IMG/VR virus record: IMGVR_UViG_3300020050_009209
DNA: 64,000 nucleotides
Reading direction: 5' to 3' (one strand)
From: a virus
Lineage: Duplodnaviria; Caudoviricetes
Shown here: positions 1 to 64,000 of the stretch, in pieces
Position numbering within the stretch: position 1 is the stretch's first letter
How the letters are laid out: each line of letters begins with the position of its first letter
Translations under genes and position numbers: made by a program
Notes under the pieces: model-generated
What the model was told of the DNA's origin: nothing
Seen by the model: only the letters and a program-made list of their open reading frames with translations
The model's database searches: none

Positions 1-205
1 GTACTTCCCGGTCAAGCTGAAATTGAAATCGGAGGATTCTAGCCAAACCCTGACCTGAGCCGTGAAGCAACTCTCCATGCTTGTACACGTAGGTAGCTAA
101 CGTACCACCTACAGCTAAGTAGGAAGCTGTAGAGGATAGGGCATTGGCTACAACGAGCCCATTACTACCACCTCCCACAAATGGGTGTGTGCAACCCTAG
201 CGGAC

Positions 206-898
206 CTACGTACATGTGCGCTCTTGCACGTATAGCCCATGCGGAGTTCTTTCTCGAACTTCCCCCAAGGGGTTCATGATGAACAAGCCATCCCCCAAAC
301 GGGTGATCTTTGGGGTAATAACGCAAGGTCCGGTCAGCTTTGACTTGACCTGAATTGCACCTTCGTTCGGGACGGGTACTACGGTATCCTCGCTCTGCTT
401 CTCAAAGCAGATGCTAGGAGGAGGCGAAAAGTCTTCTTCAGTCACCTCGAAAGATACCGAGACCACCTGGTCGTGAAGCCGGTACAGCTTCTTTGGATCC
501 ATCCAAAACTCTTCTCGACCGTCGTTGGGTGTGAGCTGAAAGTTCGGGCCAAACTCGGTTTCAATCAAGTTGAAGGTCCCGACCCCCAGGTCGACAATCT
601 CCCCTACCTTGGGACGAGAGGGGAAGATCTTAAGGAATAGGTCTCCAATGTGCCCAGATTCGTAGTCACAGAGAACCGTTACGGTTACCTTAACCCTCTT
701 ACCCTCAAGCTCCTTAAGTGCTTCAAGGTTGAAGTACGGGATAACCTTTACCGTTTGCTCGTAATTCGCTGGGTATACCCCAAACGATCCGTATCGACTG
801 GAACGACGCTCATGTCCGTCCCAAGAAAAGATGCCAGTCACCCCAGGCTTGGAGTACGACCGTTGAAAGAAGGCTTCTAGCTTGGTTACATCACTCAT
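206..898 (-). CDS. hypothetical protein
   Basis: Long ORF; start moved to ATG 898 behind GAGGAG RBS and promoter at 920-944. Confidence 0.8.
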   Translation of the reverse strand: MSDVTKLEAFFQRSYSKPGVTGIFSWDGHERRSSRYGSFGVYPANYEQTVKVIPYFNLEALKELEGKRVKVTVTVLCDYESGHIGDLFLKIFPSRPKVGEIVDLGVGTFNLIETEFGPNFQLTPNDGREEFWMDPKKLYRLHDQVVSVSFEVTEEDFSPPPSICFEKQSEDTVVPVPNEGAIQVKSKLTGPCVITPKITRLGDGLFIMNPLGEVRERTPHGLYVQERTCT

Positions 899-940
899 TT
901 TTTCTCTCCTCAAAGAACCTACGGACACCAACCGAGAAGT

Positions 941-1246
941 TTAACCACAGAAGCAACCTGATCCGTATCCGTACCTGACTGGAGTGTAACCACAGACCGT
1001 ACACCGTACCGGGGCAGGTAGCGGATTCATCGCAAGGATGACCGCAAGAGTGAACCAAATTGTCGGGGTCTCCCGATGGCACCACATGCCTGTACGCCAG
1101 TCCCTGGAGTAGCCCAGATTCATGACGTACGTTTGCTTCGCCGCAAAGGCCCAATCCGGAGAACTTTCAAAAGGTTCGACGAGTCGAGCATACTCCTCAA
1201 GACGCTCGCCTCGATTCCACTCCTCAGGCCAACGATGTAGTTTCAT
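941..1246 (-). CDS. hypothetical protein (C-terminal Cys cluster)
   Basis: ORF in - strand block; stop lies inside promoter TTAA 941-944. Confidence 0.65.
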   Translation of the reverse strand: MKLHRWPEEWNRGERLEEYARLVEPFESSPDWAFAAKQTYVMNLGYSRDWRTGMWCHRETPTIWFTLAVILAMNPLPAPVRCTVCGYTPVRYGYGSGCFCG

Positions 1247-1326
1247 GGTCTATGGCACCTAGGTGCCCCTTTAACAGGTTTACAGGTTGACCCCTTAGGT
1301 TGGGTCGTCCAAGGCTAGAAACCGAT

Positions 1327-1674
1327 TCAGCGGGCCCCTGGGTAAGGCCAAAGAACTATCTCCACCTCGTGGAGAAGGCTCAAGTAGGTCTTTAGGTCGC
1401 TCGTATGGGGGCCTAGCTCACTCTTCTTGTTCTCGATAAGCAGAGCTACCCCTTGTTTCAGCACGTCGATTTGCTTCAGGTTAAGGTCCGGGGTGAATCT
1501 CAGGCCATCTTGGATAAGGCCAAGGGTGGCTCTAGCGTTTCCCTGGACCTTATCCTTCCCTCGTAGCGACCGTAGAGTGCTCTGCACTTCCGGAATGTAG
1601 CTTGCAGGGCTCCTACCTCCAGAGATCATAGCAGCTAGCGTGTCAAGGTCTTCCAGTAAATCCTTGTACTTCAT
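1327..1674 (-). CDS. hypothetical protein
   Basis: ATG 1674 overlaps stop of the ATPase gene (ATGA coupling). Confidence 0.7.
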   Translation of the reverse strand: MKYKDLLEDLDTLAAMISGGRSPASYIPEVQSTLRSLRGKDKVQGNARATLGLIQDGLRFTPDLNLKQIDVLKQGVALLIENKKSELGPHTSDLKTYLSLLHEVEIVLWPYPGAR

Positions 1675-2495
1675 TTGGGCTTCGGTGTGGGTGGCGGTTG
1701 AGGCTTTTCCTCGGACCAACCCTCTAGGAGTTTGAGAGCCTTTTCAGACCCCTTCAGGTAATCCGAGCCAAGCTCGATGTAGTTGGCTTCTGGGATGCGA
1801 AGCGCGAACAAAGAGTGACTTGCCACAATGAATTGAGTCGTAGGTGCGAACGCTCGAAGCAAACGCCAAATGGCTGGCTGATAGTTCAGGTCTAGACTTC
1901 GCTCTGGCTCGTCAAGAAGAATCGTAGGTTGCCCTACTTTTCCGGACCCCTTCAAGAAGGTGTTGGCAATCTTGAGTCGATCCTCCCAGAGACTGTTCAC
2001 CTTACCTGATGTGACCTTGTACTCCACCTTAGGTGGGGTCGTTCGCCTGACAAGAGACTCTAGAACTTTGTCGAACCGCTTTAGGGTTGTCTGCCCAGCG
2101 GAGCCTCGAAACATGTAGTTCGAAACCCCCTCAACGCCAAAGTCCCAATCGAACGCCGCCCCACCCCCAACAACTCCAATCTGCATACTAGGGTCGAAGT
2201 ACCTAACCCCTTGCCCATCGTGGCTAACCTTGATGCTTTTCGTGAAGTCTTCCTCAGACCTAGAGAATAGGTCTTGAATGGAGTTCTGAGTTACGACAGG
2301 AACTCCAGCCTGGTGACAGTGAAAGAGGTTCGCTAGGAGCTGGATGATCGTAGACTTTCCAGCTCCATTCCGCCCCCAGATGACGTTCAAACCAGGCTTG
2401 AACTCAAACTTCCGTGGCGTGGAAAGAGCCTCCACGTTTCCAAGCCACTTGAGAAAGGTGTTCTTAGGGTCAAGAATTTCAAGAGACCGAATCAT
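1671..2495 (-). CDS. ABC/AAA_21-type ATPase
   Basis: Walker A GRNGAGKST, signature-like SAGQ, Walker B ILLDEPE, H-loop ASHS. Confidence 0.9.
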   Translation of the reverse strand: MIRSLEILDPKNTFLKWLGNVEALSTPRKFEFKPGLNVIWGRNGAGKSTIIQLLANLFHCHQAGVPVVTQNSIQDLFSRSEEDFTKSIKVSHDGQGVRYFDPSMQIGVVGGGAAFDWDFGVEGVSNYMFRGSAGQTTLKRFDKVLESLVRRTTPPKVEYKVTSGKVNSLWEDRLKIANTFLKGSGKVGQPTILLDEPERSLDLNYQPAIWRLLRAFAPTTQFIVASHSLFALRIPEANYIELGSDYLKGSEKALKLLEGWSEEKPQPPPTPKPK

Positions 2496-2902
2496 TCGTC
2501 ATCCTCTACGATAAGGTGGATCGTCACCGTATGGTGACGGGTAACTCCAGATGGGTCTTGGGTTGTACCCGAGAGGTGCACAACGGTAGGGAAGATGAAG
2601 GTCTCTTTCCCATGGACAGTCTTAAGTCCCTTAGGAAACTCAAGGTTTTGAGCTTCATCAAGCTTAGCTACACTAAGCAGATAGGAAACCTTCAGCTCAT
2701 CCCCCCTATCCCCATAGAGACGGTAGGTCCTGGTGAAGGAAGGTTGGACGTTTGACAGGACTCGGAGGAGGTTGCGTTGGTAGATGCAGGGCAGACAGCA
2801 CCCTTGAGGGGTTCCGCAGTTGCAAGGAGGCTCCTCCTTGAAGAACTCCGTAACGAGGTGCATGATATCCGAATCCAGGTTCATGTAGCTGTAGTCCGTC
2901 AT
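2492..2902 (-). CDS. hypothetical protein
   Basis: ATG 9 nt after promoter CGTA; CxC/CCxxC cluster. Confidence 0.75.
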   Translation of the reverse strand: MTDYSYMNLDSDIMHLVTEFFKEEPPCNCGTPQGCCLPCIYQRNLLRVLSNVQPSFTRTYRLYGDRGDELKVSYLLSVAKLDEAQNLEFPKGLKTVHGKETFIFPTVVHLSGTTQDPSGVTRHHTVTIHLIVEDDE

Positions 2903-2911
2903 ACTCACCCC

Positions 2912-2937
2912 TACGGTGGAAGCTCAGGAAGGCTTAA
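2912..2937 (-). repeat. 26-bp direct repeat copy 1 (exact promoter duplicate)
   Basis: tacggtggaagctcaggaaggcttaa identical to 3706-3731. Confidence 0.95.
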
Positions 2938-2953
2938 GCAAAAAGTACGAACC

Positions 2954-3400
2954 TCAAGGAAACAGAAGCGTTAACTCGGTGAAAGTCTCAATAAGCTCTT
3001 CCACTCCTACAAGGATCTCAGACTCCAAGTACATAAGCTCAGGCTCGCACGGAGTAGCGCTGTAAACAAATGTGTTCTTTCCTTGCCCCATGGCGTACCC
3101 TAGCTCCCAGGAGGCTGAGCGACCAGAGGGGAGAACAAGGATGCAAGTATCGCAAGCACGAAGGGCTGCTATGTCGTGTGAGTATCCAAGTTTAGCAATC
3201 GGATGCTTAAGGGCGTCTCGATACTGTGCAGGAGTCCAAGACTCCCAGGCGGGGTCAATTTCCGCCCATGAGAACCCATGAACTCCAGGAGCAGGACTAC
3301 GGAAGTCGTAAACTTCGTGCCCTAAGCCTCGAAGCAAAGTTACAACATGAGGTTGAACGGTGTTGCGCCACGAGCTGGCAACGTAGATGTTTCTTTTCAA
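2954..3400 (-). CDS. nucleoside 2-deoxyribosyltransferase-like (NDT/Rcl fold) protein
   Basis: IYVASSWRN ... DIAALRACD ... LVLPSGRSASWELGYA motifs; start (TTG 3400) approximate. Confidence 0.8.
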   Translation of the reverse strand: MKRNIYVASSWRNTVQPHVVTLLRGLGHEVYDFRSPAPGVHGFSWAEIDPAWESWTPAQYRDALKHPIAKLGYSHDIAALRACDTCILVLPSGRSASWELGYAMGQGKNTFVYSATPCEPELMYLESEILVGVEELIETFTELTLLFP

Positions 3401-3414
3401 GGTGCCGCCTAACC

Positions 3415-3696
3415 CTACATGCAAAAGCCGACCATGAAGGCTTCCGAGCAAGGGTGGACCAAGTCGGCCTTCACCTCAAATTCAGAAGCCCAACCAGTCC
3501 GCCCCGCTTCAGCTTCAGCGCAAAAAGCGTTACAGATGATCTCCACGGCTTCGTCTCTACAGTCTACAGTGTTCACGGTTTGTCCTGCAACCGTACGCAA
3601 CTCTGCGATCTGAGGGTGATCTGACGGTACAAGGAAAAACCGAACGTTTTCAGGGAACTCTGCGTACACAACCAGGGTCTTATTTGGGGTAGTCAT
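3415..3696 (-). CDS. hypothetical protein
   Basis: ATG 9 nt after promoter CGTA. Confidence 0.8.
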   Translation of the reverse strand: MTTPNKTLVVYAEFPENVRFFLVPSDHPQIAELRTVAGQTVNTVDCRDEAVEIICNAFCAEAEAGRTGWASEFEVKADLVHPCSEAFMVGFCM

Positions 3697-3705
3697 AGGT
3701 GTCCT

Positions 3706-3731
3706 TACGGTGGAAGCTCAGGAAGGCTTAA
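3706..3731 (-). repeat. 26-bp direct repeat copy 2 (exact promoter duplicate)
   Basis: Identical to 2912-2937. Confidence 0.95.
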
Positions 3732-3787
3732 CTTATCTACACCAAAAAGATGGTTAAATCTCGTCCCTGGTGTACGTAAGTAGGAGC

Positions 3788-4099
3788 ATGAGCAAAATAA
3801 CCGTGGTCGCGTGCAAGCCTGGAAAGAATCCTGAGGTGATCGAGATCGAGAACACCTTGGATGCTATGCAGCACATTGTGGGAGGCCTCATCCAGCTGGT
3901 AGCTGTGGGAGAGTTCGACCTTTTCGTCAATGAGGAGGGGCATCTTCTGGACCTCGCCTACAATAGGGATGTCATGGGGCTGCCCATCGTAGGCCCTCTT
4001 TTCATCTCTAAGGCGGATGACGAGGGTGAGACCATCGGACTTAACCCTGAGGAAGTCCAGGAAGCCCTGAGGCTTCTAACTCAAGAGACAGCAGGATGA
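3788..4099 (+). CDS. DUF3846-like protein
   Basis: TLDAMQHIVGGLIQ ... VNEEG ... YNR ... IVGP motifs; ATG 9 nt after promoter. Confidence 0.8.
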   Translation: MSKITVVACKPGKNPEVIEIENTLDAMQHIVGGLIQLVAVGEFDLFVNEEGHLLDLAYNRDVMGLPIVGPLFISKADDEGETIGLNPEEVQEALRLLTQETAG

Positions 4100-4395
4100 A
4101 ACCAGAACTCAAGACCCTTGTAGACAGCCTCTCAAAACTTGAACGAGAGGAGCTACTTAGCTACCTAGAAACCTCTAGTGAGGCCTATAGTGGCAACTTC
4201 CAGTGTTCTTTCCAACCTGTACTAGACATGGAGACACGGCACAATGGAGCGCTAGCTCTTCAAAAGGTAACAGTGTTCGACTACCACGAAGCTTACAGGT
4301 ACCTAGCAAATGGTAATGAGCGTACCTACCTAGACCTCAAGACCATTCGAACTCTTCAGGGTCTTGGCGTCCAAATCCTCAGGAAAGTGAAATGA
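4096..4395 (+). CDS. hypothetical protein
   Basis: ATGA coupling to upstream gene. Confidence 0.7.
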   Translation: MKPELKTLVDSLSKLEREELLSYLETSSEAYSGNFQCSFQPVLDMETRHNGALALQKVTVFDYHEAYRYLANGNERTYLDLKTIRTLQGLGVQILRKVK

Positions 4396-4599
4396 AGTGG
4401 TGGAGCTGGAACTGGGACCACGTAAAGACACGGGAGTTGTCTGTTCCGTACCTCAGCATCACCCGTTGGCGTAGAGGGTGGGTTACCCTCTACCGCCTCG
4501 AAAGTGCGACCTCCGTTGAGTGGCGGCTTTACTTTCCGTTCAGCATAAGCATTGGATTTCAGCGTTAAAGAATACGCGAGACCTTACGTAGGAGATAGC

Positions 4600-5844
4600 A
4601 TGAGTGCGAACAGGCCAATTTCTGAAACACTAGTCGAAGACTCTTACTATCCACCGTGCAATCAAGACGTTTTCAAACGAGGCATTGGTCTCGTGGCTGT
4701 TGATGGGTGGGCTAAGGATGTGGAGCCTTGGGTACGGCGAGTCGCCGAACTTTCCGGTCAATTGGTGGATTGGCACTACTCAGGAGGAGTCGCCAATGTG
4801 CTAGTTCTTGGCGACCACGCGAAGGCAACCGCAGCTGCGAAGATCCTAATTCCTAGCCCTGGAATTCGAGTTATGCGTTGGTTTTCTGGCGGCGCCTCTC
4901 TTTTCCGGGCTGGAGACCCCGTACCGGAAGGTACTGTTGGTGTGGACGCCTCGGCTACCTTCCTATCCTCAGTGGGGAGTTGTGAACCTCCCAAGGGCCT
5001 GCACTCTTACCGGTTCAAGGACAACCCAGACGAAGCGAAGTTTGCTGAGATTTGGGGCAAACCAGGCTTTAGTGATCACTTGAAGTACCTCCTGTGTGAG
5101 GGAGATCAACACTACCCCAACCCTCCCAGTGATCGAGATGTTACCGTAGCTGCTACGGTCATCCAGTGGCTTGGCTCCCCTGTTGGTCAGCAGTTCCTAG
5201 AAGAGGTTGGATTCAAGGCTGCGGCAATGGCCAGCCTACATCGAGTCGTAGAGGCTGGGTGCCGAGGCGTCTTCCTCATCAACCAGGGGATGGATGCGCC
5301 AGCCGTTCTGTCTCTAGCAAGACAGGCTAAAAAAGAGTACCCTTGGATTTGGGTTGGACTCAACCTGCTAGGACACTCGCTAGAGTGGTCCTACGGGATA
5401 ATCAACGCTTCTCAGCTTGACGGAATGTGGGCAGACAACACGGAAGTTACCCAAGCTGGGATCAGTGGTCTTTTTGACCACATATCAAATCGACCTGGGT
5501 ACTCTACGCTCTTTGGTGGAGTGGCCTTCAAGTACCAAACTCCAGTGGCATTTGAGGATCTGCGTCGTACAGCCCAGCTGGCCTCTGTCTACGTTGACGT
5601 AGTCACCACCTCGGGTCCAGGCACGGGTCAAGCAGCAGATCTCAATAAGATCAAGGAGATGAAGCTTGGGGTTGGTAGCAAGGCCCTTGGTCTTGCCTCT
5701 GGAGTCACGCTAGAGAACGTCGAGTTGTACAAGCCCTACGTGAGCGCCTTTCTTGTGGGGACCGGCATTGAGCAGTCGCTTGGGGTCATTGACCTCGCGA
5801 AGGCTACAGAGCTACGTAGAGCCATTGAGGAGACCACCCCGTGA
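4600..5844 (+). CDS. chimeric protein with C-terminal BtpA/SgcQ-like TIM barrel
   Basis: C-terminal GVFLINQ, WVGLN, FGGVAFKYQ, TTSGPGTG, ASGVTLEN, LVGT; ATG 9 nt after promoter. Confidence 0.7.
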   Translation: MSANRPISETLVEDSYYPPCNQDVFKRGIGLVAVDGWAKDVEPWVRRVAELSGQLVDWHYSGGVANVLVLGDHAKATAAAKILIPSPGIRVMRWFSGGASLFRAGDPVPEGTVGVDASATFLSSVGSCEPPKGLHSYRFKDNPDEAKFAEIWGKPGFSDHLKYLLCEGDQHYPNPPSDRDVTVAATVIQWLGSPVGQQFLEEVGFKAAAMASLHRVVEAGCRGVFLINQGMDAPAVLSLARQAKKEYPWIWVGLNLLGHSLEWSYGIINASQLDGMWADNTEVTQAGISGLFDHISNRPGYSTLFGGVAFKYQTPVAFEDLRRTAQLASVYVDVVTTSGPGTGQAADLNKIKEMKLGVGSKALGLASGVTLENVELYKPYVSAFLVGTGIEQSLGVIDLAKATELRRAIEETTP

Positions 5845-6368
5845 GCTTTACACCTACATTCACGGACCTCAGCGATATTACAAGACAAAGCGCTAAGTGT
5901 AGGACCGTCGTGTCTATCAACTTGGCCTCGAACCCCAAGTTTGATCGCAACTTTACTCGATGGGTGGAGTTCGGACAGGCTAACTTCAGCGTGGAACGGT
6001 CTATCCTTGAAGCCTTCCTTGAGGAGGGGGTGTACGACTTTGAGCACGACTCTTGCTTGGCTTTGAGGCTGCCTCTTATAGGAGTAGAGCTTGCGAGTGT
6101 GGACTACCACTGGACTGAGCTGAGGGGGTGGGTGGACCCTAACAACTCGGATGACTTCCATGTCCCACGTCCTGGGTACAATCCTGCAAAACACCCAAAG
6201 GCCGTACGCTGCAAATGTGCAGAGTGTCAAGTCATCGACACCGAAGCTGGTCGTAAGTACCACACTCTCGTACCTGATGGGTTCTACATCCCCCCATTTG
6301 ATGCAGAGCTGTACGAGGCAGTTCGGGGGAAGCCGGTAAAAATCAACCTCGGTCCAAATATCAGTTAA
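5841..6368 (+). CDS. hypothetical protein
   Basis: GTGA coupling; stop in promoter TTAA. Confidence 0.75.
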   Translation: MSFTPTFTDLSDITRQSAKCRTVVSINLASNPKFDRNFTRWVEFGQANFSVERSILEAFLEEGVYDFEHDSCLALRLPLIGVELASVDYHWTELRGWVDPNNSDDFHVPRPGYNPAKHPKAVRCKCAECQVIDTEAGRKYHTLVPDGFYIPPFDAELYEAVRGKPVKINLGPNIS

Positions 6369-6398
6369 CTCGCGTCCAGCTCTTACGTAGGTCGCTAC

Positions 6399-6581
6399 AT
6401 GAAGAAGCTCACCTGGGTTAGCACCTCAACCTACCTCCAAGTCTACTCCTCCCGCGCTCAGGCGGTTATCCACGCCCCTGAGGGAGCTTACCTCCTCAAC
6501 CACGACAAGACTTCCAACACTTGCGCGAGCATCCCCTTCGCCAAGATTGTCAACGGCAAGGCCGTGAAGGTTTACTCATGA
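6399..6581 (+). CDS. hypothetical protein
   Basis: ATG 9 nt after promoter. Confidence 0.75.
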   Translation: MKKLTWVSTSTYLQVYSSRAQAVIHAPEGAYLLNHDKTSNTCASIPFAKIVNGKAVKVYS

Positions 6582-6841
6582 ATAGCATCGCCGTTATACT
6601 TACGAGCTACAACATGGGCGACGTCACAGAGGCTGACTACGACGCGTGGATCGAGCACGTTGCCGATCGGATCGATGAGCGGACCGGGCTCGACGTTACG
6701 GTTGAGGCGTCTCCGTTCGGGCGAGGTCCTAGTGAGGACCTCATTAGTGGGTACGAGGACGAGGACGATCGTCAGAGCATCCAGGATACCCTCCACTCCC
6801 TCTGGGATGACTTCTGTGCGGACGGTTTCCCCAACTCCTGA
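6578..6841 (+). CDS. small acidic hypothetical protein (similar to 15505-15720)
   Basis: ATGA coupling; D/E-rich; ends WDDFC. Confidence 0.75.
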   Translation: MNSIAVILTSYNMGDVTEADYDAWIEHVADRIDERTGLDVTVEASPFGRGPSEDLISGYEDEDDRQSIQDTLHSLWDDFCADGFPNS

Positions 6842-6853
6842 GAGTCCAAGGTA

Positions 6854-7213
6854 ATGAGCCTGAACCTACACTTCAAACTGGACGGTAAGCTGGTCGGCTT
6901 CCCCTGGCAGACAACTACAGCAGAAACCATGTCTGTGTTCAAAGAGCGTGGGCATTTCTTTAACTCTCTCCAAGGTAAGGCTGCCCTGGCAGCGTACGAG
7001 GGAGTGGTCGCCCGTAAGATGGCCCCCGTTGCCCACCTCGTGGAGCAACTAGAGAAGCTTAAAGCCAAGACAGAGCTGACCTACAGCGAGCAAAGCAAGT
7101 TCTTCAATCTTACCAAGGAGTTGGAGGTCTCAGCTCCGGTCTTCCTAGAGACTCTTGAGAAGTACAGGAAAATGCTTGACTCTGCGAATGCTATCGAGCT
7201 GTTTTGGGCGTAG
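6854..7213 (+). CDS. hypothetical protein
   Basis: ORF in + block with AAGG RBS. Confidence 0.7.
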   Translation: MSLNLHFKLDGKLVGFPWQTTTAETMSVFKERGHFFNSLQGKAALAAYEGVVARKMAPVAHLVEQLEKLKAKTELTYSEQSKFFNLTKELEVSAPVFLETLEKYRKMLDSANAIELFWA

Positions 7214-7225
7214 CTAGAGGTTCAT

Positions 7226-7609
7226 ATGATTCCTAGAGCATTCACCAACAGTGAGACCGGCATGGAGTCTTACGTAGTCTTTAACACGGGTAGGAGTGGG
7301 GGTTACAACGTAACCTTGAAGTGCCTTGATACTGGTGAGATGCTACCTACCGCCTACATTGGCATTCGAGACTACGATGCAGCTGTTCATAAGGCCAAAG
7401 AACTTGTCCAATACCACGATGACGAGTATTGGCGGCACCTCCTGACGATCAACAAGATCCCATGCCCACCGGCTACGATCACTATATCCAATGTTCGTTG
7501 GATCGCCCGTAATAGAGACTGCTGGTGGGTGTATAGTGGATCAGGCCAGTGGTTTTGGTTCGATACTCGGGCCAAAACGTGGGAACTTGCCCCTATGGGG
7601 CCAGATTGA
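7226..7609 (+). CDS. hypothetical protein
   Basis: GAGG RBS; + block. Confidence 0.7.
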   Translation: MIPRAFTNSETGMESYVVFNTGRSGGYNVTLKCLDTGEMLPTAYIGIRDYDAAVHKAKELVQYHDDEYWRHLLTINKIPCPPATITISNVRWIARNRDCWWVYSGSGQWFWFDTRAKTWELAPMGPD

Positions 7610-7627
7610 GGCCCACGGAGGAATGGA

Positions 7628-7891
7628 ATGCCTAAGATGAAGACGACGGCAGAGAAGCGTGTGAGGTGGCGTGCTGCGTGGGCCGAGGGATGGGATGGCA
7701 TGGCAGACGTGGAGGACGCACCGCTATGGCTGCTCGCGACCCTCGATGACATCGACACCCTTCTTGTCGAGCGCAAGAGCCTCCTAGCCGAGAACGAGCG
7801 GCTGAAGGCGGAAATTGAGGGTTGGCGCATTGGTGTGCAGGTAGCCCAAGACATACTCGATACCCGCGCTAGCGGGTATGATGACGAGTGA
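7628..7891 (+). CDS. hypothetical coiled-coil protein (GC-rich)
   Basis: GGAGG RBS; locally higher GC. Confidence 0.7.
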   Translation: MPKMKTTAEKRVRWRAAWAEGWDGMADVEDAPLWLLATLDDIDTLLVERKSLLAENERLKAEIEGWRIGVQVAQDILDTRASGYDDE

Positions 7892-7932
7892 TCCCCGTTA
7901 AACCCTCCTCCCCCACCTACGTAGGTCTCTCT

Positions 7933-8118
7933 ATGGACAAGCCCAAATGCAAACTTGGTACAGACGGGAACGTTTTCGCGATCATCGGAGCGGTCTCCCG
8001 AACCCTTCGAGCTGCAAAGCTCCCCGAGCAAGCGAAGGAGTTCACGGATAAGGCGCTGTCTTCGGCTTCATACGAAGCTGTCCTTAGGCTCTGCATGGAG
8101 TATGTGGAGGTCCTGTGA
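7933..8118 (+). CDS. conserved small phage protein
   Basis: GTDGNVFAIIG ... SYEAVL motif; ATG 9 nt after promoter. Confidence 0.8.
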   Translation: MDKPKCKLGTDGNVFAIIGAVSRTLRAAKLPEQAKEFTDKALSSASYEAVLRLCMEYVEVL

Positions 8119-8417
8119 GCGATCAGGCAAGTGAATTTCGCTCTGCCCTTGACGACGTCAAGGATACTCTGGCTAGGCTTCTAGCCATCGAGAAGCTTGC
8201 CCTTCTAGTCGTAGCGGGTGAGGTAGGACATGGGCGTTACTGCCAGTACCGCCTCAATGACCCCGATGGGCTAGATGAGGATTGTAACTGCACTGTAGGG
8301 TACCATCAGCGGACCCTTAAGAGGGCTCTTTCCGCTAAGACTACTATCGAAGTGGTCAGGATTGCTCAGAGTCTCCACGAGCAGAACGTTCGATTCAAAC
8401 AAGGTAATGTTACGTAG
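8115..8417 (+). CDS. hypothetical protein
   Basis: GTGA coupling; HxxxC...CNC. Confidence 0.65.
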   Translation: MSDQASEFRSALDDVKDTLARLLAIEKLALLVVAGEVGHGRYCQYRLNDPDGLDEDCNCTVGYHQRTLKRALSAKTTIEVVRIAQSLHEQNVRFKQGNVT

Positions 8418-8435
8418 TAACCTAGGAGTGGTAAC

Positions 8436-8678
8436 ATGAAAACTGGTGCTAAGTTTGTTGTTGAGAAGATCGATCCAGAGGGTTCCGGTGCGGATTACGG
8501 TGGGCACTTGGGTAGGATCGTGACGGATGCCAAACGTTGCTGTACTCGATGTACGGTAATCTTCGGTACTGTCGGGGACAACAAGGAATTCGGCCCTTTC
8601 GTTCCAGGCGAACTTAGGGCGCTGAATGATGAAGCTCGTGCTATCGAAGCTGAGATCCAAGTGAGCATGCGATCATGA
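8436..8678 (+). CDS. hypothetical protein (SH3/KOW-like)
   Basis: AGGAG RBS. Confidence 0.7.
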   Translation: MKTGAKFVVEKIDPEGSGADYGGHLGRIVTDAKRCCTRCTVIFGTVGDNKEFGPFVPGELRALNDEARAIEAEIQVSMRS

Positions 8679-8745
8679 AGCGAATTGGGCCTAAGATGGC
8701 AAGAGCCATTCGCTACGTCGAGCTGCATCCCGACTAGTTCCACCT

Positions 8746-9246
8746 ATGGGACCTACCTCCCTACAGTGGTGTGCCCAAGTAGTGGGACGAATTCGCCCAT
8801 TCAAGGACATCTTGCGTGCAAACATGCTGCCTCATCGTGTGGACAGTACACTTCACGCAGAGTTCAGTAGTTTCCCTAAGTACTCATATGACGAAAATAA
8901 CGTTTATGCCATTACACATAGATACCTAACAACACTGTGCGGTATCTCCTGTGAAGCGGTACCTACGGAGTCTATCCAACTTGGTATTCCAACCTGCCCC
9001 AAGTGCCTAGAGTCCAAAACCTGGACGTCCGCGATCGTTTTGCCTTACACGCCACCTGAGGTACTCCGTAAGAGAGATCAAAAGGCTCAGCAAGAGCGTC
9101 GTGCTAGGGCAAGGATACCCTCAAGGTACGACCTTGCCCTAGATGGCCCCCAACCAAAAACCTCGATTCTTCCCATCTACCAAGAGCTTGACCCAGAGGA
9201 CCTCTACATGGGACGAGAGTTGAAGCTTCAGGCTAGAAAAGTCTAA
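8746..9246 (+). CDS. hypothetical protein with Zn-finger-like motif
   Basis: H...TLCG...TCPKC; C-terminal SRYDLAL; start uncertain. Confidence 0.65.
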   Translation: MGPTSLQWCAQVVGRIRPFKDILRANMLPHRVDSTLHAEFSSFPKYSYDENNVYAITHRYLTTLCGISCEAVPTESIQLGIPTCPKCLESKTWTSAIVLPYTPPEVLRKRDQKAQQERRARARIPSRYDLALDGPQPKTSILPIYQELDPEDLYMGRELKLQARKV

Positions 9247-9248
9247 AC

Positions 9249-9548
9249 ATGAGTAAAGAGACTCTTCACCTATACGTGTCTTCCAACCGAGACGGAATCC
9301 TTTTTTGTCCGGAGATCGAAACCATCGTTCATGATGACACATTTCGTGGTCCTGACTCAAAGCGACGTATCTTTGTGGCTGGAGACCCAAACATCCAATC
9401 CTTGAGTCCTGACCAACTGAACTCCATTGTCGAACTGGCATTCAGGGATCCGAAGATTAGGGAAGGGCGTAGCAAAGCGCGCTTTTATGAGTACGATCCA
9501 GGAATTGACAGTTACCGCAGAGTTCTAACCCATGTCTGGGAAAACTGA
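9249..9548 (+). CDS. hypothetical protein
   Basis: Follows previous stop by 2 nt. Confidence 0.65.
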   Translation: MSKETLHLYVSSNRDGILFCPEIETIVHDDTFRGPDSKRRIFVAGDPNIQSLSPDQLNSIVELAFRDPKIREGRSKARFYEYDPGIDSYRRVLTHVWEN

Positions 9549-9702
9549 ATATGAGCCTCAAGAAGAGTAAGCCAGTGAAGCAGCCAGTGAAGCCAATCAC
9601 ACCAGCCGAGGTGGTTGCTCGTCAATCCCGACCTCCTCCTGAGCTTCTTAAGGCCATCAACGACATGCTTGTAGATAGTTCTCTTGTAAGCTACCCTAAG
9701 AG

Positions 9703-10473
9703 ATGAGCTACGACTACGATCGACGGGTGGCAAAAAAGGGCTTTGACCCAGCCGAGTATGACCTTGACGGCCTCCTGAAAGGAGAGTCTGTCACGTTGTA
9801 TCATGGTACAACACGATCCTTTAAGGTGTTCAACCTAGACAAAAGTCGAACCGACCTGGTCAATCAATACTATGGAAGTGGTGTCTTCTTGACGCCCTCC
9901 AAGTTGGTCGCTGAGAAGTACGCGAACGCAAATCGTAACATAGGGTTCGACCCTGAGATCATCGATGACCTCAAGAGAGCCAACCCAAAGGCCGGAGCCT
10001 TCATGCAGAAGCTCTATGACCTAGGGGATGACGCCTGGGAGGAGATTACTCCCGAAGCCCTTGGCGTAGCCCCAGAGGCCCTCTGGGGGGCTGCTCAGAG
10101 TCTTGTTGGGGACGTAGACCCAAATACGATTGCGGACGTCACTCGGTTCATCCTAGGCTCAAAGCTGAAGTCCTCCTTGGGGGATGACGACTCGCTTAGC
10201 CTCTTTAGCCAGAGCACTGGGATGCCAGGGTACATGTACGATAACTTGGACGAGCTAGGAATCGACTCGGCAAACTATAGGCCAAAAGTCTACAAGGTGG
10301 GAGTGAAGGTCGACAAGACCCTGGTTACTCCAAGCAAGTCCCTAGCTAAGTCGGCCAAGTCGAAGGGGTATGACGCTGTCATCTACCACGGGACGGACCT
10401 TGTTGGAGGTGTTCCAGAGGTGGCGGTCTTCAACCCAAAAAATGTTCGAGTCCTAGGGATGGAGCTTGTCTAG
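9703..10473 (+). CDS. ADP-ribosyltransferase-like protein (ART-PolyVal type)
   Basis: LYHGT..SFKVF, YGSGVFLT..K.VAEKYA, KGYDAVI, EVAVFNP motifs. Confidence 0.75.
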   Translation: MSYDYDRRVAKKGFDPAEYDLDGLLKGESVTLYHGTTRSFKVFNLDKSRTDLVNQYYGSGVFLTPSKLVAEKYANANRNIGFDPEIIDDLKRANPKAGAFMQKLYDLGDDAWEEITPEALGVAPEALWGAAQSLVGDVDPNTIADVTRFILGSKLKSSLGDDDSLSLFSQSTGMPGYMYDNLDELGIDSANYRPKVYKVGVKVDKTLVTPSKSLAKSAKSKGYDAVIYHGTDLVGGVPEVAVFNPKNVRVLGMELV

Positions 10474-10491
10474 ACCGGTGTACTAGAGGGC

Positions 10492-11268
10492 ATGATAATT
10501 GGAGCCATCCAACGTGTCCTGTATACGGTTGAAGTAGAGCAAGAGCATGAGCCCAGTGTTGGTAACCAATACCAAGACTTGATGGGGAGTATCTGGCGCA
10601 TTCGAGAGGTTCACCCAACCTCCAGAGCACGTACGATGTTTCGGAACCCTCAACCAACCTTTCCTGTTTGGGATGTCCAGTTTGAGGGGGAGCCCGATGT
10701 AAACCCACACCCTTTAAGGTACTTGGCGGAGCTTGAAGCACTCTACGAGAAACGACCAATCGGCGTTCTCTATCGTGGCTCAGTAACTCCAGATACTACC
10801 CTGGTAAGCCTAAAGCCAATTCTTGGCTTTGGCACCTTGACCAAGAACGACACCAAGTACTCCTGGATGTTTAGAGTCACCCCAAAGGGGGAATACGTGT
10901 TGAGAGTAGGGCCCCTGGTGGCTCACTTCAACGATTTCAAAGGTCCCGTAGCCTTTGAGAGAGAAGGTCAAGCAGAGTTCCCTCGTGACCCAAAACGGAA
11001 CCCTAAGGACCAAAGAGACTTTCTGCCCTACCTGCCCTGGGACCTCGTAACCAACCTACTCAATGAGTTTGACGGTGCGATGACCAGAGGAGAGATGACC
11101 ATCGAACCCGAGTACACCCTACGTGTGAACCACAAGGGGGAGTCGGTACGGGCCATAACGCGGAAGGATGCAATCATAGCCCTTAGAGAGAACGAGGACT
11201 ATGGAGACTCCCGCCTACAGTACAGGGGCACATGGTATAGCTCGTTGGCGTCTACCCCCCCCGCATAG
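10492..11268 (+). CDS. hypothetical protein
   Basis: 258-aa ORF; GGTGTA 9 nt upstream of ATG. Confidence 0.75.
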   Translation: MIIGAIQRVLYTVEVEQEHEPSVGNQYQDLMGSIWRIREVHPTSRARTMFRNPQPTFPVWDVQFEGEPDVNPHPLRYLAELEALYEKRPIGVLYRGSVTPDTTLVSLKPILGFGTLTKNDTKYSWMFRVTPKGEYVLRVGPLVAHFNDFKGPVAFEREGQAEFPRDPKRNPKDQRDFLPYLPWDLVTNLLNEFDGAMTRGEMTIEPEYTLRVNHKGESVRAITRKDAIIALRENEDYGDSRLQYRGTWYSSLASTPPA

Positions 11269-11499
11269 AGCCTCTAGAGTCACCGGCTGCTTCTCTAGTA
11301 GGAGACGTTTGATAGCCGTCTTCGCCCCCAACATGACTCGCCTAGACCTCTTGGGTACAGGCTCAACGTCGTCATTATCCATCCCAAGAAAGTTCGTCGG
11401 TAGTGGCATCCAAAACTCCTGTAAGCGTGTATGTGATGTATACACCAGTCGTGTCTGGTTTGACCTCAAAATATGTCTGAAAATCAAGTATGAGGGTGT

Positions 11500-12279
11500 T
11501 TAGAGCAACCCACAAGTAAGCTCTCCTAGAGGAGAGAGGAGTCAGTCAGAGACCCTCCCTGGGAGAGAGGGGAGAGTTACCATCACACGGACCTTGGGTC
11601 AGCAGCCACTCCTAGGTAGTGACCCCCATGAGAGAGGGAGGGACCCATCATGAGGGTGAGGACCTGGGGAGAGACCCCTCATGACTACCTGGCTAGAGCT
11701 ACCTGGGGTAGTTGTGCACCCAATAGGCTACGGCTTTGGCCAGTACCTCATAGGCTATGGGTGGTGGGTACATGACCAGGATTGTTGCGAGTGTAGTTAG
11801 GTTGAATAGCATTTGCATCTTGAGATCACCTGACCTGAGCCAGAATAACTTGAATGCTCTCATACTAGGTCTTTAGTCATGGGTGTAAGGATGCTGGCCC
11901 TTGTGAGCCTAGGAGAGTGAGAGAGAGGGAGGAACCCCAAGACCCACCATGGAGGAGCGAGGAGTCCTTCTTGGGCCTGCCCCTCTGTCCTTGAGTCTTC
12001 GGTCCTGTAGTCTGAGTCTAGTCTTGGGTTTGATAGTCTTGGCGCAGTCTGAGTCTAGTCTTGGGTCCCCTTAGATAGCCCCTTAGATAGGTCTAGTCTT
12101 CGGTTTGAGTCCCCCAGACCCCCGTATACCAAACCCAGAACAGATCTCTCGCCATTAAAGTCCAGAGACTTTAATTACAACCTTGTTGGTACGGGTTTTG
12201 CCGACGACTACAAGATCCAGGTACCTGTAAGAGTATACGGGAAACTAGCTAGTTACAGCCGACCCGCATAGAGGCCGTT
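11500..12279. other. long non-coding region with iteron-like repeats at a transcription convergence point
   Basis: No ORF >=60 aa; agtctgagtctagtcttgggt x2 (12009,12046), ccccttagatag x2 (12067,12079), GAGAGAGG runs. Confidence 0.6.
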
Positions 12280-12660
12280 TTACCGTGCAATCAAGGCCCT
12301 AACAACTTCGGAGTAGACGCTACAGTAAAGCATGACGTAGGCCTCATAGTCCCCTGGTGTTGTCTCCTTGGGGAAGGCGACTTGAAAGTCCTTCCAGAGG
12401 CTCATGGGACTATCGTCCAATTGAAGTCTGGGTTTCCGTGGGCGAGACTTACATTCTCGGTTGCCCGCTCTGTAGCCCAACGAATAATGTTCATCATGCA
12501 ACCCACATCGATAGGTTGAGTCACTTCTTGAATCCAGCCTTCCCTTGTTCCCGTTGCCGTCGAAGCTCCTCACGTTTCTTTTCTCGGATACGGGGGGCAA
12601 GGAATATATCACCCTTGTCGGTGAGTACGGGTGTTTGAGAGTTGTAAGTCTTCGGCTCTT

Positions 12661-12801
12661 TCACTCGGCAGCCCCCTCACGGAGGGCGTTGAGGCGGTCC
12701 TTTCGGATGCAGTTGCGGTTGTGCTTGCGGTCAGCACGACGACGGGTCTTGCAGCCATCGCTGTTGTGGTTGGCCTTGGCGATCTTCTTCCAGGTGTTCA
12801 T
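12661..12801 (-). CDS. 46-aa basic microprotein (MNTWKKIAKAN...)
   Basis: Not in ORF track; ATG 9 nt after promoter 12811-12836. Confidence 0.75.
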   Translation of the reverse strand: MNTWKKIAKANHNSDGCKTRRRADRKHNRNCIRKDRLNALREGAAE

Positions 12802-12832
12802 GTTGATACCTACGTAGGATTGGAGAGAGAGC

Positions 12833-13105
12833 TTAACCTGAAATCAACTCTTTGAAAGAAGGTTGTAGGTGGAAGCACCCCAGGACTGTACCACTCTCAG
12901 TGAGGTACCCATGCTTCTCTAGGAAGTGGGCGTCCTTCATCTGGGGCCATCCTACGTAGTGGGCCTCACCTGGACGTCGGAACTCCTGCTCAGCGAGGGA
13001 GAGGATAAGCCCAGAGATCTTGATAGCTTGTAGCCGGTCTTGGTGGGAGCCGCCCGTCTTAGGGGTAGCTCCTGCCTTACCGGGTCTATTTTTTCTTGCG
13101 GGCAT
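12833..13105 (-). CDS. hypothetical protein
   Basis: Stop in promoter TTAA; start uncertain. Confidence 0.5.
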   Translation of the reverse strand: MPARKNRPGKAGATPKTGGSHQDRLQAIKISGLILSLAEQEFRRPGEAHYVGWPQMKDAHFLEKHGYLTESGTVLGCFHLQPSFKELISG

Positions 13106-13466
13106 TTGGCTTCTTGACTTGGGGGATGGTCTGAATGCGAACGTACCGCTTCTTATCTCCATCCCAGTAGTGCTGAGCGTTCTTGGTTTCTTCTTCGGAG
13201 GGGATGCGGTAGGTGACCTCTCCTCCATGGGTGTGACCAAGGTTGCAGACCTGAATAGGAGTGCGGTCCTTGACGAAGGTCTCCAGGATTTCGGGAGGAA
13301 TGACCCCTACCGCATCGCAGTTGGTGTCATCAACCGAGTTGGTCCAACTGAACTTCGCCTTGCAGATGGAGCATGTAAGCTTTCCGTACCACATGTCGTA
13401 GGGTTCGGGAAACGTGCTGTAGTGACCGTTTTCGCAGATTGCCTGCACATAGCCTTCGTAGCTCAT
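13086..13466 (-). CDS. hypothetical Zn-ribbon protein
   Basis: MSYEGYVQAICENGH...CSIC...VDDTN. Confidence 0.75.
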   Translation of the reverse strand: MSYEGYVQAICENGHYSTFPEPYDMWYGKLTCSICKAKFSWTNSVDDTNCDAVGVIPPEILETFVKDRTPIQVCNLGHTHGGEVTYRIPSEEETKNAQHYWDGDKKRYVRIQTIPQVKKPNARKKK

Positions 13467-13732
13467 TTGCGTTTGCTCTTCTTCTCGGGGGCGCTGGGGA
13501 GGGAGTAGGGGTTGTAGCCCTTGGCTCTAAGCTCTAGGATGCGAGCAGGAAGCTCAGCCACCTTGTAGGTTGTAGGCTGGGGTGCAGACAGGGACTCAAG
13601 AAACTCATGAGGGTAGAGCCAGGTTTGAGATGCCTCACACCAGTAGGTGAAGCGGCCCTCTGAGTCGTCTTGAACCAAGTGAAAAGTTCGGTAGGGGTTA
13701 GGCTTCTTCATGTTAGTGCCGTGCTGCATCAC
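13463..13732 (-). CDS. hypothetical protein
   Basis: ATGA coupling to next gene. Confidence 0.6.
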   Translation of the reverse strand: MMQHGTNMKKPNPYRTFHLVQDDSEGRFTYWCEASQTWLYPHEFLESLSAPQPTTYKVAELPARILELRAKGYNPYSLPSAPEKKSKRK

Positions 13733-13833
13733 CTCGTGTTATCCGCCAGTACACCAGAGCTGCAAGGTGCTTAGTACTCCAGACTGACGTGAACCTCAGG
13801 TGTAGCCATCTGGCAAACCGTTCGAGATCACTT

Positions 13834-14091
13834 CTAGGGATCCTCCGCAGGTGATGACGTCGAATTTTCATGTGCGTCAACAACGGCAGCACGTTTAGCT
13901 CTCAGGAGTCGAAGAACTTCTTCTGACTCTACCACTTGGCGACGAGCAGCTTCGAGCGTAGCTTCCTCATCTCGGATGTCAGCGTCAATGATTCGAAGCC
14001 ATCCGAGGGATGCGGGGTCATGAGGCACCCTGTGCTCATGTACGCGAATACTCCTCCAGTATGCTATCGTGTCCTCACTAAAGCTGGGCAT
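13834..14091 (-). CDS. hypothetical protein
   Basis: Start moved to ATG 14091 (GAGG upstream). Confidence 0.6.
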   Translation of the reverse strand: MPSFSEDTIAYWRSIRVHEHRVPHDPASLGWLRIIDADIRDEEATLEAARRQVVESEEVLRLLRAKRAAVVDAHENSTSSPAEDP

Positions 14092-14260
14092 CGCACTCCA
14101 CCTCTTCTTGAGAGACCACTCGGTCCGCCTGAGCCATTCCACGACCCACCTGGTAAGCTTGGAAGGAGGTCTTGCAGAGGTAGAGGGTACCAAGCCCATC
14201 GTCTCCACCCACGTACCAGGTGGTACCATCCTTCAGCGTGACCTTGCTCTCTGTCTTCAT
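14078..14260 (-). CDS. hypothetical protein
   Basis: ATG 9 nt after promoter. Confidence 0.75.
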   Translation of the reverse strand: MKTESKVTLKDGTTWYVGGDDGLGTLYLCKTSFQAYQVGRGMAQADRVVSQEEVECDAQL

Positions 14261-14291
14261 ACCTGTACCTACGAAAGGGGCAGGTAGCTCC

Positions 14292-14693
14292 TTAACTAGA
14301 ATTCTCAGACAGCTTGATCAGGTGAAGGCATCGAAGGCAGGTAACCTTCCGCAAGTTCTCGGACAGCTTCCAGTCGTTCGTCTTTCGCTTCTGGGTGCAA
14401 GCGGGGAACCCTGCGAGTAGGCGTGTGAGCTTCGTCCCACTGGTCCAGCGTAGGCCTCCACTGTAGTGAACCCGTGTAAGAGCCTCCTTCGGGATTACCT
14501 TAGGCGTTTCGAGGTTCAGCAGGGCCTCTACGGCATTGTAGTGGGCCTCCCTAGCCAGGATCAGGCGTTGGTCGGCTTGTAGCCACGCACTTGAATCTGG
14601 GTGGTGACAAGTAAGCTCTTCCAGCTTACTCGCAGTATGGAATTCCTTTGCGGCCTTTACCACGGCCAGAGTAGCTGCTTTGAGTTTAGTCAT
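14292..14693 (-). CDS. hypothetical protein
   Basis: C-terminal VTCLRC; stop in promoter TTAA. Confidence 0.7.
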   Translation of the reverse strand: MTKLKAATLAVVKAAKEFHTASKLEELTCHHPDSSAWLQADQRLILAREAHYNAVEALLNLETPKVIPKEALTRVHYSGGLRWTSGTKLTRLLAGFPACTQKRKTNDWKLSENLRKVTCLRCLHLIKLSENSS

Positions 14694-14942
14694 TCAAACC
14701 CGTACGAAGGTTGTGGCCTCTTTGGTGACCTTGAGGGCGTGTCTACAGTAGGCGATGTCCTGCCCTTGAAGGGTGTCGATACACCTCTGACAGGGTTGAA
14801 GGTAAACCGAGCAACCCATGAGGGACGTGGACGGTGTTGCAGTCAAGTAGTTGAGAAGGCTCATGCGTGCCATCTCACTAGGAGCGTACAGCTCTTGAGC
14901 CATACGTATCGTAGCTAGGGTAGCGGACTTGAGTCGGTTCAT
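14694..14942 (-). CDS. hypothetical protein
   Basis: Abuts next gene; N-terminus resembles that of 14292-14693 (LKxATLA). Confidence 0.6.
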   Translation of the reverse strand: MNRLKSATLATIRMAQELYAPSEMARMSLLNYLTATPSTSLMGCSVYLQPCQRCIDTLQGQDIAYCRHALKVTKEATTFVRV

Positions 14943-14945
14943 GCT

Positions 14946-15116
14946 TCAATCCACAATGTTCGACCACTCCTCTTGGGAGGGGAAAGCCTCATCATTGTCC
15001 CCGAACATAAGTGCCCGATTGTACTCACCAATCTCGGAGGAGTCCAACCCCTGGTAGGTGGAGCGGCCACTCTTACGGTTTTCAGCAATCACGGCCTTGA
15101 TGTGTTCGAGCGTCAT
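14946..15116 (-). CDS. 56-aa microprotein (MTLEHIKAVIAEN...)
   Basis: Not in ORF track; ATG 9 nt after promoter. Confidence 0.75.
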   Translation of the reverse strand: MTLEHIKAVIAENRKSGRSTYQGLDSSEIGEYNRALMFGDNDEAFPSQEEWSNIVD

Positions 15117-15504
15117 GCTCTCTCCTACGGAGGGGAGGCTTGCGGGTTTAATCTCTTTATGATATACACCAAGGGTAGGTACGAGAGATCAGATAAGAAC
15201 AACCTTTCGCAGTTCGGTTCTCGGGTCAGCTTCCCTCACCCTTCGGGGTTAAACAAGCAAAGAGACCATAGTAACTTTCCGATTGGACGCTCCCACTCAA
15301 GTCTCAAAGCCCTCCCTCTCCTGACAACTTCATACGCTCTTCAAGGTAGCATCGGGTAGAACTTCCGATGTTTCGTCGTGTCTGAGGTTTTCTTCTCGGA
15401 TAGAACGACACTCAGAGCAGCACTTACAGCCGTAGTGGAGGCAGAGGTTGCACTCGTCACAGCGATGGGGTTGCTCTCCAGCGATGTATTCTTGGGTAGT
15501 CATC

Positions 15505-15720
15505 TTACAGGCAAAACTCTGCGTACGCCTGGTCAATGAGAGTGCACCATTCCTCGGGGCACTCGGCGGACATCTTTACAGAACCAAGCTGCGAGCTGAG
15601 TGTCCGTACCTCAGCTTCAGGACACAGCTCTCGGATCCTGGCTGCGAGAGCATCCACGTCCTCGGGGCCTGCATCCTCCCCAAGGTAGATGGGGTCACTG
15701 GAGATCGTGATGGTCTTCAT
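15505..15720 (-). CDS. small acidic hypothetical protein
   Basis: ATG 9 nt after promoter; similar to 6578-6841. Confidence 0.75.
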   Translation of the reverse strand: MKTITISSDPIYLGEDAGPEDVDALAARIRELCPEAEVRTLSSQLGSVKMSAECPEEWCTLIDQAYAEFCL

Positions 15721-15791
15721 GTTGAACCCTACGAAGGGGTACGCTCACGATTTAACTTAAATCTCTCACCCTTCCTGACGTAAGGTAGGAC

Positions 15792-16298
15792 ATGACCCTC
15801 AGTCTTACCACCAGTATGAGCACACGTCCCACCCACACGATCGCTAGGACTAACTCCTCGGTCCACATCACAACTCCACGTAACTCCGAGGTTCTTGGGC
15901 TTATTGGGGGTGGTCTCGTACACGAGGGGTTAGCACTGACCAATGACGAGGTGAGGGCCCTTCGGAAACTCTACGGGTACGACGAACCTCGGAAGCGTCC
16001 GCGCTTGTCTGAGGAGGAGGAGCCTTCTTACGAGGTTCGCGAACAGATTCGAAAGGAGGACCAGACTCAAAAGGCGGTCGACTTTCACCAGGCGGGGGCA
16101 GACCGTAACCTCATCCGACACGCCCAGCTTGATGGGTTGCGGCTAGTTGCCTGGCTGGCCAAGTACGTAGACAAGGATGAGGACCCTCTCGCCTTCCTTG
16201 TCAGTGTAATGGCAGACAGCGGGATGGACGTGGACATCGAAGACATCGAGTGGGTTCACGGTACAGCTGACGACCCCCCTGACTTTGACCCACGATAA
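15792..16298 (+). CDS. hypothetical protein
   Basis: ATG 9 nt after divergent promoter. Confidence 0.8.
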   Translation: MTLSLTTSMSTRPTHTIARTNSSVHITTPRNSEVLGLIGGGLVHEGLALTNDEVRALRKLYGYDEPRKRPRLSEEEEPSYEVREQIRKEDQTQKAVDFHQAGADRNLIRHAQLDGLRLVAWLAKYVDKDEDPLAFLVSVMADSGMDVDIEDIEWVHGTADDPPDFDPR

Positions 16299-16489
16299 AG
16301 GTGGAACTATGGGAAATCAATCAACATTAGCAAGCGTTCCAGTCCAGATTGTGGAGGAGAGGGTGGAGCGGTATGGCTAGACTCAAAAAGCTCCAGCTGT
16401 ACCTCAATCTCACCAAGGGGCGGTAGTTGTGTCATCCTCCGGGCCCCAATCTAGTTAACTCCTCCCTCTTCATCTCCGTAGGTACAGGT

Positions 16490-16765
16490 ATGAAGTTCAA
16501 GAAGGTAGCTCCTGCGATTCACCTCTCTTCTACCCCGGTCACCTACCGTGACATCTACGGGGGAGTTCATACCTCCCAGGTGACTCTGCGCATTGATGCG
16601 CGGACCAAGGGTCGGATTCGGGTGGACCGGGCATCCTTCGGGATGTGGGAAGCCATTGACAACAACTGGCTTGGGTGTAAGACCCTCGTAGCTGCGCGTA
16701 AGATCGCAGAAGACTGGGCTACCCGAGCCAACGCCCAAGCTACCCTCAGCCCGCTTGAGTCATAG
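16490..16765 (+). CDS. hypothetical protein
   Basis: ATG 9 nt after promoter. Confidence 0.8.
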   Translation: MKFKKVAPAIHLSSTPVTYRDIYGGVHTSQVTLRIDARTKGRIRVDRASFGMWEAIDNNWLGCKTLVAARKIAEDWATRANAQATLSPLES

Positions 16766-16807
16766 ATTCAGGTTAAACCTTCTAACCTCCAAGACGTAGT
16801 ACTCTCC

Positions 16808-17128
16808 ATGACCACCAGCTACCCCTCAAAGACCACTGAACTCACGGTTCTGCGAAAGTTTCCGTCCGCATTTACCTGGGGACGGATCGTGGCCTTCCAT
16901 GATCTGGGTCCCTACACGATCGCAGAGTTCCGCCATATCTCCTACACTGGGGGAAGAGAAACCAAGCATCTGGACGTCACGGAGTACCATGTGTGGGTGG
17001 ACGGTAAGAGCACTCACTCGGGAGCTAAGACCCTGGAGGAAGCCATCCTGCTTGGGATTGGCATCCGCAACCTGGGTGCAAACAGTGGCCCCCACATGGC
17101 ACGAGCTGCCTTCAAGATCCTTCAGTGA
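16808..17128 (+). CDS. hypothetical protein
   Basis: ATG 9 nt after promoter. Confidence 0.8.
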   Translation: MTTSYPSKTTELTVLRKFPSAFTWGRIVAFHDLGPYTIAEFRHISYTGGRETKHLDVTEYHVWVDGKSTHSGAKTLEEAILLGIGIRNLGANSGPHMARAAFKILQ

Positions 17129-17475
17129 CCCCCTACCAAAGGGTTTGCGAGCTGCACTTCAAGTTTCTTGAAGACGTTTACGCCCTTCTCATCACGGATG
17201 CGGGAGCAGACCCAGACTCCAAGCAAACCTTTATGAGGTACATGCTGGATCCTACGGGGAACCAGATAAAGGAGTACCGCTTCAAAGGGGCGTTTAGAGG
17301 CGGTGGTAAGCTCTGGATGGACAACAGTAAGTTCTGGATGGGTAACTCCCCCTACTGGGTCTCCTGCTACCCCGAGCACTATGCAGAGCTTGGTGCTCGT
17401 GTGGTCTACCTCAACGAAAAGATTGAGGCCCTCTACCTAACGTACGCAACCAAGAGCCGAGAGCTAGTCCCATGA
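17125..17475 (+). CDS. hypothetical protein
   Basis: GTGA coupling; EYRFKGAFRGGGKLW..WVSCYPE. Confidence 0.75.
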   Translation: MTPYQRVCELHFKFLEDVYALLITDAGADPDSKQTFMRYMLDPTGNQIKEYRFKGAFRGGGKLWMDNSKFWMGNSPYWVSCYPEHYAELGARVVYLNEKIEALYLTYATKSRELVP

Positions 17476-17763
17476 ACAAAGCACGTCGTAGACTCGCCCG
17501 AGCACGTAGGTACCGAGACCGGGCTTACATCCCCTTCCCTTGGTACTCTGGGTACATGAGTCGAATAAACCCAGAGTTCCCAACGAAGACAGATGAGCAG
17601 GTGGGGCTCTTATTGGACCCCCAACCCGCTACACCTTCGAGCTAGTGTGGGAGTCCTGGGAAGGCGAGCAAGACCTCCGCTCTGCTCTCCTTGCATCGAT
17701 AAAGTCCTCGGAGGTAGCCACCAAGCCAGTTCTGAGGCTCATAGAGCAGAAGAAAGTAAAGCC

Positions 17764-18030
17764 ATGAATACACTTCAAGAGCAACTTGCCCACCTACGCT
17801 CATTGAAGGACGGGTGGGATGATGACCCCAGGGAGCGAGAACCCGCTCCAGCACCTACCCCAAAGGTCATCGAGGATGCTGAGCGGGTAGCTCTAGCCCT
17901 TGAGGCCTCAGGCTTCACGGATGTCACGCTCAGTGCTGACGTCATGGGTGGCGTTTGGCTGGGTGTGAGCCGAGGGTGGATTATCTTCCGCAACAAAGGC
18001 ACGAGAATTGCCTTGGGTAAGGGGTTCTGA
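17764..18030 (+). CDS. hypothetical protein (LKDGWD family; paralog of 41165-41536)
   Basis: LxxLKDGW...AP...IEDA shared with 41165-41536. Confidence 0.7.
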   Translation: MNTLQEQLAHLRSLKDGWDDDPREREPAPAPTPKVIEDAERVALALEASGFTDVTLSADVMGGVWLGVSRGWIIFRNKGTRIALGKGF

Positions 18031-18082
18031 GGGGCTCGAAAGAATCTGGTTAAAGGTTGACCCCGAGGTTACGTAGGATAGA

Positions 18083-18310
18083 ATGAGGGTGAGACGAAGA
18101 GAACCTCTTCAATCTGCCCAACCTCCTCAGCTGGACCTAATCAACCTAGCTGAAAGCACTCGACGAGATGAGGGAGAAGTGATTACCTCTCTTGGCAAGC
18201 TTGGCGTAACCTTCTGGCGTAACCCGGAAAAGCTAGGCAGAAAAGCCCCTACGTGTTGGCCTAATATAGGCTCTCTAGGTTCTCTCGGGTGTGAGTTTGG
18301 GCAGACTTAA
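18083..18310 (+). CDS. hypothetical protein
   Basis: ATG 7 nt after promoter. Confidence 0.55.
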   Translation: MRVRRREPLQSAQPPQLDLINLAESTRRDEGEVITSLGKLGVTFWRNPEKLGRKAPTCWPNIGSLGSLGCEFGQT

Positions 18311-18408
18311 GAGGCTCTCGGAAGAGACCCAAAGAAAAAACGTAGAAGACGCAAAATAAGTTAAGAGTGATGAAGCTCTTGGCGTAATGAGAATCAAGGA
18401 GACTGAAA

Positions 18409-18861
18409 ATGACGATGACGAAGGATGAGCTGCTTGCGGGTATCGAGAAGAAGGTTGCCGACCTGGCCGTGATTGCGGCCACGAAGGCTCGGGTGGAGGG
18501 GCAGGAGAAGGCCCTCATTGCTGAGCTGCTTGCGGCTCACGGAAAGGGACCCCACATGGTGGGGGGTAAGCCCAAGTTCATCTTCACCAGCAAGACAGGG
18601 ACCGTGTACATCTCGGACCCTCGCGGTACCGCGAAGGGCGTCAAGCGAGGCCCCCGTAAGGGCAAGTCGGTTCCCCCGGCGGCTGCTGCCGAGGTTACCG
18701 CTCCGGTTACCTCCCCTGAGGAGGAGGCTCCTGAGGAGACTGAGGAGGAGGCTCCTGAGTCGGGGGGCTTCACGGCTGAGCAGCTGGCGGACAAGCCGGA
18801 GGATGCCTTTGAGGGCTCGGAGGAGGATGAGGACCCTCTCGCTGGACTGGACCTCGACTGA
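18409..18861 (+). CDS. hypothetical protein with basic core and acidic tail
   Basis: Promoter plus AAGGAG RBS; strongly biased codons; hairpin downstream. Confidence 0.85.
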   Translation: MTMTKDELLAGIEKKVADLAVIAATKARVEGQEKALIAELLAAHGKGPHMVGGKPKFIFTSKTGTVYISDPRGTAKGVKRGPRKGKSVPPAAAAEVTAPVTSPEEEAPEETEEEAPESGGFTAEQLADKPEDAFEGSEEDEDPLAGLDLD

Positions 18862-18903
18862 GATGATGGCTGGGTAGGAGAGCTGTAACGCTCTCCTACC
18901 TTC

Positions 18904-19010
18904 CTTAGAGGGTAGGAGACTGAGCACACTGCATGGTGACCTAGGAGAGCTAGGTACGGCTTGTTGTGTGGCCTGTGAAACACGGTGTGCTCATTCTCCT
19001 GCCCTCTAAG
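18904..19010 (+). ncRNA. structured RNA motif copy A (three-way junction on a long stem)
   Basis: Covaries with 19344-19455; conserved GCATGGTG and TGAAACAC. Confidence 0.8.
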
Positions 19011-19029
19011 ACACGACTAATCAACACCT

Positions 19030-19110
19030 GCCGAATCGCGAGGCCGCAAGGCCGTAAGGGCGACCCTCAGATGGCCAAGAGGGGACCAGGTTCAAGCCCT
19101 GGATTCGGCG
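19030..19110 (+). ncRNA. atypical tRNA-like RNA
   Basis: Acceptor GCCGAAT/ATTCGGC, T-arm CCAGG-TTCAAGC-CCTGG; non-canonical D and anticodon arms. Confidence 0.7.
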
Positions 19111-19123
19111 CCTCAGGAGCAAA

Positions 19124-19342
19124 ATGCTGTATCTGCTGGAACGTAAGACTAAGGTGATGTACGACCAAACTACGGCTATGGTCATACGCGCAAAAAGCTA
19201 CAAAGACGCTAGAGCAGAGGCTGCATTACAAGCGACGGATGAAGGCCCCTCTGTGTGGCTGGACCCCCACCTCTCTACTTGCCTTAAAATAGCAACAGCA
19301 GGTGTACGTCAGTGTATTCTCGGCTCCTTTAGAGCTGGGTAA
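19124..19342 (+). CDS. hypothetical protein
   Basis: AGGAG RBS; ends ILGSFRAG. Confidence 0.8.
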   Translation: MLYLLERKTKVMYDQTTAMVIRAKSYKDARAEAALQATDEGPSVWLDPHLSTCLKIATAGVRQCILGSFRAG

Positions 19343-19343
19343 C

Positions 19344-19455
19344 CCTCAGGGGTAAAAGACTGAGCCTATTGCATGGTGTCCTGGGAGACCCAGGGACGGC
19401 GTAAGTATTCTCCGCTCATGAAACACAATAGGCTCGTTCTTTTGCCCCTCTGAGG
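19344..19455 (+). ncRNA. structured RNA motif copy B
   Basis: Covaries with 18904-19010. Confidence 0.8.
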
Positions 19456-19690
19456 CCCCAATGCTCTGCGGTTACTGCCTAGGTTGCTCTTTCTGCTCCG
19501 AACGTGAGGAGACCCTCTCTGAGAAGCGAGAGCGTACCCGTAGGGAGGATACAGCCCTTCGAGCACAAGGCCTCCCTACCTTCAAAGTGAAGATGAGGGA
19601 GTTCTTCAGGATAAGTCCAGAACGCCCCTCAACGTAAGGTACTGTATGGGAGCTAAGAGCTTCCATCCTCATCTAACTACTGAGTAACCC

Positions 19691-19864
19691 ATGTTCAAGC
19701 TCGTCCTACGCCCACGATTCGACTCAGATAACTCCTACACTAGCGATGTCACCTTCTCCCAGACCGAGGACGGTCACCTTATGATCGACTTGGGCGATCG
19801 AAGGATTGAGATAGACAAGGACGACATTAGCAAGCTCAGAAAATTGCTTGACTTGAGTCAATAG
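19691..19864 (+). CDS. 57-aa microprotein
   Basis: Manual translation MFKLVLRPRFDS...; not in ORF track. Confidence 0.6.
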   Translation: MFKLVLRPRFDSDNSYTSDVTFSQTEDGHLMIDLGDRRIEIDKDDISKLRKLLDLSQ

Positions 19865-20334
19865 TCCTTAAGGGTTAGCCCTGAGCGTACGTAGTAGAGT
19901 GTGGGTCACCTGAGACGTGACCCCTCTAAAACCGCGTGATTATCTTTTCGATTACCGGTAAGAGCCCAAAACCGCGTATTCAGTTAGCGTATGGTCATGG
20001 TGCGGCGGTAAACCCCAAACTAAAAGACTATCCAAGACAGACTAGACTACCCAAGACCCACCCCTCTTCAACGACCAAAAATCCCTTTCCTACAGCAACG
20101 ACCAGGGTCAGAAAATTTCTAGGGGAAATTTTTTGAGGGTCCAGAAAACTCAAAGAGCATGGCAACGAGTTTCCGATTCACTGCAACTGCAAATCGAAAT
20201 GGTATGGGGGCCAAGAACCCTGGGGTATACAACCCCTGCACCTGCCACCCGATACAGTGGGGGGCTAAGAAGGCAGCCCGTCGAGCCCGGAGACGAATCT
20301 CCAAGCAAGTCATCCTAGAGGGACTGAAGAACCA

Positions 20335-20700
20335 ATGAACCTACGAATCGTACGTTACCACCTCTTGAGGGGGGAACGAGAACTCGACCAAGGGGCGGCC
20401 GAGGTTTCGGTTGACATGCGAACTGGGGCCACCAACCTGACGTTCGGATGGGACAAGAGCACTCTCTACGTTTGGGCTCTAGAGGACAGCCGGACCCTGC
20501 TGAGGAACCGTAGGTTTAGGGTCATCTTCTGCCGAAGCACGACAGCGCAAGAGTTCCAGGTGGGGAACCCCGATATGCCCGATACGCTCTCCACCGATCG
20601 GGAGGTAGGGGAGTTCCTTGGGTTTGCCGACCGATTCGCTTTAAGCCCATGGAAGGACTACTTCCTGTATGGTCGAGCCTACATCTTCGAGGTCCAATGA
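20335..20700 (+). CDS. hypothetical protein (paralog of 24143-24511)
   Basis: YxL...GA...VWALE...RxF shared pattern. Confidence 0.75.
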   Translation: MNLRIVRYHLLRGERELDQGAAEVSVDMRTGATNLTFGWDKSTLYVWALEDSRTLLRNRRFRVIFCRSTTAQEFQVGNPDMPDTLSTDREVGEFLGFADRFALSPWKDYFLYGRAYIFEVQ

Positions 20701-20915
20701 AAACCGACCGCGACAAGTTGGACGAACGACTGGATGAGGCTCACTACGTGAGTTGCCCGCAAGACTTCAAGGGGGACTTGCTACGAGCTTACGAAGTAGC
20801 TGACAACCCCAAGGCTGAGGCAGCGTTTTTCATCGCGTGCCATCATATGGCTTTGTTGGGAGGGCACAAGGACGTAGCCGTGCTCTTTGCGGATCTTGTG
20901 ACCCTGATTAAGTGA
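20697..20915 (+). CDS. hypothetical protein
   Basis: ATGA coupling; FKGDL...NPKAE. Confidence 0.7.
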   Translation: MKTDRDKLDERLDEAHYVSCPQDFKGDLLRAYEVADNPKAEAAFFIACHHMALLGGHKDVAVLFADLVTLIK

Positions 20916-20919
20916 CCCT

Positions 20920-21234
20920 ATGCCGAACTCTGACCTCGACAAGTTGAAGGAACGGATAGACGAGACGGGCCTTTACGTTAAGCCTAGGCTGTTGCAGTGT
21001 TTGGATTGCCAACAGATAGGAGAGCTGTACATGCTAGAGCACTCGGTATGGCTTGAGGCCATACCGGACTATCGAGAGTTCATCCGGCATGGCTTCAATC
21101 ACATATACCTGTGTTTGCAGTGTGTGCAAGTGCGTCTTGGTCGTAAGCTTACGCTATCAGACTTCATGGATGCGCGAGCCAATGAGCTACTGTTCTTCGG
21201 CTACGAGCTGGCAAGTGGGGTTTCAAAGACATGA
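20920..21234 (+). CDS. hypothetical Zn-finger protein
   Basis: CLDC..YML...VW...LCLQC...RLGRKL..SDF. Confidence 0.8.
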   Translation: MPNSDLDKLKERIDETGLYVKPRLLQCLDCQQIGELYMLEHSVWLEAIPDYREFIRHGFNHIYLCLQCVQVRLGRKLTLSDFMDARANELLFFGYELASGVSKT

Positions 21235-21692
21235 CTACTTGGAAGACGACATGGTTGGCCAGGCTACACGTTCGGTTCCGTAAGTGGTTGCTGCCGAGGC
21301 TGCACCATCCCATCTGCCCCTTGCACCGGTACGAGTTCATCCGGATGCTAGAGCTATTCCACCATCGTAAGCCGCACACGCGATCAAAGATTCTAGTTAA
21401 GTCTCTCCCCACACAACCCGTAGGAGTTAGCATGCAAATGAACATGAACATGAAGGGCACCTTGGTCTTCATGCGAGACCTGGAGGAGGACGGGTACTTC
21501 CTCTGCTTCTGGGAGGGCAATAAGGTCTTCCGAGAGTTTCGCGTCACCCGAGCAGACGAGTTTCGATTTCTCCTTCAGGAGTGGGACACCTGGGAAACGG
21601 TGGAAGCTGCCCCTACCACCATTCAGGAGGCTGAGAGAGTGGCACAAGCGATTTACGCGGTCACTAAGCCTTGGGAGGGGTTTAACCAGTGA
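21231..21692 (+). CDS. hypothetical protein
   Basis: ATGA coupling. Confidence 0.65.
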   Translation: MTTWKTTWLARLHVRFRKWLLPRLHHPICPLHRYEFIRMLELFHHRKPHTRSKILVKSLPTQPVGVSMQMNMNMKGTLVFMRDLEEDGYFLCFWEGNKVFREFRVTRADEFRFLLQEWDTWETVEAAPTTIQEAERVAQAIYAVTKPWEGFNQ

Positions 21693-21952
21693 GCTTCGAG
21701 CCAGGCTACTACTGGGTCAAAGGTCATGGTGTCTGTAAGTACTCCCATGCCACTGGAGGGCTAGCTTACAACACTGGGGAGCCTACTCACGTTGTGAACC
21801 CCTACCAGTTCGATTCAAACAAATTTGAAGGGAACCTCTACGTCGACTCTACGGACATTACCAGACCAGCGTCTGAAAAAGAAGCCAAGTCGTACAAGGC
21901 AGCAGTTCGGAGAAAGCTCACTTCCTCAGGCGTGAAAAGAAAAACTAGTTAA
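21689..21952 (+). CDS. hypothetical protein
   Basis: GTGA coupling; stop in promoter TTAA. Confidence 0.7.
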   Translation: MSFEPGYYWVKGHGVCKYSHATGGLAYNTGEPTHVVNPYQFDSNKFEGNLYVDSTDITRPASEKEAKSYKAAVRRKLTSSGVKRKTS

Positions 21953-21983
21953 GGCCGTTACCCCAAAGGACGTAGGTCTCTAC

Positions 21984-22097
21984 ATGAACTACGATGACTG
22001 GAAAGCGACGGACCCCCGAGACACTGACCGCGACTATGACCTCGAAGGAGAGGAAGACCACTTCGAGATCGAAAAAGACTACTCTGGTGAAGACTGA
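21984..22097 (+). CDS. 37-aa highly acidic microprotein (MNYDDWKATDP...)
   Basis: Not in ORF track; ATG 9 nt after promoter. Confidence 0.75.
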   Translation: MNYDDWKATDPRDTDRDYDLEGEEDHFEIEKDYSGED

Positions 22098-22198
22098 TTC
22101 CGTGTGACCGTGTACTCCTGGGATACCCAACAGGTGACGGCTCTGCCTTAGGGAGCGTTAACAACGTCTATTCAACCAACCCGGCACGGGTGTAGAGT

Positions 22199-22592
22199 AT
22201 TGGGTAAGTGCTGACACCTCGGAAAGACGGGGAAATTTCTTAACTCCTACTGGCGAGACACGTTAAGTGTCGGGACACGCGTGGCTTGGAATCGTTCCAG
22301 TCACGGAACCAACGTAGGAGCTGTAGTCAACTTAGCAAGGCAGTCCATTCTCCGGAATAAATCTCCGGACGCGTCTGCCCCAAGTAGGGTGGCGAAGGGT
22401 AAAGCCGAGAGGCGAGCAAAACCCATGCCCCGAATTTGCTGCGGGGCGCTTTTCTTACTTTGAGAGTTGAAATGCACATCCGTGACTGGGTTGTCGTAAC
22501 CTGAGGGCCTCATCCTTCCTCTAGCCTCGGCAATTCGGAGCACACCCCCAGGCCTGATGAACCTGGAAGGTTCGGTTCAAACCCGAAGTGTA
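22199..22592 (+). ncRNA. cluster of structured non-coding RNAs ending in a tRNA-like module
   Basis: Leader hairpin 22211-22232; stems CTCCTAC/GTAGGAG (22244-22320) and TCAACT/AGTTGA (22327-22470); T-arm TTCGG-TTCAAAC-CCGAA (22571-22587). Confidence 0.65.
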
Positions 22593-22685
22593 AGGGGACG
22601 CCAACGCCCACGTCATGTGTTAGGGTCACGAGTGTGCTTTTCAACTTTCAATAGATCTAGAAGCCAATCAACGCACGAGAAACAT

Positions 22686-23234
22686 ATGAAACTCATTGGG
22701 TGGAAGAAATCCGTAACGACAGAGCAGCGACGTCGTATTGTGGTGGAGGTCATCACGCGCTCCCCCGTGAATGGGTACGACGGTGCCACAGTGACGCATG
22801 AGGATCTTACGCAGGAAGACTGGGAGAAGGTGATGGCGGAAGTCTCATCCGAGAACACATCGCTGTCAGAGGAAGTGAGTGCGTGGAAAAAAAGTTGGGA
22901 CAAGGTACGCCAAGAGCTGCGGGACGCCAACAACACGTCCCAGCACCTGGCAGCAAGCATTCTGAAAATACACCAGGAGATCGACCCAGTCACTGTTGAC
23001 AACTTGTGGGAGGGCTCTGGTAGGGTAGACCGCATCGTGAGCCTTATACGGAAAATGCGGAAGTTCCAGTTCCCAACCATAGCCAGAGAGGACCTGGACA
23101 GCATCACTGACAAGGTGTACTCCACGGAATTCGACACTCCTACTCTGCCATCAAAATCCATAAAGAATGTGGTAGTAAACATCGTTGCGATCGTTCTCGA
23201 CCGAGCACACCCCCAAGGACTGGAGAGTAAGTGA
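22686..23234 (+). CDS. hypothetical coiled-coil protein
   Basis: Start moved to ATG 22686 because the upstream part overlaps ncRNA. Confidence 0.7.
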   Translation: MKLIGWKKSVTTEQRRRIVVEVITRSPVNGYDGATVTHEDLTQEDWEKVMAEVSSENTSLSEEVSAWKKSWDKVRQELRDANNTSQHLAASILKIHQEIDPVTVDNLWEGSGRVDRIVSLIRKMRKFQFPTIAREDLDSITDKVYSTEFDTPTLPSKSIKNVVVNIVAIVLDRAHPQGLESK

Positions 23235-23255
23235 GCCTGGGATCGAACGGACATG

Positions 23256-23382
23256 CCCTTTTCTTCCTAGGTCTGGAAGCCAAGCGGTCTAGTTCAACGA
23301 GACTGATCCTCTCTGTGAGCTAGGACGTGGGGTCAACGCACGGGAAAACCTAGCCCTGCTTCCAGACCTAGGAAGAAAAGGG
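23256..23382. repeat. perfect 25-bp inverted repeat enclosing 77 nt
   Basis: cccttttcttcctaggtctggaagc ... gcttccagacctaggaagaaaaggg. Confidence 0.9.
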
Positions 23383-23418
23383 TTAAGCCTAGACCCCTCA
23401 ATCACGTAGGTCTTTACA

Positions 23419-23619
23419 TGGAGAGGTTGGCCACCTCAACCAGACACCTCTAGCGTATGGACTCGGTCCTACCTGAGAGGTTAACCTTGTAGCGATGAAA
23501 GAGAGCCCAAGTCAATGAATATAATCGTGCGGAGGGAGTCCGCTGTTAGAGAGTAAGTAGCCCTCCTGATCAGTGGGTACACTCTCGGGGTAGAGTTCCA
23601 AACGGAACTCTACCTTTTT
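23419..23619 (+). ncRNA. ~200-nt ncRNA copy 1 (own promoter and terminator)
   Basis: Homologous to 40905-41133(-); no conserved reading frame; covarying 3' stem. Confidence 0.85.
23589..23619 (+). terminator. intrinsic terminator
   Basis: ggtagagttcc-aaac-ggaactctacc-ttttt. Confidence 0.85.
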
Positions 23620-23695
23620 GGCGTTGAGAGTGGGAAATCAAGTAACTTTGAGTATTGTAGTTAAAGCCTCCTCTTCCCCGTACGTAGGTCTCTAC

Positions 23696-23938
23696 ATGAG
23701 CACCGCAAACTACCTCGCTCTCTGGCAAGCTGGAAACAACGAGGGGGACGGTTACGACCCTGACTTTGGAGGCGATGACGTCCATGCAGCTGCCGCAGGT
23801 TACGAGGGAGAGGGAGCCACCGTGCTCCACTGGTCGACCACGGACGATGACGTGACGGTTCTGGACTACTACGGCGTACTGATCGCCATTGGGGATGCTC
23901 ACGGTCCTTGGGCGGTCACGATTGACCGGGGTATCTGA
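23696..23938 (+). CDS. small acidic hypothetical protein
   Basis: ATG 9 nt after promoter; ends DAHGPWAV. Confidence 0.8.
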   Translation: MSTANYLALWQAGNNEGDGYDPDFGGDDVHAAAAGYEGEGATVLHWSTTDDDVTVLDYYGVLIAIGDAHGPWAVTIDRGI

Positions 23939-23975
23939 AATTTAGGCTTCCTCGTAAAACCTGATGGCGTAAAGT

Positions 23976-24146
23976 ATGCAACCTACTTCTTCGATTCTGG
24001 GCTCTGCTGCAAGTCATAAAACAGATCTCATGAGGGTTACTCAGGAGAACATCACTCGTCTTGAAGCTGCCCTTGTTGCTGGGTGGGACGTAAGAGAAGA
24101 ACTAGCTCTGGAACGCAGACGCCTTGAGGCGTACTCAAAGGAATGA
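23976..24146 (+). CDS. 56-aa protein (paralog of 41533-41733)
   Basis: RLEAALxAGWDV..xLxLERxR shared; not in ORF track. Confidence 0.7.
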   Translation: MQPTSSILGSAASHKTDLMRVTQENITRLEAALVAGWDVREELALERRRLEAYSKE

Positions 24147-24511
24147 CGATGCTGCAACTTAAGAAGTATGTCCTACCTAACTTTGGGGTAAGCTCGATTG
24201 AGCTACCTCGTGGAGCTACTGTCGTACACATTACTTTTGAAGGTACTAAGGCATTTGAATTTCCAGCTCTTTGGGTGCTGGAAAGCGTTCGTCCTAGAGC
24301 TGCCCTTGAGGGGTCTCTTGAAGAGAGAACGTTCAGGGCAGTGGAGACCCAAACCTACGGCCCTGACGTCTCTGATAGTTGGGAGGTTGCCCCTAACACA
24401 GTGGAAAAGTACCTTGGAGCATGCCCTGTCCTGAGAACAGACCCATGGGGTAAAGTTTACATGTGTGGCTCATTCCACGTTTTTGAGATAGTGACGCCCT
24501 TAGGTGGGTAG
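24143..24511 (+). CDS. hypothetical protein (paralog of 20335-20700)
   Basis: KKYVL..IELPRGA...LWVLE...RTF...HVFE. Confidence 0.8.
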   Translation: MTMLQLKKYVLPNFGVSSIELPRGATVVHITFEGTKAFEFPALWVLESVRPRAALEGSLEERTFRAVETQTYGPDVSDSWEVAPNTVEKYLGACPVLRTDPWGKVYMCGSFHVFEIVTPLGG

Positions 24512-24593
24512 ACCCAGCCTGAGCCACACAGAAAGCTTCGTCAGTGGGGTGGTTTGAGTTAAACTTCCTAGGCAACTCTTCGTAGGTACAGAC

Positions 24594-24854
24594 ATGAACA
24601 CCTCCTCTAAGGTTACGGTTGGCTCCTCGGTCAAAATCCTCAAGGGCTGTAGGGCTAGGAACATCTCCAAGGGGTCTGCCAAGATCCATGATGTGGTTGA
24701 GCTGGGAGCGGAGTACGGTGGAGGAGTTCGCGTTCTCCTCTCCTACAAGGGTCGACTTATCGCGTTCTACGCGAGACACACCAACCGGTTGGGGGACCCT
24801 GAGGTTAACCTCAACGATGGAAACCCCCTCCACAACATCAAGATCTCCCTCTAA
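24594..24854 (+). CDS. hypothetical protein
   Basis: ATG 9 nt after promoter. Confidence 0.8.
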   Translation: MNTSSKVTVGSSVKILKGCRARNISKGSAKIHDVVELGAEYGGGVRVLLSYKGRLIAFYARHTNRLGDPEVNLNDGNPLHNIKISL

Positions 24855-24861
24855 GGAAACG

Positions 24862-25344
24862 ATGAGTCCCCTTACAAATGAAGAGCTTCGCGAAGTGTAC
24901 CTCTCGGGGTTCGTGAAGTCCGCGCAGGACGTAACCTCTCAGGAGGACCCGCGTAGTGCAGGATTCCGAGCCTTGTTTGAGTACGGTCGAACTTACAACT
25001 CCACCACTTCGGCTCCAGGACCTGTGGAAGTCAAACTAAGTATCACCCCTGGGGTCGCCCGTGTAAACGCAGCACACCTAGCTTACACGGCCCCCAACAT
25101 CGTGTGCATCGATATTGACATGCACTCCAAGTATGCCGTCAGTGACGGTGGCGAGGATGGGGACCAGGACTTTGCGCCAGCGATCTACATTGAGGCGGAC
25201 GAGAGAACCCTCCATAAGCATACCAGATTCAAGAGGGATACTCGGGTAGCCTTCCCGGAGTTCAAGGGCTGGAAGGTTTACCTCCAGAGTTGTTGTCGCT
25301 ACACATGCCGGGTAGTTCTGGTTCGAGTAACTGAGGGGACTTAG
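24862..25344 (+). CDS. hypothetical protein
   Basis: AAGGA RBS before ATG 24862. Confidence 0.7.
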   Translation: MSPLTNEELREVYLSGFVKSAQDVTSQEDPRSAGFRALFEYGRTYNSTTSAPGPVEVKLSITPGVARVNAAHLAYTAPNIVCIDIDMHSKYAVSDGGEDGDQDFAPAIYIEADERTLHKHTRFKRDTRVAFPEFKGWKVYLQSCCRYTCRVVLVRVTEGT

Positions 25345-25347
25345 AGC

Positions 25348-25641
25348 ATGGCACTCAAGCAGAGAACAGAAGTAGTTCACATAGTGGACTACTTCGACCT
25401 AGATGCGTTCATCGAGGAAGCTTGCGGGATTGAAATCGAGTGCCAGCAGATCGAGTGTTGGGGTAATAACACCCAGCATCGGTTCGTTGCGAAGCCCCTT
25501 AGAAGCTACGAGAAGGAGTTGTGGGAGGAGATTAAAACTACCAAGGTGGTCAAGGACTACAGCCTCCGTACGATTTTGAACGGCCTCTGCACTGAAGGTA
25601 AGTTAGAGGAGGGCGTGTACCTCATCATGGTCTGCTGGTAA
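25348..25641 (+). CDS. hypothetical protein
   Basis: Ends GKLEEGVYLIMVCW. Confidence 0.8.
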   Translation: MALKQRTEVVHIVDYFDLDAFIEEACGIEIECQQIECWGNNTQHRFVAKPLRSYEKELWEEIKTTKVVKDYSLRTILNGLCTEGKLEEGVYLIMVCW

Positions 25642-25701
25642 ATTACTGCGAAGGGTATGAAACCAGTTAAGAGCCACTCTCAAGAAAACGTAGGTCTCAG
25701 T

Positions 25702-25926
25702 ATGAGCAATCGTAAAGACTCCCAAGGCTTCGATACGAAGGTGACCTTTCTGGGAAAGGGTTACGGGGTTCGAGTTCTCCGAAACGGTAAAGTCGTGTCG
25801 GAAGCTACGACACCTACAAAACTTCAAATCGGTTCGACCATCAAAGACATGCTCCGCATGATCGACAAGTGCGGGAACCCAAGCGAGATGGCTAGCTCCT
25901 CTCGCGACCGCAGAAAGACTGCTTGA
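25702..25926 (+). CDS. hypothetical protein
   Basis: ATG 9 nt after promoter. Confidence 0.8.
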   Translation: MSNRKDSQGFDTKVTFLGKGYGVRVLRNGKVVSEATTPTKLQIGSTIKDMLRMIDKCGNPSEMASSSRDRRKTA

Positions 25927-26636
25927 TGCTCTTTAGAGATATCCCACCATTCACTAGGTCATCCAGCTACATGGTCAACGTGGGGCTGGATTACCTGTCT
26001 GCTCACTACGCTCGGTACGTTGTACATTACGGGCTCGACGTGAACCCAGACTTCCAGCGTAACTACGTCTGGACTCCGGAGCAGAAGACTCGATTCGTTG
26101 AGTATTTTCTCCGAGGTGGTACGTCTGGGTTGGACATCTACGTGAACTCCCCAACGTTCCACGGTGGGAACTTGGGTCCAGAACACCCTGAGTCCTGGTG
26201 TGTTCTCGTGGACGGCAAGCAACGTCTGGACGCGGCCCTTGGGTTCCTCAACAACGAGGTCCCTGTTTTTGACGGACACTATTTCCGAGACTTCACGGAC
26301 AAGCCAAGGTTCACTCAGTGCAACTTTCGCTGGCATGTCAATGACTTGAAGACTCGCGAGGAGTGTCTTCAGTGGTACCTAGACCTCAACTCTGGTGGGA
26401 CGGTCCACCAGCCTGAGGAGCTAGACAAGGTACGAGAGCTTCTGGCTAAGAATGAGCCGTACGCTAAGCCGTCTCACGAAACCATCCTAAGTCAGTCTCG
26501 ACTCGACCGTCCATCGGTCCAGGAAGAGGTCCAACTGATTGCTGTAGAGCAGGAGAAGTACCGCCTCACGGCTGAAACGCGAAAGCAGAGCCCACCTCCC
26601 ATCAAAAAGAAGGGGCGCTCAAGGGGCGCCAGGTGA
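25923..26636 (+). CDS. DUF262 (GmrS/ParB-Srx-like) domain protein
   Basis: NPDFQRNYVW and VDGKQRL motifs. Confidence 0.85.
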   Translation: MMLFRDIPPFTRSSSYMVNVGLDYLSAHYARYVVHYGLDVNPDFQRNYVWTPEQKTRFVEYFLRGGTSGLDIYVNSPTFHGGNLGPEHPESWCVLVDGKQRLDAALGFLNNEVPVFDGHYFRDFTDKPRFTQCNFRWHVNDLKTREECLQWYLDLNSGGTVHQPEELDKVRELLAKNEPYAKPSHETILSQSRLDRPSVQEEVQLIAVEQEKYRLTAETRKQSPPPIKKKGRSRGAR

Positions 26637-26680
26637 GGATTTAAGTTAAGTCTCCCTCCGCTATCTACGTAGGGTCTAAC

Positions 26681-26878
26681 ATGAGAGTTAAAAACCAAGT
26701 CGTCGAGTGCGAGTTGACAGAGGAAGACATGGCTGTTCTGAGGGACATGGCATTCGAGTTCAAACGACGAGCCTGGAGGCTTCTCAAGAACTCAAACCCT
26801 GACTTGAGTGGGACGGCTACCGAGTCGGTAGCCACGCACCTGTGTAACGACCTGATCAAAGAGGTTCAATTCCGATGA
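26681..26878 (+). CDS. hypothetical protein
   Basis: ATG 9 nt after promoter. Confidence 0.75.
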   Translation: MRVKNQVVECELTEEDMAVLRDMAFEFKRRAWRLLKNSNPDLSGTATESVATHLCNDLIKEVQFR

Positions 26879-27462
26879 GTCACCATAGTAATCAAAGAGT
26901 AGTTATGCTCCCCCCTACCGTCTCATTTCACCCAAACTTTCTGAGAGACCCTGGGGCGGTATTTGATACCCTCCGGGGTGCATCAGCTTGGGAGCAGAAG
27001 AGTGTTCGAATCTATGGGAGGCACATCCCTCAGCCTCGCTTGATCGCGTGGTACGGGGACCCTGGCACCTCATACACGTACTCAGGGCTCAGGGTAGACC
27101 CCAACCCATGGTTCCCTGCCCTAGCCTCTCTGAAGGACGAGGTTGAACGAACTACGGGAGCCACCTTCAACTCGGTTCTCCTCAACCTGTACCGTAACGG
27201 GTCGGATTCTATTGCGTGGCATGCAGACGATGAACCGGAACTTGGCTCGGATCCGACGATCGCCTCTGTAAGTCTTGGAGCTACACGTAAGTTTCAGCTC
27301 AAACACAACCTGACGAAGCAGGCCTTCAGTGTAGACCTAACCTCAGGAAGTCTCCTCGTGATGGCTGGGAGCGTCCAGGAGAGCTACAAACACGCGGTTT
27401 TGAAAACGACCCGTCCTGTTGGAGAGCGGATTAACCTGACGTTTCGGCGAATTTTCAGTTAA
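26875..27462 (+). CDS. alkB: AlkB-family (ALKBH2/3-like) 2OG-Fe(II) dioxygenase
   Basis: PRLIAWYG, NLYRNGSDSIAWHADDE (HxD), distal H, RINLTFR. Confidence 0.92.
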   Translation: MSHHSNQRVVMLPPTVSFHPNFLRDPGAVFDTLRGASAWEQKSVRIYGRHIPQPRLIAWYGDPGTSYTYSGLRVDPNPWFPALASLKDEVERTTGATFNSVLLNLYRNGSDSIAWHADDEPELGSDPTIASVSLGATRKFQLKHNLTKQAFSVDLTSGSLLVMAGSVQESYKHAVLKTTRPVGERINLTFRRIFS

Positions 27463-27500
27463 GTCTCCCGCAAGGAGTGCCGTAGGTACTCTCGGAGGCA

Positions 27501-27719
27501 ATGAAAATGTCAGACTATCGAAAGTGGATCAAGAAGGTGGTGGCGCTTGTGAGTAAGCTCGGCTGGAAGGTCGACCAGAAGAACCACTACAAGTTCAAGT
27601 CCCCGAACGGAGGCACGACCGTGATCGCGCCTTGCACCCCCAGTAGTTACAACGCCATGTGGACGGTTCGGAGAGATTTCCGTAAGGCCGGACTCGAATT
27701 GGATATGAGCAGCCTCTAG
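27501..27719 (+). CDS. HicA-like mRNA interferase
   Basis: LGWKV..KNHYKFKSPNG..V..PCTPS pattern; 72 aa; GGAGG RBS. Confidence 0.65.
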   Translation: MKMSDYRKWIKKVVALVSKLGWKVDQKNHYKFKSPNGGTTVIAPCTPSSYNAMWTVRRDFRKAGLELDMSSL

Positions 27720-27725
27720 TTACTC

Positions 27726-27798
27726 GGGACCTTAGCTCAGTTGGTAGAGCTGCGGACTTTTAATCCGTAGGTCGTGGGTTCAAGTCCCACAGGTCCCA
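27726..27798 (+). tRNA. tRNA-Lys (anticodon TTT)
   Basis: Full cloverleaf: GGGACCT/AGGTCCC, D GCTC/GAGC, anticodon arm GCGGA-CTTTTAA-TCCGT, T-arm GTGGG-TTCAAGT-CCCAC. Confidence 0.97.
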
Positions 27799-27802
27799 CA
27801 AA

Positions 27803-27942
27803 CTGGATACTAACGTAGCGAAGGTGCCTAAGTTAGGACTCCAGCGAGGAGTTACCCGTTCCCACGTAGATAGAGTGCCTCACCCTTCCCCCACTGGACT
27901 TGTGAAGCCCAACCGGATGGTCAATGAGGTACTTAAACGGTA
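27803..27942 (+). ncRNA. putative structured RNA downstream of tRNA-Lys
   Basis: Stems CTGGA/TCCAG, CTAAC/GTTAG, TACCCGTT/AACGGTA, AGTGCCTCA/TGAGGTACT; no ORF; precedes terminator. Confidence 0.5.
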
Positions 27943-27943
27943 G

Positions 27944-27983
27944 AGAGGGAGGTTAGGATGCAGCTAACCTCCCTCTTGTTTTT
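27944..27983 (+). terminator. intrinsic terminator
   Basis: agagggaggttag-gatgcag-ctaacctccctct-tgttttt. Confidence 0.85.
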
Positions 27984-28200
27984 CTCTAGGGTGTGGAACC
28001 GAGGTGTAGTGTGTCTACTGTAAACGATGTTACCGGTACTGACCATGACGGGCTCTGCGAGGAGTGCGATGCACCCTTGACGCACGAGAATCTCATTGAG
28101 AGCAGCCTGGGTTTCTACTGTTCCGAGACATGCAAGGCTACGGCAGAGGACTACCCCTACGCCCCTTACCGCGAGGACTTCCACGCAGATTGAATGCAGC

Positions 28201-28518
28201 ATGTCAAAAAAGAACGTGAGGCAGAAGTTCAGGGACTTGGTCTTCACTCGGGACAAGCATGTTTGCCGGGTCTGTAAGGCCGTAGGTGGTGAGCTAGATG
28301 CGCACCACATTACAGATCGCAACCTGATGCCGGGTGGGGGCTATGTACCGGGGAACGGAATTTCCCTGTGCAAAGATTGCCACTTAAAGGCAGAGCACTT
28401 CCACTCGACAGGTACGAGCTTGCCAGGGTTTTCTCCAGAGGACCTGTACCAACTAATCGGTTCAAGTTATGCCGAAGCTCTTCGAGATTTAAGCACCTCT
28501 CTGGTTAAGCCGCACTAG
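28201..28518 (+). CDS. HNH endonuclease-like protein
   Basis: RDKHVCRVC...LDAHHI...NGISLCKDCH. Confidence 0.85.
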   Translation: MSKKNVRQKFRDLVFTRDKHVCRVCKAVGGELDAHHITDRNLMPGGGYVPGNGISLCKDCHLKAEHFHSTGTSLPGFSPEDLYQLIGSSYAEALRDLSTSLVKPH

Positions 28519-28538
28519 CAGAATCCGTAAGGCTTTAC

Positions 28539-28901
28539 ATGACCGACTACAACCTATCTAAGATCGATCAACTCTTCGTGTCCGGTTTGGAAGCCCACAT
28601 CGAGATGATGAAAGCTACTCCTGGTGAGGATGGCGTTACGCGTCAACTCGAAGCTCAAGCTCTTTTGCAGACGTTCAAGACCTTGGGGGCAACCCTAATC
28701 TTGCGGGTTGTACACGATGCACTAGCTGCGTCTACTGGGGAGCAAGAACAAACCATTGGTCTTGACTCGGCTTCCGTGGATTGGCACTTGAACCAACTCG
28801 TCACAAGTCTGGGTCGGGCACGAACAATTACCTCGAACTTGAGTCGACGCACTGCTAGTGAACTCCAGGGTATTCAGGCAAAATGGTCGAGCATTCTATG
28901 A
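28539..28901 (+). CDS. hypothetical protein
   Basis: ATG 9 nt after promoter. Confidence 0.75.
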   Translation: MTDYNLSKIDQLFVSGLEAHIEMMKATPGEDGVTRQLEAQALLQTFKTLGATLILRVVHDALAASTGEQEQTIGLDSASVDWHLNQLVTSLGRARTITSNLSRRTASELQGIQAKWSSIL

Positions 28902-29125
28902 TGGACGAAAAAGTGACTCTGTCTATGGAGCTTGCGACTCGCCTTAAGGACCTCGTGGGGGGCCTTCTCCGTAGAGTCTCTGATGTTGCATCAGATGACC
29001 CTAGGTTCGACTACTGTTGTGAGTTTTGCGGCAAACACTCCTCTGAACCTCACACGATTACGCATAAACCTGACTGTAAGGGGCTGGCCCTTCAGCGGGA
29101 GCTTCAGGAGGTTCTAGGTGGTTAA
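28898..29125 (+). CDS. hypothetical Zn-finger protein
   Basis: CEFC...HKPDC. Confidence 0.7.
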   Translation: MMDEKVTLSMELATRLKDLVGGLLRRVSDVASDDPRFDYCCEFCGKHSSEPHTITHKPDCKGLALQRELQEVLGG

Positions 29126-29525
29126 GTGGCGTATTCGTGAGCTTGGGCCCACCTTAGTGCTTGGAGATAGTACCGTCCGGTGCAATACTCTTGCGACAAA
29201 GGTTGCACAGTGGAGTCGTGAGGGTGGGTCGGATGGCCGAGCATTCCACTCTCATGGGAATGACTGGCACCACCGAGAGATTGAGCCTTGGATGGAGTCT
29301 ACCAAGCTCTGCCGTCAACCCATGATCGTATCTACGATGAACCCATACGTAGTAGATTGTCTTGGGTTACGAGACGCAGGGGATACCTACCTGGCTCTCA
29401 TTTTCTGCCCTACAGGGAGAGAGCCTTACAGCCCTACCTGGGAAGAGGCTCAGAGGATCTACGCTGCTTACAAGGCTGGCGTCCAGCACCTGAGTGAAAT
29501 TCTGAGGGTAGGTGGGTTTTGGTAG
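29118..29525 (+). CDS. hypothetical protein
   Basis: STMNPYVVD...QHLSEILR. Confidence 0.65.
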   Translation: MVKWRIRELGPTLVLGDSTVRCNTLATKVAQWSREGGSDGRAFHSHGNDWHHREIEPWMESTKLCRQPMIVSTMNPYVVDCLGLRDAGDTYLALIFCPTGREPYSPTWEEAQRIYAAYKAGVQHLSEILRVGGFW

Positions 29526-29527
29526 TC

Positions 29528-29716
29528 ATGAAAGACCAGTTGAACGAGAATAAAGCAGAACTCCGCCGTATTGCAGATGACCTGTGGGCCCTAGCAAAAG
29601 AGCGGTACCGAGTGGTTGGGGGCTCGGACGCAATGGTAGAGAAACTAAAGGTAACCTCCACCCAACTTCACGGTATTGCCTCAAGGCTTGACGCAAAGAC
29701 TCCGGTTAAATCCTAG
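29528..29716 (+). CDS. hypothetical protein
   Basis: + block; helical. Confidence 0.6.
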   Translation: MKDQLNENKAELRRIADDLWALAKERYRVVGGSDAMVEKLKVTSTQLHGIASRLDAKTPVKS

Positions 29717-29739
29717 CCCCTCTCTACGTAGGAGTAGGT

Positions 29740-30018
29740 ATGATTTACGCGGAAGTTCAGAAGGAAGTGGTTCTGGGCCTTGTGGGAGCCGACCTCATGG
29801 CCTGGTTCGAGTCTCAGATCAGGGAGTTCTGGGAAGCTGCCGCAGAAGACGATTACCAGGAAGCTGACAACTTCAGGTTTGCTCTCGTTGGGGACGCTCA
29901 CAGTGAGGGTCTCTACGATGACGCAGTCTCTGATGGCTGCTGTGGAGCCTATGACATGCTGTTCGCCCATCCGAATGGGCAACATACCTTCAAGTACGGG
30001 TTTAACTACGGCCACTGA
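29740..30018 (+). CDS. acidic hypothetical protein
   Basis: ATG 9 nt after promoter; DNFRFA...GCCG..D...GFNYGH. Confidence 0.85.
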   Translation: MIYAEVQKEVVLGLVGADLMAWFESQIREFWEAAAEDDYQEADNFRFALVGDAHSEGLYDDAVSDGCCGAYDMLFAHPNGQHTFKYGFNYGH

Positions 30019-30212
30019 TTTCGTAGGAGTAGTTAGGAAAGCCGAAACCAACGGGAGGTCCCCATGCTTATTGAAATGACGCTAAAGCAGGCGAGGTTGC
30101 TCGGGATTGTCGTGTGTGCTCATTGCGGCATGCCGCCCAACAACCACTGGGGTGACGGGAAGCCTGGAGGTAAGTGCGCTCACGTGCGCTCACGACTCGA
30201 AATGTCCAGGCT

Positions 30213-30608
30213 ATGAGCAAAAGATTCGACTTCCTAGAGGAGAGTAAAGTGCAACGAAACTTCAAGTATAGTGTGGTCGGAATGGTTAGGTTGTCCCAGG
30301 TCACGTTGCGGACAGATACCCCATGTAAGTACCGTGAAAAAGATCTCACTGTCATGTGTGAGGCAAGGGATGTACCTCCACATATTTCGCAGATTTCGGC
30401 CTACATTAACGATAAGTGGACCCCAGGGGACCTCGTTACGGCTCCCGTTAGTTACCACTTCGTAGTTGAAGTGAAGTCGACGATGGGTGCGGATGAGGCT
30501 CAGCTTCAACTGAAGAATGTACTGGAATGTTCTTTCCCGCGTAGCGATGATCCTACCCTTGCATACCCCCTTGCATTCCACTACATCAAGCTAGTAAAGC
30601 ACGTCTAA
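30213..30608 (+). CDS. hypothetical protein
   Basis: Start moved to ATG 30213. Confidence 0.6.
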   Translation: MSKRFDFLEESKVQRNFKYSVVGMVRLSQVTLRTDTPCKYREKDLTVMCEARDVPPHISQISAYINDKWTPGDLVTAPVSYHFVVEVKSTMGADEAQLQLKNVLECSFPRSDDPTLAYPLAFHYIKLVKHV

Positions 30609-30611
30609 CCC

Positions 30612-32756
30612 ATGTTCAAGCCAGGCGAAATCGCACGAGTCAACAACTCTGATCTCACGGTCACCGTCCTAGCTGGGACGCCTGAGGGTTCTCCCCTTAC
30701 GTGGCCTATCCAGACCGACGCTGGAGTGTACAATGAGAGTGATCTCTCTCCTGCTCACCCATCGGTTCTAGCCACGGTGGAGGCAAAGGAGATAGGTTTC
30801 GTAGAGCGCCCTTCGAGTGCGAATAAGGAAATCCTGCCCTTTGATCTCCGAGACAAGATCGAGAGTATCATCAAGGGGGCCAAAATTGACCTTCGAGGGC
30901 ACTGGAAAAATGGGGCCCTGCTAGAGGGTATGTCGGTAGGTCCCTCAATTTTCATCCACGTTACCTCAATGTCGACAGCAGACGCTAAGGCTGTACTACA
31001 AGCGAATAGCAAGAAGACTCCTCTCGACCGCTGGGTCCCAATCGACGTCCACCTGTCAAATCTCCCTCGAACGTGCTCGTTCTGCGGGGCAGAAGACTTC
31101 TACCTGGAGACGAACGGAATCGAAGTTCGTCTTGCGTCAGATCCGTGCCCTTTCGAGGCGGGTCTTCCGCCCACGGAATGGGAGCTGAATGTTCCTAGCG
31201 GTAAGTTGATTGTTGCCAACGATCTACGCCAGATTTTCCCCCTCCCTGAGGCTGAGGACTTTAGCTTCAACACGGCATACGGTTGCAAGCAAACGGCGCT
31301 TGCCTATGCCCAGCACGGGATGTCTCATGCTTTCGTGGGGAACACCTGCCCAGCAGTCTACCAGCTAGAGAAAGGGGTATACAAGATCGCCAATGCCCCC
31401 TCCACTGAGATGTGGAACGGTAAGAAATACGTCGACATTGACCCTCCTACACCCTTCGATGGTAAGCAGGTTGCGGGCATTTGTACGGATCTCTGGTGGT
31501 ACTCTATCTGTGATCAGGCTGAATTCAAGCGTCGATGCAAGCGATTTGGACTCAAACAGGCTGAGTTCAACGTTGAGGTAGTCAACGTTAAACCCGGTGT
31601 CTACCGGTTCCGCCATAACGACTTTGTTGATCGAGGTGGCCCTGAGGAGGTAGTGTACGCTCAATTCGAGTGGGTACGAGAGCCAGATCCGGTCAAGAAT
31701 TACTTGGAGTCGTACGAGCAGGTTGAAGTTAACCCTCACGCTTACGTACAGGCCATGGCGTGGAGATGGCCAACCCTCTACGGTACTGGCAAAAAGACCG
31801 CATGGGAGAACCTGAAACCTGAAGATAAAAGCCGGGCTTGGAGGCTCGTTACAGACTCTGTACTGTGCCTTCTCGGTGGTGGAATCAAATGGCACGAGAG
31901 GGGCTTCCCCTGCGCTAAGGTTGACGCGTCTATTCCTGACGTAGAGCCACCCTCATTCCGGTCCCAGCAGCACTGGTACCCGTTTTCTCGACCCTACGGT
32001 GGACTATTCGCGCCCAAGCTCAGTCCCTCATTCGCGAAGTTGGCCTTCCGTGTTCTGGAGTCTGTAATCTCGTTTGGGACGACAGTCCAAGACAGTCTTC
32101 GTTCTCGTGCGGTTGAGGATGTTCGGGATCGAATGCTCTTGGCTGTTCAGCGCTACCGAGAGCTGGCACTAGAGCATCCACTTGAGGCTGACCCTGAGTA
32201 TGTTAACTGGCTTGGCCAGGAGGGGCGTGCCGAGTCTTGGGTTGCAAACTTCCCTCTAGGTCCTGAGTTCACGGAAAAGCACCGTAAACACAAGGAAAGT
32301 CAGAGGTGGGTTCCTGAGGGTACGTACGCTATCGCGTTCGACGCTCGGGAGATCGATAAGGAAAGTGGGGGGTTTGCTTGGCATCCCTCGAAGGGTGGGT
32401 GCTGGGCGAACAAGAAAGACGCAGAGCGCTATGCCATTCTAGGGGGAGAGACCCACGGTGATAACGGGGAGAATTGCTTCTGGAGCACACACGCCACGAA
32501 CACCTCGGTACCGCTCTTCTCAGTTGCTCGGGTTGTTGGCCTCGGGGAGGTCTCACACATGGGAGAGACGATTATCGAGGTGGCCTACGACTACGGCACC
32601 CCCTGGATGCAAGGGGAGACTCGAAAGGGGATCCCAGAAAAGGGGGGTGGGATCAAGCTCTTGACGAAGGAAGAGTATGACCTTCTACTACCTGAAGCGG
32701 TACAGTTTTTCGAGAAGGCTGAGAAGGCCTCTCGGAAAAAGGAGAAAAATTCATGA
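30612..32756 (+). CDS. large hypothetical protein (714 aa)
   Basis: Longest ORF; motifs PSGKLIVANDLR, FVGNTCP, ICTDLWWYS. Confidence 0.9.
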   Translation: MFKPGEIARVNNSDLTVTVLAGTPEGSPLTWPIQTDAGVYNESDLSPAHPSVLATVEAKEIGFVERPSSANKEILPFDLRDKIESIIKGAKIDLRGHWKNGALLEGMSVGPSIFIHVTSMSTADAKAVLQANSKKTPLDRWVPIDVHLSNLPRTCSFCGAEDFYLETNGIEVRLASDPCPFEAGLPPTEWELNVPSGKLIVANDLRQIFPLPEAEDFSFNTAYGCKQTALAYAQHGMSHAFVGNTCPAVYQLEKGVYKIANAPSTEMWNGKKYVDIDPPTPFDGKQVAGICTDLWWYSICDQAEFKRRCKRFGLKQAEFNVEVVNVKPGVYRFRHNDFVDRGGPEEVVYAQFEWVREPDPVKNYLESYEQVEVNPHAYVQAMAWRWPTLYGTGKKTAWENLKPEDKSRAWRLVTDSVLCLLGGGIKWHERGFPCAKVDASIPDVEPPSFRSQQHWYPFSRPYGGLFAPKLSPSFAKLAFRVLESVISFGTTVQDSLRSRAVEDVRDRMLLAVQRYRELALEHPLEADPEYVNWLGQEGRAESWVANFPLGPEFTEKHRKHKESQRWVPEGTYAIAFDAREIDKESGGFAWHPSKGGCWANKKDAERYAILGGETHGDNGENCFWSTHATNTSVPLFSVARVVGLGEVSHMGETIIEVAYDYGTPWMQGETRKGIPEKGGGIKLLTKEEYDLLLPEAVQFFEKAEKASRKKEKNS

Positions 32757-32959
32757 CGAGCGCAGACAACAAAATCGAAGAGGCCCTAGAGGCGGCCCGT
32801 AACTATGGTTGGATTGACGGAGCCCACCACAAAATGTGGGTCATCGATCAGATGGTTCGGAATTTGACCGGAGACGGGTACGATGCCTGGGTAGCCAACT
32901 ACCAGCAGGGTGAGGATGGACCTAACACCTACACCTGGGACACAGGAATCGCACCCTAA
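32753..32959 (+). CDS. conserved small phage protein
   Basis: YGWIDGAHHKMWVIDQMVR...WDTGIAP. Confidence 0.85.
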   Translation: MTSADNKIEEALEAARNYGWIDGAHHKMWVIDQMVRNLTGDGYDAWVANYQQGEDGPNTYTWDTGIAP

Positions 32960-32967
32960 CTCAACCT

Positions 32968-33003
32968 GAAGCCCTTAACCTGAACTTTTCGGTTAAGGGC
33001 TTC
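32968..33003. terminator. hairpin terminator overlapping promoter
   Basis: gaagcccttaacc ... ggttaagggcttc. Confidence 0.75.
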
Positions 33004-33027
33004 GCTCTTTCATTCGTAGGGTCTGAC

Positions 33028-33117
33028 ATGAGCAACAACACAACCCACGACTACAAGATCACGAACATCCGAGCTGGCAAGGGGAACCGGTCCCACATTC
33101 TCTACGCGTGTCGATGA
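33028..33117 (+). CDS. 29-aa microprotein or truncated gene
   Basis: ATG 9 nt after promoter; followed by hairpin 33145-33171. Confidence 0.5.
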   Translation: MSNNTTHDYKITNIRAGKGNRSHILYACR

Positions 33118-33192
33118 CGATTCTGTTCCGTTTTGAAACTTAAGAGGGGTGGTAGTTAGTACTACCACCCCTTCTTTCACATAAGGTAATGT

Positions 33193-33456
33193 ATGGCAAG
33201 TCTGAGTCCTGACTGGGAACCCTATCTTTTTACGAACAGCGTCCTATTTCGTAAGCGTGATGCACGTAGTAGTGCCAAGGCCGGGAAGGACTTCCTCCGG
33301 TTGTGGGGGCATGTGCAACCCACCCCTAGTTGGTTGACCCCACCTCCCCTCCCACCTCTATCGAAAGCTGCTGTAACCAAGCTGACTCAACTTTTTGAGC
33401 TAGCCAGCTCCGTGGTAGTTGTAAGGAGCCCTGTCTCAAAGAAGGAGGGCACATGA
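33193..33456 (+). CDS. hypothetical protein
   Basis: AAGG upstream; ATGA coupling. Confidence 0.55.
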   Translation: MASLSPDWEPYLFTNSVLFRKRDARSSAKAGKDFLRLWGHVQPTPSWLTPPPLPPLSKAAVTKLTQLFELASSVVVVRSPVSKKEGT

Positions 33457-33773
33457 AGTACGAAATCAAGAACGAAGTCAAAGACAAAATCAGGGACGTC
33501 GTCTCCGATTGGATGGGTCTCAACCTAACCGAAGCTCAAGTGGAAGAGATTCTGAGTGTCCCCTCCCTCCGAGGCGAAATCGAGGAATGGGGTATCAGCG
33601 ATACCGTGACCCGAGAGAAGATCGGGGACTTCCTAGCTCGGAAGATCGTAGGTCGTTCCTGGCCTATGAATGGGGAAGACCAGAAAGGCAAAGATGCCTT
33701 CTACGCGTCCTTTGATACCCGAGCCAAGGAGCTTGGGTATCAGCTTCGTAGACAGTCCCAAAGGGCCAAATGA
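33453..33773 (+). CDS. hypothetical protein
   Basis: AGGAGG RBS. Confidence 0.8.
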   Translation: MKYEIKNEVKDKIRDVVSDWMGLNLTEAQVEEILSVPSLRGEIEEWGISDTVTREKIGDFLARKIVGRSWPMNGEDQKGKDAFYASFDTRAKELGYQLRRQSQRAK

Positions 33774-33967
33774 GTAAGTACTCAGTTACGGTTCGTCAGT
33801 TTGAGGACCAATTGGTGGAAGCAGAAGCTCGGGTTCGTAGGTTGGAGCTAGAAAACGAGGAGCTAAGGTGCTACATCAAGGACTACAGGATCAACCTTCA
33901 ACGTGCACTAGACAACCTGCAACGTGCACTAGACCTTCTAAAGGCTCCAGGTGTAGGCTTAAAGTGA
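33770..33967 (+). CDS. coiled-coil protein with NLQRALD tandem duplication
   Basis: 21-bp tandem repeat 33892-33933. Confidence 0.6.
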   Translation: MSKYSVTVRQFEDQLVEAEARVRRLELENEELRCYIKDYRINLQRALDNLQRALDLLKAPGVGLK

Positions 33968-34596
33968 GTACTTCAACTACCATTGACTCTCGTATTGACG
34001 ACATTCAAGCCAACTCCTATCGTGACTTCCATGCCAAAGGACTCGACTACCTCTGTATTCGTCGAGATCTTGAGCTAACACTCAAGGTGTACTTCTTCGA
34101 TGGTGACGCGTCGAAAATTGGCGAGGTCGTAAATCCGCATGACCATCGTTATCACTTTGAAAGTCGCGTACTTGCAGGAGAGGTAGAGAACGTTATCTAC
34201 TCTGAGACGAATGAACCAGCCGAACACTTCGACTTGTTCCACTACACGACTCCGCTCAACGGCTCGACACAGCCAGGGTTCAAGTATCTGAGAACCGCTC
34301 AACTTAAGCGAGACCGCACGGACAACCACCAAGCTGGAGCTGTCTGGGACAGCAGGTCGGCTGCAATCCACACGCTTTCGATCCGTAAGCCGGGTACCGT
34401 TCTGTTCCTTCGTCAGTACGTTGACGTGCTTCCGATTGGTACGCCAACCCAAACTTTCGTTCCTGCTGACCGTGGGGCTCCATCGTTGCAGGGGCTCTAT
34501 CGACGCTTCACACGAGACGAGATCATAGCCAAGATAGCAGAGTTGGAGGCACGTACAGGTAAGACTGTTGACGACCTCCTTAAGATTACGGTGTAG
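33964..34596 (+). CDS. cupin-like (double-stranded beta-helix) protein
   Basis: PHDHRYHFESRVLAG ... IHTL metal-binding pattern. Confidence 0.7.
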   Translation: MSTSTTIDSRIDDIQANSYRDFHAKGLDYLCIRRDLELTLKVYFFDGDASKIGEVVNPHDHRYHFESRVLAGEVENVIYSETNEPAEHFDLFHYTTPLNGSTQPGFKYLRTAQLKRDRTDNHQAGAVWDSRSAAIHTLSIRKPGTVLFLRQYVDVLPIGTPTQTFVPADRGAPSLQGLYRRFTRDEIIAKIAELEARTGKTVDDLLKITV

Positions 34597-34598
34597 TT

Positions 34599-34874
34599 AT
34601 GCCTCAGGATGGAACCCAGGCAATCCTAAACGAGGCCGTGAGCGTCATCGAGAGACTCTTCCGTAAAGGTAAATTTCAGGTGGTGGACCAAGCTCTCACT
34701 TACCTGAAGGTTGATGCTATACCGTCAGAGGTGCTACTTGGAATTCTAACCATAACCTTCCACGCTAAGGAACACCTCCCCTCTCGACCCGCTTTCTTAG
34801 CTGAAGCTGAGCCTGTCTTGGTTGCAAGGCTAGGATCTCAACGTGCCAACGCTCTACTGAAATACAGACGATAA
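34599..34874 (+). CDS. hypothetical protein
   Basis: + block. Confidence 0.7.
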   Translation: MPQDGTQAILNEAVSVIERLFRKGKFQVVDQALTYLKVDAIPSEVLLGILTITFHAKEHLPSRPAFLAEAEPVLVARLGSQRANALLKYRR

Positions 34875-35263
34875 TGATTGAAGACTCTCGTTCCAAAGTC
34901 CCAACCCCAAGCCATCCCACACCAGACAAGCTAGCCCCACTTCTTTACGAAGCTTACGGTAAAGCTCAGAATTGGGAGCGCCCCTCAGGGGAGGTCCTTC
35001 CCGATTGGTCAAGGCTCAGCGAGGAACCTCAGAGGGCCTGGTTACACCTAGCTAAAATGGCTATCGCACGTGTCAACGATGTGACCGGAGAGCAGTTGTA
35101 CGCATGTTTTCAGTATAGTCTTGTGCTACATCCGGTTACGGGGCGGTTCACTAGAGTTCCAAGCCAAGAGTGTTACCCGGAGTTTCCTATTGAGTTGCAG
35201 AGTGCTTGGGACTCCGCAGCTGAAGCTTTCAATAGGGTTGTACGAGGGGGTTATGCGTTGTAA
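34874..35263 (+). CDS. hypothetical protein with internal repeat
   Basis: LYEAY...LPDW..L...QRAW repeated as LYACF...YPE...LQSAW. Confidence 0.75.
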   Translation: MIEDSRSKVPTPSHPTPDKLAPLLYEAYGKAQNWERPSGEVLPDWSRLSEEPQRAWLHLAKMAIARVNDVTGEQLYACFQYSLVLHPVTGRFTRVPSQECYPEFPIELQSAWDSAAEAFNRVVRGGYAL

Positions 35264-35555
35264 GGACAGGTGGCATGGGGAACTTGTACTGACGTTCCAA
35301 CGACTTGCAGGTAAACCTCCTAAGGGCCGTCGATGGAATCGTGCTTGGAGACGTAGACTACTCTCAAGCTTTGAATATCACACGGAGGTTGCTGCGAGAG
35401 TTATGGCTGCGGAAATGGAGCGGGTCGAGAATGACCGGATATTGAACGACCTGATCAACATGGCTAAAGCCCATTGGGACGACACTCATGCTGTCCCGTA
35501 CGACTCTGAAACTGCTGAGAATTTGTACCTCAACTATGACTACCAAATCGACTAA
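35253..35555 (+). CDS. hypothetical protein
   Basis: GAGG RBS before ATG 35253. Confidence 0.65.
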   Translation: MRCKDRWHGELVLTFQRLAGKPPKGRRWNRAWRRRLLSSFEYHTEVAARVMAAEMERVENDRILNDLINMAKAHWDDTHAVPYDSETAENLYLNYDYQID

Positions 35556-36378
35556 GCCAGGCGAGACCATCAAAGTTGCAGTAGCCAACAACGTCCTTCT
35601 AGAGGTCCCCATTTGGGAGGCTCACTTTCGAGGATCCAATTGGATGGCTGTAATTAACGTAGACGGATCCAGTCCTGGAGGTTTGAGCCGTAGGTTTATG
35701 CCAAGAGGCAAGGGGGATTGCTTCTACTTGCTTGAACAACTCCAGCTCTTCGACCCGATCGAATTTGGTGCGGACTACACGACCTCGGTTGGAACTAAGA
35801 AACGAGACCGTTGGTACGGTGTAGTCACTGCGGTCACAGACGGGCACCTAAGCATCGAGAGGACCTCGACAGGGGTAGCGGCCGTCCTGAGAGCCAAAGC
35901 GGCTAGAGAGTCCCCTAGAGATAGAGCAATGGCCCTCCGTGAGACCCTTCAGGCTCACCTAGACCAGGTGGTTGCCATTGAGAGGGAAATTCACGAGCTT
36001 GACCGGACCCCCGTGGAGTCTGAAGTGCCAGCAGATCTACCTACGGTACCGTTTTCCGTAGAAGACTACCAAGCGCCTGCGGTCCCACCTACAGCTGAGC
36101 AGCTAGCCGATTTGTTTAGCGAAGTCGAGCGTACAAAAGATTGCGTTGTGAGAGTTTGGGTATCCCCAACGAGTGTTCGAGTCTTGAAGTCACTTCCAGG
36201 CTTTACCCTGTGTTCTAGCCTCACCCCTGAGGTCTTTGGAAGTCTCTGGGGGGCAACGTTTTTAGTATCCCCAAAGATCCCACATGGGAGGGTATACCTT
36301 ACCCCAGGCAAACTTGAGGATGCCGATCTGGTACCAGAGTGGACCCCGGTACCAGAAGAATTGCAATCTTGGGGTTAA
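35536..36378 (+). CDS. two-domain hypothetical protein (C-terminus resembles a capsid A-domain fragment)
   Basis: GSLWGATFLVSPKIPHGRVY; stop in promoter TTAA. Confidence 0.75.
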   Translation: MTTKSTKPGETIKVAVANNVLLEVPIWEAHFRGSNWMAVINVDGSSPGGLSRRFMPRGKGDCFYLLEQLQLFDPIEFGADYTTSVGTKKRDRWYGVVTAVTDGHLSIERTSTGVAAVLRAKAARESPRDRAMALRETLQAHLDQVVAIEREIHELDRTPVESEVPADLPTVPFSVEDYQAPAVPPTAEQLADLFSEVERTKDCVVRVWVSPTSVRVLKSLPGFTLCSSLTPEVFGSLWGATFLVSPKIPHGRVYLTPGKLEDADLVPEWTPVPEELQSWG

Positions 36379-36408
36379 AGATTCCTGACTCTCTCCGTAT
36401 GGTAGAGT

Positions 36409-36738
36409 ATGAAAACCACCACGAAGTTTACGGTTGAGCGCGACGGGCGTGAAGTTACCCTCCTGGTGGAGGCGGATTACTACCCTGGTTCTCCAGGAAG
36501 GACCTACGGACCTCCTGAGAACTGCTATCCCCCTGAGGGGTCGGAACTCGTGGTCTCCAAGCTGACTCTGAACGGCCAGGTTTGGGATGACGCCCTCACG
36601 GATGAGGAAGAGGACGACATCGTTAACACCATGTTGATGGAGGCGGACGCCGCTGAGGAGGAAAGTCCGGAGTACGACTACGACGATCCCCCTCACGAGG
36701 ACTTCTGTAGCTACGAGGACTACTGCGACTACGAGTGA
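36409..36738 (+). CDS. highly acidic small protein
   Basis: ATG 9 nt after promoter; GPPENCYPPE; D/E/Y-rich tail. Confidence 0.85.
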   Translation: MKTTTKFTVERDGREVTLLVEADYYPGSPGRTYGPPENCYPPEGSELVVSKLTLNGQVWDDALTDEEEDDIVNTMLMEADAAEEESPEYDYDDPPHEDFCSYEDYCDYE

Positions 36739-36800
36739 GCCTCAAACAAAAGCCGAGTGGGAAGTCCACACTCGGCTTTTTACGTACTGGAAAGTTAAGT

Positions 36801-37073
36801 ATGAACCCTAGGAACCCTAAGTCCAAGTCGCCTAAGTCCAAGTCACCTCTCTGCTTCGAGGCTAGACGGTACGACCTCTCAGCCGAGGAGGCTCGGGAGG
36901 AGCTTCTGAGTATTCGTAGCCTCCTTGACGACCTTCTAACGAAGTCGTCAGACATGCATCGACTTCGAGTCGTATCCGAGTTGAAGGCAAAGTTGACCTT
37001 CGGATTTCGCACGATCGACGACTTGGCAGTTTTGAGTCATATCGCAAACCGACGTAAGCCGCGTAAGACTTAG
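36801..37073 (+). CDS. hypothetical protein
   Basis: PKSKS tandem duplication; last gene of + block. Confidence 0.6.
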   Translation: MNPRNPKSKSPKSKSPLCFEARRYDLSAEEAREELLSIRSLLDDLLTKSSDMHRLRVVSELKAKLTFGFRTIDDLAVLSHIANRRKPRKT

Positions 37074-37090
37074 ACTTCACACAAAGCGAA

Positions 37091-37124
37091 GAAGGGGGAG
37101 GTTGCTAGAACAACCTCCCCCTTC
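37091..37124. terminator. bidirectional terminator at convergence
   Basis: gaagggggaggttg-ctagaa-caacctcccccttc. Confidence 0.85.
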
Positions 37125-37128
37125 TCTT

Positions 37129-37734
37129 TCACGGGTCTTGTGGGACAATCACGGCAACCGACTGGTCTGGGTAGTGAGTGATTACGTTGATTAGAGCCGC
37201 ATCCACAAGCTTCTGAGCCTGAGTAAGCAAGTCTTCGTCGACCTGCTCGAATGCGTCCTCGTGGTGATCTTCCAGCCACCCTGCACACTCACGATGAAGG
37301 TCAACGGTAGGTGCCTCAGCTTTGGTGCCCCACACGAAACGAACGCCGTCAACCTCAGAGCACTCCCTGACGTCCCCATCCCAGTCGTCAGCTTCGATGT
37401 AATGGTCGTCCCCAGGGGCAACTACAAGCCCACGGTAACGCTCCATGGGTACCTTCGTGGCAGCTCGGAATGCGGCCTCAAGGGAAGCTCTCTCACTCAG
37501 CACCTTACAGGGATCGCAGTAGCCAGAGTAGTGGAATCGAGGCGAGGCCCCACAGGTTATACATTCTGGTAGGTCGCAATGCTTACGAACCGCAGCAATG
37601 GCTCGCTCTTGAGCTTCAGGCCCCTCTCCAAAGGAGGACACGAAGACGAGAAACCTGCAATGCCCCTCATTTCCACCACAGAATGCTGCGTAGGGGTTCC
37701 CATTTCTATCGTAGGCTAGGATTGGTTCAGTCAT
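37129..37734 (-). CDS. hypothetical protein
   Basis: CITC...CDPC; start moved to ATG 37734. Confidence 0.75.
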   Translation of the reverse strand: MTEPILAYDRNGNPYAAFCGGNEGHCRFLVFVSSFGEGPEAQERAIAAVRKHCDLPECITCGASPRFHYSGYCDPCKVLSERASLEAAFRAATKVPMERYRGLVVAPGDDHYIEADDWDGDVRECSEVDGVRFVWGTKAEAPTVDLHRECAGWLEDHHEDAFEQVDEDLLTQAQKLVDAALINVITHYPDQSVAVIVPQDP

Positions 37735-38040
37735 GCTCTTCTCAATCAAATGTGTAGTGAAATATGCCCCACTTAACTTCAACCGACTCGTAGGCCTTAC
37801 TTAGGGAGGGAATCAAGTCGACTGCAAAGATCCGCATCCCCTCTATGGCGAGGTCTTTCTCAGCCTCAGATGGGATCTGGCATGCTTCGGAAAATTCCTT
37901 GCATGTGGCTTTTGACAGCCTCCTCCAACCGGAAGAGCTTGTCCTGAAGGTCTTTCGCCGTACCCTCTAGAATCTCTTGAGCCCGTTCTTGACAGAGGGC
38001 ATTGTACTGCTCCATGAGCAACTCTATGAAGAGTTTAGGG

Positions 38041-38418
38041 TCAATGTCTACTCCGTTGACAGACACCTTGACGTCTACTTCCAGTTCTCGACATGCGCTC
38101 GAATTCGCAGCGCAGCTTTCGCAGCGCGTGCGCCTCGATGCATCGGACGCGCTCCCTGCTCAGCCCGAGCACGTCGGCGATCTCTTGCAGCGTCATCGCG
38201 TACTCGGTCACCTCGTGCGGTTCACGCTCGCTCTCCCCCTCCTCGACGCGTGCCGCGCTCGCGTCGTAGATGCGGGGCCCAAAGGCATCTTCTAGGTCTC
38301 GCATCGTGCCGAGCCGCAACGACTCATCGCGCTCGAACTCGTCGGGGCGATGGGACAGGAGGAGCGCGCGCAGCCGCGGCGTCAGTCTGCGCCACTGCTC
38401 AGCCTGCTTTGGCGTCAC
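38041..38418 (-). CDS. sigma70 region-4 HTH protein on GC-rich insert
   Basis: MTLQEIADVLGLSRERVRCIEAHALRKLR matches the region 4.2 consensus. Confidence 0.85.
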   Translation of the reverse strand: MTPKQAEQWRRLTPRLRALLLSHRPDEFERDESLRLGTMRDLEDAFGPRIYDASAARVEEGESEREPHEVTEYAMTLQEIADVLGLSRERVRCIEAHALRKLRCEFERMSRTGSRRQGVCQRSRH

Positions 38419-38457
38419 TTCGCTACTCCGTTGACAGACACCTTGACGTCTACTTCC
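38048..38457. mobile_element. 340-bp insertion flanked by perfect 35-bp direct repeats
   Basis: ctactccgttgacagacaccttgacgtctacttcc at 38048-38082 and 38423-38457. Confidence 0.85.
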
Positions 38458-38624
38458 GAGTCAGCCTTCACCCCATCCGGGAAGTAGGTTCGAGCGAAGT
38501 CCACCTCCCCATCCTTTCCGGACATAGCTCCTAGAAGGAGCTTGGCAAAATCAGTGTTTCCGGTCAGACTCATTGCAGGATACTTCATGTCCTTACCTAC
38601 GTATCGACCAAGGTACGGTTTAAG

Positions 38625-38846
38625 CTATATTCGATCCACCCAAAGCAACTTCTGCATGGTTACGGAGTACCAACATCCGAGGAAGAACGTTGCAACCACT
38701 GAGATAATGGTACCTACTCCGGAGTAAGCCATTCCGAGGAACATGAGTAGCATGAGAACAACAAGGGTTGTTAGCGTGACTACAGCCTTCAATTGAAGCT
38801 CCTTGCTAACAATTTGTCGAGGTCTAGCGCTCGCTGGCGAATCCAA
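38625..38846 (-). CDS. putative membrane protein
   Basis: Two hydrophobic segments; start uncertain. Confidence 0.55.
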   Translation of the reverse strand: MDSPASARPRQIVSKELQLKAVVTLTTLVVLMLLMFLGMAYSGVGTIISVVATFFLGCWYSVTMQKLLWVDRI

Positions 38847-39094
38847 TCTGGAACAGGAGGTCCTTCTAGGGACCTCGCCTTATTGATCCTACAACGGAGC
38901 TTTTCTCTTTCCTCATCCAACTCCGCTTTGATGCGGGCGGTCTGAGCTTTAGACACTCCTCGAAACTCTTCGTCATGGGCTTTACACAAGGTACTGACAA
39001 GCTTATTGCCTTCGTACCACTGAGTGTACGCAACCACTTCACAGTGATCACACGGGGTGTTCGGACCGAGACGCTTCTCTTGCTTTCCTAGCAT
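38789..39094 (-). CDS. hypothetical protein
   Basis: CDHC...CKAH. Confidence 0.7.
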   Translation of the reverse strand: MLGKQEKRLGPNTPCDHCEVVAYTQWYEGNKLVSTLCKAHDEEFRGVSKAQTARIKAELDEEREKLRCRINKARSLEGPPVPDWIRQRALDLDKLLARSFN

Positions 39095-39138
39095 TTACTT
39101 CCTCTCAGAACGCATTGCAAAACGTTAATAGCACAGAT

Positions 39139-39447
39139 TCAGTGGAGGGTTGGTTGAACATTCGCCGCTCGAAGAGCCTCTAGGATTTTCTCGGCCTGGT
39201 ACTGCATGAACCCAGCTTGAATTGCATCCTTCGGGGGGAGGTCTAGCCCTTGATTAATTAGGCAACTTACCGTTTCCTGGATGTAGGACTCTCGTATACG
39301 TTCTGAGTCTACCGTCCACACCCCATCAGGGCTCGTAAAGCCTACTCTTGTGCGCGATGGTAGTATAGGGTGGACTTTTGGCGCCCCATGAATTCGGCAT
39401 TGCTCCGTAAGCTTAGCGAGGAATTCCTCGAAGGTGTAAGTGCTCAC
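39139..39447 (-). CDS. hypothetical protein
   Basis: GTGA coupling. Confidence 0.65.
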   Translation of the reverse strand: MSTYTFEEFLAKLTEQCRIHGAPKVHPILPSRTRVGFTSPDGVWTVDSERIRESYIQETVSCLINQGLDLPPKDAIQAGFMQYQAEKILEALRAANVQPTLH

Positions 39448-39791
39448 TTAACCAGCCTTGTATTGACTACAACCATAGCCTCCTTGTGCGTTAGACCTTC
39501 GAGATAGCCCGGACTAGCCCCCACAACCAAGAAGTTACCGTACATTGCTCTCCCGCTCGGTATGAATCGATTGAAAGGTAGGTGCTGAATGTCCCTGTTT
39601 GAGAGGACACTGAACATCCCCTCTCGGGTAAGCTCTAAGTTTGAAACCCCAAGTAGAAAATGAGCTTCCTGGAAGAGACGATCGTCACGTCTACCTAAGT
39701 CAACGATTTTAGGCTTGTCCCCAACTCGGTAAAGTACGGCCTTAGACTTGAGACTAGGAGTTGAGTTCAGGTTCGGGTTGTTCTTATGCAA
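39444..39791 (-). CDS. divergent DUF3846-like protein
   Basis: LPFNR...YGNFLVVG...GLT. Confidence 0.55.
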   Translation of the reverse strand: MHKNNPNLNSTPSLKSKAVLYRVGDKPKIVDLGRRDDRLFQEAHFLLGVSNLELTREGMFSVLSNRDIQHLPFNRFIPSGRAMYGNFLVVGASPGYLEGLTHKEAMVVVNTRLVK

Positions 39792-39800
39792 GTCAATGCC

Positions 39801-40025
39801 TCAGTCTCGATCGGGTAGCTTACCGGTCACTGCCAACAACACCCAGGTTGCGAACATGGTAGCAAGATACAGGACCGGAGGAATGAAAACGATGTACCAT
39901 CTTGTCATAGAGATGATACCTACGGCAAGGGAAATCACTAGGAAAAAGTTGATAAGGTAGGCGACAAAGAAGGTTGAGATGACCCACTTAACGAGCGCAT
40001 CCGATTCAGCCTTGCTTTGACTCAT
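39801..40025 (-). CDS. putative membrane protein
   Basis: Two TM segments; ATGA coupling. Confidence 0.7.
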   Translation of the reverse strand: MSQSKAESDALVKWVISTFFVAYLINFFLVISLAVGIISMTRWYIVFIPPVLYLATMFATWVLLAVTGKLPDRD

Positions 40026-40501
40026 GGGTAACGGTGACCTGTCCAAGTGCTTGTCGTAAGGTCCCACTCCATCGGAGTGTCGATAATGACCTCTGGGTCC
40101 TTCCGCCAAGTAGAGAGCCGAAAGGTTCCTCTGGGGCCTATAATCTGCCTAGTCTTTTGACTATCCCCTGTCTCTAGGTTGTAGAGACCAGGCCAAATCC
40201 GTTGACCTACGGGGAAAAACACCTCTCCTTTGGGGTTAAGCTGTACGGCTTCCCATTCGAGGAGCTTCTCTAGGGTCACGTCAGCAAACCCTGGTAGTTC
40301 TTGGATGTTGCGGTACCGACATTCGAAGAGCCTTGGGAGGGGCCGTAGCGCGTCAATAACCGCCTGCTTGCACTGAGGGCACCAGGTACTGTCATTCAAG
40401 GGAGCGTTACAACCATGCCCACTTCCCTGATAGCTGTATCGAGTCCCACAATGAGAACAGCGCTTGAGCTGATGAGTCGTCATATACTTCGTTACACTCA
40501 C
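40022..40501 (-). CDS. hypothetical Zn-binding protein
   Basis: RCSHCG..Y.YQGSG...WCPQC. Confidence 0.75.
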   Translation of the reverse strand: MSVTKYMTTHQLKRCSHCGTRYSYQGSGHGCNAPLNDSTWCPQCKQAVIDALRPLPRLFECRYRNIQELPGFADVTLEKLLEWEAVQLNPKGEVFFPVGQRIWPGLYNLETGDSQKTRQIIGPRGTFRLSTWRKDPEVIIDTPMEWDLTTSTWTGHRYP

Positions 40502-40904
40502 TTCGACTCAAGCTCCACTGGAGTCGACTGGAAATTAGGTTGAGATGCCGCAAGCACCCAATTCAAGTAGGCATCATACCCGATCGTACCAAAGGACTTC
40601 CACGCAAGAGCTTCACGGGAAGGTTTCTCATTCAGGTTCGGCTTCGGGCAGTCGGGTCGAGTAATCATATCAGTAACTACGAACATTGCACTCAGCTACT
40701 TAACTACTTTATAGGTAGTCTCCTTAGCACATGCAGAATAGAGAGGTGGGTGGGCTCTCTTAGCCACTTTTGCAATCGAAGGGAGAGCTTCACCAAAGGG
40801 GTTGCCCCCCAGCGCACGGGTCTAAAGTAGGGGCCGTAGTAAAATTCGTCTAACATCGGGGGTTACTTACGCTACCTCCCCTTGGTAGTCAAATGCTAGC
40901 ACGC

Positions 40905-41133
40905 AGAAAGGCCTACCCGTTTTAAGGTAGGCCTTCTCTTACCAGGTGAAGAGACTTGTGGTCTCTCCCGAGGAACCTAACTCTTGATCAGAAAGCTAGG
41001 GTTCCTCTGCAAGCGGACTCCCTCCGCACGATTATATTCATTGAGGTCTCTTTCGTCGCTACAAGGTTAACCTCAGGTAGGACCGAGTCCATACTCTAGA
41101 GGTGTTCTGGTTAAGGTGGCCAACCTCTCCAGT
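40905..41133 (-). ncRNA. ~230-nt ncRNA copy 2 (own promoter and terminator)
   Basis: Homologous to 23419-23619; promoter 41143-41168; terminator hairpin 40905-40937. Confidence 0.85.
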
Positions 41134-41164
41134 CATGTTACTTACGTTCGTCTCGCCCTACACT

Positions 41165-41536
41165 TTAACCAAGAACTTCGATTTTCTCCCCTGCGGTAAG
41201 AGTCTCGATCGTATCTAGGATCCAACGTAGCTCCCTACTAGGGGAGTTTACTTCGATGTCGGACTCGTCATCAATGTTTGAACCCGACAGTCGAACAGTG
41301 TCAGAGAGGAAGCAAAGGTCGAAAGACCAATTTTCAGTGGACCATTCCGCTTGAACTCCACCCTCTGGCGTTGGGTAGATGTAAACTCTGGCCTCTAGGA
41401 TATCTTCCACACGGGGGAGATACTCTCGTGCTGTCTCTATGGCTGCCCTCGAAGGTGCGAACCCACAGCCATCTAGCCACCCATCTTTGAGGTTAAGTAA
41501 CTCAGTCAACCTCGCGTTGATCGTTTCCAGACTCAC
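41165..41536 (-). CDS. hypothetical protein (LKDGW family)
   Basis: LKDGWLDG..APS...IYPTPEGGVQAEW; stop in promoter TTAA. Confidence 0.8.
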   Translation of the reverse strand: MSLETINARLTELLNLKDGWLDGCGFAPSRAAIETAREYLPRVEDILEARVYIYPTPEGGVQAEWSTENWSFDLCFLSDTVRLSGSNIDDESDIEVNSPSRELRWILDTIETLTAGEKIEVLG

Positions 41537-41733
41537 GACTTACCAAGCTTTGCTAGAGCCAAGGAGTAACCCGCATGTCGTTGACGTTCCAACTCCAACT
41601 GAGACACAACGTCCCAACCTGCGAGGAGAGCTGCCTCAAGTCGGACGATAGCCTCATCCGTGCTTGCGAGAAGCCTGGAGAGCCTCTCCACTGGAGCGCC
41701 GCGTTGAATCAGCCTTGAAGTTACGGTTACCAT
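41533..41733 (-). CDS. hypothetical protein (paralog of 23976-24146)
   Basis: RLEAALLAGWDV. Confidence 0.7.
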   Translation of the reverse strand: MVTVTSRLIQRGAPVERLSRLLASTDEAIVRLEAALLAGWDVVSQLELERQRHAGYSLALAKLGKS

Positions 41734-41741
41734 ATAACCCC

Positions 41742-42002
41742 CTACGGGTTCGAGGTGATCTGGCTTAACTTTTCTTTCAGCTCTTGAGCAGAAATGTCGA
41801 GTTCGATCGAGCTGTTAAAGAGTGCGAGAACTTCGAGCGTCTTAGAGTGGATCAAAGTGGCCTCATCAAAGGCTGCCTTTGTCGTAACCGCTAGGTGCTT
41901 CCACCTCTCGGTCTCGGATCGCCAGTAGCTAACTTGGGCGCTTTTGTACATGTAGGTCAGCCCGATAGTTACAAGCAAACCAGCGAAAATCAAAACTACC
42001 AC
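41742..42002 (-). CDS. protein with N-terminal membrane anchor
   Basis: Hydrophobic N-terminus plus helical region. Confidence 0.65.
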   Translation of the reverse strand: MVVLIFAGLLVTIGLTYMYKSAQVSYWRSETERWKHLAVTTKAAFDEATLIHSKTLEVLALFNSSIELDISAQELKEKLSQITSNP

Positions 42003-42113
42003 TTATGCTTCTCCTCTAGACTCAGGTATGTACCGTGAAGTTCACCGAGTAAAGACACGTCTGCCGGATCCCGACTTGATGATCGACTTGGGCGATGGTG
42101 ACGCGTGTTGCCA

Positions 42114-42470
42114 TCAGCAGCTAAGGCAACAGTAACTACGATCTGCATCGGAACTAACCTCTGGACTCAAGTATACCTCTGCCGGGTCCTCTAGAATCAG
42201 ACTCAGTCTGGACCTACCTCGAATTTGAATAGGCGGGTTAGGTCCTGGACGAGTCCAATCTAGGGTCTGAGTCGCCATTGTAGCTTCGAGGTGGTCAAGG
42301 TCCCACCCAGCAGCTAAGGCCACAACAACGCCGACCCGAATCGCAGACAACTTCAGAGTATCACCTTCGCGGGGGTACCAGCTAACTACTGGACCCCTCG
42401 CATACTCTGGGAAGGCTGCGAGTACAGCGTTAAAAACTTCAGGGGGCAACTTCATTACTGGCGGGCTCAA
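42114..42470 (-). CDS. hypothetical protein
   Basis: - block; start uncertain. Confidence 0.6.
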   Translation of the reverse strand: MSPPVMKLPPEVFNAVLAAFPEYARGPVVSWYPREGDTLKLSAIRVGVVVALAAGWDLDHLEATMATQTLDWTRPGPNPPIQIRGRSRLSLILEDPAEVYLSPEVSSDADRSYCCLSC

Positions 42471-42762
42471 CTTCCTCGATGTCGTTGATATCTGCCATAC
42501 ACCAGTAGCGACCTCGACCTACCCAAACAATTTGAGGGTTTTGTGCGGGGACCGTTTGACCGTGGAGGGGGTAAGCATCACTGCCAGGCATAAGATGATG
42601 CACGCGCACCTTACGTCGCTTGGTGTTGATCACGGGGTCACCGTAACCCCCTCGACCCATGTCCACAATCAAGATGTCAGCCTTAAGGGTCACAACATCC
42701 CCCTTCTTAAGGGGGAGCTTACGCTCGTCATGGTAGCCAAGGTACTTTTTGGTGGTGCTCAT
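42439..42762 (-). CDS. hypothetical protein
   Basis: ATG 9 nt after promoter. Confidence 0.8.
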   Translation of the reverse strand: MSTTKKYLGYHDERKLPLKKGDVVTLKADILIVDMGRGGYGDPVINTKRRKVRVHHLMPGSDAYPLHGQTVPAQNPQIVWVGRGRYWCMADINDIEEVEPASNEVAP

Positions 42763-42884
42763 AGAGTGTAGTACGAGATGGAGGGCTAGGCCCTTAACCT
42801 AGATCGACGGAGACAGGAAGGGCTTGATTTTTTCAGACAGGTGCTGTAAGCTAACCCTTAGAAACTCTAACTGAAAAGGTATTT

Positions 42885-43646
42885 GTGTACTCAGAAGACG
42901 CGTATATTTCCGTGGGTCGACCTGGAGCTGGATCTTGCGTAGTGCGGGCTAAAACGTGGCCTGGAGACGAGAAGCTAATAGAGAGGTTCTCCCGGAACTA
43001 TCCACCAGGCACTATTATCGCGCACAAAGGTTTGCGATGGGTGATTCGGTCAGGGGGAGCACTGGAGGCGGTGGCAGCGACCCCGGCCCTACCAACGACC
43101 GTGACTCCGAGCTACGTACCTCCAAGCCCCCAAGTAACTGGACCTGGACCTCAAGTGCAGCAGCTACCCGTCCAAGTTGAAGTTGACGAAGAGTTCTTGC
43201 TTGAACGCACGAAGCTCCACAGACCTTACGCTCCAGTAGATGTAAAGCCTCCAGTTTTCAGTGAGTACCCTACGCTAGAGGGTCTGGTGCGTGCAGATAT
43301 TCATTACTTCACGGGTAATGGGGCAAAGCCTCTAACTCTAAGCGAAGCGCTAGCTCGAATCAAAGAGCTTGAAGCTAAAGTTGGACTCCTTGAGTTGCAC
43401 ATAAAGAGACTGACGGGGCACACACAGACACCTGCACCTAATCCGAGTGTTGAGACTCCCCCACCTGTAGTAGACGTTGTAAGCACTCAGCCTGCAACCA
43501 TCAACCCTGGTGAGGTGTGGGTTTCCAAGGACCCTAGAAGGTCGACTCCGTTTACTGTGCAATCCGTGGATGAGGCTAACTTCTACACGACCGCTGGTCG
43601 ATCAATCAACCTTAGCCGCCTCCACTGCTACCGTAGGGTCAGCTAA
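42885..43646 (+). CDS. Pro-rich protein with C-terminal domain shared with 54335-55099
   Basis: GEVWVSKDPRR..FTV.SV...R.I.LSR...YR. Confidence 0.75.
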   Translation: MYSEDAYISVGRPGAGSCVVRAKTWPGDEKLIERFSRNYPPGTIIAHKGLRWVIRSGGALEAVAATPALPTTVTPSYVPPSPQVTGPGPQVQQLPVQVEVDEEFLLERTKLHRPYAPVDVKPPVFSEYPTLEGLVRADIHYFTGNGAKPLTLSEALARIKELEAKVGLLELHIKRLTGHTQTPAPNPSVETPPPVVDVVSTQPATINPGEVWVSKDPRRSTPFTVQSVDEANFYTTAGRSINLSRLHCYRRVS

Positions 43647-43949
43647 GTCTACCCACTCGTAGTGGTTCTGAGGGATTAGAGTAGCGTCAAGCTTACTAAG
43701 GTAGGACTTGACGCTACTGATTTCTTGAACACTTAGATGGCCATACCACCCAGGGCTTCCGAGGTAGATCCAGTCATCCAGGTTAATCTGCTTTGAACCG
43801 TACGTACCGTAAGGTAGTGGTACGTAGTTGTCGTGCGCTCTCTCCAGGTCCGATGGGTTTTGATCTGGTCGCATCCCATAGGGGATCCCCCAGAGCACGA
43901 GATCCTTACCTCGATAGAGCACTCGAATAGAAGCTAGCTTCTGGTCCAT
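43602..43949 (-). CDS. hypothetical protein
   Basis: ATG 8 nt after promoter. Confidence 0.7.
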   Translation of the reverse strand: MDQKLASIRVLYRGKDLVLWGIPYGMRPDQNPSDLERAHDNYVPLPYGTYGSKQINLDDWIYLGSPGWYGHLSVQEISSVKSYLSKLDATLIPQNHYEWVDLADPTVAVEAAKVD

Positions 43950-43978
43950 GCCTACCCTACGTAATGCAAACGCCAGCG

Positions 43979-44188
43979 TTAACTTGTTTTTGTGTACACC
44001 CTAGGCTTGTACACCCAGTACTCGTTCGACACGTAACCTACAATCGCAGTACCTGTAGCTATCTTATCGTAGGCGATTAGCCAGTCTTTGATCTTCCTCT
44101 CAGCTAGCACCATGGACAACTCAGACAAGCTCTCGGCTTGGAGCGTAACATCTCCCTGTAGGCCTCCACGGTAGTCGGCGAACACCAT
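43979..44188 (-). CDS. hypothetical protein
   Basis: Start moved to ATG 44188; stop in promoter TTAA. Confidence 0.6.
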   Translation of the reverse strand: MVFADYRGGLQGDVTLQAESLSELSMVLAERKIKDWLIAYDKIATGTAIVGYVSNEYWVYKPRVYTKTS

Positions 44189-44418
44189 CACCGCTCTTCC
44201 CGTATTTCCGACTTGGCGGCTCTCCTGGCGGCCTTCCGTGGCTTCCGCCTCACCCGAGCACGCTCCGCTGCTGACGTGATGAATACACACCCCCCGCGAT
44301 CCGCGATGCGCTCGGGCTTGGACATGTCCGTGTTTGGTTTTGTACCGTAAGCCTTCATGCGGTTCGGCTTTGAGCGTTTACGCTTTACTGGCTCATGCTT
44401 TTTCTTGGGGTCACTCAC
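44188..44418 (-). CDS. small basic protein (GC-rich)
   Basis: GAGGA RBS; R/K-rich. Confidence 0.65.
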   Translation of the reverse strand: MSDPKKKHEPVKRKRSKPNRMKAYGTKPNTDMSKPERIADRGGCVFITSAAERARVRRKPRKAARRAAKSEIREER

Positions 44419-44939
44419 GTCCTCACCTCAAGACCCATAGGGTTCATAGGAGAGTCCGCTAGGCTAGAGTTCGTGTACCGAGCATCAAGAGTTACCTCTT
44501 CTCCAAGCCACCCTGGAATCAAGAACGCTTCATTTTCGCTAGTCAGCTCAATTTCAGCCATAACTAGTCCCGCGTTCGCTCCATGGAACTCGTCAATCTC
44601 CCAAATGTGACCCTCTGGTCGGTGGGGTTGGTGGTGGTAGCGGTACCGAGTCTTAGATACGATCGACCGAGTACAACGAGCTAACAACTCCTTTGCATCC
44701 TGTACTGGAATCTCGTACTCGAACTCAGCACGCTTGAGCTTTCCTGCCCCCTTGATCGTAAGGTACCCAGTACCGCCCCACTTACCCCCAACGGTTCGTA
44801 TTCGCAGAAGGTGCTGACTATCTTCTAGGAGATAACCCTGCTCGTAGTGCTTTCCAGCCTCTGCAAATGCTCTCCAGGTGTCGTTCACAACGAGGAACTT
44901 GCGTTCAATCTCAATTCCCACGCCCACCTCCAATGTCAA
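44415..44939 (-). CDS. CYTH / triphosphate tunnel metalloenzyme
   Basis: EIERKFLV, RIR, LTIKG, EFEYEI, KTRY, WEIDEF, AEIEL; true start probably ~44921. Confidence 0.92.
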   Translation of the reverse strand: MTLEVGVGIEIERKFLVVNDTWRAFAEAGKHYEQGYLLEDSQHLLRIRTVGGKWGGTGYLTIKGAGKLKRAEFEYEIPVQDAKELLARCTRSIVSKTRYRYHHQPHRPEGHIWEIDEFHGANAGLVMAEIELTSENEAFLIPGWLGEEVTLDARYTNSSLADSPMNPMGLEVRT

Positions 44940-45160
44940 ACGTCAAAGTGTTACCGTCAACCTTCGTGATGAGAGAGGCTCTACCTCCAAACAGGAGGTA
45001 AGACCCAACCAGGGTAGGGTCTGTAACCCCATAGGCTACGGACTGAGCAGCCTCGTAGAGATCGTGGTCTGGAAACCTAAGCCCTAGTTGCACCTCAGCA
45101 ACGAACTTCATTGCCGCAGCAATCAAGAACTGCTCAACCACACCAGCGTTCTCTAGTTCT

Positions 45161-45703
45161 CTAACTTGTCGCATTTTCCTCTTTGGAGTCAAGCTCAATG
45201 TCCGCCTTCAACAGCTCAACGAATCTTGGCCACACTCGCTCACAGAAGTGAGTGCACCCAACATGATCGTGAGTGCTGATCTCCTCATACCAACTGGGAC
45301 GGTAGCTTGGCAAGGCTGTCTCACCATTTCTCCAGTCACTAATACCAAGCTCCGTAGAAAAGTCAGCTGCTTCTAGCAACCTCGTCTCTTTTTCGTACTC
45401 TGCCGTACCCTTCGGCCAGATACCCGAGATGAGCGTAGTCATGTTACGCTTCGTCTCCCGCTCGTCAATTCGGTCTGGCACTCCAGTAGGCTTCAGCTTC
45501 CCGTAGAGGTAAGTACTATCGCACTGAGTAAGGAACTCTCGGAACTCACAGCCTGGTTGGCTCCAGACGTAGACGTAGCTGCCATTATCTGACATGGCAG
45601 AGAAGAAGCCAATCGACGTGTCGATAACAATGATAGCCCAACCGCTTCGAGCGTCTCTCGGCAAGAAGAACCGTTTCAGATTGGGTTTTGCTAGGTCAGC
45701 CAT
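45161..45703 (-). CDS. hypothetical protein
   Basis: SDNGSYVYVW...FREFL..CD..YL..K. Confidence 0.8.
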   Translation of the reverse strand: MADLAKPNLKRFFLPRDARSGWAIIVIDTSIGFFSAMSDNGSYVYVWSQPGCEFREFLTQCDSTYLYGKLKPTGVPDRIDERETKRNMTTLISGIWPKGTAEYEKETRLLEAADFSTELGISDWRNGETALPSYRPSWYEEISTHDHVGCTHFCERVWPRFVELLKADIELDSKEENATS

Positions 45704-45993
45704 TAGCGCCTGCCTACCTCGGGGTAAGTGTGTTCCGTTTCAGTAAGCAATGAGGTGAAGCTCATGTACTTAGCCTCTGGTCCAAGAATCCTTAGTAGTA
45801 CCATGAACGCAGGTTGACATATCTTTAAGCAGGCGGGGCAAATCCACTTGATATTCAACCCATCGTAGGCAACGAAGATAGACGTAAACCCAGCTGCCTC
45901 GGCCTCTACGGTAGGGTAACTGCTACCACTAAGAGATGTGAAAGACTTCCCACAATGACAAGAGTGGGTCACCATTTTTTCGGAGTGATTCAT
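45703..45993 (-). CDS. hypothetical Zn-ribbon protein
   Basis: CHCG...WICPAC. Confidence 0.7.
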   Translation of the reverse strand: MNHSEKMVTHSCHCGKSFTSLSGSSYPTVEAEAAGFTSIFVAYDGLNIKWICPACLKICQPAFMVLLRILGPEAKYMSFTSLLTETEHTYPEVGRR

Positions 45994-46163
45994 GTTTTCG
46001 CCAGTATCCGATCCGGTCCTGTAACGTTCAACGCTGTGAGCTGCTGAAGGGCTGAGCTGTAGCTCAGTTCATTCGACTTCCACTGTCGGAGCACCTCCCG
46101 TACTGCATCGTTAGCCCAGCGCATCAGGGTAGCTCTTCTGAGCTTCACGGTAACCTCGTAAGG

Positions 46164-46196
46164 CTAGGCCCTACTATCTCGGATAGTAGGGCCTAG
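46164..46196. terminator. hairpin terminator
   Basis: ctaggccctactatc-tcg-gatagtagggcctag. Confidence 0.8.
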
Positions 46197-46203
46197 TTCT
46201 GTT

Positions 46204-46398
46204 TCAGAGTTTGGCGATTCCGTCTCGAATGGCCTTCTGAGTGGCGGCATTCCAGCGGTAGGACTTGGCGTCCATTTGAAGGTTCATGAACGCATCGCTC
46301 TTGCTCATCCCATCGAGGGAGCCGAGAAAATTCTGGACCGCGATGGTCTTGACGTCTTTGCGGGTAGAGAGCTTCTGGATGATTTCTGCGGTAAGCAT
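46204..46398 (-). CDS. conserved small phage protein
   Basis: Promoter plus AAGGAG RBS; AVQNFL...NL..DA.SY.WN. Confidence 0.85.
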   Translation of the reverse strand: MLTAEIIQKLSTRKDVKTIAVQNFLGSLDGMSKSDAFMNLQMDAKSYRWNAATQKAIRDGIAKL

Positions 46399-46473
46399 TG
46401 TGTGTCTCCTTGCCTGATACTACGAAGTGAGACCAGAAAGCTTTAACCGACTTCTACGATTTTCTTCTTCGGC

Positions 46474-46706
46474 TGGTAGGGTTGGTGGGAGTCGAACCCA
46501 CTTGGTAGCTGCAAAGTCATGAGGGAAACGCGCTTCCTTCTATGGGCAGGTATCGGCCGTACCCCCAACTGTTACCAGGTGGGGCCATAGTCAGTGCATC
46601 CGCAACCTCACTTCAATTCTGAAGCTCCTCTCCGAGCTTCCTACTCCAGCTATGGCTTTCGCCCCTCGATCCGTTTTTGAGTGCCTTTCCGTCAGGCTCC
46701 AACCCT
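46474..46706 (-). ncRNA. 233-nt tRNA-like RNA with encoded CCA and large central insertion
   Basis: Acceptor AGGGTTG/CAACCCT-A-CCA; D-arm GCCT-GACGGAA-AGGC; T-arm GTGGG-TTCGACT-CCCAC; ~180 nt between D and T arms. Confidence 0.85.
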
Positions 46707-47010
46707 ATAGTGCCGGTCTTTCCCGGCTGTCACTTGACTCACCCAATTCACCGTACGTCAAGAGTAAGGACGAAGGAGACTCAACACGACCACTTCCGTT
46801 GGGTGCCCCGATTCCACTACCCGCACACCACCACGACACCACACCACTTAATTAGTCCCGCCTACTTTACCACAAGCTGTACACACTCCATGCTTCATTG
46901 CTGAAGCTCCGTCATGGTACACATGAGTGCAACGCACCTGTAGGTGTTTTAGCTCTTCCTCGAAGTCCTTTATAGCCTTCTGGAGGTGCTCCTTCAAGGC
47001 CTTAGCTGAC

Positions 47011-47277
47011 TCAGCCTTCAACTTGGCCTCGCTCGGTAAGGACCCTACTCACCTCTTCTAGAAGGAATCTCAGTACAAGATTGGACGCTGGAGGGATGAC
47101 AACTCCTCGCCTCCAACGACTTACAATAGGCCTACTTGTATCGAAGACTATTGCCGCCTGAGCGTCGTTGAGTCCTAACGCATCGCAACCTCTAGTGAAT
47201 AAGCTAGTAAACACCTCATTTGCGGACGCAGGACTTACAGCTTGTAGATCAGCTCGCAAGGCTTCCAGAGGAGTCAC
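47011..47277 (-). CDS. XRE-type HTH protein
   Basis: LGLNDAQAAIVFDTSRPIVSRWRRG..P. Confidence 0.7.
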   Translation of the reverse strand: MTPLEALRADLQAVSPASANEVFTSLFTRGCDALGLNDAQAAIVFDTSRPIVSRWRRGVVIPPASNLVLRFLLEEVSRVLTERGQVEG

Positions 47278-47573
47278 AGGCTAATGACCCCCACAATCCA
47301 ATCCCCATTGATCTCCACATGGCCGGTAGGGCAAGTACACCCGTAGGGGTGAACGAGGGGGAGATCTGATGGGTCGTCAGGGTCCACGTAGACCATGACT
47401 ACCGTTGGGTTGACTGGGTCGTCAGCACGAAAGTGACGACAAGTGCCAACAACTTGACGCTGAGTCACCCCAAACTTCAGTTGCATTCCAGCAAGGGACG
47501 ATGGGGGGTCGTTTGCTTTGAACCACCGGGCTCGAATCTTCGAGCCCTTGGTGATGTAGGGTGCTTTGCTCAT
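47274..47573 (-). CDS. hypothetical protein
   Basis: ATG 8 nt after promoter. Confidence 0.8.
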   Translation of the reverse strand: MSKAPYITKGSKIRARWFKANDPPSSLAGMQLKFGVTQRQVVGTCRHFRADDPVNPTVVMVYVDPDDPSDLPLVHPYGCTCPTGHVEINGDWIVGVISL

Positions 47574-47603
47574 ACAGACCTTACGTACCTCGTACTGAGA
47601 GCC

Positions 47604-48080
47604 TTAATCATAATCGTAGCTGGCAAACAGCCTATCTGCTGCCTCTTTTACCGAGAGGCCTTCCTCAAAGACAGTAAAGGGTTGCCCCACTGGGACTTTC
47701 TTACGCTTGACTCTCTTGTACTCTACCACATCCACGCACATAAGTACCTGAGCGAGGTCGTTTGGAGGGTCTTGGGGGGCTCCAAAAATGAACCGGGCGT
47801 TTGGGACTGGAGCGAGCATCAAGTTGGGGTGAGACTCGAACATCTTCTTTATAGCCTGGAACCTAGGTTTCAGGTCTACTTGACTATCCACCTTGAACGT
47901 CGACTTTGAGGGCTGACGGTCTTGCTCAGCTATGAGCTTCAGACAAGTCTTGCACTTCGGTACGAGGTGAGGGGCCACGTACTTAGGGTCGATGTTACGA
48001 CCACACCACATGGCGTCCTCGGTTTCAAGTAACGCATGAGCAACGAGGTGCCCCGAGACGATACCTAGAATCCACTTCAT
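47604..48080 (-). CDS. hypothetical protein with Zn-finger
   Basis: AH...WCG...CKTC; stop in promoter TTAA. Confidence 0.7.
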   Translation of the reverse strand: MKWILGIVSGHLVAHALLETEDAMWCGRNIDPKYVAPHLVPKCKTCLKLIAEQDRQPSKSTFKVDSQVDLKPRFQAIKKMFESHPNLMLAPVPNARFIFGAPQDPPNDLAQVLMCVDVVEYKRVKRKKVPVGQPFTVFEEGLSVKEAADRLFASYDYD

Positions 48081-48490
48081 TGCGGCACCTTGAGTCCTTC
48101 TACGAGGTCTTTCGCCTCTTTGAGTCCACACCCTGTGAGCGATCGAACAAGGCGAATCTTTTCAAGCTTATTGTTAAAAGTCGCAGATTTTACCCAGAGG
48201 GTGAGCAGGTCACGAAGATCCGAAAGCTTATCGGTCTCCATTCTCAACAGAACGTCAATGACCTCCTTAGGAGCCATACGTACATACACGCTCGTATCCG
48301 TGAAAGAGTTGTCGGCAAGTCCTTTACCGACCCGCCTCAGGTACTCTTTTCCACCGTCCACTGCGATGTTACCGCAAGTGCAAGTGAGGTAGTGGTGAAC
48401 ACTTACACTCTCAATCTCTGAGAGGCAAATGTGGCACTTGACCGAGTTGCGAGAAATTTTGATACTATCGTGGTCTGTGAGCATAGGCAT
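48077..48490 (-). CDS. Zn-finger domain fused to ribosomal L7/L12 C-terminal-like domain
   Basis: KCHIC..IES...H.Y.TCTCG..AVDGG plus KLEKIRLVRSLTGCGLKEAKDLVE. Confidence 0.8.
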   Translation of the reverse strand: MPMLTDHDSIKISRNSVKCHICLSEIESVSVHHYLTCTCGNIAVDGGKEYLRRVGKGLADNSFTDTSVYVRMAPKEVIDVLLRMETDKLSDLRDLLTLWVKSATFNNKLEKIRLVRSLTGCGLKEAKDLVEGLKVPQ

Positions 48491-48499
48491 AGTCTTTCT

Positions 48500-49012
48500 T
48501 TAGCCCCAAGTGAGGGCGCCAGCCCCGAGTTCATCAAGGGGCACTCTATCGAGAATAGGTTGTACGGCTTCGATGGTCTTCGTCATACCCAAGAGCCGGG
48601 ACAGGTTGTGCGGGTCCTGCCTGAGGCTTTCGTAGGCCCTTTGGACCCTAAGCCAGGGGAGTGCTCGGGTACCCCCGAGTTCGAGTCCACGGTCTACCTG
48701 GGAGAAGTAGAACATCATCCAATCCGTGACTTGTTGCACATCGCGCAAGTGCTTGGTTGTCCACACCAGAGCTACTGCAAGCCTGTGCTTACAGTGATTA
48801 CCCCGTTGGGAGTCTTCGCAGGTGCAGGTAGATCGACTTCCGTGCACATGGACGAGATAGTCTCCCTTGACCCCCTCTACAGCGTAACAGCCCCCCATGT
48901 CGTAAACCTCTCCGACAAGAGCCAGAGCGCGTTGGATACGACCCTGCAACTTTGGGTTCTTCTCCGTCCAAAGTTGAGCTAGCTCGTTCATCTGCTTCGC
49001 GGGGTTACTCAT
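48500..49012 (-). CDS. SWIM zinc-finger protein
   Basis: CTCED..RG..CKH; ATG 9 nt after promoter. Confidence 0.85.
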   Translation of the reverse strand: MSNPAKQMNELAQLWTEKNPKLQGRIQRALALVGEVYDMGGCYAVEGVKGDYLVHVHGSRSTCTCEDSQRGNHCKHRLAVALVWTTKHLRDVQQVTDWMMFYFSQVDRGLELGGTRALPWLRVQRAYESLRQDPHNLSRLLGMTKTIEAVQPILDRVPLDELGAGALTWG

Positions 49013-49043
49013 GGCAGGTACTACGTAGGTTGACGTGGAGTCT

Positions 49044-49271
49044 TTAAGGCAAAATGCACTCCTCAGCCGGATCTTCCAGAAGAGGCTCTAGCATAAATCC
49101 AGTCAAAGGGGTCCCTTTAGCTGGGTGAAACCTCTTCGCTGCTTTTTTGGCTTCGTGCTTCGTGCGGAACACAGTTGCGTTCTCGACGAACCCAGGTTTA
49201 CAACCAGAGGAGTGCACCTCTAAGTAAGAGGCAGTGCCAATGATTCGAACGAGGTACCCTACTTGGGTCAT
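49044..49271 (-). CDS. hypothetical protein
   Basis: Stop in promoter TTAA. Confidence 0.7.
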   Translation of the reverse strand: MTQVGYLVRIIGTASYLEVHSSGCKPGFVENATVFRTKHEAKKAAKRFHPAKGTPLTGFMLEPLLEDPAEECILP

Positions 49272-49477
49272 ATCGGACGGACATTCTCAGGGGCGAGTCG
49301 AAGGATCCTACCTGAGCGGTCCATCTTCACATGGACCAAGTTTTTCTTGTCCAGCTTACGAATAGTTCCGAACCGGTCCCCTCGCATCCAAGCATCCGTG
49401 CCAGGATGTAACTCAACCCTCTGAGGGGGGAGAGTCTCTACTACAGGATCACTTGCCATGAATTCGTCCTCATTCAA
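49268..49477 (-). CDS. SH3/KOW-like small protein
   Basis: RVELHPGTDAWMRGDRFGTI...VKMD. Confidence 0.75.
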   Translation of the reverse strand: MNEDEFMASDPVVETLPPQRVELHPGTDAWMRGDRFGTIRKLDKKNLVHVKMDRSGRILRLAPENVRPI

Positions 49478-49842
49478 GGATAGGCTTTACACTGGGATGG
49501 GAGCAAGCGTACCTGCTGCTCACGTCGCACTTGGTTCCCATCATGACTGCGCAAGATGGTCACACACAGGGATGCCCCGAGTTCGATGTACGGGCGCTCA
49601 CTAAGGGGGACGGCTGAGAGGGGCATGGTTGCGATAGCTTCCTCCCCCTTAGATGAGACCGTTCGGAGTCGAAGCTCGACACCCTCGATAGCTTCGATGT
49701 AACACTCGAAGCACTCCTCAACCACCTCAGTGCTTGGGGTCTTAGCTACCGCTTCTCGCAGTTCACTGATACGCTCGCCACCCTTGCGATGACTCCGACC
49801 CCGCCAAGCCGTTCGCTCAGGGTTGTGCTTAGTTCTCTTCAT
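49474..49842 (-). CDS. hypothetical protein
   Basis: ATG 9 nt after promoter. Confidence 0.8.
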   Translation of the reverse strand: MKRTKHNPERTAWRGRSHRKGGERISELREAVAKTPSTEVVEECFECYIEAIEGVELRLRTVSSKGEEAIATMPLSAVPLSERPYIELGASLCVTILRSHDGNQVRREQQVRLLPSQCKAYP

Positions 49843-49878
49843 GTGAAGTCCTACGTAGTGGAGTTGTGAGGGTTTAAC

Positions 49879-50124
49879 CTACCGTTTCACTAGAGTGCCA
49901 GGTCGGACCTGCAACGCATTGATACAAGCGTCATCTCGCCTTACGTCGGGTCCCTTCACCCACAGAACTTGGCTAAACAAGTCGCAGCGAGTTCTTGCCT
50001 CCGAGAGATTTTGAGTGTTCGGGGCTACATTTCGTTGTAGGTAGGTGCACGCTGACCCACAGTGAGTAGGCTCGAAACCAACTTCAATTTCCCTCTCTAC
50101 CCAAATCTTCAAAGTCTCTTTCAA
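49879..50124 (-). CDS. hypothetical Cys-containing protein
   Basis: Coupled to upstream gene. Confidence 0.65.
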   Translation of the reverse strand: MKETLKIWVEREIEVGFEPTHCGSACTYLQRNVAPNTQNLSEARTRCDLFSQVLWVKGPDVRRDDACINALQVRPGTLVKR

Positions 50125-50324
50125 TTTCGACCTCGATTTCCACCTAGCGAGTCTCCACAGTCGAGGCAGGTTGCTCCACCATGGAACATTGGCTTCTGGT
50201 TCAGGTGCTTACAGTTTGCGTCTGCCACCAGGGGTAGGTCATCCAGTCGAATTCCTCGTGGCTTCGAAGGCAAGCTGTTGAGGTCACGAACGCCCTGCCG
50301 AGTTACTTTGCTTTTCTTGCTCAT
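50121..50324 (-). CDS. hypothetical protein
   Basis: ATG 50324; CKH...CLDC. Confidence 0.6.
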   Translation of the reverse strand: MSKKSKVTRQGVRDLNSLPSKPRGIRLDDLPLVADANCKHLNQKPMFHGGATCLDCGDSLGGNRGRN

Positions 50325-50332
50325 TGTCTTCT

Positions 50333-50689
50333 CTATGCAGCCATCAGGCTTTTGATTTGCTCCCGAGTGGGGTCCTCTACTACTACACCCCATTCCCAAC
50401 TGTGAAGGTAATTTCCGCAGTTGCCAGCGCAAGTAGTGTCGACCATCGCAGTGGCCTGAGCATCTTCTTCCGTTTCACCTTCAGCAATGGCCTCCAAGTA
50501 GGCCTCCTGTACCTGGTCGTCACACAGGAGACCAGGGGCGTTATCTACAATCCAGTCTACGGCGATATCCAAAGCCGTGTCCAGACTGTCCCCCCAGATC
50601 ATAAGCTGAGTGTCCCTGTAAGCCCCGAACCACAGGACATACCGGTGCTTTACCCAGGATCGATCCGTACCATTTACAATGTGAATCAT
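50333..50689 (-). CDS. acidic hypothetical protein
   Basis: - block. Confidence 0.75.
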   Translation of the reverse strand: MIHIVNGTDRSWVKHRYVLWFGAYRDTQLMIWGDSLDTALDIAVDWIVDNAPGLLCDDQVQEAYLEAIAEGETEEDAQATAMVDTTCAGNCGNYLHSWEWGVVVEDPTREQIKSLMAA

Positions 50690-50699
50690 GCTTCAGGTC

Positions 50700-50918
50700 T
50701 CAAGTGTGAAGAGGAGGGGAAATCCGATTGACGTGGTCGTAGAAGGATGGACCCCTACGACGTCCCTTCCCCGCAGTAAACGTGCGAATCCAAGCCCAAG
50801 CTTCCCTGGTGCAGGGGCCGCATACAATGAACGTAGGGCTGTAAACACAGCCAGTTGCAGGGTGGGCATGACCCTCACAGGTGCGGCAACGATGACTTAC
50901 AAACTCTGGGTTGTCCAC
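50700..50918 (-). CDS. hypothetical Zn-finger protein
   Basis: CRTC..HPATG...CGPC. Confidence 0.65.
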   Translation of the reverse strand: MDNPEFVSHRCRTCEGHAHPATGCVYSPTFIVCGPCTREAWAWIRTFTAGKGRRRGPSFYDHVNRISPPLHT

Positions 50919-50958
50919 TTTAGTCTCCCACTTGTCTCGGTATCTGGAGTACCACCTC

Positions 50959-51117
50959 TTAACGAAAAGAGGGTGCAGAGTACCACACGGTGAGGTACCC
51001 GTTTACGAACTCTCGGTACGACTTCGTAGCCTCAGCCATCTCAAGGAAGAGATCGGCTTCCTCGTCGCTATCGAACACCTTCTTGAAGTCGTAGTGCTCG
51101 CCATCGATCTTGTACAT
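50959..51117 (-). CDS. 52-aa microprotein (MYKIDGEHYDF...)
   Basis: Not in ORF track; ATG 8 nt after promoter. Confidence 0.75.
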   Translation of the reverse strand: MYKIDGEHYDFKKVFDSDEEADLFLEMAEATKSYREFVNGYLTVWYSAPSFR

Positions 51118-51159
51118 ACCTACCTTACGGATGGGACACTCAAACCCTTAACGAAAAAG

Positions 51160-51188
51160 AGGGGCAGGGTGTTACTAACCCTGCCCCT
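51160..51188 (-). terminator. intrinsic terminator
   Basis: aggggcagggt...accctgcccct with T-run on - strand. Confidence 0.8.
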
Positions 51189-51315
51189 TAAGATTTTCCA
51201 GGTAGTTACTTGCCTTACCCAACTGGGTCCGGTCTTTCTCCGGATGGCATCATACAGTGCTCCTCGTGTTGTTACCTTTCGGGATACTTTTAGCTTACTT
51301 ACATCTCAGCTCAAG

Positions 51316-51618
51316 TCAAGTGGATTTTGCCTCTTTTGGGGCGATGTTCGCATTGTTGACTGCCTCTTGTACGATAGCGTCAGCAGCGTCCATGATACCA
51401 ATTCCAGTTGACCAGTGCATGGGTACTGCACGTTTACCGAGTTGCTTGCAAATCCAAAACTGAAGCTCAAGACCTTGCGTTTCGTGGAGTTCAGAGGTTG
51501 AGTAGGTTCCACGAGGAAGCAACTTCAGGGGTGGGCGTTTACCTACCATGGTGGCAATCGCATCCCCACATGGGTCCTTGATGCCCTCGAAGTAGTAGTG
51601 ATGTGTTCGCACAATCAA
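51316..51618 (-). CDS. hypothetical protein
   Basis: - block, coupled. Confidence 0.65.
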   Translation of the reverse strand: MIVRTHHYYFEGIKDPCGDAIATMVGKRPPLKLLPRGTYSTSELHETQGLELQFWICKQLGKRAVPMHWSTGIGIMDAADAIVQEAVNNANIAPKEAKST

Positions 51619-51851
51619 CCCCCTCCCAACTTTAGGTGAGTCTTAGCCAGCAACTTTGCCTGGATTCGGGTCTTCCCTTCACTGGTACTAATCTGAATCC
51701 AAGCAGGTTTTCCTGGGATGGCCCAGAACCACAGGTGAGATAGAAGGCTCCACCAGGACTTTGCATGAGTAAGCCAAACGCCACCCTTCGCATCAATCAC
51801 AATCATGCCGTGGAGGGCGTAGGCTTTAGCTCGAATGATTTCGACTGTCAT
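51615..51851 (-). CDS. hypothetical protein
   Basis: ATGA coupling with ligase. Confidence 0.7.
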   Translation of the reverse strand: MTVEIIRAKAYALHGMIVIDAKGGVWLTHAKSWWSLLSHLWFWAIPGKPAWIQISTSEGKTRIQAKLLAKTHLKLGGG

Positions 51852-52549
51852 GACTCCTCAAGAAACTTTGACCATCGGTCATATAGCTTATTCTTGACAA
51901 TTTCTTGGTGGGACCAGTGATCGCTTGTAGTGACGTGATCTTTTCGAACCCATTTGGCGACTGAGGTGGAGAACTCCGAGTCTTCAAAGGATTCAGCAAC
52001 CCGAACCACTACTCCCTCACGGACTCCCCCTAAAGCCGAGGGAGCTGTAGTAAACCTATCGGTAACCTCCTTGAGTTGACTCTCGGTTGTAACTGAGAAC
52101 CTACCTAGTAGCGGAACCGTAGCTACTTCGAGTTGCTCTGCCCAATCCTCAACCAACTCCCAAGACTCCCAGCGAAGGGTAATTCCCTCAAGAGCCCCCT
52201 CAAGATCTCGCACTCGCACCCCAAAAAGTAGTAAGTAGCTTGGGAGGCTTGTGTACTCGATGCTATGCTTTGCGTAGCACCACTCCCCAAAGATCTGGAT
52301 CCCCTCAGGAATACCAGACCTCACTTGAGCGTGCAGCGCCTTCAAAGCATCAAAGCTTGGGTGCTTTGGAGCCTTAGCGTGGCTCCGTGCGTACACTGCG
52401 TCATGCTCAAGGCAGACGTTAGAGCCGTCCACTTTCTCAGTGACGATGATCTCTCGGTTGAGCAACCCATCAAGGGTTACGATCCTCTTGTCATCGTTAG
52501 TCCCACCAGGAGACCAGGTGAGATGGGGAGTTCTGTTGTACTTGTCCAT
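51848..52549 (-). CDS. ATP-dependent RNA ligase family protein
   Basis: KY.RTPHL, motif I TEKVDG, GEW, EGVV, AKWV. Confidence 0.88.
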   Translation of the reverse strand: MDKYNRTPHLTWSPGGTNDDKRIVTLDGLLNREIIVTEKVDGSNVCLEHDAVYARSHAKAPKHPSFDALKALHAQVRSGIPEGIQIFGEWCYAKHSIEYTSLPSYLLLFGVRVRDLEGALEGITLRWESWELVEDWAEQLEVATVPLLGRFSVTTESQLKEVTDRFTTAPSALGGVREGVVVRVAESFEDSEFSTSVAKWVRKDHVTTSDHWSHQEIVKNKLYDRWSKFLEES

Positions 52550-52618
52550 AACACTGGCCTTTCTTACTGGTACTTACGAAAAGCCAGTGCTTAGACTTAA
52601 CTACTTTCTACCGCTCTG

Positions 52619-53236
52619 TCACGGAAAGAGAGGTCTCACATCAAGAAGGGGCTCTTCCTCCGCCACCTTTACGTCATCCTTAGGGTCTTCCTCCGTCTTC
52701 ACGTCAGCCTCAGGAGTCTCGGCAACCGTCAGACCCTTTTGCGTAAGACGCCACCTACCCACTCCAAAATTCTGCAAAACCCCCCTATTGCGTAGAGTGG
52801 TAATGAACCCTCGAAGCTTAGGTAAACGAAGGGGGTCAGATGGGCCGTAAACGATGGAGGCAATCTCGCCTACGCTTGCCCCTGGGTTGTCTCGAAAGGC
52901 TGTGACAATCGACTTTACGACAATACCTCTAGGGCTGTAAGGTTGGGTGCTCGTGTTCACCCTAAGCCTCTTTTTAGAGGGCTTCTTCCCTTGAGAATCC
53001 CCCTTGGGGGCCTTGAAAGTCTCTTCTTGTGTGCTTGAGCTACTGGTACCTTGCTGCTTAAATGCAGCAATAGCCGCAGCTAGGATTGGAGGGGTTTTTA
53101 GAGCCCCACATCCGGCAATCATAGCAATGACCTCCGCATCCTCTAGAGTCAGGAACGGGTGGAACCTACTTACAAGTGACTCTAAGTAAGTCACAACATA
53201 GGTAGGTAGGTTTCTCTTCGCTTGGTCTTTCTTCAT
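52619..53236 (-). CDS. putative winged-HTH DNA-binding protein
   Basis: NPGASVGEIA...LRNRGVL...GRWRLT. Confidence 0.65.
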   Translation of the reverse strand: MKKDQAKRNLPTYVVTYLESLVSRFHPFLTLEDAEVIAMIAGCGALKTPPILAAAIAAFKQQGTSSSSTQEETFKAPKGDSQGKKPSKKRLRVNTSTQPYSPRGIVVKSIVTAFRDNPGASVGEIASIVYGPSDPLRLPKLRGFITTLRNRGVLQNFGVGRWRLTQKGLTVAETPEADVKTEEDPKDDVKVAEEEPLLDVRPLFP

Positions 53237-53289
53237 TTGATCCTTCTTTCCACTAGGGAGTTAGTGTAAGGTACACCTACACCAACTCC

Positions 53290-53604
53290 CTAGCTAGCCC
53301 AGAACTTTTCAGCCATTCTCATGGCTCTTTGGATGTTTGCCAAACCCACCGGGTTTGCCGAATGCACCCTCCACGTCATTGAACGTAGAGTCCCAAAGTA
53401 AGCTCTCTTCTCGATAAACTGAGCTACCAGGTATCCTGTACCCGAGGTGCTCCCGAGGTCATGATCAAAGTCAATCTCGGTAACCTCACCTCTCGCCAGA
53501 ATTCGACAAGCCTCCATAGCAGAGGAGACTCCCACCCAACCCTGAGGCGGGTGCCGGTCAGGGGTAGACGGGTCGTCAATTTGGTCGTCAAGCCACAGTT
53601 TCAT
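53290..53604 (-). CDS. cyclic-phosphate processing receiver domain protein
   Basis: KLWLDD, DFDHDLG, TGY, HSANPVG. Confidence 0.88.
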   Translation of the reverse strand: MKLWLDDQIDDPSTPDRHPPQGWVGVSSAMEACRILARGEVTEIDFDHDLGSTSGTGYLVAQFIEKRAYFGTLRSMTWRVHSANPVGLANIQRAMRMAEKFWAS

Positions 53605-53605
53605 G

Positions 53606-53827
53606 TTATCTACTACGTAACTTCGCCTGCCACGCTAAAGCAAGACGTACAAGTTTCCTAGCGGTTCGTAGGTCTATCTCTCTTCCAAGTACACGAATCC
53701 TACGGGATGGGCTGCTAGGTATTTCGTACACGGTGTACCGAAACTTCTTCCCAGCTGCCTCATCCGGTACAATTAGGTAGTGCTTCCCGTAGTACCCAAC
53801 TCGCGACTTGGTCTCAAGAACTGCCAC
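53606..53827 (-). CDS. hypothetical protein
   Basis: GGAGG RBS. Confidence 0.65.
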   Translation of the reverse strand: MAVLETKSRVGYYGKHYLIVPDEAAGKKFRYTVYEIPSSPSRRIRVLGREIDLRTARKLVRLALAWQAKLRSR

Positions 53828-53841
53828 TTACGCCTCCACGG

Positions 53842-54279
53842 TCACAGACAGAAACGATCGGAGAAGATGGTTTTGGTAATCCGATCAGCGGAGCGACAGA
53901 CGCGACACTTATCCGACACCAGTTCGATGTATCGAGTATTGTACCAGTCACGATTTGCTAGGTAAGCGTCCAAAGCTTTTCGCACTGGAAGCGGAACGAT
54001 CATGACGTCAAAGTCACTAATGTCTAGGTCCTTAAGGGCCTCCAAGACCGGGTCACTCATCTTAAAAGAGAGTTGAATGTCGGTCCAACGACCACACTTT
54101 GAGGGTACCTCTACCTCCTCGGTCTCCAACATGAGGGCGTTCGACCTCTCGGGGGAACAAGCCGCAAGAACCTCCCCCGTGTTAAAGGAAAACGTGTGAG
54201 GGGACGAGAAGTTTCCTACTCGGAGGTCATTCTTCAGGGTGACAATGGGGATGCCCAGAGTGATACTAGGGGTGCTCAT
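53842..54279 (-). CDS. hypothetical protein
   Basis: ATG 54279 is 9 nt after promoter; NFSSPH.F.F. Confidence 0.8.
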   Translation of the reverse strand: MSTPSITLGIPIVTLKNDLRVGNFSSPHTFSFNTGEVLAACSPERSNALMLETEEVEVPSKCGRWTDIQLSFKMSDPVLEALKDLDISDFDVMIVPLPVRKALDAYLANRDWYNTRYIELVSDKCRVCRSADRITKTIFSDRFCL

Positions 54280-54334
54280 GCTCATGCCTACGGATTCTTG
54301 CAGGTGGGGCTTAATGTAAAAGCTGGCGTGTCAA

Positions 54335-55099
54335 TCACTTCAGCTTACGGTAACGGCTCATACGACTCAGTTTGATTGTCCGGTGGTCGGAGGTGTGAAC
54401 CTCTTCGTCCTTGAGATTTACCGAACGTACCGTAAAGTAGTTGGCACGTCTACGATCTTTGGAGATCCAAACCTCCCCAAACTTCGGGATAGGGTTGGAA
54501 TCATCAGTCAAGCTTGCTGCTTGAACCGGAAAGTTCGAGTCCTGGACTCTCCCTACTGTGTTATCCTCCTCAGTGAGACCAAGGGTGTAGGCCCCAACGG
54601 TGGGGGGAGTGAACCCGGCGCCTTCTGTTCGCATAGTCCGACTTTTGCGGCTGTCTGCGTCACTGAGGATGTGCTCCCAGCAACGAAAGCCGATCTTGCC
54701 ACCTACGATGTCGTCTACTGGGGCATCCGGCTCGACCGCTGTAGTCGCATCGTCGTATACAAGAAACCCCTTGTCAGTGGTGGCCGTTGAGTCAGTGATC
54801 GTACATACGTCCAAGTCATTGCGGGAGGTGGAGCAAAAGCCTCTACGAGGCTCAACAGGAAGCCGAGGGAGCCACGGCGTGCGCCTGTGGACCCCAGTGA
54901 ATTCCCTCACGTCCTCTTCAAGGGGGCCACCTACGAGCTGCTCCAAGCTAGCTCGTTTCTTTGCCATGATAGCCTCATCTGATGCACGAGCGTTTCGCCA
55001 TTCGGTAGGGTCTTCCCCAGCCAACCAAGCAGCGTAAGCCCCCGCTGCACAAGCCCACTCCATTAGAGTGAGCCCCTCAGAATTTTTCTTATTGCGCAT
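54335..55099 (-). CDS. hypothetical protein with C-terminal domain shared with 42885-43646
   Basis: GEVWISKDRRR; GGTGTA 9 nt upstream of ATG. Confidence 0.75.
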   Translation of the reverse strand: MRNKKNSEGLTLMEWACAAGAYAAWLAGEDPTEWRNARASDEAIMAKKRASLEQLVGGPLEEDVREFTGVHRRTPWLPRLPVEPRRGFCSTSRNDLDVCTITDSTATTDKGFLVYDDATTAVEPDAPVDDIVGGKIGFRCWEHILSDADSRKSRTMRTEGAGFTPPTVGAYTLGLTEEDNTVGRVQDSNFPVQAASLTDDSNPIPKFGEVWISKDRRRANYFTVRSVNLKDEEVHTSDHRTIKLSRMSRYRKLK

Positions 55100-55113
55100 A
55101 CCTAGTACTACAC

Positions 55114-55842
55114 CTACCAGCGACTACGCTGCTGCTTTTTGGTTTTCACTACGGGGCCTTTACCCTGAATCCAAGCATCAAGGTCTGCCACGGTGCAGAT
55201 CATCGAGTTGTAAATGTCTTGCTGCTGGGGGTTGAGCAAGAATTGCACGGTACCGTCCTTCGCAAGTTTCGGAGACAAGGCAAAGTACTTCAGTCCAGCG
55301 GCTTTGATGCGGTCAGCAATCCCAGTTGCTTCTGCGGCCTTAAGGAGAGCCTTTCGATCCTCATGCGCTTTTTTCCAAGCTTGCTTGACTTCAGTAGGGA
55401 GGTTCGATGCTACTCCGATGCACAACCCTGCGTTATCGAAGACTCCACCACCCCCAAGCCAAATGACAGCGTCGTTTGCCTTGATTGCCTCGTAGATCAC
55501 AAGGAGTCTCTTGATGACCTTCGGGTCCTCACTGAAGATCCCAAAGGAACACTCATCCCATGCGCCCCAGGTAACCGTCCCCTTCATAGGTGTAGGGGGT
55601 TTTTGACCGCTCCAAGTTGGGAGGAAGATGCCCTGAAACCCCTCCCCCTTGAACCAGGTGAGTGCGGCTGGTACGGTACGTGTAAGCCGAGACGTTACGC
55701 CATCCCCATCATCATCGCATTCGAAGTAACGTCTCAGCGGTTTGATGCCCCACTCGTGCTCAGCACACAGTTCCGATCCAAGGCTTACTGCGACAACCTT
55801 GGACCCACGAATCACTACTTCTGCGTTTCGTCCGATTCTCAT
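55114..55842 (-). CDS. hypothetical protein
   Basis: ATG 55842 is 9 nt after promoter; CAEHEWGI, YFALSP, LNP..Q..YN. Confidence 0.85.
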   Translation of the reverse strand: MRIGRNAEVVIRGSKVVAVSLGSELCAEHEWGIKPLRRYFECDDDGDGVTSRLTRTVPAALTWFKGEGFQGIFLPTWSGQKPPTPMKGTVTWGAWDECSFGIFSEDPKVIKRLLVIYEAIKANDAVIWLGGGGVFDNAGLCIGVASNLPTEVKQAWKKAHEDRKALLKAAEATGIADRIKAAGLKYFALSPKLAKDGTVQFLLNPQQQDIYNSMICTVADLDAWIQGKGPVVKTKKQQRSRW

Positions 55843-55877
55843 GTTTAACCCTACGAAAGTAGAGAGAGTACGCTTAA

Positions 55878-57038
55878 CTAAAAATCTCGCATGTGAGCCA
55901 GATCGATACATAGGCTGTCTATTCTGAGCAAGTCTGGCTTCTTAGGAAGCTTCGACACCTTAGAAAGCTCGGTTAGCTCCACGTCTTGCTTCGCTGCCCA
56001 TTCAACAAGCTCATAGTAATTCCAAGCTCCGGCTCTAATGCGTAGCAAGTCCTCAGCATCTGGACGTCTCACGATAACCTTACCCTCAGTGAGGATCTCA
56101 CGGCACATCCGTAGGAGCCGCACTAGGTGCATGGCATGTTTCGTGTCGTACCCAAACTGCTCCTCTAGCTTCGCACGATCTGGATTGCGATTCTTCTTCC
56201 AATCCTGAAATTGCTGCCACTCTCGCAGTTTACTCGTGTAGCGTCGCTCCAAGTCGAGCAGCTCAATGAAGTTCGTGGAGAACCCCAGAGAGGTCGCTGC
56301 TGCGGTCCAGGTCTTCTCCTCGATGTCTTTCCAGGACCACTTGGTGATCTCTAGCAGCCTACGGTAGAACTCATCCTTGATGGATTGCCGGTTGGCTGGT
56401 CCAAGCTCCTCTAGCTCATGCCAATTCCACTCGTCCATACGTTTATGAATTGTAGAGGAGGCAGCTGCAAGCTGATCGGCCGGGATAAGAGTATGCTCCG
56501 GTAGGTTAAACTCTGCCCGTGTTGGAGGTGCTACAGGTGGGGTCTTAATCCACCTGTAGTGAGTGTTGATTCTCTTGAGCTGCTGAGTCGCATACCCACT
56601 GAACGTGTGCTTCGCCCGCTGAGATAGAAACAACTCGCGACTTCCCAGGAGAGTTGTCCCCCGTGGGGATACGACCAGGTGATCACTTTCGTCCGTGTAG
56701 AGGATCTCAAGGACGTTTGGGTTACACTCGGCCGCAAGTTTCATGAACTTGCGGAGTTCGAAGATCGTCAAGTCAGGCTCGGACTGAGTGACTTGCTCTA
56801 TTGTGCTCAGGAACCCTAAGTAGTATTCACGCGGAGCGATCATAACTCCACGCAAGTCAAGATCGCTTGTAGGGAGGTTCGTCCCATAGGCGTGACTACC
56901 GTGACGAGTCAGATAGATTGTCCGACTCGGTACCCACGGTAAGTTGCCGGAATACACTGGCTTCCAATCAAAGAGAAGCGTACTCTTGACTGAGATCAAG
57001 TCACTCCTTGGTGTACCCATGGAACCACCCCTTTCCAC
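55878..57038 (-). CDS. RlaP-like / DNA pol beta-superfamily nucleotidyltransferase
   Basis: HGSHAYG...SDLDLRG, NPNVLE, GYA..QL, GYDTKHAMHLVRL; start uncertain. Confidence 0.9.
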   Translation of the reverse strand: MERGGSMGTPRSDLISVKSTLLFDWKPVYSGNLPWVPSRTIYLTRHGSHAYGTNLPTSDLDLRGVMIAPREYYLGFLSTIEQVTQSEPDLTIFELRKFMKLAAECNPNVLEILYTDESDHLVVSPRGTTLLGSRELFLSQRAKHTFSGYATQQLKRINTHYRWIKTPPVAPPTRAEFNLPEHTLIPADQLAAASSTIHKRMDEWNWHELEELGPANRQSIKDEFYRRLLEITKWSWKDIEEKTWTAAATSLGFSTNFIELLDLERRYTSKLREWQQFQDWKKNRNPDRAKLEEQFGYDTKHAMHLVRLLRMCREILTEGKVIVRRPDAEDLLRIRAGAWNYYELVEWAAKQDVELTELSKVSKLPKKPDLLRIDSLCIDLAHMRDF

Positions 57039-57606
57039 GCGTGTCCGGACGCTGACAGTGAGCCTGAGCCTCAGCGAGACTCAGGCCTCGCTTACCCCGC
57101 ACAGCCTTGGGGGGGCCGCTAAAACTAAATTTCACGATCTTGTAGGTGTTGTTCGAGGTAGGCTTGTTGCTCATAAGCCCACCTACGGAGATTAGAGCTG
57201 GCTTTTTAACCCCTTTCTCTACCTCAAGCTTTAGATACGCAATACATGCCGCCTGGAGCTTTGAGAGGTACTTCCCACACTCTAACCCATGGAAATGCAA
57301 GTTCTTTTTTGGAGCCCCTATAGCTGACTCCAGAGTCACAACCAGTTGCATCGCTGACTCCACAAGCTCTTGCGTGACGGCACGTTTACGGTTCGGAGTT
57401 AGCCGGAGGATACGAGCAGCGGGAAAATCTTCCTGGGTGATTCGGCAAGTGTCTTGAGCTTCCTTAAGTTCGTTCGCCTCCCAACGTTTCGGCTTAACCT
57501 GCACCCCAAAGTAGGGACCCCCAGGCTTTCCAGAGTACGATAGGACGTAACCTAATAATTCTTGAGACTTGAGGCCCATAGTTGATCCGTTAGTGTGGAG
57601 GCCCAA
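57001..57606 (-). CDS. fused ORF; independent 57-aa gene starts at 57174
   Basis: Internal promoter 57184-57209 with ATG 9 nt downstream; C-terminal GLSLAEAQAHC..P.T...WF.GY. Confidence 0.7.
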   Translation of the reverse strand: MGLHTNGSTMGLKSQELLGYVLSYSGKPGGPYFGVQVKPKRWEANELKEAQDTCRITQEDFPAARILRLTPNRKRAVTQELVESAMQLVVTLESAIGAPKKNLHFHGLECGKYLSKLQAACIAYLKLEVEKGVKKPALISVGGLMSNKPTSNNTYKIVKFSFSGPPKAVRGKRGLSLAEAQAHCQRPDTRGKGWFHGYTKE

Positions 57607-57986
57607 GGGGACTCCAGTAAAAATCGAAAAAGGTTGAGATTGTACTCACGAAAAGAGCAAGCCTCTCCTAAGAGCCGCTTGGGGTGGACCCAAGAAACGA
57701 ACACTCCTGGTTCCAGTGTGGCAGGGTCTCCTTGCCATTGAGTAATTATGTAGGTCCAAACCAAGCACTTACTTACAGAATCTACCCGAGTAAGTACATG
57801 GTCGGCCCTAAGGACCTTTACTCCCGTCTCCTCCTGGACCTCTCTCACTAGAGCGTCAAATGGTGTTTCATCGGTTTCCAACTTACCACCAGGTAATCCT
57901 AGATCGTACTGGTTACCTCTTCTGGAAACAGCTAAGAGAGCCCCTTCATGGAGGAGTAGCCCAACTACGGCGATTGGTTTAAGCAC
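57552..57986 (-). CDS. NUDIX hydrolase
   Basis: Nudix box GGKLETDETPFDALVREVQEETG. Confidence 0.92.
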   Translation of the reverse strand: MLKPIAVVGLLLHEGALLAVSRRGNQYDLGLPGGKLETDETPFDALVREVQEETGVKVLRADHVLTRVDSVSKCLVWTYIITQWQGDPATLEPGVFVSWVHPKRLLGEACSFREYNLNLFRFLLESPWASTLTDQLWASSLKNY

Positions 57987-58222
57987 TACCGCAACCTTGT
58001 TGGGTTCGTGGAGTTGACCGCATCTGCAAGGTCATCGTAGAACCGTAGCTCGTCGAATCTCCCTGGAATGACCACAGCGTCCCGACTTTGACCTAGGCTG
58101 TCTGCATACTCTAGAGCCGCCTCCTCGGAATAGAAGACTCTTCGAGTAGCTAGAGTGTAACGACCCAGGCTGTTGTCCTCCTTGCGATCTTCTCTTGCGA
58201 TTACGATAAACTTCAGACTCAT
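57986..58222 (-). CDS. hypothetical protein
   Basis: ATG 58222 coupled to upstream stop. Confidence 0.65.
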   Translation of the reverse strand: MSLKFIVIAREDRKEDNSLGRYTLATRRVFYSEEAALEYADSLGQSRDAVVIPGRFDELRFYDDLADAVNSTNPTRLR

Positions 58223-58400
58223 CCAGCAACCTTTTTCACATCGACCTGTTCGCAATCCCTGCGGTGGGTAAACCAATCCCATTGCCGGGTCGAGTTGCGG
58301 CAATAGCCCGGTGGCGAGTGATCTTGGGGGTACTTCTTGCAATTGAGGCAAGCCTCCCCCATGCCGACTGCATTGGCTTCTGGGTGGCAGACACATGGGT

Positions 58401-58661
58401 TCATTTGACTAGGCATTGACAATCCTCGCACCAAACTTCAGGCGTAGCCACCCAATCGATAGCTACACCAAGGCTAAGGTGGCCGACAAGATTTCCATGG
58501 GTCTCACACACGGTAGACCAAACTGCGGTAGGGTCGTCCTCCATCCCAGCCTGAATGCTGTGGTAAACCCCAACGAGAGTCTTCGTGGACCGGACCTTAC
58601 GCTGTAGAACACAGCCCTGCAATCCGTTGTAGTTGTAAGCTTTGGTGACTTGCCTTCCCAT
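58401..58661 (-). CDS. hypothetical Zn-binding protein
   Basis: ATG 9 nt after promoter; VCETHG...WCEDC. Confidence 0.8.
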   Translation of the reverse strand: MGRQVTKAYNYNGLQGCVLQRKVRSTKTLVGVYHSIQAGMEDDPTAVWSTVCETHGNLVGHLSLGVAIDWVATPEVWCEDCQCLVK

Positions 58662-58729
58662 ACAACCCCCTACGATTTTCTCACTTGGAGGTTTAACCAG
58701 CCAGAGCTAGGATCGTAGTTACAGGTAAG

Positions 58730-59080
58730 ATGGCTACCAGTAAGCATAAAACCACAGTTCTCAACACGAAACCCCCATGCCCTCACGCTGAAACCAGTTA
58801 CTTTAATTGGTGTGACAAATGTGCGAAACTTTCCGCTGGCAAGAAACCCAATCCTAAGTTCAAGGCGGGGGACTTCGTCGTTGTTGATCGTGACGGGGAC
58901 GTTGGTGTCGTACGAAAAGTTAAGATGGTACTTTTCGGCACTGCCACCCCAACCCCTTCTTGGCAAGAGGAAGTCGACGTAGACAGCTTGTCGGGGCGGA
59001 CGACATGTCCAGCCAGTTTTCTTTCGCGTCTTGTACGAGAGTCTTCCGTCCCAGTTCGCACTGAGACGGAAGAAACCTAA
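58730..59080 (+). CDS. hypothetical protein (KOW-like)
   Basis: KFKAGDFVVV...GVVRKV; AGGT upstream. Confidence 0.55.
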   Translation: MATSKHKTTVLNTKPPCPHAETSYFNWCDKCAKLSAGKKPNPKFKAGDFVVVDRDGDVGVVRKVKMVLFGTATPTPSWQEEVDVDSLSGRTTCPASFLSRLVRESSVPVRTETEET

Positions 59081-59083
59081 CCC

Positions 59084-59392
59084 TCAGTAATCGTCTCTCT
59101 CGTTCCTACGGCCCTTCGTCGATCGGGGTTTCTTCCCCTCCCCTCCTACAAATTCTACATACTTAGATGTGGCTGGGGCTGGAGGGGCGGATGTCGAGTA
59201 GCTCCCAAAGGCTGGAACTTGAGGCGTCTCACCAGCTCTCCGCGCCTTGTTGGCAGCCACACAGGACTTACAACGCTTCGGAGGGGTGTAACCCTTCGAG
59301 GCAAAGAACTCTTGGTCCCTTACCGAGTGGATGAATTGCGCACGACAGTTGGGTTCGATGCAAGTGAGAGTGAGATCAGACAGAGCGTTCAT
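59084..59392 (-). CDS. zinc-ribbon (zf-trcl-like) protein
   Basis: L.C...C...F....DQEFF..KG..PPKRC..C. Confidence 0.85.
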   Translation of the reverse strand: MNALSDLTLTCIEPNCRAQFIHSVRDQEFFASKGYTPPKRCKSCVAANKARRAGETPQVPAFGSYSTSAPPAPATSKYVEFVGGEGKKPRSTKGRRNERDDY

Positions 59393-59407
59393 GAACGTAG
59401 CGGTCCC

Positions 59408-59686
59408 TTATTTGTGGAGAGTTTCAAGCAGTTGTGTAACAAAGGCGTCTCGTTCGCTTTCAATTCGAACGAGGTCCTCACTGAGGCGACAAGCCCTGCT
59501 TAGCATAGCCTCAATTTCCTTAGCTTGCGATTCTACATTGAGAGATGTAGAATCTGCTAGTCGTTGTCGAGCTTCGTCCAGCTCTCGGCCCTTCTCCTCT
59601 ATTCGAGTCGAGTACAGACCTAAGGTGGACATTGCTTGACTATCGACCTTACCGAAGAAGTAAGAGTCAAGGTGCGTAGGACCCAT
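59408..59686 (-). CDS. coiled-coil hypothetical protein
   Basis: GGAGG RBS. Confidence 0.65.
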   Translation of the reverse strand: MGPTHLDSYFFGKVDSQAMSTLGLYSTRIEEKGRELDEARQRLADSTSLNVESQAKEIEAMLSRACRLSEDLVRIESERDAFVTQLLETLHK

Positions 59687-59765
59687 CCTCCCCCATATAC
59701 ACTAGATTCCAGCACCCGTCTAGGTTTTTTCGCACTTACCTAACCTAAACGGTGTAAGAGTGTTC

Positions 59766-60176
59766 ATGCCTCTCGACTTTGACTTCAATTACGATGAGCG
59801 CACGGACTCAATTCAGAGGCTGGGGCACTACTCATCTGCCAATAATCGTGAGGCAACCCGTGAAGAAGCTTTGATGTGGGATCGTATTCATGAACTAGAG
59901 AAGCTTCTAGAGAAGGATTGGCCAAAGCCGTTCCGGTCCCTCTTCGACCATATTCTTGCGGTAACCACTCCTTGCGTTGAGCTGAGCGCTGCTGATATAG
60001 GACGGCTCTTGAGGTACGCACCACATTACATACACACTGTAACGGACCCTAACTTAACTAGTAAGCAGATCGTATGCTCCATTCGACTCATGGTAGACGG
60101 CTACCCTACAATGATTTGGATTAAGGCGAGCATGGAGGTTCCAAGTGGTACGATTCGTGAGGCACCTGGTTGGTAA
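59766..60176 (+). CDS. hypothetical protein
   Basis: GGTGTA 9 nt upstream of ATG 59766. Confidence 0.7.
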   Translation: MPLDFDFNYDERTDSIQRLGHYSSANNREATREEALMWDRIHELEKLLEKDWPKPFRSLFDHILAVTTPCVELSAADIGRLLRYAPHYIHTVTDPNLTSKQIVCSIRLMVDGYPTMIWIKASMEVPSGTIREAPGW

Positions 60177-60370
60177 TGTCAACTCCTAAGTTCCAAATAC
60201 GTACCGTCATTGTTCGAGGTAACACTTACCTACGAGTCGAGGACGTAGCTGAGTATATTCGGGAGTGTGGGTATGGAGAGGAGACTGATGTACGTAACCG
60301 ATTGAAGAAAGCTGCCGATATCCTTACCGACCAGACCTGGTACTTAGATGGACCTCAAACTCCTACTTGA
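60170..60370 (+). CDS. hypothetical protein
   Basis: + block. Confidence 0.65.
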   Translation: MVMSTPKFQIRTVIVRGNTYLRVEDVAEYIRECGYGEETDVRNRLKKAADILTDQTWYLDGPQTPT

Positions 60371-60752
60371 GATGGGTATTACAGTGGAGAGTCTACGGGA
60401 GGTAGATCAAGCTCCATCTCTAGCTGTAGCCAGCTCTAAGCTAGAGGCCCTTAAGCTTCGATTCAAGAGGGAGTTCAATCGGCTTGCCCTAAGCCTTCAC
60501 CCCGACCAGACCGGAGGGGATCCCAAAAAGACGGAGAAGTTTAAGCACCTCTGTCAACTGAAGGTGGAATTTGAAACACTTCAGGCGAAGGAGCCTACCG
60601 TAGCTCCTACGGAGGATGACCTAACCCCTCCTCCTATTCGTATTCGATACTACCCAGTCGCTCGGAAAGTTGACTCAGTGAGTCCAGACCAAAAAGCCTA
60701 CCGAACGGCGAACATGACTCCCTCTGACGTAAGGCCTAAACGTGACAGATGA
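60348..60752 (+). CDS. J-domain-like protein
   Basis: FKREFNRLALSLHPDQTGGD...EKFK. Confidence 0.75.
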   Translation: MDLKLLLEMGITVESLREVDQAPSLAVASSKLEALKLRFKREFNRLALSLHPDQTGGDPKKTEKFKHLCQLKVEFETLQAKEPTVAPTEDDLTPPPIRIRYYPVARKVDSVSPDQKAYRTANMTPSDVRPKRDR

Positions 60753-61092
60753 GCTAAGTACCCCAATCGACCTACCAGACTTTACACATCTGTCTGTGCC
60801 GGAACTAACGTCCCTCCGGAATCACATTGCGATGCAGACAAAGGAGGCCAGAAAGAAGGCCAACGTAGCCATAGCTAAAACAGGCTCACCAACCCTCAAG
60901 TCTCTTTGGATGAACTACGTTAGCCTACGTTCGGATACGAGCGCTGAGGCTCGTAGAGCTGCCAGTAAGCCATTCTACAATGAGCTTTTGCGGCACCCGA
61001 TAGCCTTCCTTGCGTACTCCTACGTGAACTCTCTCCTGATCCTGGATCAAGCGATCGTTCAGGACATGCTACGTAGGTCAAAAGTAGGTTAA
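60742..61092 (+). CDS. hypothetical protein
   Basis: Stop in promoter TTAA. Confidence 0.65.
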   Translation: MTDELSTPIDLPDFTHLSVPELTSLRNHIAMQTKEARKKANVAIAKTGSPTLKSLWMNYVSLRSDTSAEARRAASKPFYNELLRHPIAFLAYSYVNSLLILDQAIVQDMLRRSKVG

Positions 61093-61125
61093 ACCGTCCG
61101 CCAAAGATTACGTAGGGGTTAGAGT

Positions 61126-61869
61126 ATGAGAATTAGAGTAGTATCTGACCTGCATTGTGAGATGCACAGGGACCGAGGTTGGACCTTGGCTGTAGAGATT
61201 TGCCAAGACCTCGCATTTGACGTTCTAGTTCTTGCCGGAGACATTGCAACGGATGCAACACTAGATCCGGTACTGACAATGTTCTGCGAGCTAGTTGCAC
61301 CTAAGCCCGTTCTATTCGTACTAGGAAACCACGAGTACTACGGAGGTTCCGTAGCTGGTACCGAGACAAAAGCTAGAGCGGTAGCGGAAGTGTTCCCCAA
61401 CCTTCACGTATTGGAGGGAGATATCGTAGAACTACAGGGCCAAAGGTTCCTGGGGTGTACCCTTTGGTACGAGCACCCTAACTGGCTTCCCTCAGACGCA
61501 GACTTCGGGGACTTCAATCACATTGAAGGGTTTGCTGACTTTGTCCACCAGCAAGCAATGGACTCAGCAGACTTCCTTCGGTCCTCGATTCAACCTGGGG
61601 ATGTAGTGATCACACACTTCCTACCTCACCCAGAGAGTATCGCACCTAAGTATAGGTTCTCGTCCTCGAATGGGTACTTCCTGCACAACGTGTCAGACAT
61701 CGTAAGGTGCGGGGAGGCCAAGCTCTGGATCCACGGTCACACGCATAGCAGTGTAGACTACACGATTAACCAGACTAGGGTAATCTGCAACCCATTCGGA
61801 TATGCTACAAGACCGTACCCAGGAGAGCCAAATCCTGAGTTCAAGTCTCTACTTACAGTGAGGGTTTAG
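61126..61869 (+). CDS. calcineurin-like metallophosphoesterase
   Basis: SDLH, AGD, GNHE, TH, HGHTH motifs. Confidence 0.93.
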   Translation: MRIRVVSDLHCEMHRDRGWTLAVEICQDLAFDVLVLAGDIATDATLDPVLTMFCELVAPKPVLFVLGNHEYYGGSVAGTETKARAVAEVFPNLHVLEGDIVELQGQRFLGCTLWYEHPNWLPSDADFGDFNHIEGFADFVHQQAMDSADFLRSSIQPGDVVITHFLPHPESIAPKYRFSSSNGYFLHNVSDIVRCGEAKLWIHGHTHSSVDYTINQTRVICNPFGYATRPYPGEPNPEFKSLLTVRV

Positions 61870-61871
61870 CG

Positions 61872-62057
61872 ATGGGTATTTTTTGGGAAGCTGCTTTCAA
61901 TGCTGCATTGTCAGCGTTAGTCAGCAAGGAGTACCATGACTCCCCTTCGAGCAGGGAGGCGCTGGTCCGGAGGGCTGGTGAGATTGCTACCGCAGCAGAA
62001 GCCGAGAGGGCCCGACTAGAGAGGCTCTTACTAGAGGACGTGCCTTATCGAGGGTGA
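61872..62057 (+). CDS. hypothetical protein
   Basis: Follows phosphoesterase. Confidence 0.6.
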   Translation: MGIFWEAAFNAALSALVSKEYHDSPSSREALVRRAGEIATAAEAERARLERLLLEDVPYRG

Positions 62058-62059
62058 AG

Positions 62060-62326
62060 TCACTTACAGTAACGGTGTAAGTTAGCACCAAAGGGGAAAT
62101 CATCGGCGCTAGGAATTGGACCGTGGACGAAAAGCTCCATGGCTTCCGGATTCCCGCACCTTCCTGAGTTTAAGCGGTGGGGGTAATGGTAGGCACCACA
62201 CCTACAAATTACCCCTTTCTCTTTACGCCTCCACCTACAAAGCGGTCGACCCAAGCGACACTTCGCAGAGTGTCGCTTGGGTCCATAGCATCTTGTTGGC
62301 TTGGGGTTATTTTCCAATACGCTCAA
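62060..62326 (-). CDS. Cys/His-rich hypothetical protein
   Basis: CRCGAYHYPHR..SG.C. Confidence 0.65.
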   Translation of the reverse strand: MSVLENNPKPTRCYGPKRHSAKCRLGRPLCRWRRKEKGVICRCGAYHYPHRLNSGRCGNPEAMELFVHGPIPSADDFPFGANLHRYCK

Positions 62327-62774
62327 ACCTAGTGGTGTACTTAGCGGTAGACTTGGTGCGTTTAGCTCGTTTGCGTCGAGTTACCTTAGCGGTAACTTCC
62401 CCCGCAGTTTCATCCACCTCAGCCTCCACGGTAAAAGCTTCCGCGAGTCTAATTTGAGCCTCGTACTCTACACGAGCCTCCTCTAACCTTTCCCTCTCAG
62501 CTTGAGTTTGACGTTCCATCCTCTCATAGGATTCCTTAGATCTTAGGTAAGACTCTCTATGGCTCGGGTCATACCTTGGAGTTAATCCCAGTATGGATAG
62601 GGTTGTCCAACAACCCCAAATGAGCGTAACCCCAAAGACCACGGTATTCGAGGTTACAGGCGTAACCTCGAATACCGTATGGGGGCAAAATCTGGACTTG
62701 AGTAGCCATAGTACGATGGCGGATAGAGTAAGCCACAAGTAGGTTTGTAGGTACTCCTCCAAGTAAGTCTTCAT
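62307..62774 (-). CDS. membrane-anchored protein
   Basis: Two N-terminal hydrophobic segments; ends TTRFERIGK. Confidence 0.7.
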   Translation of the reverse strand: MKTYLEEYLQTYLWLTLSAIVLWLLKSRFCPHTVFEVTPVTSNTVVFGVTLIWGCWTTLSILGLTPRYDPSHRESYLRSKESYERMERQTQAERERLEEARVEYEAQIRLAEAFTVEAEVDETAGEVTAKVTRRKRAKRTKSTAKYTTRFERIGK

Positions 62775-63271
62775 GTCAGCTCCATGGGGATTACGTAGAC
62801 TGGCTTACCTGACTTTGACGCCATTTGCAAGGTTTGATAGGTGCCCGACTTGTAATCCTCAGCCCGCCAGAACCCGACTAGGAATGCACAGTTGTCGACT
62901 AAGTACTGGTTCCTAGTCTTGTAACTCGACTTCAAGTGAAGCGGGTTCTGCAACTCTATGACTCGATCCGCCTTCCTTGACCACTCCTGAGTATCTCTGG
63001 GTTGGCTCTCAAGGACGTCTGGAACGACAACGACAAGAGAAGGAGTTGCCCTCCCTGAAAGGGCTCTAATCTCTAATGCAGCTTTGAGGGCCTCCGTGTC
63101 CGCACCTAAGGCACCTCCAAAGTAGATGGCATCTACGTTCGTATTGCCGACAAGACCTCGCATTGCGTTGAATATCCTGAGGGTATCCTTGTAGGTTACC
63201 TGTCGATGTCCCGTGATTGCAGCGACTCTAGGCACAGCTACCTCGCAAGAGCCAGTTACTCTGTAGGGCAA
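62771..63271 (-). CDS. SLOG-superfamily (YspA/DprA-like) protein
   Basis: AITGHR, GGALGAD, RNQYLVD, SGT..T. Confidence 0.85.
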   Translation of the reverse strand: MPYRVTGSCEVAVPRVAAITGHRQVTYKDTLRIFNAMRGLVGNTNVDAIYFGGALGADTEALKAALEIRALSGRATPSLVVVVPDVLESQPRDTQEWSRKADRVIELQNPLHLKSSYKTRNQYLVDNCAFLVGFWRAEDYKSGTYQTLQMASKSGKPVYVIPMELT

Positions 63272-63294
63272 AGCGCCTAACCTCTAGGGGGTCT

Positions 63295-63696
63295 ATGGGG
63301 AGTACTAGGTTGGACTTGGAGTGTGACTCAAGGTCCAACCTATGTGGAAAGCAAGCGTGCTTTTCCGTGAGGAGGTTCCAGAAGTTACATCGGGGACACT
63401 TTGTCATCGCTTTTCAAATCATAGTTGAAAATCCAGGCTCTACCGCCACTCAAGTTGCTAAGAGTATTGGACTAAAGTCCGCCAGCATCTCGTCTAAACT
63501 TACAGCTCAAGTTAACGAGGGGAAGCTGATCCGTGTAGCTGGAGAGGGGGTACGAGGGGGGTACGGTTACTACCTACCTCCCACTACCCCCTCTTCTAGT
63601 CCCCCGTACCCTTCTAGGTGGGACAGACTTTTCAGCGCTGACTTTGAACAAAGTCCCAGTCACTCTGAGCATCCGCCATCGTCATCCCAACGATAG
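63295..63696 (+). CDS. winged-HTH protein
   Basis: ENPGSTATQVAKSIGL..ASISSKL...GKLIR...YGY; start uncertain. Confidence 0.65.
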   Translation: MGSTRLDLECDSRSNLCGKQACFSVRRFQKLHRGHFVIAFQIIVENPGSTATQVAKSIGLKSASISSKLTAQVNEGKLIRVAGEGVRGGYGYYLPPTTPSSSPPYPSRWDRLFSADFEQSPSHSEHPPSSSQR

Positions 63697-63979
63697 CCGA
63701 CTCGAAGAAGTGCTCGTTCTTGCGCTCAGCTTCCATCTCAGCGCTCTCGGGCTTCGTCTCCGGGTGAAAGATCTCCCGGTAGTACTGCTTCGTGGCCTCT
63801 CGCTGGCTCTCAAGCGTCCCAGGGGGGCACTTCGTCACGGAGGCGCTCACCACCCCATCAACCTCCTGGACCTTGCCGTTCTTGACGGAACGGCAGTAGG
63901 ACTTCGCAAGAGTCTCCGTGGGGAAGGTTGCGGAACCGGTGGAGCCATTCTTCTGAGTGAACGTAACGCGGAAGGCCAT
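63632..63979 (-). CDS. hypothetical protein
   Basis: GAGGT RBS; biased codons. Confidence 0.75.
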   Translation of the reverse strand: MAFRVTFTQKNGSTGSATFPTETLAKSYCRSVKNGKVQEVDGVVSASVTKCPPGTLESQREATKQYYREIFHPETKPESAEMEAERKNEHFFESAIVGMTMADAQSDWDFVQSQR

Positions 63980-64000
63980 GTGGACACCTCTTTCAAGTCT

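Follow-up and report, generated by a model that had tools for sequence, protein, structure and literature searches.

The window, i.e. the whole 64-kb stretch of phage DNA that was analysed, contains a + strand operon of small phage genes whose elements are tightly packed: a gene of 150 aa is followed by a short hairpin, by copy A of a structured RNA motif, 19 nt of spacer, a tRNA-like RNA, a Shine-Dalgarno sequence, a 72-aa gene, copy B of the motif, and a 58-aa gene. All three genes are entries of the ORF list. The 150-aa ORF (18409..18861, +) has an acidic C-terminus, matched no Pfam or PHROG family, and carries copy A in its 3' region; between its stop codon (18859-18861) and the copy lies one short hairpin. 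This hairpin of 11-12 bp (18866..18899, +) starts directly past the stop codon, as is evident from the sequence and from a fold of positions 18855-19470. Because GGGUAGGAGA is repeated in its 3' arm and in the outer stem of copy A, alternative pairing is possible: joining of the hairpin with the 5' arm of copy A might create attenuator-like folds.

The tRNA-like RNA (19030..19113, +) was recognized in the sequence by a 7-bp acceptor stem and a canonical T arm. At the D position it has a GGCC-GCAA-GGCC hairpin, and its "anticodon" loop comprises 10 nt including GGCCAA. We rejected it as a genuine tRNA: ARAGORN and the Rfam tRNA and tmRNA models were silent, and canonical features are confined to its acceptor and T arms. 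Its fold, considered alone, is not significant (z -1.5). Probably, this RNA is a processing signal for RNase P/Z. The 72-aa ORF between the copies (19124..19342, +) possesses its own Shine-Dalgarno sequence and gave weak PHROG matches (phrog_5444 and phrog_10752, E about 7e-5); its stop codon (19340-19342) is located one base ahead of the outer stem of copy B. On the other side of copy B, the GAGG Shine-Dalgarno sequence (19452..19455, +) of the 58-aa ORF (19461..19637, +; no PHROG family) is paired within the outer stem, according to sequence and fold. No promoter or terminator signal above background was found in the region. Close relatives of the phage were detected neither by blastn against GenBank phages nor in three protein-seeded IMG/VR scans; the sole distant protein match was to Vibrio phage D479. 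The phage of the window also encodes an RlaP-type nucleotidyltransferase, i.e. a protein of an RNA-repair pathway (55878-57038, -; Pfam 6.8e-24, phrog_388 5.5e-61). Another of its proteins contains an ART-PolyVal ADP-ribosyltransferase domain (9703-10473, +; 1.7e-9).

Inspection of the sequence located copy A (18904..19010) and copy B (19344..19455) on the + strand exactly where the preliminary description had placed them. Their common layout is P1, GCAUGGUG, the 6-bp hairpin P2 with a GAGAN loop, an AC linker, the variable hairpin P3, UGAAACAC, and P1'. In copy A, an outer stem of 16 bp including one G-U pair (18904-18919 with 18995-19010, +) and a C/U mismatch (C18920/U18994, +) enclose a P1 of 10 bp (18921-18930 with 18984-18993, +). 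The three-way-junction core (18931..18983, +) is composed of GCAUGGUG (18931-18938, +), P2 (18939-18955, +; ACCUAG/GAGAG/CUAGGU, loop GAGAG), the AC linker (18956-18957, +), P3 (18958-18973, +), and UGAAACAC (18976-18983, +). Copy B is built likewise on the + strand: the outer stem (19344-19359 with 19437-19455, +) is followed by a mismatch (19360/19437, +), which is C/U as in copy A, by a P1 of 10 bp (19361-19370 with 19427-19436, +), and by a core (19371..19426, +) consisting of GCAUGGUG (19371-19378, +), P2 (19379-19395, +; UCCUGG/GAGAC/CCAGGG, loop GAGAC), the AC linker (19396-19397, +), P3 (19398-19416, +), and UGAAACAC (19419-19426, +). Thus, the junction strands J1/2 and J3/1 are exact in both copies.

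Both cores match the combined core pattern exactly, and these are its two matches in the 64-kb window; none was obtained in 100 shuffles. A covariance model built from copies A and B found no third copy in the 64 kb. The fold of copy A has an energy of -62.4 kcal/mol (z -8.5 versus shuffled sequences), that of copy B -56.2 kcal/mol (z -6.9), and for both copies the + strand folds more stably than the - strand. The stems of A and B differ by compensatory changes, as had been noticed before. Not borne out was the earlier characterization of P2 as T-loop-like, because its loop is a 5-nt GAGAN. The outer stem of about 16 bp, described initially as shared by the copies, does exist in both and lengthens P1 to ~27 bp with one mismatch, but it is private to this phage: among family members the 16-bp extension is unique, and P1 typically comprises 9-11 bp.

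The three longest inverted repeats of the 64 kb, namely copy A (I2), copy B (I3) and a stem at 23255 (I1), all belong to one + strand operon. The third structure (23255..23383, +) is a perfect 26-bp stem with a branched interior of 77 nt, which is devoid of the family core. It folds with -74 kcal/mol (z -8.4), and Rfam gives only a spurious sub-threshold match. As a side observation, this stem directly follows the ORF 22557-23234 and may be another processed structured RNA of the phage. The existence of a third long stem suggests that the phage uses stems of ~26-27 bp as general processing sites of the RNase III type, two of which would be topped by the motif. An RNase III site requires double-stranded RNA that is nearly perfect over about two turns (at least 20 bp), and copies A and B offer 27 bp with one mismatch. 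The 27-bp stems are thus candidate sites for cleavage by RNase III in this phage. One might go further and regard A and B as merely two paralogous hairpins of the RNase III type whose branched top is functionless; the third long stem, with its unrelated interior 4 kb away in the same operon, would fit such a view. It is, however, already contradicted by the homologues described below: conserved across hundreds of unrelated genomes, with compensatory changes, is the branched top and not the long stem. We therefore consider this explanation barely credible.

Copies A and B are exact members of a large, unannotated family of three-way-junction RNAs of ~55-80 nt. A scan of IMG/VR with the pattern GCATGGTG-N(30-60)-TGAAACAC gave at least 119 viral loci; in roughly 48 of the 119 matches listed, the flanks pair as P1 and the interior forms P2, AC and P3, with stem sequences that are entirely different. 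A half-pattern matched at least 120 viral loci. A stricter 22-base pattern, in which the core pattern is combined with the GAGA loop and the AC linker, matched at least 120 loci in a collection of species-representative genomes. Homologues of the family are thus abundant. Its principal carriers are phages and prophages; among the matches listed, the bacterial genomes belong to Acidobacteria, Verrucomicrobia, Actinomycetes, Komagataeibacter, Myxococcota, Planctomycetota, Gemmatimonadota, Nitrospira, and others. Copies are present in cultured bacteria, e.g. Terriglobus albidus DSM 26559, a Komagataeibacter strain and Geminisphaera colitermitum TAV2. Overall the distribution is patchy and comprises phages, at least eight bacterial phyla, and one narrow archaeal lineage. 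The latter is represented by two thaumarchaeal MAGs (G004 and G005; 1.7-1.9 Mb) with 19 and 16 copies. None of 120 sampled other genomes of their class contained a match; the archaeal presence is therefore narrow.

Most loci harbor a single copy. Tandem pairs arranged back to back, in which one copy is degenerate (e.g. GUAUGUGUG ... AUGAAACAA) and the other canonical, recur at L273:1490-1680 (-) of Terriglobus albidus and at the loci L183, L167 and L139. This bears on the proposal that the motif forms a new RNA class which releases the RNA lying between two copies. As far as computation goes, the new class stands; the release is not a trait of the family, in which single copies prevail and pairs are often back to back. 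As an aside, six MAG contigs (L125, L127, L132, L135, L180 and L208) terminate inside the motif or a few nt from it, which suggests that assemblies break at a multi-copy repeat in those genomes.

Alignment A2, which contains 49 members (copy A was aligned with 47 homologues; copy B is included), and the model R2 were derived from the family. R2 assigns 68.4 bits to copy A, which is among its training sequences, and 74.2 bits to copy B. The consensus reads P1 (9-11 bp), GCAUGGUG, P2 (GAGAN loop, nearly always 6 bp, with G-C closing pairs), AC, P3, (CA)UGAAACAC, and P1', where the length of P3 varies from a few to more than 40 nt. In A2 the cores are invariant and the stems vary freely. RNAalifold recovers P1, P2 and P3 from this alignment; double compensatory changes occur at 17 of the 18 pairs, and 8 of the 9 pairs of P1 covary. 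The fraction of paired cells is 93.6%, compared with 56% after shuffling and 36-46% for slid registers. The covariation score is 0.95 versus 0.22 for shuffled alignments, and none of 500 shuffles reached 0.95. G-U pairs are common and far outnumber A-C pairs, which are rare; the element therefore acts as an RNA on the given strand. These numbers substantiate the view of the preliminary description that A and B represent a covarying RNA encoded on the + strand. The same preponderance of G-U pairs, together with the central position of the conserved part, led us to reject a DNA-level element such as an attC-like or recombination site. In summary, the family is an autonomous RNA, which works as RNA on the strand of the genes.

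The junction contributes ~18 near-invariant nucleotides. If the opposite junction strand is fixed, 46 of 57 cases keep GCAUGGUG, whose position 2 varies most, and 52 of about 75 keep UGAAACAC. In a subclass, J3/1 ends with GAAACAAA; insertions after the U are tolerated. The variants of J1/2 and J3/1 are too few for their covariation to show how the two strands face each other. A pseudoknot was not detected in the family.

The motif is absent from Rfam 15 and was previously unannotated. No relevant Rfam 15 match resulted for the window at gathering thresholds, for the region at E-values up to 10, for five other members at E-values up to 1, for the conserved verrucomicrobial block (see below), or for 145 kb of viral loci. 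Obtained were only tRNAs, a tmRNA-like match at L013, and miRNA/VA matches, which are spurious because they are due to long stems. In the literature covered, we found no description of the motif, even by means of sequence strings; blastn of a typical member against GenBank phages gave no match, the query being too short for this comparison. Three observations would speak against a new class, namely an Rfam match, a lack of homologues, and a lack of covariation; each was looked for and none was made.

Several known RNAs were considered individually. For the twister-sister ribozyme (RF02681), to which the layout had been likened at first sight, no model match was obtained with the region at E-values up to 10 or with the five other members at E-values up to 1. 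A hammerhead was rejected: CUGAUGA is absent, only GAAA is present, the linker between P2 and P3 is AC, and Rfam reports no match. We also searched for loop A of the hairpin ribozyme (RF00173), i.e. an N/GUC site opposite AGAA, and rejected it as well: all of P2 is paired, and in P3 we see nothing beyond an ordinary hairpin of variable sequence and length. The RF00173 model itself matched neither the region nor the other members at E-values up to 10. The junction recalls what we take to be loop B of this ribozyme in sTRSV, with GAAACA running into a helix and G-Y-A-U-R-K-U-R on the returning strand; the positions that presumably correspond to C25 and A38 are kept, and the topology would be alike if P1 is equated with what we assume to be helix 4. 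Because a loop-A domain and a model match are missing, this resemblance may serve as a lead and does not establish membership. Finally, the defining feature of a k-junction is a tandem of sheared G.A/A.G pairs, for which the non-bulged strand supplies GA on the 5' side of the third helix (PMC10573300). A k-turn or k-junction was rejected, as the strand 5' of P2 ends with GGUG and not with GA.

The genomic context of the motif was analysed as well. For 94 of the 121 viral instances, the closest ORF on the upstream side has the same orientation as the motif; its stop codon precedes the core by a median of 16.5 nt, i.e. it is found just ahead of P1, and the next start codon follows at a median of 57 nt past the core. 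These position statistics are approximate because ORF calling is noisy in GC-rich DNA. The upstream genes are diverse, with major head protein, head protease and endolysin recurring. Among 139 downstream ORFs scanned, no recurrent family had more than four members, and within 3 kb of the motif no protein family co-occurs beyond what is due to lineage synteny. An intrinsic terminator following the motif was rejected: such signals were observed downstream in 2 of 162 cases and upstream in 3 of 162.

These data bear on the possibility that the motif is a ligand-sensing aptamer, i.e. a riboswitch which controls the downstream gene. The conserved junction nucleotides could form a pocket, tandem arrangements exist, and the stem of copy B sequesters the Shine-Dalgarno sequence of the next gene. 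However, the downstream genes lack a common function, and the absence of a recurring gene class argues against a classical riboswitch; moreover, the element keeps a closer spacing to the stop codon upstream than to the start codon downstream, it precedes tRNAs and convergent genes, and its P1, with 9-11 bp in general and 27 bp here, has a length and stability incompatible with switching. Due to the missing gene association, the very stable P1 and the kind of downstream neighbors, we judge a riboswitch to be very unlikely.

At three loci (L001, L028 and L083) a tRNA starts 3-7 nt past P1. Downstream of the motif, L013 contains a terminator and a tmRNA-like tRNA-like domain. The tRNA-like RNA 50 nt past this motif copy has a G3.U70 pair and an enlarged loop containing GGCCAA; the tRNA-like RNAs of the window and of L013 thus share GGCCAA in a loop, yet they do not align. 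A different situation is encountered in ~20 species of Verrucomicrobia (Udaeobacter and relatives), where an intergenic block of ~300 nt is conserved and terminates at its 3' side with the motif (L138:2893-3205 and ~20 syntenic loci among L129-L228). The block is flanked by a divergent gene and by a convergent tadA-like deaminase gene, with an acetyl-CoA synthetase further on, and its conservation ends directly past P1'. Indels of 1-2 nt occur in the P3 loop; coding is therefore excluded in the Verrucomicrobia, and the block is probably a stand-alone non-coding RNA.

Alternatively, the motif might be bound by a protein or RNP, or it might be a stable small RNA which RNase P or RNase III releases from the operon transcript and which acts in trans, e.g. 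as a decoy or sponge during infection. P2, with its fixed length, invariant GAGAN loop and G-C closing pairs, resembles recognition hairpins; a tRNA following the motif would provide a precise 3' end via RNase P; the long stems of the window would release a discrete structured RNA; and in Verrucomicrobia the motif belongs to a conserved non-coding locus that stands alone and converges with the gene next to it. On the other hand, the lack of a protein family co-occurring within 3 kb across the loci weakens this explanation, any partner would need to be available in archaea as well as in phages of many phyla, and the k-turn/k-junction signature is absent, there being no GA on the non-bulged strand (compared with PMC10573300). 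A role of this kind appears unlikely to us.

In the Thaumarchaeota (L124, L243-L269), the copies are mostly situated 80-160 nt 3' of tandem paralogous genes for PQQ beta-propellers, which encode a C-terminal membrane anchor. As the upstream genes are PQQ propellers, a TnpB/omega-RNA-like reading of the archaeal copies was rejected. In the archaeal variant J3/1 is extended to CGAGUCAUGAAACAC and P3 is sometimes minimal. At L243, a degenerate copy and an oligo-T tract precede the full copy.

In conclusion, a conserved autonomous RNA fold is located at the 3' boundary of upstream RNA segments. We infer that it is a cis-acting module which marks and processes the end of a transcript segment, and to this reading, which includes a phage-specific processing of the stems, we assign a probability of about 0.4. 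The element would act behind an upstream stop codon, as the 3'-terminal part of a non-coding RNA, or in the form of a tRNA leader removed by RNase P. The compact and conserved junction fold would define and protect the 3' boundary of the upstream RNA segment, either by resistance to 3' exonucleases or by self-cleavage. In the phage studied here, each copy is mounted on an additional 16-bp stem, and the resulting total of ~27 bp would be long enough for the RNase III of the host. Stems and the RNase P signal of the tRNA-like RNA would then cut the operon transcript into pieces, one comprising the upstream gene with copy A, another the tRNA-like RNA, and a further one the gene of 72 aa with copy B. 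Opening or cutting the stem of copy B would, in addition, free the Shine-Dalgarno sequence of the 58-aa gene. Two findings argue against a transcript-end module: the thaumarchaeal motif is not beside a stop codon, and one full copy is preceded by an oligo-T tract. A plain hairpin already slows many exonucleases; the invariant junction thus suggests a more specific role, i.e. catalysis or the binding of a ligand or protein.

The broad, patchy and host-independent distribution and the lack of a linked protein favor a self-contained activity. A candidate would be a new class of small self-cleaving ribozymes, whose active site is formed by GCAUGGUG, AC, UGAAACAC and the P2 loop of fixed length, and which requires no host factors. 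With 55-80 nt, a multi-stem junction of ~18 near-invariant nucleotides and freely covarying stems, the motif has an adequate size and conservation profile, and the junction resembles what is presumably loop B of the hairpin ribozyme. The spread over phages, at least eight bacterial phyla and a narrow archaeal lineage, the missing link to a protein family, and the multi-copy and tandem occurrence agree with this idea, as does the intercistronic, tRNA-adjacent placement, which is also reported for other phage ribozymes, among them the theta ribozymes (PMC10879173). The Rfam ribozyme models do not match, however, and neither a loop-A-like partner domain nor a CUGAUGA core exists. The products would stay annealed through P1, which comprises 9-11 bp in general and 27 bp here. 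Among motifs of similar profile assayed by others, moreover, most showed no cleavage; in one study, this applied to 10 of 10 candidates that were not hammerheads (PMC10085705). The long P1 and this poor record of cleavage are the reasons why we rate a ribozyme as rather unlikely. Somewhat wider is the tentative proposal, which we hold to be possible at odds clearly below even, of a new catalytic or exonuclease-proof RNA class spread by phages across bacterial phyla into Thaumarchaeota. It would be either a self-cleaving ribozyme, possibly sharing half of its active site with the hairpin ribozyme, or the first dedicated fold resistant to 3'-5' exoribonucleases.

To our knowledge, few structured RNA classes are common to bacteria, archaea and their viruses, and each new class of this kind opened new biochemistry, as exemplified by ribozymes, riboswitches and guide RNAs. 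Being short, with ~18 near-invariant junction nucleotides, clear covariation and hundreds of natural variants, the family is suited to experiments on cleavage, probing and structure. In phage operons, the element delimits neighboring genes, especially downstream of capsid genes and ahead of tRNAs; this placement may explain how phages set the levels of neighboring products without host-specific factors. The motif could also serve as a portable insulator or processing part. Owing to its absence from Rfam 15, genome annotation currently misses it.

A comparison with known systems reveals partial similarities. Orphan Rfam motifs such as DUF3268 k-junction RNA, Drum and skipping-rope are also widespread, covary, and are often found in the neighborhood of phage genes or tRNAs; none of them matches the family, for which the k-junction signature does not apply. 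The self-cleaving ribozymes of phages (hammerhead, twister, twister-sister and HDV-like theta) have a similar size, a conservation centred on the junction, and a patchy distribution. Yet the family shares no core sequence with them: CUGAUGA and the twister pseudoknots are missing, and there is no Rfam match. The hairpin ribozyme possesses a loop A with the cleavage domain and a helix 3, whereas the family lacks both and has a three-way junction instead. Moreover, the known hairpin ribozymes belong to circular RNAs from metatranscriptomes and not to DNA phages (PMC10085705). With the xrRNAs of flaviviruses, the family has in common a compact three-way junction, invariant junction nucleotides and the location at a transcript boundary. 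The xrRNAs stop the 5'-3' exonuclease Xrn1 and require a pseudoknot ring, whereas the family showed no sign of a pseudoknot and would have to block degradation in the 3'-5' direction; the analogy therefore concerns function alone. The RNase III hairpins of T7-type early operons are similar to the copies of the window alone, with respect to the ~27-bp stems with one internal mismatch. Unlike RNase III sites, the family conserves the junction, and P1 elsewhere comprises only 9-11 bp. In agreement with the T7-type hairpins, however, the stems of the window are placed between small co-directional genes, and one of them covers a ribosome-binding site.

Follow-up and report, generated by a model that had tools for sequence, protein, structure and literature searches.

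The large, uncultured jumbo phage studied here carries, in two copies within the 64-kb stretch of DNA that we analysed (hereafter the window), a small RNA gene that is under purifying selection, comes with a promoter motif and an end hairpin of its own, and encodes no conserved peptide. Close to the 3' end of the RNA, an invariant 7-nt loop is held on a hairpin whose stem sequence changes freely. A first-pass annotation of this DNA had proposed a selected, stand-alone, structured non-coding RNA, a proposal that is backed by slow substitution, by the promoter motif and by the lack of a conserved peptide. We consider that this is very probably a real functional RNA, with a folded body of ~170 nt and a predicted transcript of 200-230 nt including the terminator.

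The sequence blocks quoted in the first-pass annotation were all located at the positions given for them in both copies, and the two copies share a core of 126 nt (23419-23544 on the plus strand versus 41131-41012 on the minus strand) that aligns with 90.6% identity (115 of 127 columns, E 1.7e-44). Recent recombination between the copies could partly account for this high identity. Their promoter spacers and terminators cannot be aligned. Indels of 1, 2 and 5 nt destroy any common reading frame, as had been claimed. No third copy exists in the window; a model match at 53249-53351 (E 0.003, 16.9 bits) was rejected as such, consisting of two generic hairpins devoid of core words.

Table 1. Features of the two copies of the RNA gene (positions in the window).
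Feature	Position	Strand	Remarks
Copy 1 promoter motif TTAA-N18-CGTA	23383..23408	+	Predicted start 23418, 9 nt past CGTA
Copy 1 conserved RNA core	23418..23544	+	Identity to copy 2
Copy 1 3' hairpin	23549..23586	+	Loop CUGAUCA at 23566-23572
Copy 1 terminator-like hairpin, at least 11 bp, and U tract	23589..23619	+	Pairing probability 0.96
Copy 2 promoter motif TTAA-N18-CGTA	41143..41168	-	Predicted start 41133
Copy 2 conserved RNA core	41012..41133	-	Kept in 30/30 related loci
Copy 2 3' hairpin, ~15 bp	40970..41007	-	Loop CUGAUCA at 40991-40985; pairing probability 0.82-0.87
Copy 2-only extra hairpin	40948..40967	-	Pairing probability 0.97
Copy 2 terminator-like hairpin, short U tail	40905..40935	-	Pairing probability 0.88

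The promoter motif TTAA-N18-CGTA announced ahead of each copy is indeed there, as one of 40 occurrences in the window versus 1.5 in shuffled sequences; the same two words at other spacings mostly occur 0-3 times, with 8 occurrences at N17. Exactly 9 nt 3' of the motif there is an ATG in 28 of the 40 cases and an A in 33, and the core of both RNA copies begins 1-2 nt past the start predicted in this way, despite their unrelated promoter spacers. The hairpins described as terminators fold in both copies (pairing probability 0.88-0.96), although a simple terminator scan listed neither, and they are followed by five U in copy 1 and only by UUUCU in copy 2. Among relatives, the differences in the terminator-like hairpin of copy 2 fall within or next to its loop. 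The genes downstream of the copies have promoter motifs of their own, at 23661 and 40703, past the terminator-like hairpin at both sites, which argues against a riboswitch or another cis-acting leader.

Copy 2 occurs at the same site in all 30 related phage loci. Copy 1 is absent from 28 related loci and is therefore a lineage-specific extra allele. Substitution in copy 2 is 3-6 times slower than at synonymous sites (P 2e-5 to 5e-4). Four loci show 4-7 changes in 168 nt, compared with 11-12% at four-fold sites (P 1.8e-5 to 2.4e-4), and 10-12% of the spacer downstream of copy 2 has changed in these same loci; a fifth locus shows a single change in 168 nt versus 5.8% (P 4.9e-4). Across the five tested loci that are more distant, the core has 1-6 differences in 120 nt. 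The genes surrounding the two copies differ between the sites and gave no useful family matches, and at neither site did neighbouring genes link the RNA to a protein partner. The window also codes for RNA repair genes (RlaP-like and AlkB-like), and related phages encode RNA ligases nearby.

The copies fold with z-scores of -2.6 and -4.1. The stems AGAGGU/ACCUCU and GGACUC/GAGUCC, earlier reported as kept, are present in both copies; they are kept by identity, not by covariation, and are found together in just one of the two folds that compete. Fold A is composed of local hairpins and fold B contains the long-range GGACUC/GAGUCC helix; in each of the seven variants the two lie within 0.6-6.3 kcal/mol of each other, and which of them is favoured depends on the variant. 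In copy 1, a helix formed by 23492-23496 with 23524-23528 closes a 27-nt purine-rich loop and shows a U-A/C-G double change among variants. In total, the core has two compensated pairs, each a single event, among seven distinct sequences of two allele types. The word ACCU occurs 4-5 times in the RNA versus about one expected (P 0.002-0.006, for a pattern spotted post hoc).

For the 3' hairpin, the first-pass annotation had pointed out the same 7-nt loop on differing stems, and CUGAUCA is indeed found in both copies, clearly displayed in copy 2 and marginally in copy 1, where a U-U mismatch leaves a single C-G pair to close it and the ViennaRNA fold widens it to 11 nt. Pairing is retained although the hairpin arms are only 44% identical between copies, and the loop is identical at 7/7 positions (probability ~0.003 if the loop changed at the rate of the arms), and the stem of copy 2 differs from that of copy 1 by three double changes. 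Within the loop, UGAUCA is self-complementary and forms 6 bp with itself (-5.2 kcal/mol). Such a 6-nt palindrome has a calculated chance of ~3% of arising in a 7-nt loop, and, since the loop is invariant in all seven sequences, it provides no covariation informative on its palindromy.

The family check suggested earlier assigned the RNA to no known family: copy 1 had no match in Rfam 15 at E up to 10, and copy 2 had two chance matches (E 3.8 and 6.9) to eukaryotic or viral miRNA/snoRNA models. No distant homologue was retrieved by blastn in INPHARED phages (chance matches only, E 7) or PLSDB plasmids, nor by exact and gapped patterns in the viral contigs searched. In metagenome contigs, the 24 pattern matches were all due to chance, and those in species genomes were discarded upon rejection by the model. 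Models combining sequence and structure found no homologue in 15-23 virus records (best E 0.47), which included jumbo phages sharing the 714-aa protein. The records thus searched lack the TTAA-N18-CGTA motif, and a promoter-pattern scan of the viral collection detected no member of this phage group; these blanks are therefore weak evidence of absence.

Our preferred explanation, tentative as a whole, is that of a trans-acting RNA that has a protein partner and forms dimers through the self-complementary UGAUCA of its loop. We judge action in trans through a protein partner, as predicted here, to be on balance probable, and the chances that the loop is a kissing site to be close to even. The RNA would be transcribed by the phage's own sigma factor along with many small leaderless accessory genes, and its near-invariant core would fold compactly and have its sequence recognised by a partner. 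The likeliest partner would be a protein bound or soaked up by the RNA, either from the host (a defence or RNA-processing factor) or from the phage (an RNA-binding protein); a decoy or scaffold role, as evoked in the first-pass annotation, is possible. The 3' hairpin would be a spacer arm displaying UGAUCA for loop-loop kissing, so that dimers or small oligomers would be the working form of the RNA and its alleles would be able to cross-pair, the lineage of the window having presumably acquired a second allele carrying a recombined segment. Conserved loops on variable stems make intermolecular contacts in OLE and GOLLD (10.1101/2024.12.08.627333), and palindromic and kissing-loop pairing is common in RNA dimers (PMC12990946). 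More speculative, and unlikely, is that the core represents an undescribed class of catalytic or ligand-switched RNA, or a counter-defence RNA that assembles via the palindromic loop, neutralises a host defence protein and passes as a plug-in cassette from one jumbo phage to another.

The own promoter and terminator, the typical size and a loop that opens with a YUNR U-turn motif, familiar from antisense loops, would all fit a base-pairing small RNA regulating host or phage mRNAs, its seed lying either in this loop or in the purine-rich loop of the core. This is nonetheless rather unlikely: the longest complement within the window is 14 nt versus 10-15 in shuffled sequences, the strongest duplex with the initial 60 nt of promoter-driven transcripts reaches -42.5 versus -42.8 +/- 3.4, and there is no excess pairing to Shine-Dalgarno or anti-Shine-Dalgarno sequences (P 0.19-0.26). 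A core nearly invariant even inside predicted helices could instead reflect the extreme sequence constraint of an undescribed class of catalytic RNA, and it contains short words reminiscent of twister (GAGGG) and of the group I P7. We see this as improbable, given that no Rfam ribozyme matches at E up to 10, that no substrate or flanking exon is evident, and that, as judged from sequence descriptors, the core words of hammerhead, HDV, twister loop 4, pistol, hatchet, hairpin and glmS are absent, as are those of the group I S element, group II domain 5 and RNase P. A known self-cleaving ribozyme was rejected, the lone GAGGG being the only word matched among these descriptors, and so was a group I intron: GGACUC/GAGUCC is P7-like but unbulged, there are just 40 nt upstream, and no gene is interrupted. 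The closeness in energy of folds A and B in all seven variants, with repeated ACCU words that would permit helix swaps, is what a two-state switch toggled by a ligand or partner would predict. Among near-identical sequences, however, an alternative fold is bound to be retained, no gene downstream relies on the RNA and the terminators are self-contained, all of which makes a switch doubtful. Even less probable is a DNA-level element, or an RNA made from the promoter to prime or open an origin of replication, in spite of a short AT-rich stretch in the core and several small inverted repeats; G-U-tolerant changes and the covarying hairpin indicate a single-stranded RNA fold, the next element is a terminator-like hairpin, both copies are oriented towards a zone of converging transcription, and GC skew simply tracks gene direction. 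A restriction-site decoy was discarded, as the window shows no avoidance of TGATCA, TGGCCA or GTTAAC (observed/expected 1.0, 1.0 and 0.7) and a sequence of 170 nt should contain 2-3 six-base palindromes anyway. The GGA motifs of a CsrA-type sponge are not enriched, and a box C/D-like arrangement gave partial matches with wrong spacing.

The resemblance of the loop to an anticodon loop, pointed out in the first-pass annotation, would make the RNA a decoy of tRNA-Ile (GAU) diverting a host anticodon nuclease or tRNA-sensing defence. The loop does have the equivalents of C32, U33 and A38, RNA repair genes lie in the window and RNA ligases near the locus in relatives, and defences of this kind are countered by phage tRNAs that neutralise PARIS and retrons (PMC11464382, PMC11555353), with which the present RNA would share a possible anti-defence role. 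Yet those are complete tRNAs, and tRNA position 37 is a strictly conserved purine (PMC7812866), whereas its equivalent here is C in all seven variants. The stem has ~15 bp instead of 5, there is no D, T or acceptor arm, neither ARAGORN nor Rfam detects a tRNA, and the 126-nt core is left unexplained; anticodon mimicry was thus not borne out, and we hold it to be quite doubtful. The second mimicry suggested, that of a promoter binding RNA polymerase, recalls 6S RNA in length and stand-alone gene, and the RNA contains both TATAAT and GGTTAA, the latter corresponding to the 5' half of the motif that serves as phage promoter. These words are not arranged as a promoter, with no CGTA 17-18 nt from the internal TTAA; TATAAT becomes TATAGT in two loci (L035 and L038), the changed base being paired in a helix, and the phage promoter is not of the TATAAT type. 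Moreover, 6S RNA is defined by a long hairpin with a central bubble, which neither fold A nor fold B resembles, and Rfam gave no 6S match, so that this prediction fails as well and we regard it as very improbable. A leaderless mRNA for a short peptide is largely refuted: copy 1 does start with AUG at its predicted start, opening a frame of 11 codons, and copy 2 has a 25-codon frame open in all variants, but these frames differ, the ATG of copy 2 lies 3 nt upstream of its predicted start, with GTG in its place in eight loci of the L063 group, changes in the copy 2 frame are three non-synonymous to one synonymous, and conservation runs far beyond both stops. A conserved peptide frame, named in the first-pass annotation as what would refute an RNA gene, was sought in both copies and all variants, and none was found.

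Among described RNAs, the Y RNAs of bacteria and phages (YrlA, RF02553, the Ro60 partner) are characterised by a Ro-binding helix with a bulged C, paired ends and linkage to Ro60; the present RNA differs in having no tRNA-like module, end pairing or Rfam match. They were rejected as relatives, as GGUC/GACC could pair only in copy 2 and no Ro60 was seen among the neighbours scanned. The manA motif (RF01745; 10.64898/2026.07.01.735769) is likewise shorter than 200 nt, phage-borne and of unknown function, and is one of the RNAs of that size that oligomerise via kissing loops, which for the present RNA is only proposed. It pairs different loops (L5-L7', L8-L9') instead of one self-complementary loop, is a putative 5' leader element instead of a stand-alone unit, and its model RF01745 has no match here at E up to 10. 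GOLLD, ROOL and OLE are also orphan structured RNAs, the first two from phages (10.1101/2024.12.08.627333; PMC12990946), and the variable stem with conserved loop typical of them is found in our 3' hairpin. They nevertheless measure 550-830 nt, compared with ~170 nt here; the present RNA has no Rfam match and is not located beside a tRNA, the nearest tRNA gene being 4 kb from copy 1.

Because candidate RNA motifs without known function have been catalogued in phages by the thousand (PMC10690425) and this RNA family has so far been found in one narrow phage group only, our claim is a limited one. The small size, defined ends and two natural alleles allow the RNA to be produced in vitro for tests of dimerisation, self-cleavage and structure. 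Most descriptions of counter-defence and host takeover in jumbo phages concern proteins and tRNAs. A cassette made of RNA only, selected and swappable, amid accessory genes would extend the short list of trans-acting phage RNAs.

The RNA that the first-pass annotation had described as a selected phage transcript is present twice in the window, at the positions it proposed: the two copies align over their core with 90.6% identity (127 columns, E 1.7e-44), and no third copy was found in the window. We fetched related loci via the upstream neighbour of copy 2 (n=30, several of them from related samples, flanks 91–99% identical), and in every one of them the RNA occupies the copy 2 position, with six distinct sequences in all. 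In four loci, the RNA differs from that of the window at 4–7 of 168 positions, against 11–12% of four-fold degenerate sites and 10–12% of the spacer just downstream (binomial P 1.8e-5 to 2.4e-4), and in a closer locus at 1 of 168, against 5.8% (P 4.9e-4). In the five loci tested, it thus changes more slowly than four-fold sites, at a pace close to that of first and second codon positions (3.9%). This shows that the RNA is under purifying selection, as had been supposed.

Coordinates of the RNA copies and of other features in the window and in related loci
Feature	Position	Strand
Copy 1, RNA	23419-23619	+
Copy 1, aligned core	23419-23544	+
Copy 1, predicted start	23418	+
Copy 1, end hairpin	23589-23614	+
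Promoter motif of gene 3' of copy 1	23661	
Copy 2, RNA	40905-41133	-
Copy 2, aligned core	41131-41012	-
Copy 2, predicted start	41133	-
Copy 2, end hairpin	40908-40935	-
Promoter motif of gene 3' of copy 2	40703	
Core helix with variable pair	23492-23496 / 23524-23528	
ORF-free stretch	~22100-22660	+
Inverted-repeat element	23256-23382	
Shortened copy of that element	~22652-22686	
Two ~110-nt elements	18904-19010; 19344-19455	+
35-bp direct repeat	38048-38082; 38423-38457	
tRNA-like RNA	46473-46705	-
714-aa protein	30612-32756	+
bL12-like proteins (L028; L054)	5805-6086; 3095-3502	

By contrast, the copy 1 site lacks the RNA in 28 related loci, where a small CxxC gene stands in its place. Copy 2 is therefore the resident and copy 1 an extra lineage allele, found only in two contigs that are identical to the window; the upstream neighbour of copy 1, a 182-aa gene, forms a cluster of one sequence. 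The differing hairpin stem, terminator and promoter spacer of copy 1 make recombination from a more distant phage a likelier origin for it than fresh duplication. Homologues were found in related phage loci but not beyond this phage group, a weak blank given that the viral collection seemingly holds no group member.

The source genome is that of a jumbo phage (longest contig bearing the exact proteins of the window, 381,772 bases), with small genes mostly without known function. The 714-aa protein, which has no Pfam family, 104 invariant columns in an alignment of 33 sequences and ~300 relatives, many on contigs of 100–660 kb, is an uncharacterised protein widespread in jumbo phages. The proteins of L028 and L054 that match ribosomal bL12 (PF00542) gave no usable match in the Atlas. 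CTCGAG, GAGCTC and CTGCAG are absent from the whole window (0 observed against 24, 30 and 13 expected), an avoidance strong enough to suggest restriction enzymes in the host, whose identification it could aid.

The window contains other elements as well. The inverted-repeat element (perfect 25-bp arms around 77 nt, 95% conserved in L029) leads in relatives into a small CxxC gene, beyond which the 3' half of the element recurs in diverged form; its shortened copy lies ahead of the 182-aa gene. The element probably serves as a leader and as a site of cassette exchange. The ORF-free stretch, long, hairpin-rich and conserved in relatives, is separated from this element by the 182-aa gene in the window and continuous with it in the related loci L090–L115 (~800 nt without a called gene); with no Rfam match, the two are a candidate large structured RNA. 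The tRNA-like RNA has acceptor, D and T arms plus CCA, with ~180 nt replacing the anticodon arm, a layout reminiscent of YrlA Y RNAs. It is 96% identical in L027, against 82–89% for coding regions, adjoins there an RNA ligase (RLIG1) gene, and has only a 17-nt T-arm match in Rfam. The two ~110-nt elements have loop words in common and differing stems, and gave only a chance match to a miRNA model. The exact direct repeat, its units 375 nt apart, flanks a small insert.

In the window, the motif TTAA-N18-CGTA is found 40 times (1.5 times in shuffles), with an ATG exactly 9 nt past CGTA in 28 cases and an A at that position in 33; it is probably the promoter of leaderless mRNAs starting at this A. 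Although the promoter spacers of the two copies are unrelated, both RNAs predicted by this rule start 1–2 nt ahead of the shared core, where similarity ends abruptly. As the next genes have promoter motifs of their own, the RNA unit is not a leader. The proposed stand-alone cassette stands as regards the promoter motif and a foldable end hairpin at each copy (folding probability 0.88–0.96), but a simple terminator scan lists neither hairpin, and the U tail of copy 2 is short. The end hairpins, unrelated between copies, both contain GGUAG/CUACC, so that CUACC of the core could pair with the terminator arm; with 6 and 8 bp and a predicted probability near 0, this pairing possibly reflects chance. 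A peptide gene is all but ruled out, in agreement with the earlier claim of no common frame: the open frames comprise 11 codons in copy 1 and 25, in a different frame, in copy 2. The ATG of copy 2 is placed ahead of the predicted start and replaced by GTG in eight loci, and changes in its frame are 3 non-synonymous to 1 synonymous.

For both copies, predicted folding is more stable than in shuffles (z -2.6 and -4.1), and the core, outside a helix described below, has two competing predicted folds, 0.6–6.3 kcal/mol apart, the favoured one varying by variant. Fold A consists of local hairpins, including a 14-pair stem that absorbs a 2-nt indel and one G-U change unbroken. The two stems recognized initially belong to fold B, against this competition: AGAGGU/ACCUCU, which carries a single double change in L054/L062 and a single mismatch in the L063 group, and GGACUC/GAGUCC, a long-range helix. 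Double changes place folds A and B above all 500 shuffles (4 and 5 pairs), a signal that comes mostly from the shared 3' hairpin; moreover, the sequences are related to one another and served to derive the structures. The core helix mentioned above shows U-A in four variants; two have C-A and one C-G. It closes a loop rich in purines, where most of the indels fall. The core sequence is conserved even within helices, as would fit tertiary contacts, binding of a protein partner or catalysis.

The best-supported structural element is the hairpin located 3' of the core. As first described, its two versions are unlike in sequence, both paired and topped by the same 7-nt loop, CUGAUCA: the arms are identical at 17/39 positions, with pairing kept through three double changes, and the loop at 7/7 (~0.003 if it changed at the arm rate). 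The stem is free to change while the loop is fixed; mattering only as a stem, it would be a spacer arm, and the loop the working part. The suggested anticodon-loop likeness was not supported, despite fitting C32, U33 and A38 equivalents, since position 37, which in tRNA is strictly a purine (PMC7812866), is C here, and the RNA shows none of the other tRNA arms. UGAUCA of the loop is self-complementary (6 bp with itself), and we favour a kissing site over an anticodon loop, though with some hesitation, since the loop never varies and hence allows no direct test.

The RNA belongs to no Rfam 15 family, consistent with its initial description as unassignable, and the features tested reject membership among tRNA, 6S, Y RNA, group I introns, known ribozymes (whose core words are missing) and riboswitches. 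A ribozyme of a new class may be envisaged. An antisense RNA would pair with mRNAs, but complements, sought across the window and among its transcript starts, do not exceed chance, nor is pairing with ribosome-binding sequences in excess. The RNA-polymerase-binding promoter mimic suggested by the first-pass annotation was not borne out: no CGTA lies at the right distance from the internal TTAA, two loci have TATAGT in place of TATAAT, and a 6S-like shape is seen in neither fold. A two-state switch between the folds is possible, but near-identical sequences would retain any alternative fold by default. The G-U-tolerant changes, the end hairpin and the converging orientation are hard to reconcile with a DNA element or replication primer.

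Conserved loops on variable stems mark intermolecular contacts in OLE and GOLLD (10.1101/2024.12.08.627333), RNA dimers commonly join through palindromic and kissing contacts (PMC12990946), and manA RNA, phage-borne and <200 nt, assembles via kissing loops (10.64898/2026.07.01.735769). At best guess, our RNA might work alike, by self-assembly, although it is not a member of manA, GOLLD or ROOL. The variable stem would act as a spacer arm presenting the loop, whose UGAUCA would kiss its own copy on another RNA molecule. Decoy and scaffold were both among the options first listed, and a protein-binding form of either is the most likely predicted role, given that the RNA sits with small accessory genes and that the phage encodes RNA repair functions. 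The account combining kissing loop and decoy or scaffold is our favoured but tentative one. With a putative function and a narrow known range, this is a real, selected and uncatalogued phage RNA family.

Follow-up and report, generated by a model that had tools for sequence, protein, structure and literature searches.

The published parallel to the locus analysed here is the mycobacteriophage LRRHood, in which 29-bp repeats surround a stolen repressor gene (Pope et al. 2011, PLoS One 6:e16329, PMC3029335). The authors of that study could not reconstruct the insertion event (PMC3029335). In our re-examination of this case, the 29-mer was perfect at positions 5043-5071 and 6399-6427 of the LRRHood sequence (L012). 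The C1 relatives of LRRHood carry the flanks only, over 345 bp, and are exactly 1356 bp shorter, and the insert is homologous to the donor-type phage Phalconet (96.9%) up to a point 1 nt short of the second repeat copy. The 21 nt upstream of the first repeat (L012 5024-5044) recur, with 20 of 21 positions identical, at 5118-5138, which is 46 nt inside the insert. This recurrence could reflect multi-step template switching, chance or gene-end homology. A more general framework is given by phage morons and the illegitimate-recombination model of mosaicism of Juhala, Hendrix and colleagues (summarised in PMC3029335). Templated insertions produced by microhomology-mediated template switching or break-induced replication are a further relevant class of event (PMC8421209, PMC5120786). 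Such insertions concern eukaryotic genomes and use templates of the same genome. We know of no demonstration of templated insertion in phages of this kind. Among mobile elements, IS1634 and IS1549 generate long and variable target duplications, and Cas1-type integration duplicates a repeat of ~30-37 bp. Phage genomes are mosaics, for which random illegitimate recombination followed by selection is the accepted cause. To our knowledge, the raw event of illegitimate recombination has almost never been seen.

The locus described here lies in a stretch of 64,000 nucleotides, which we call the window. The recipient is a very large phage, with contigs of up to 382 kb and a GC content of 52.6%. The insertion consists of three elements:

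38048-38082, no strand assigned: copy 1 of the 35-bp target duplication, the downstream copy in gene orientation
38083-38422, minus strand: foreign insert, a fragment of a donor phage, with 66.8% GC and a BLAST match to the donor
38423-38457, no strand assigned: copy 2 of the 35-bp target duplication, the upstream copy in gene orientation; single copy in the relatives L006 and L008

This arrangement shares the architecture of LRRHood and occurs in an uncultured phage that is unrelated to LRRHood and much larger. In both cases the recipient is large (LRRHood has 154 kb, 30 tRNAs and an RNA ligase, and an RNA ligase is also encoded in the window), and the foreign DNA bears a transcription regulator of a temperate phage that is nearly identical to that of the donor. 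Each insert lies between two perfect copies of a repeat of ~30 bp, of which close relatives have only one, and neither insert is accompanied by a mobility gene. However, the LRRHood insert measures 1.33 kb, contains four genes, is located at a gene end and has a lower GC content than its host genome, whereas the window insert comprises 340 bp with one truncated gene, lies inside an ORF and has a higher GC content. LRRHood carries a repressor whose exclusion role is testable, whereas the cargo here is a predicted sigma region-4 protein. In contrast to LRRHood, the donor flanks, the empty site and the filled site are all resolved for the window insert. Like a phage moron, the insert is present here, absent from the relatives L006 and L008, deviant in GC content (66.8% versus 52.6%) and gained without homology. 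Unlike morons, which are intergenic and carry their own promoter and terminator, it splits an ORF and uses the signals of the host gene. Morons are also usually seen long after the event, when the junction signatures are gone.

The perfect direct repeat has the sequence CTACTCCGTTGACAGACACCTTGACGTCTACTTCC. By chance, a repeated 35-mer is expected ~1e-12 times in 64 kb. To judge the base composition of the insert, we used 340-bp segments across the 64-kb stretch, which have a mean GC content of 52.6% with a standard deviation of 2.7%; the insert is the maximum of the window. The DNA flanking it has a GC content of ~50%, and the insert is 14 GC points higher. No terminal inverted repeats involving the insert ends were found. 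A Pfam search of 100 window ORFs, representing 64 kb of a ~380-kb genome, gave no match to an integrase, transposase, Cas1, Ku or reverse transcriptase; an HNH nuclease, a GmrSD-like protein and the RNA ligase were detected in the same search. The insert is present once in the 64-kb window, and its coding content is a truncated Sigma70_r4 ORF alone. Neither 4 kb around the site (megablast) nor the insert (blastn) matched cultured phages or plasmids, and nothing was found in an exact scan of viral contigs for the 35-mer or in a 28-mer scan of metagenome contigs.

The filled site carries three reading frames:

38415-38588, minus strand: N-terminal half of the interrupted ORF, 57 aa; starts with ATG at 38588, runs through repeat copy 2 and ends at a TGA stop 8 nt into the insert
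38041-38418, minus strand: chimeric ORF, 125 aa; GTG start, with 112 donor residues and 13 residues from the repeat read in another frame
37866-38066, minus strand: C-terminal half of the interrupted ORF, 66 aa; GTG start inside the repeat, 99% DNA identity to L006 1937-2145

Deleting the insert together with one repeat copy gives a single continuous ORF of 115 aa on the minus strand. A search with the 57-aa half for longer proteins identified a natural uninterrupted version of 127 aa (P0007), which agrees with the healed ORF over the first 113 residues; the 57-aa half is 100% identical to residues 1-55 of P0007. In tblastn searches against cultured phages, no match to the host ORF was obtained.

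The empty site is preserved in L006. Positions 1289-2145 of this relative are contiguous and correspond to window 39105-38425 (100% identity) followed by 38082-37874 (99%). With one copy of the 35-mer, L006 is shorter than the window by exactly 375 bp (340 + 35). A second empty site was found in L008, a more distant relative with 91-96% identity. Filled sites were also recovered. L007, from JGI metagenome 3300005664, agrees with the window at 100% of positions over 10,772 bp, a stretch in which both repeats are included. L009, from JGI 3300020047, spans the upstream junction and has 99.68% identity over 947 bp, with 3 SNPs. The 57-aa (P0012), 125-aa and 66-aa (P0008) products are encoded on 7, 6 and 6 JGI contigs, respectively, the longest of which has 381,772 bp. 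Both repeat copies of the window share a lineage-specific A at a position where L006 carries G, which indicates that the duplicate was copied within the window's own lineage.

The origin of the insert could be traced to GC-rich phages. Proteins with 88-96% identity to the 125-aa ORF are encoded on contigs of 70-73% GC, and the donor members (P0001-P0006 and P0015) belong to a conserved operon of GC-rich phage contigs. The native Sigma70_r4 gene of the donors encodes 119-122 aa. In L001 (30.6 kb), this gene is located downstream of a helicase gene and upstream of a gene for a VapE-type primase; the same contig carries a peptidase_M78/HTH_3 pair, a terminase gene and an SU10-type capsid gene. 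In L002, which like L001 has long flanks, and in L003, the gene also lies downstream of this helicase. L004 and more than 10 contigs with P0015 contain part of the same operon, and in the P0015 contigs the gene is upstream of the VapE primase. In L010, a shorter form of the gene is part of a different replication module. The donor is a phage of 70-73% GC that is apparently temperate. In tblastn searches of cultured phages, no match to the donor protein was obtained; for the donor primase and a large window protein, the relatives among these phages are all distant (at most 34% identity). A sigma-r4 alignment search of genome contigs found nothing and identified no host.

BLAST alignment of the insert with L004 and L005 gave identities of 97.4-97.7%. 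Compared to L004, there are no substitutions over 340 bp; the sole difference is an extra 9-bp repeat unit in L004. Donor homology covers window 38423-38082 only; it goes no further than the edges of the repeats, where each junction allows for 1 nt of microhomology. The captured fragment extends in the donor from 4 nt before the GTG start codon, just past the ribosome-binding site, to ~8 codons before the stop codon. None of the six donor loci contains the 35-mer, even when 10 substitutions are allowed. Because the 35-mer is missing from the donors and homology ends at the repeat edges, the repeat is a true target duplication. The first-pass annotation of this DNA, made from the sequence alone, had described a 35-bp target duplication around 340 bp of higher-GC DNA, without terminal inverted repeats or recombinase, whose deletion restores a phage ORF of ~115 aa. 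Each of these points held: the GC contents differ as stated (66.8% versus 52.6%), the 35-mer is single-copy in L006 and L008 and absent from the donors, the insert ends and the 100 window ORFs gave no sign of a mobile element, and the healed ORF has 115 aa and a natural counterpart in P0007.

We then considered the product of the captured gene. The chimera matches the Pfam family Sigma70_r4 (PF04545) with 41.2 bits (cutoff 24.1; E-value 1.2e-10) over residues 74-103. Residues 75-104 align with region 4.2 of RpoD and SigA chains in the PDB, in agreement with the region-4.2 helix-turn-helix that had been noticed in the first reading. The helix-turn-helix is whole in the chimera, and its recognition helix, SRERVRCIEAHALRKLR, is close to the aligned RpoD helix. 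The last 7 residues of the donor protein are the sole loss, and the donor allele P0015 is identical to the chimera over all 112 captured residues. No match to sigma region 2 was found in the chimera (protein length 119-125 aa). Since region 2 is absent, the captured product is, by its predicted domain content, a stand-alone region-4 protein and not a sigma factor. The nearest Atlas clusters consist of viral proteins of 73-110 aa that bear only Sigma70_r4, and tailed phages commonly encode small proteins with this domain alone. With AlphaFold2, the 125-aa chimera gave a poor model (pLDDT 56.8). Among the donors, the gene has a dN/dS of 0.08-0.17, indicating purifying selection and hence a working gene in the donors. 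L009 differs from the window at only 3 positions, all of them inside the insert, with no difference in 731 bp of flank. The variants at L009 785, 788 and 812 (window 38369, 38366 and 38342) all fall on second codon positions and are nonsynonymous (R17P, A18V and D26G), and none of the three agrees with a known donor allele. On this single short contig, the changes hint at relaxed constraint or a mixed-read consensus, and they would fit relaxed constraint better than conserved function.

Transcription of the captured gene would depend on two elements outside the insert:

38598-38623, minus strand: promoter-like motif TTAA-N18-CGTA, 10 nt upstream of the ATG (38588) of the interrupted ORF
37089-37126, minus strand: terminator-like hairpin with a 17-bp stem, which ends the transcription unit containing the insert

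The TTAA-N18-CGTA motif occurs 40 times in the window, compared to 0.9 expected occurrences, and its strand tracks blocks of opposite GC skew (plus up to ~33 kb, minus from ~38.6 kb). It looks like the phage's own promoter class, which is unlike a sigma-70 promoter. Apart from a weak 7-bp stem in a 217-aa ORF, no other terminator-like site was found between the motif and the hairpin, and the insert itself contains neither the promoter motif nor a terminator-like site. The insert is co-oriented with the host ORF and lies behind the promoter-like motif of that ORF. The earlier assignment of the insert to the transcription unit of the interrupted gene is therefore supported by the motif at 38623-38598(-) and by the lack of a strong terminator before 37126-37089(-). 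For translation, the repeat provides GGAG 7 nt upstream of the GTG of the chimera. This GTG, at 38418, overlaps the stop codon of the upstream 57-aa ORF (GTGA), and the GTGA start-stop overlap of the donor is in frame with the host ORF. Co-orientation and an in-frame stop have a joint chance of ~1 in 6, so selection is not demonstrated by them. Judging from these signals, the 125-aa chimera is probably expressed. It could be either a neutral passenger or a regulator used against, or instead of, the donor-type phage. An action of the chimera on host -35 recognition is speculation. The duplicated target (38048-38082 and 38423-38457) contains TTGACA and TTGACG on the plus strand, 12 nt apart, and two such hexamers on one strand are found in 0.13% of the 35-nt windows of the 64-kb stretch. 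Because the hexamers are Val-Lys and Val-Asn codons of the host ORF, we regard their pairing with the RpoD-like, -35-reading helix of the captured protein as a post hoc coincidence.

It is likely that a single recent event of illegitimate recombination, without a transposon, gave rise to this locus, in which a very large phage has captured a fragment of a foreign regulator gene and acquired a 35-bp target duplication. Other origins have to be weighed against this. The source is metagenomic and donor-type sequences are common in public metagenomes, so that reads of a GC-rich phage from the same sample might have been misjoined into the contig of the big phage. Such an assembly chimera is highly improbable, because the same junction is present in two JGI metagenomes (one with 3 SNPs) and on 6-7 contigs in all. 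Furthermore, insert and target share 1 nt per end and therefore no common k-mer by which they could be joined, and a perfect 35-bp target duplication is not produced by a chimera. Misassembly, the objection foreseen in the first-pass annotation, is thus made very unlikely by an indirect test, namely the junction shared by 3300005664 and 3300020047. Direct repeats are also expected if two genomes recombine by a shared 35-bp sequence, since homologous or site-specific (Campbell-type) integration via a common core yields them, and in a variant of this explanation an ancestral segment would have been lost from the relatives. Pope et al. weighed both options for LRRHood (PMC3029335). Here, the 35-mer is missing from 6 of 6 donor loci and the match to the donors goes no further than the repeats. 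The 35-mer is mid-ORF coding sequence, the ORF being unbroken in relatives, and a segment that equals a donor allele, with a GC content 14 points higher than that of its flanks, is not ancestral. We consider recombination via the shared 35 bp, including loss from relatives, largely refuted by these comparisons and assign it hardly any probability.

Insertion by an enzyme would account for the flanking duplication, which is the classic mark of staggered strand transfer. A transposase or integrase of the IS1634/IS1549 type, or a Cas1- or casposase-like enzyme, would have acted in trans and attacked the strands ~35 bp apart, with the 340 bp as non-autonomous cargo; 35 bp is within the range of CRISPR repeat duplication. 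The resemblance to these systems lies in the direct target duplication of tens of base pairs. In contrast, the systems have defined ends or a fixed-size cargo and a dedicated enzyme, none of which was found in the window. The insert has no terminal inverted repeats, its ends are arbitrary with regard to a donor gene which is syntenic and not mobile in every donor contig, and, unlike an IS or MITE with its several copies, it is present only once in the 64-kb window. No transposase, Cas1 or integrase was found among the 100 window ORFs, and the cargo, with its arbitrary ends, is ~10 times the size of a spacer. This makes enzymatic insertion in trans unlikely, if somewhat less remote than the other alternatives. 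The fragment is co-linear with one gene, as it would be if a donor mRNA fragment had been reverse-transcribed and inserted by target-primed synthesis, and target-primed reverse transcription typically leaves target duplications that are long and variable. Against retro-insertion, there is no reverse transcriptase among the window ORFs and no A-tail or other 3' signature. The fragment also has its start within the preceding gene of a polycistronic operon and its end within a coding region, so the ends of a transcript are not matched, and we give this route very little credence. Taken together, the arbitrary donor ends, the lack of inverted repeats and the target duplication speak for the exclusion of ordinary transposition, of homologous or site-specific exchange and of loss in the relatives.

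Illegitimate recombination between two phages thus remains as the preferred reading. The signs of recency are the absence of substitutions compared to L004 over 340 bp and the perfect repeat; the recent capture proposed in the first-pass annotation is supported in this way, and a GC-rich phage donor has been identified. In the event that we envisage, both phages would be co-replicating in one host cell. A nascent 3' end might leave the template of the big phage and prime on donor DNA with ~1 nt of microhomology; 340 nt would be copied before the end returned 35 nt behind its departure point. Alternatively, a break with 35-nt staggered ends might be filled in and blunt-joined to a donor fragment. 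Either mechanism implies that both phages replicated in the same cell. We place template switching only slightly ahead of staggered-break repair, and both fit the data equally well. The staggered cut with fill-in suggested by the first-pass annotation is therefore compatible with the data, but it is not the only mechanism that is. Its view of the mechanism as unusual also stands in part: the mechanism is unusual, but a precedent exists in the 29-bp repeats of LRRHood (PMC3029335). Eukaryotic templated insertions show the same features of an ectopic template, zero to a few nucleotides of microhomology at both junctions and a flanking duplication that results from re-entry upstream of the exit point. 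They differ in that the template in the window case would be the genome of another virus.

With more reserve, one may ask if large phages possess a recurrent, undescribed capture route, by which arbitrary fragments of co-infecting genomes are inserted with long target duplications of variable length and without mobility genes. We regard this as a doubtful proposal with a low chance of being correct. Such a route could be driven by the phage's own replication or repair machinery or by nicking endonucleases, and LRRHood could be another instance. The first-pass annotation had extended its mechanism to other repeat-flanked modules of this DNA, which fails for the one that was checked. A 40-nt repeat at 2898-2937 and 3692-3731 (85% identity, with the last 26 nt identical), the one further pair of long repeats in the window, brackets ~800 bp. 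We rejected it as a second target duplication, as it coincides with two copies of the promoter motif and represents a duplicated promoter.

With donor, empty site and filled site available at near-identity, both junctions can be read to the base. From the junctions, two mechanisms are left, template switching and staggered-break repair, a narrowing that the authors of the LRRHood study could not achieve. The event would also place a giant phage of 52.6% GC and an apparently temperate phage of 70% GC in the same host cell, which is useful information on the host of two uncultured viruses. Provided that the captured region-4 protein is made and is active, the locus would be the second example of a large phage taking the regulator of a temperate competitor. 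On the preferred reading, the locus is a rare, fresh example of gene gain by a phage without a transposon.

Further differences between the window and its relatives were noted near the insert. Positions 598-1288 of L006 form a 691-bp segment with an N6_N4 DNA methyltransferase gene, and the window has 25 unrelated bases instead (39105-39131). This indel was considered as a repeat-flanked event and rejected, since neither a flanking repeat nor a GC shift accompanies it. The Cys-rich ORF of 217 aa (37129-37782, minus strand) immediately follows the interrupted gene in the same transcription unit. It has no Pfam or PHROG match and no relative in viral contigs, and it is absent from the empty-site relatives. 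A second mosaic junction is located at 37874 (minus strand), at the 3' end of the interrupted ORF. Here, similarity to L006 and L008 stops 8 nt before the stop codon of the ORF. The protein ends with ...SMPDPI in the window and with ...SMPDQEWQNPYPASQKAE in L006 and L008, and the downstream genes differ as well.
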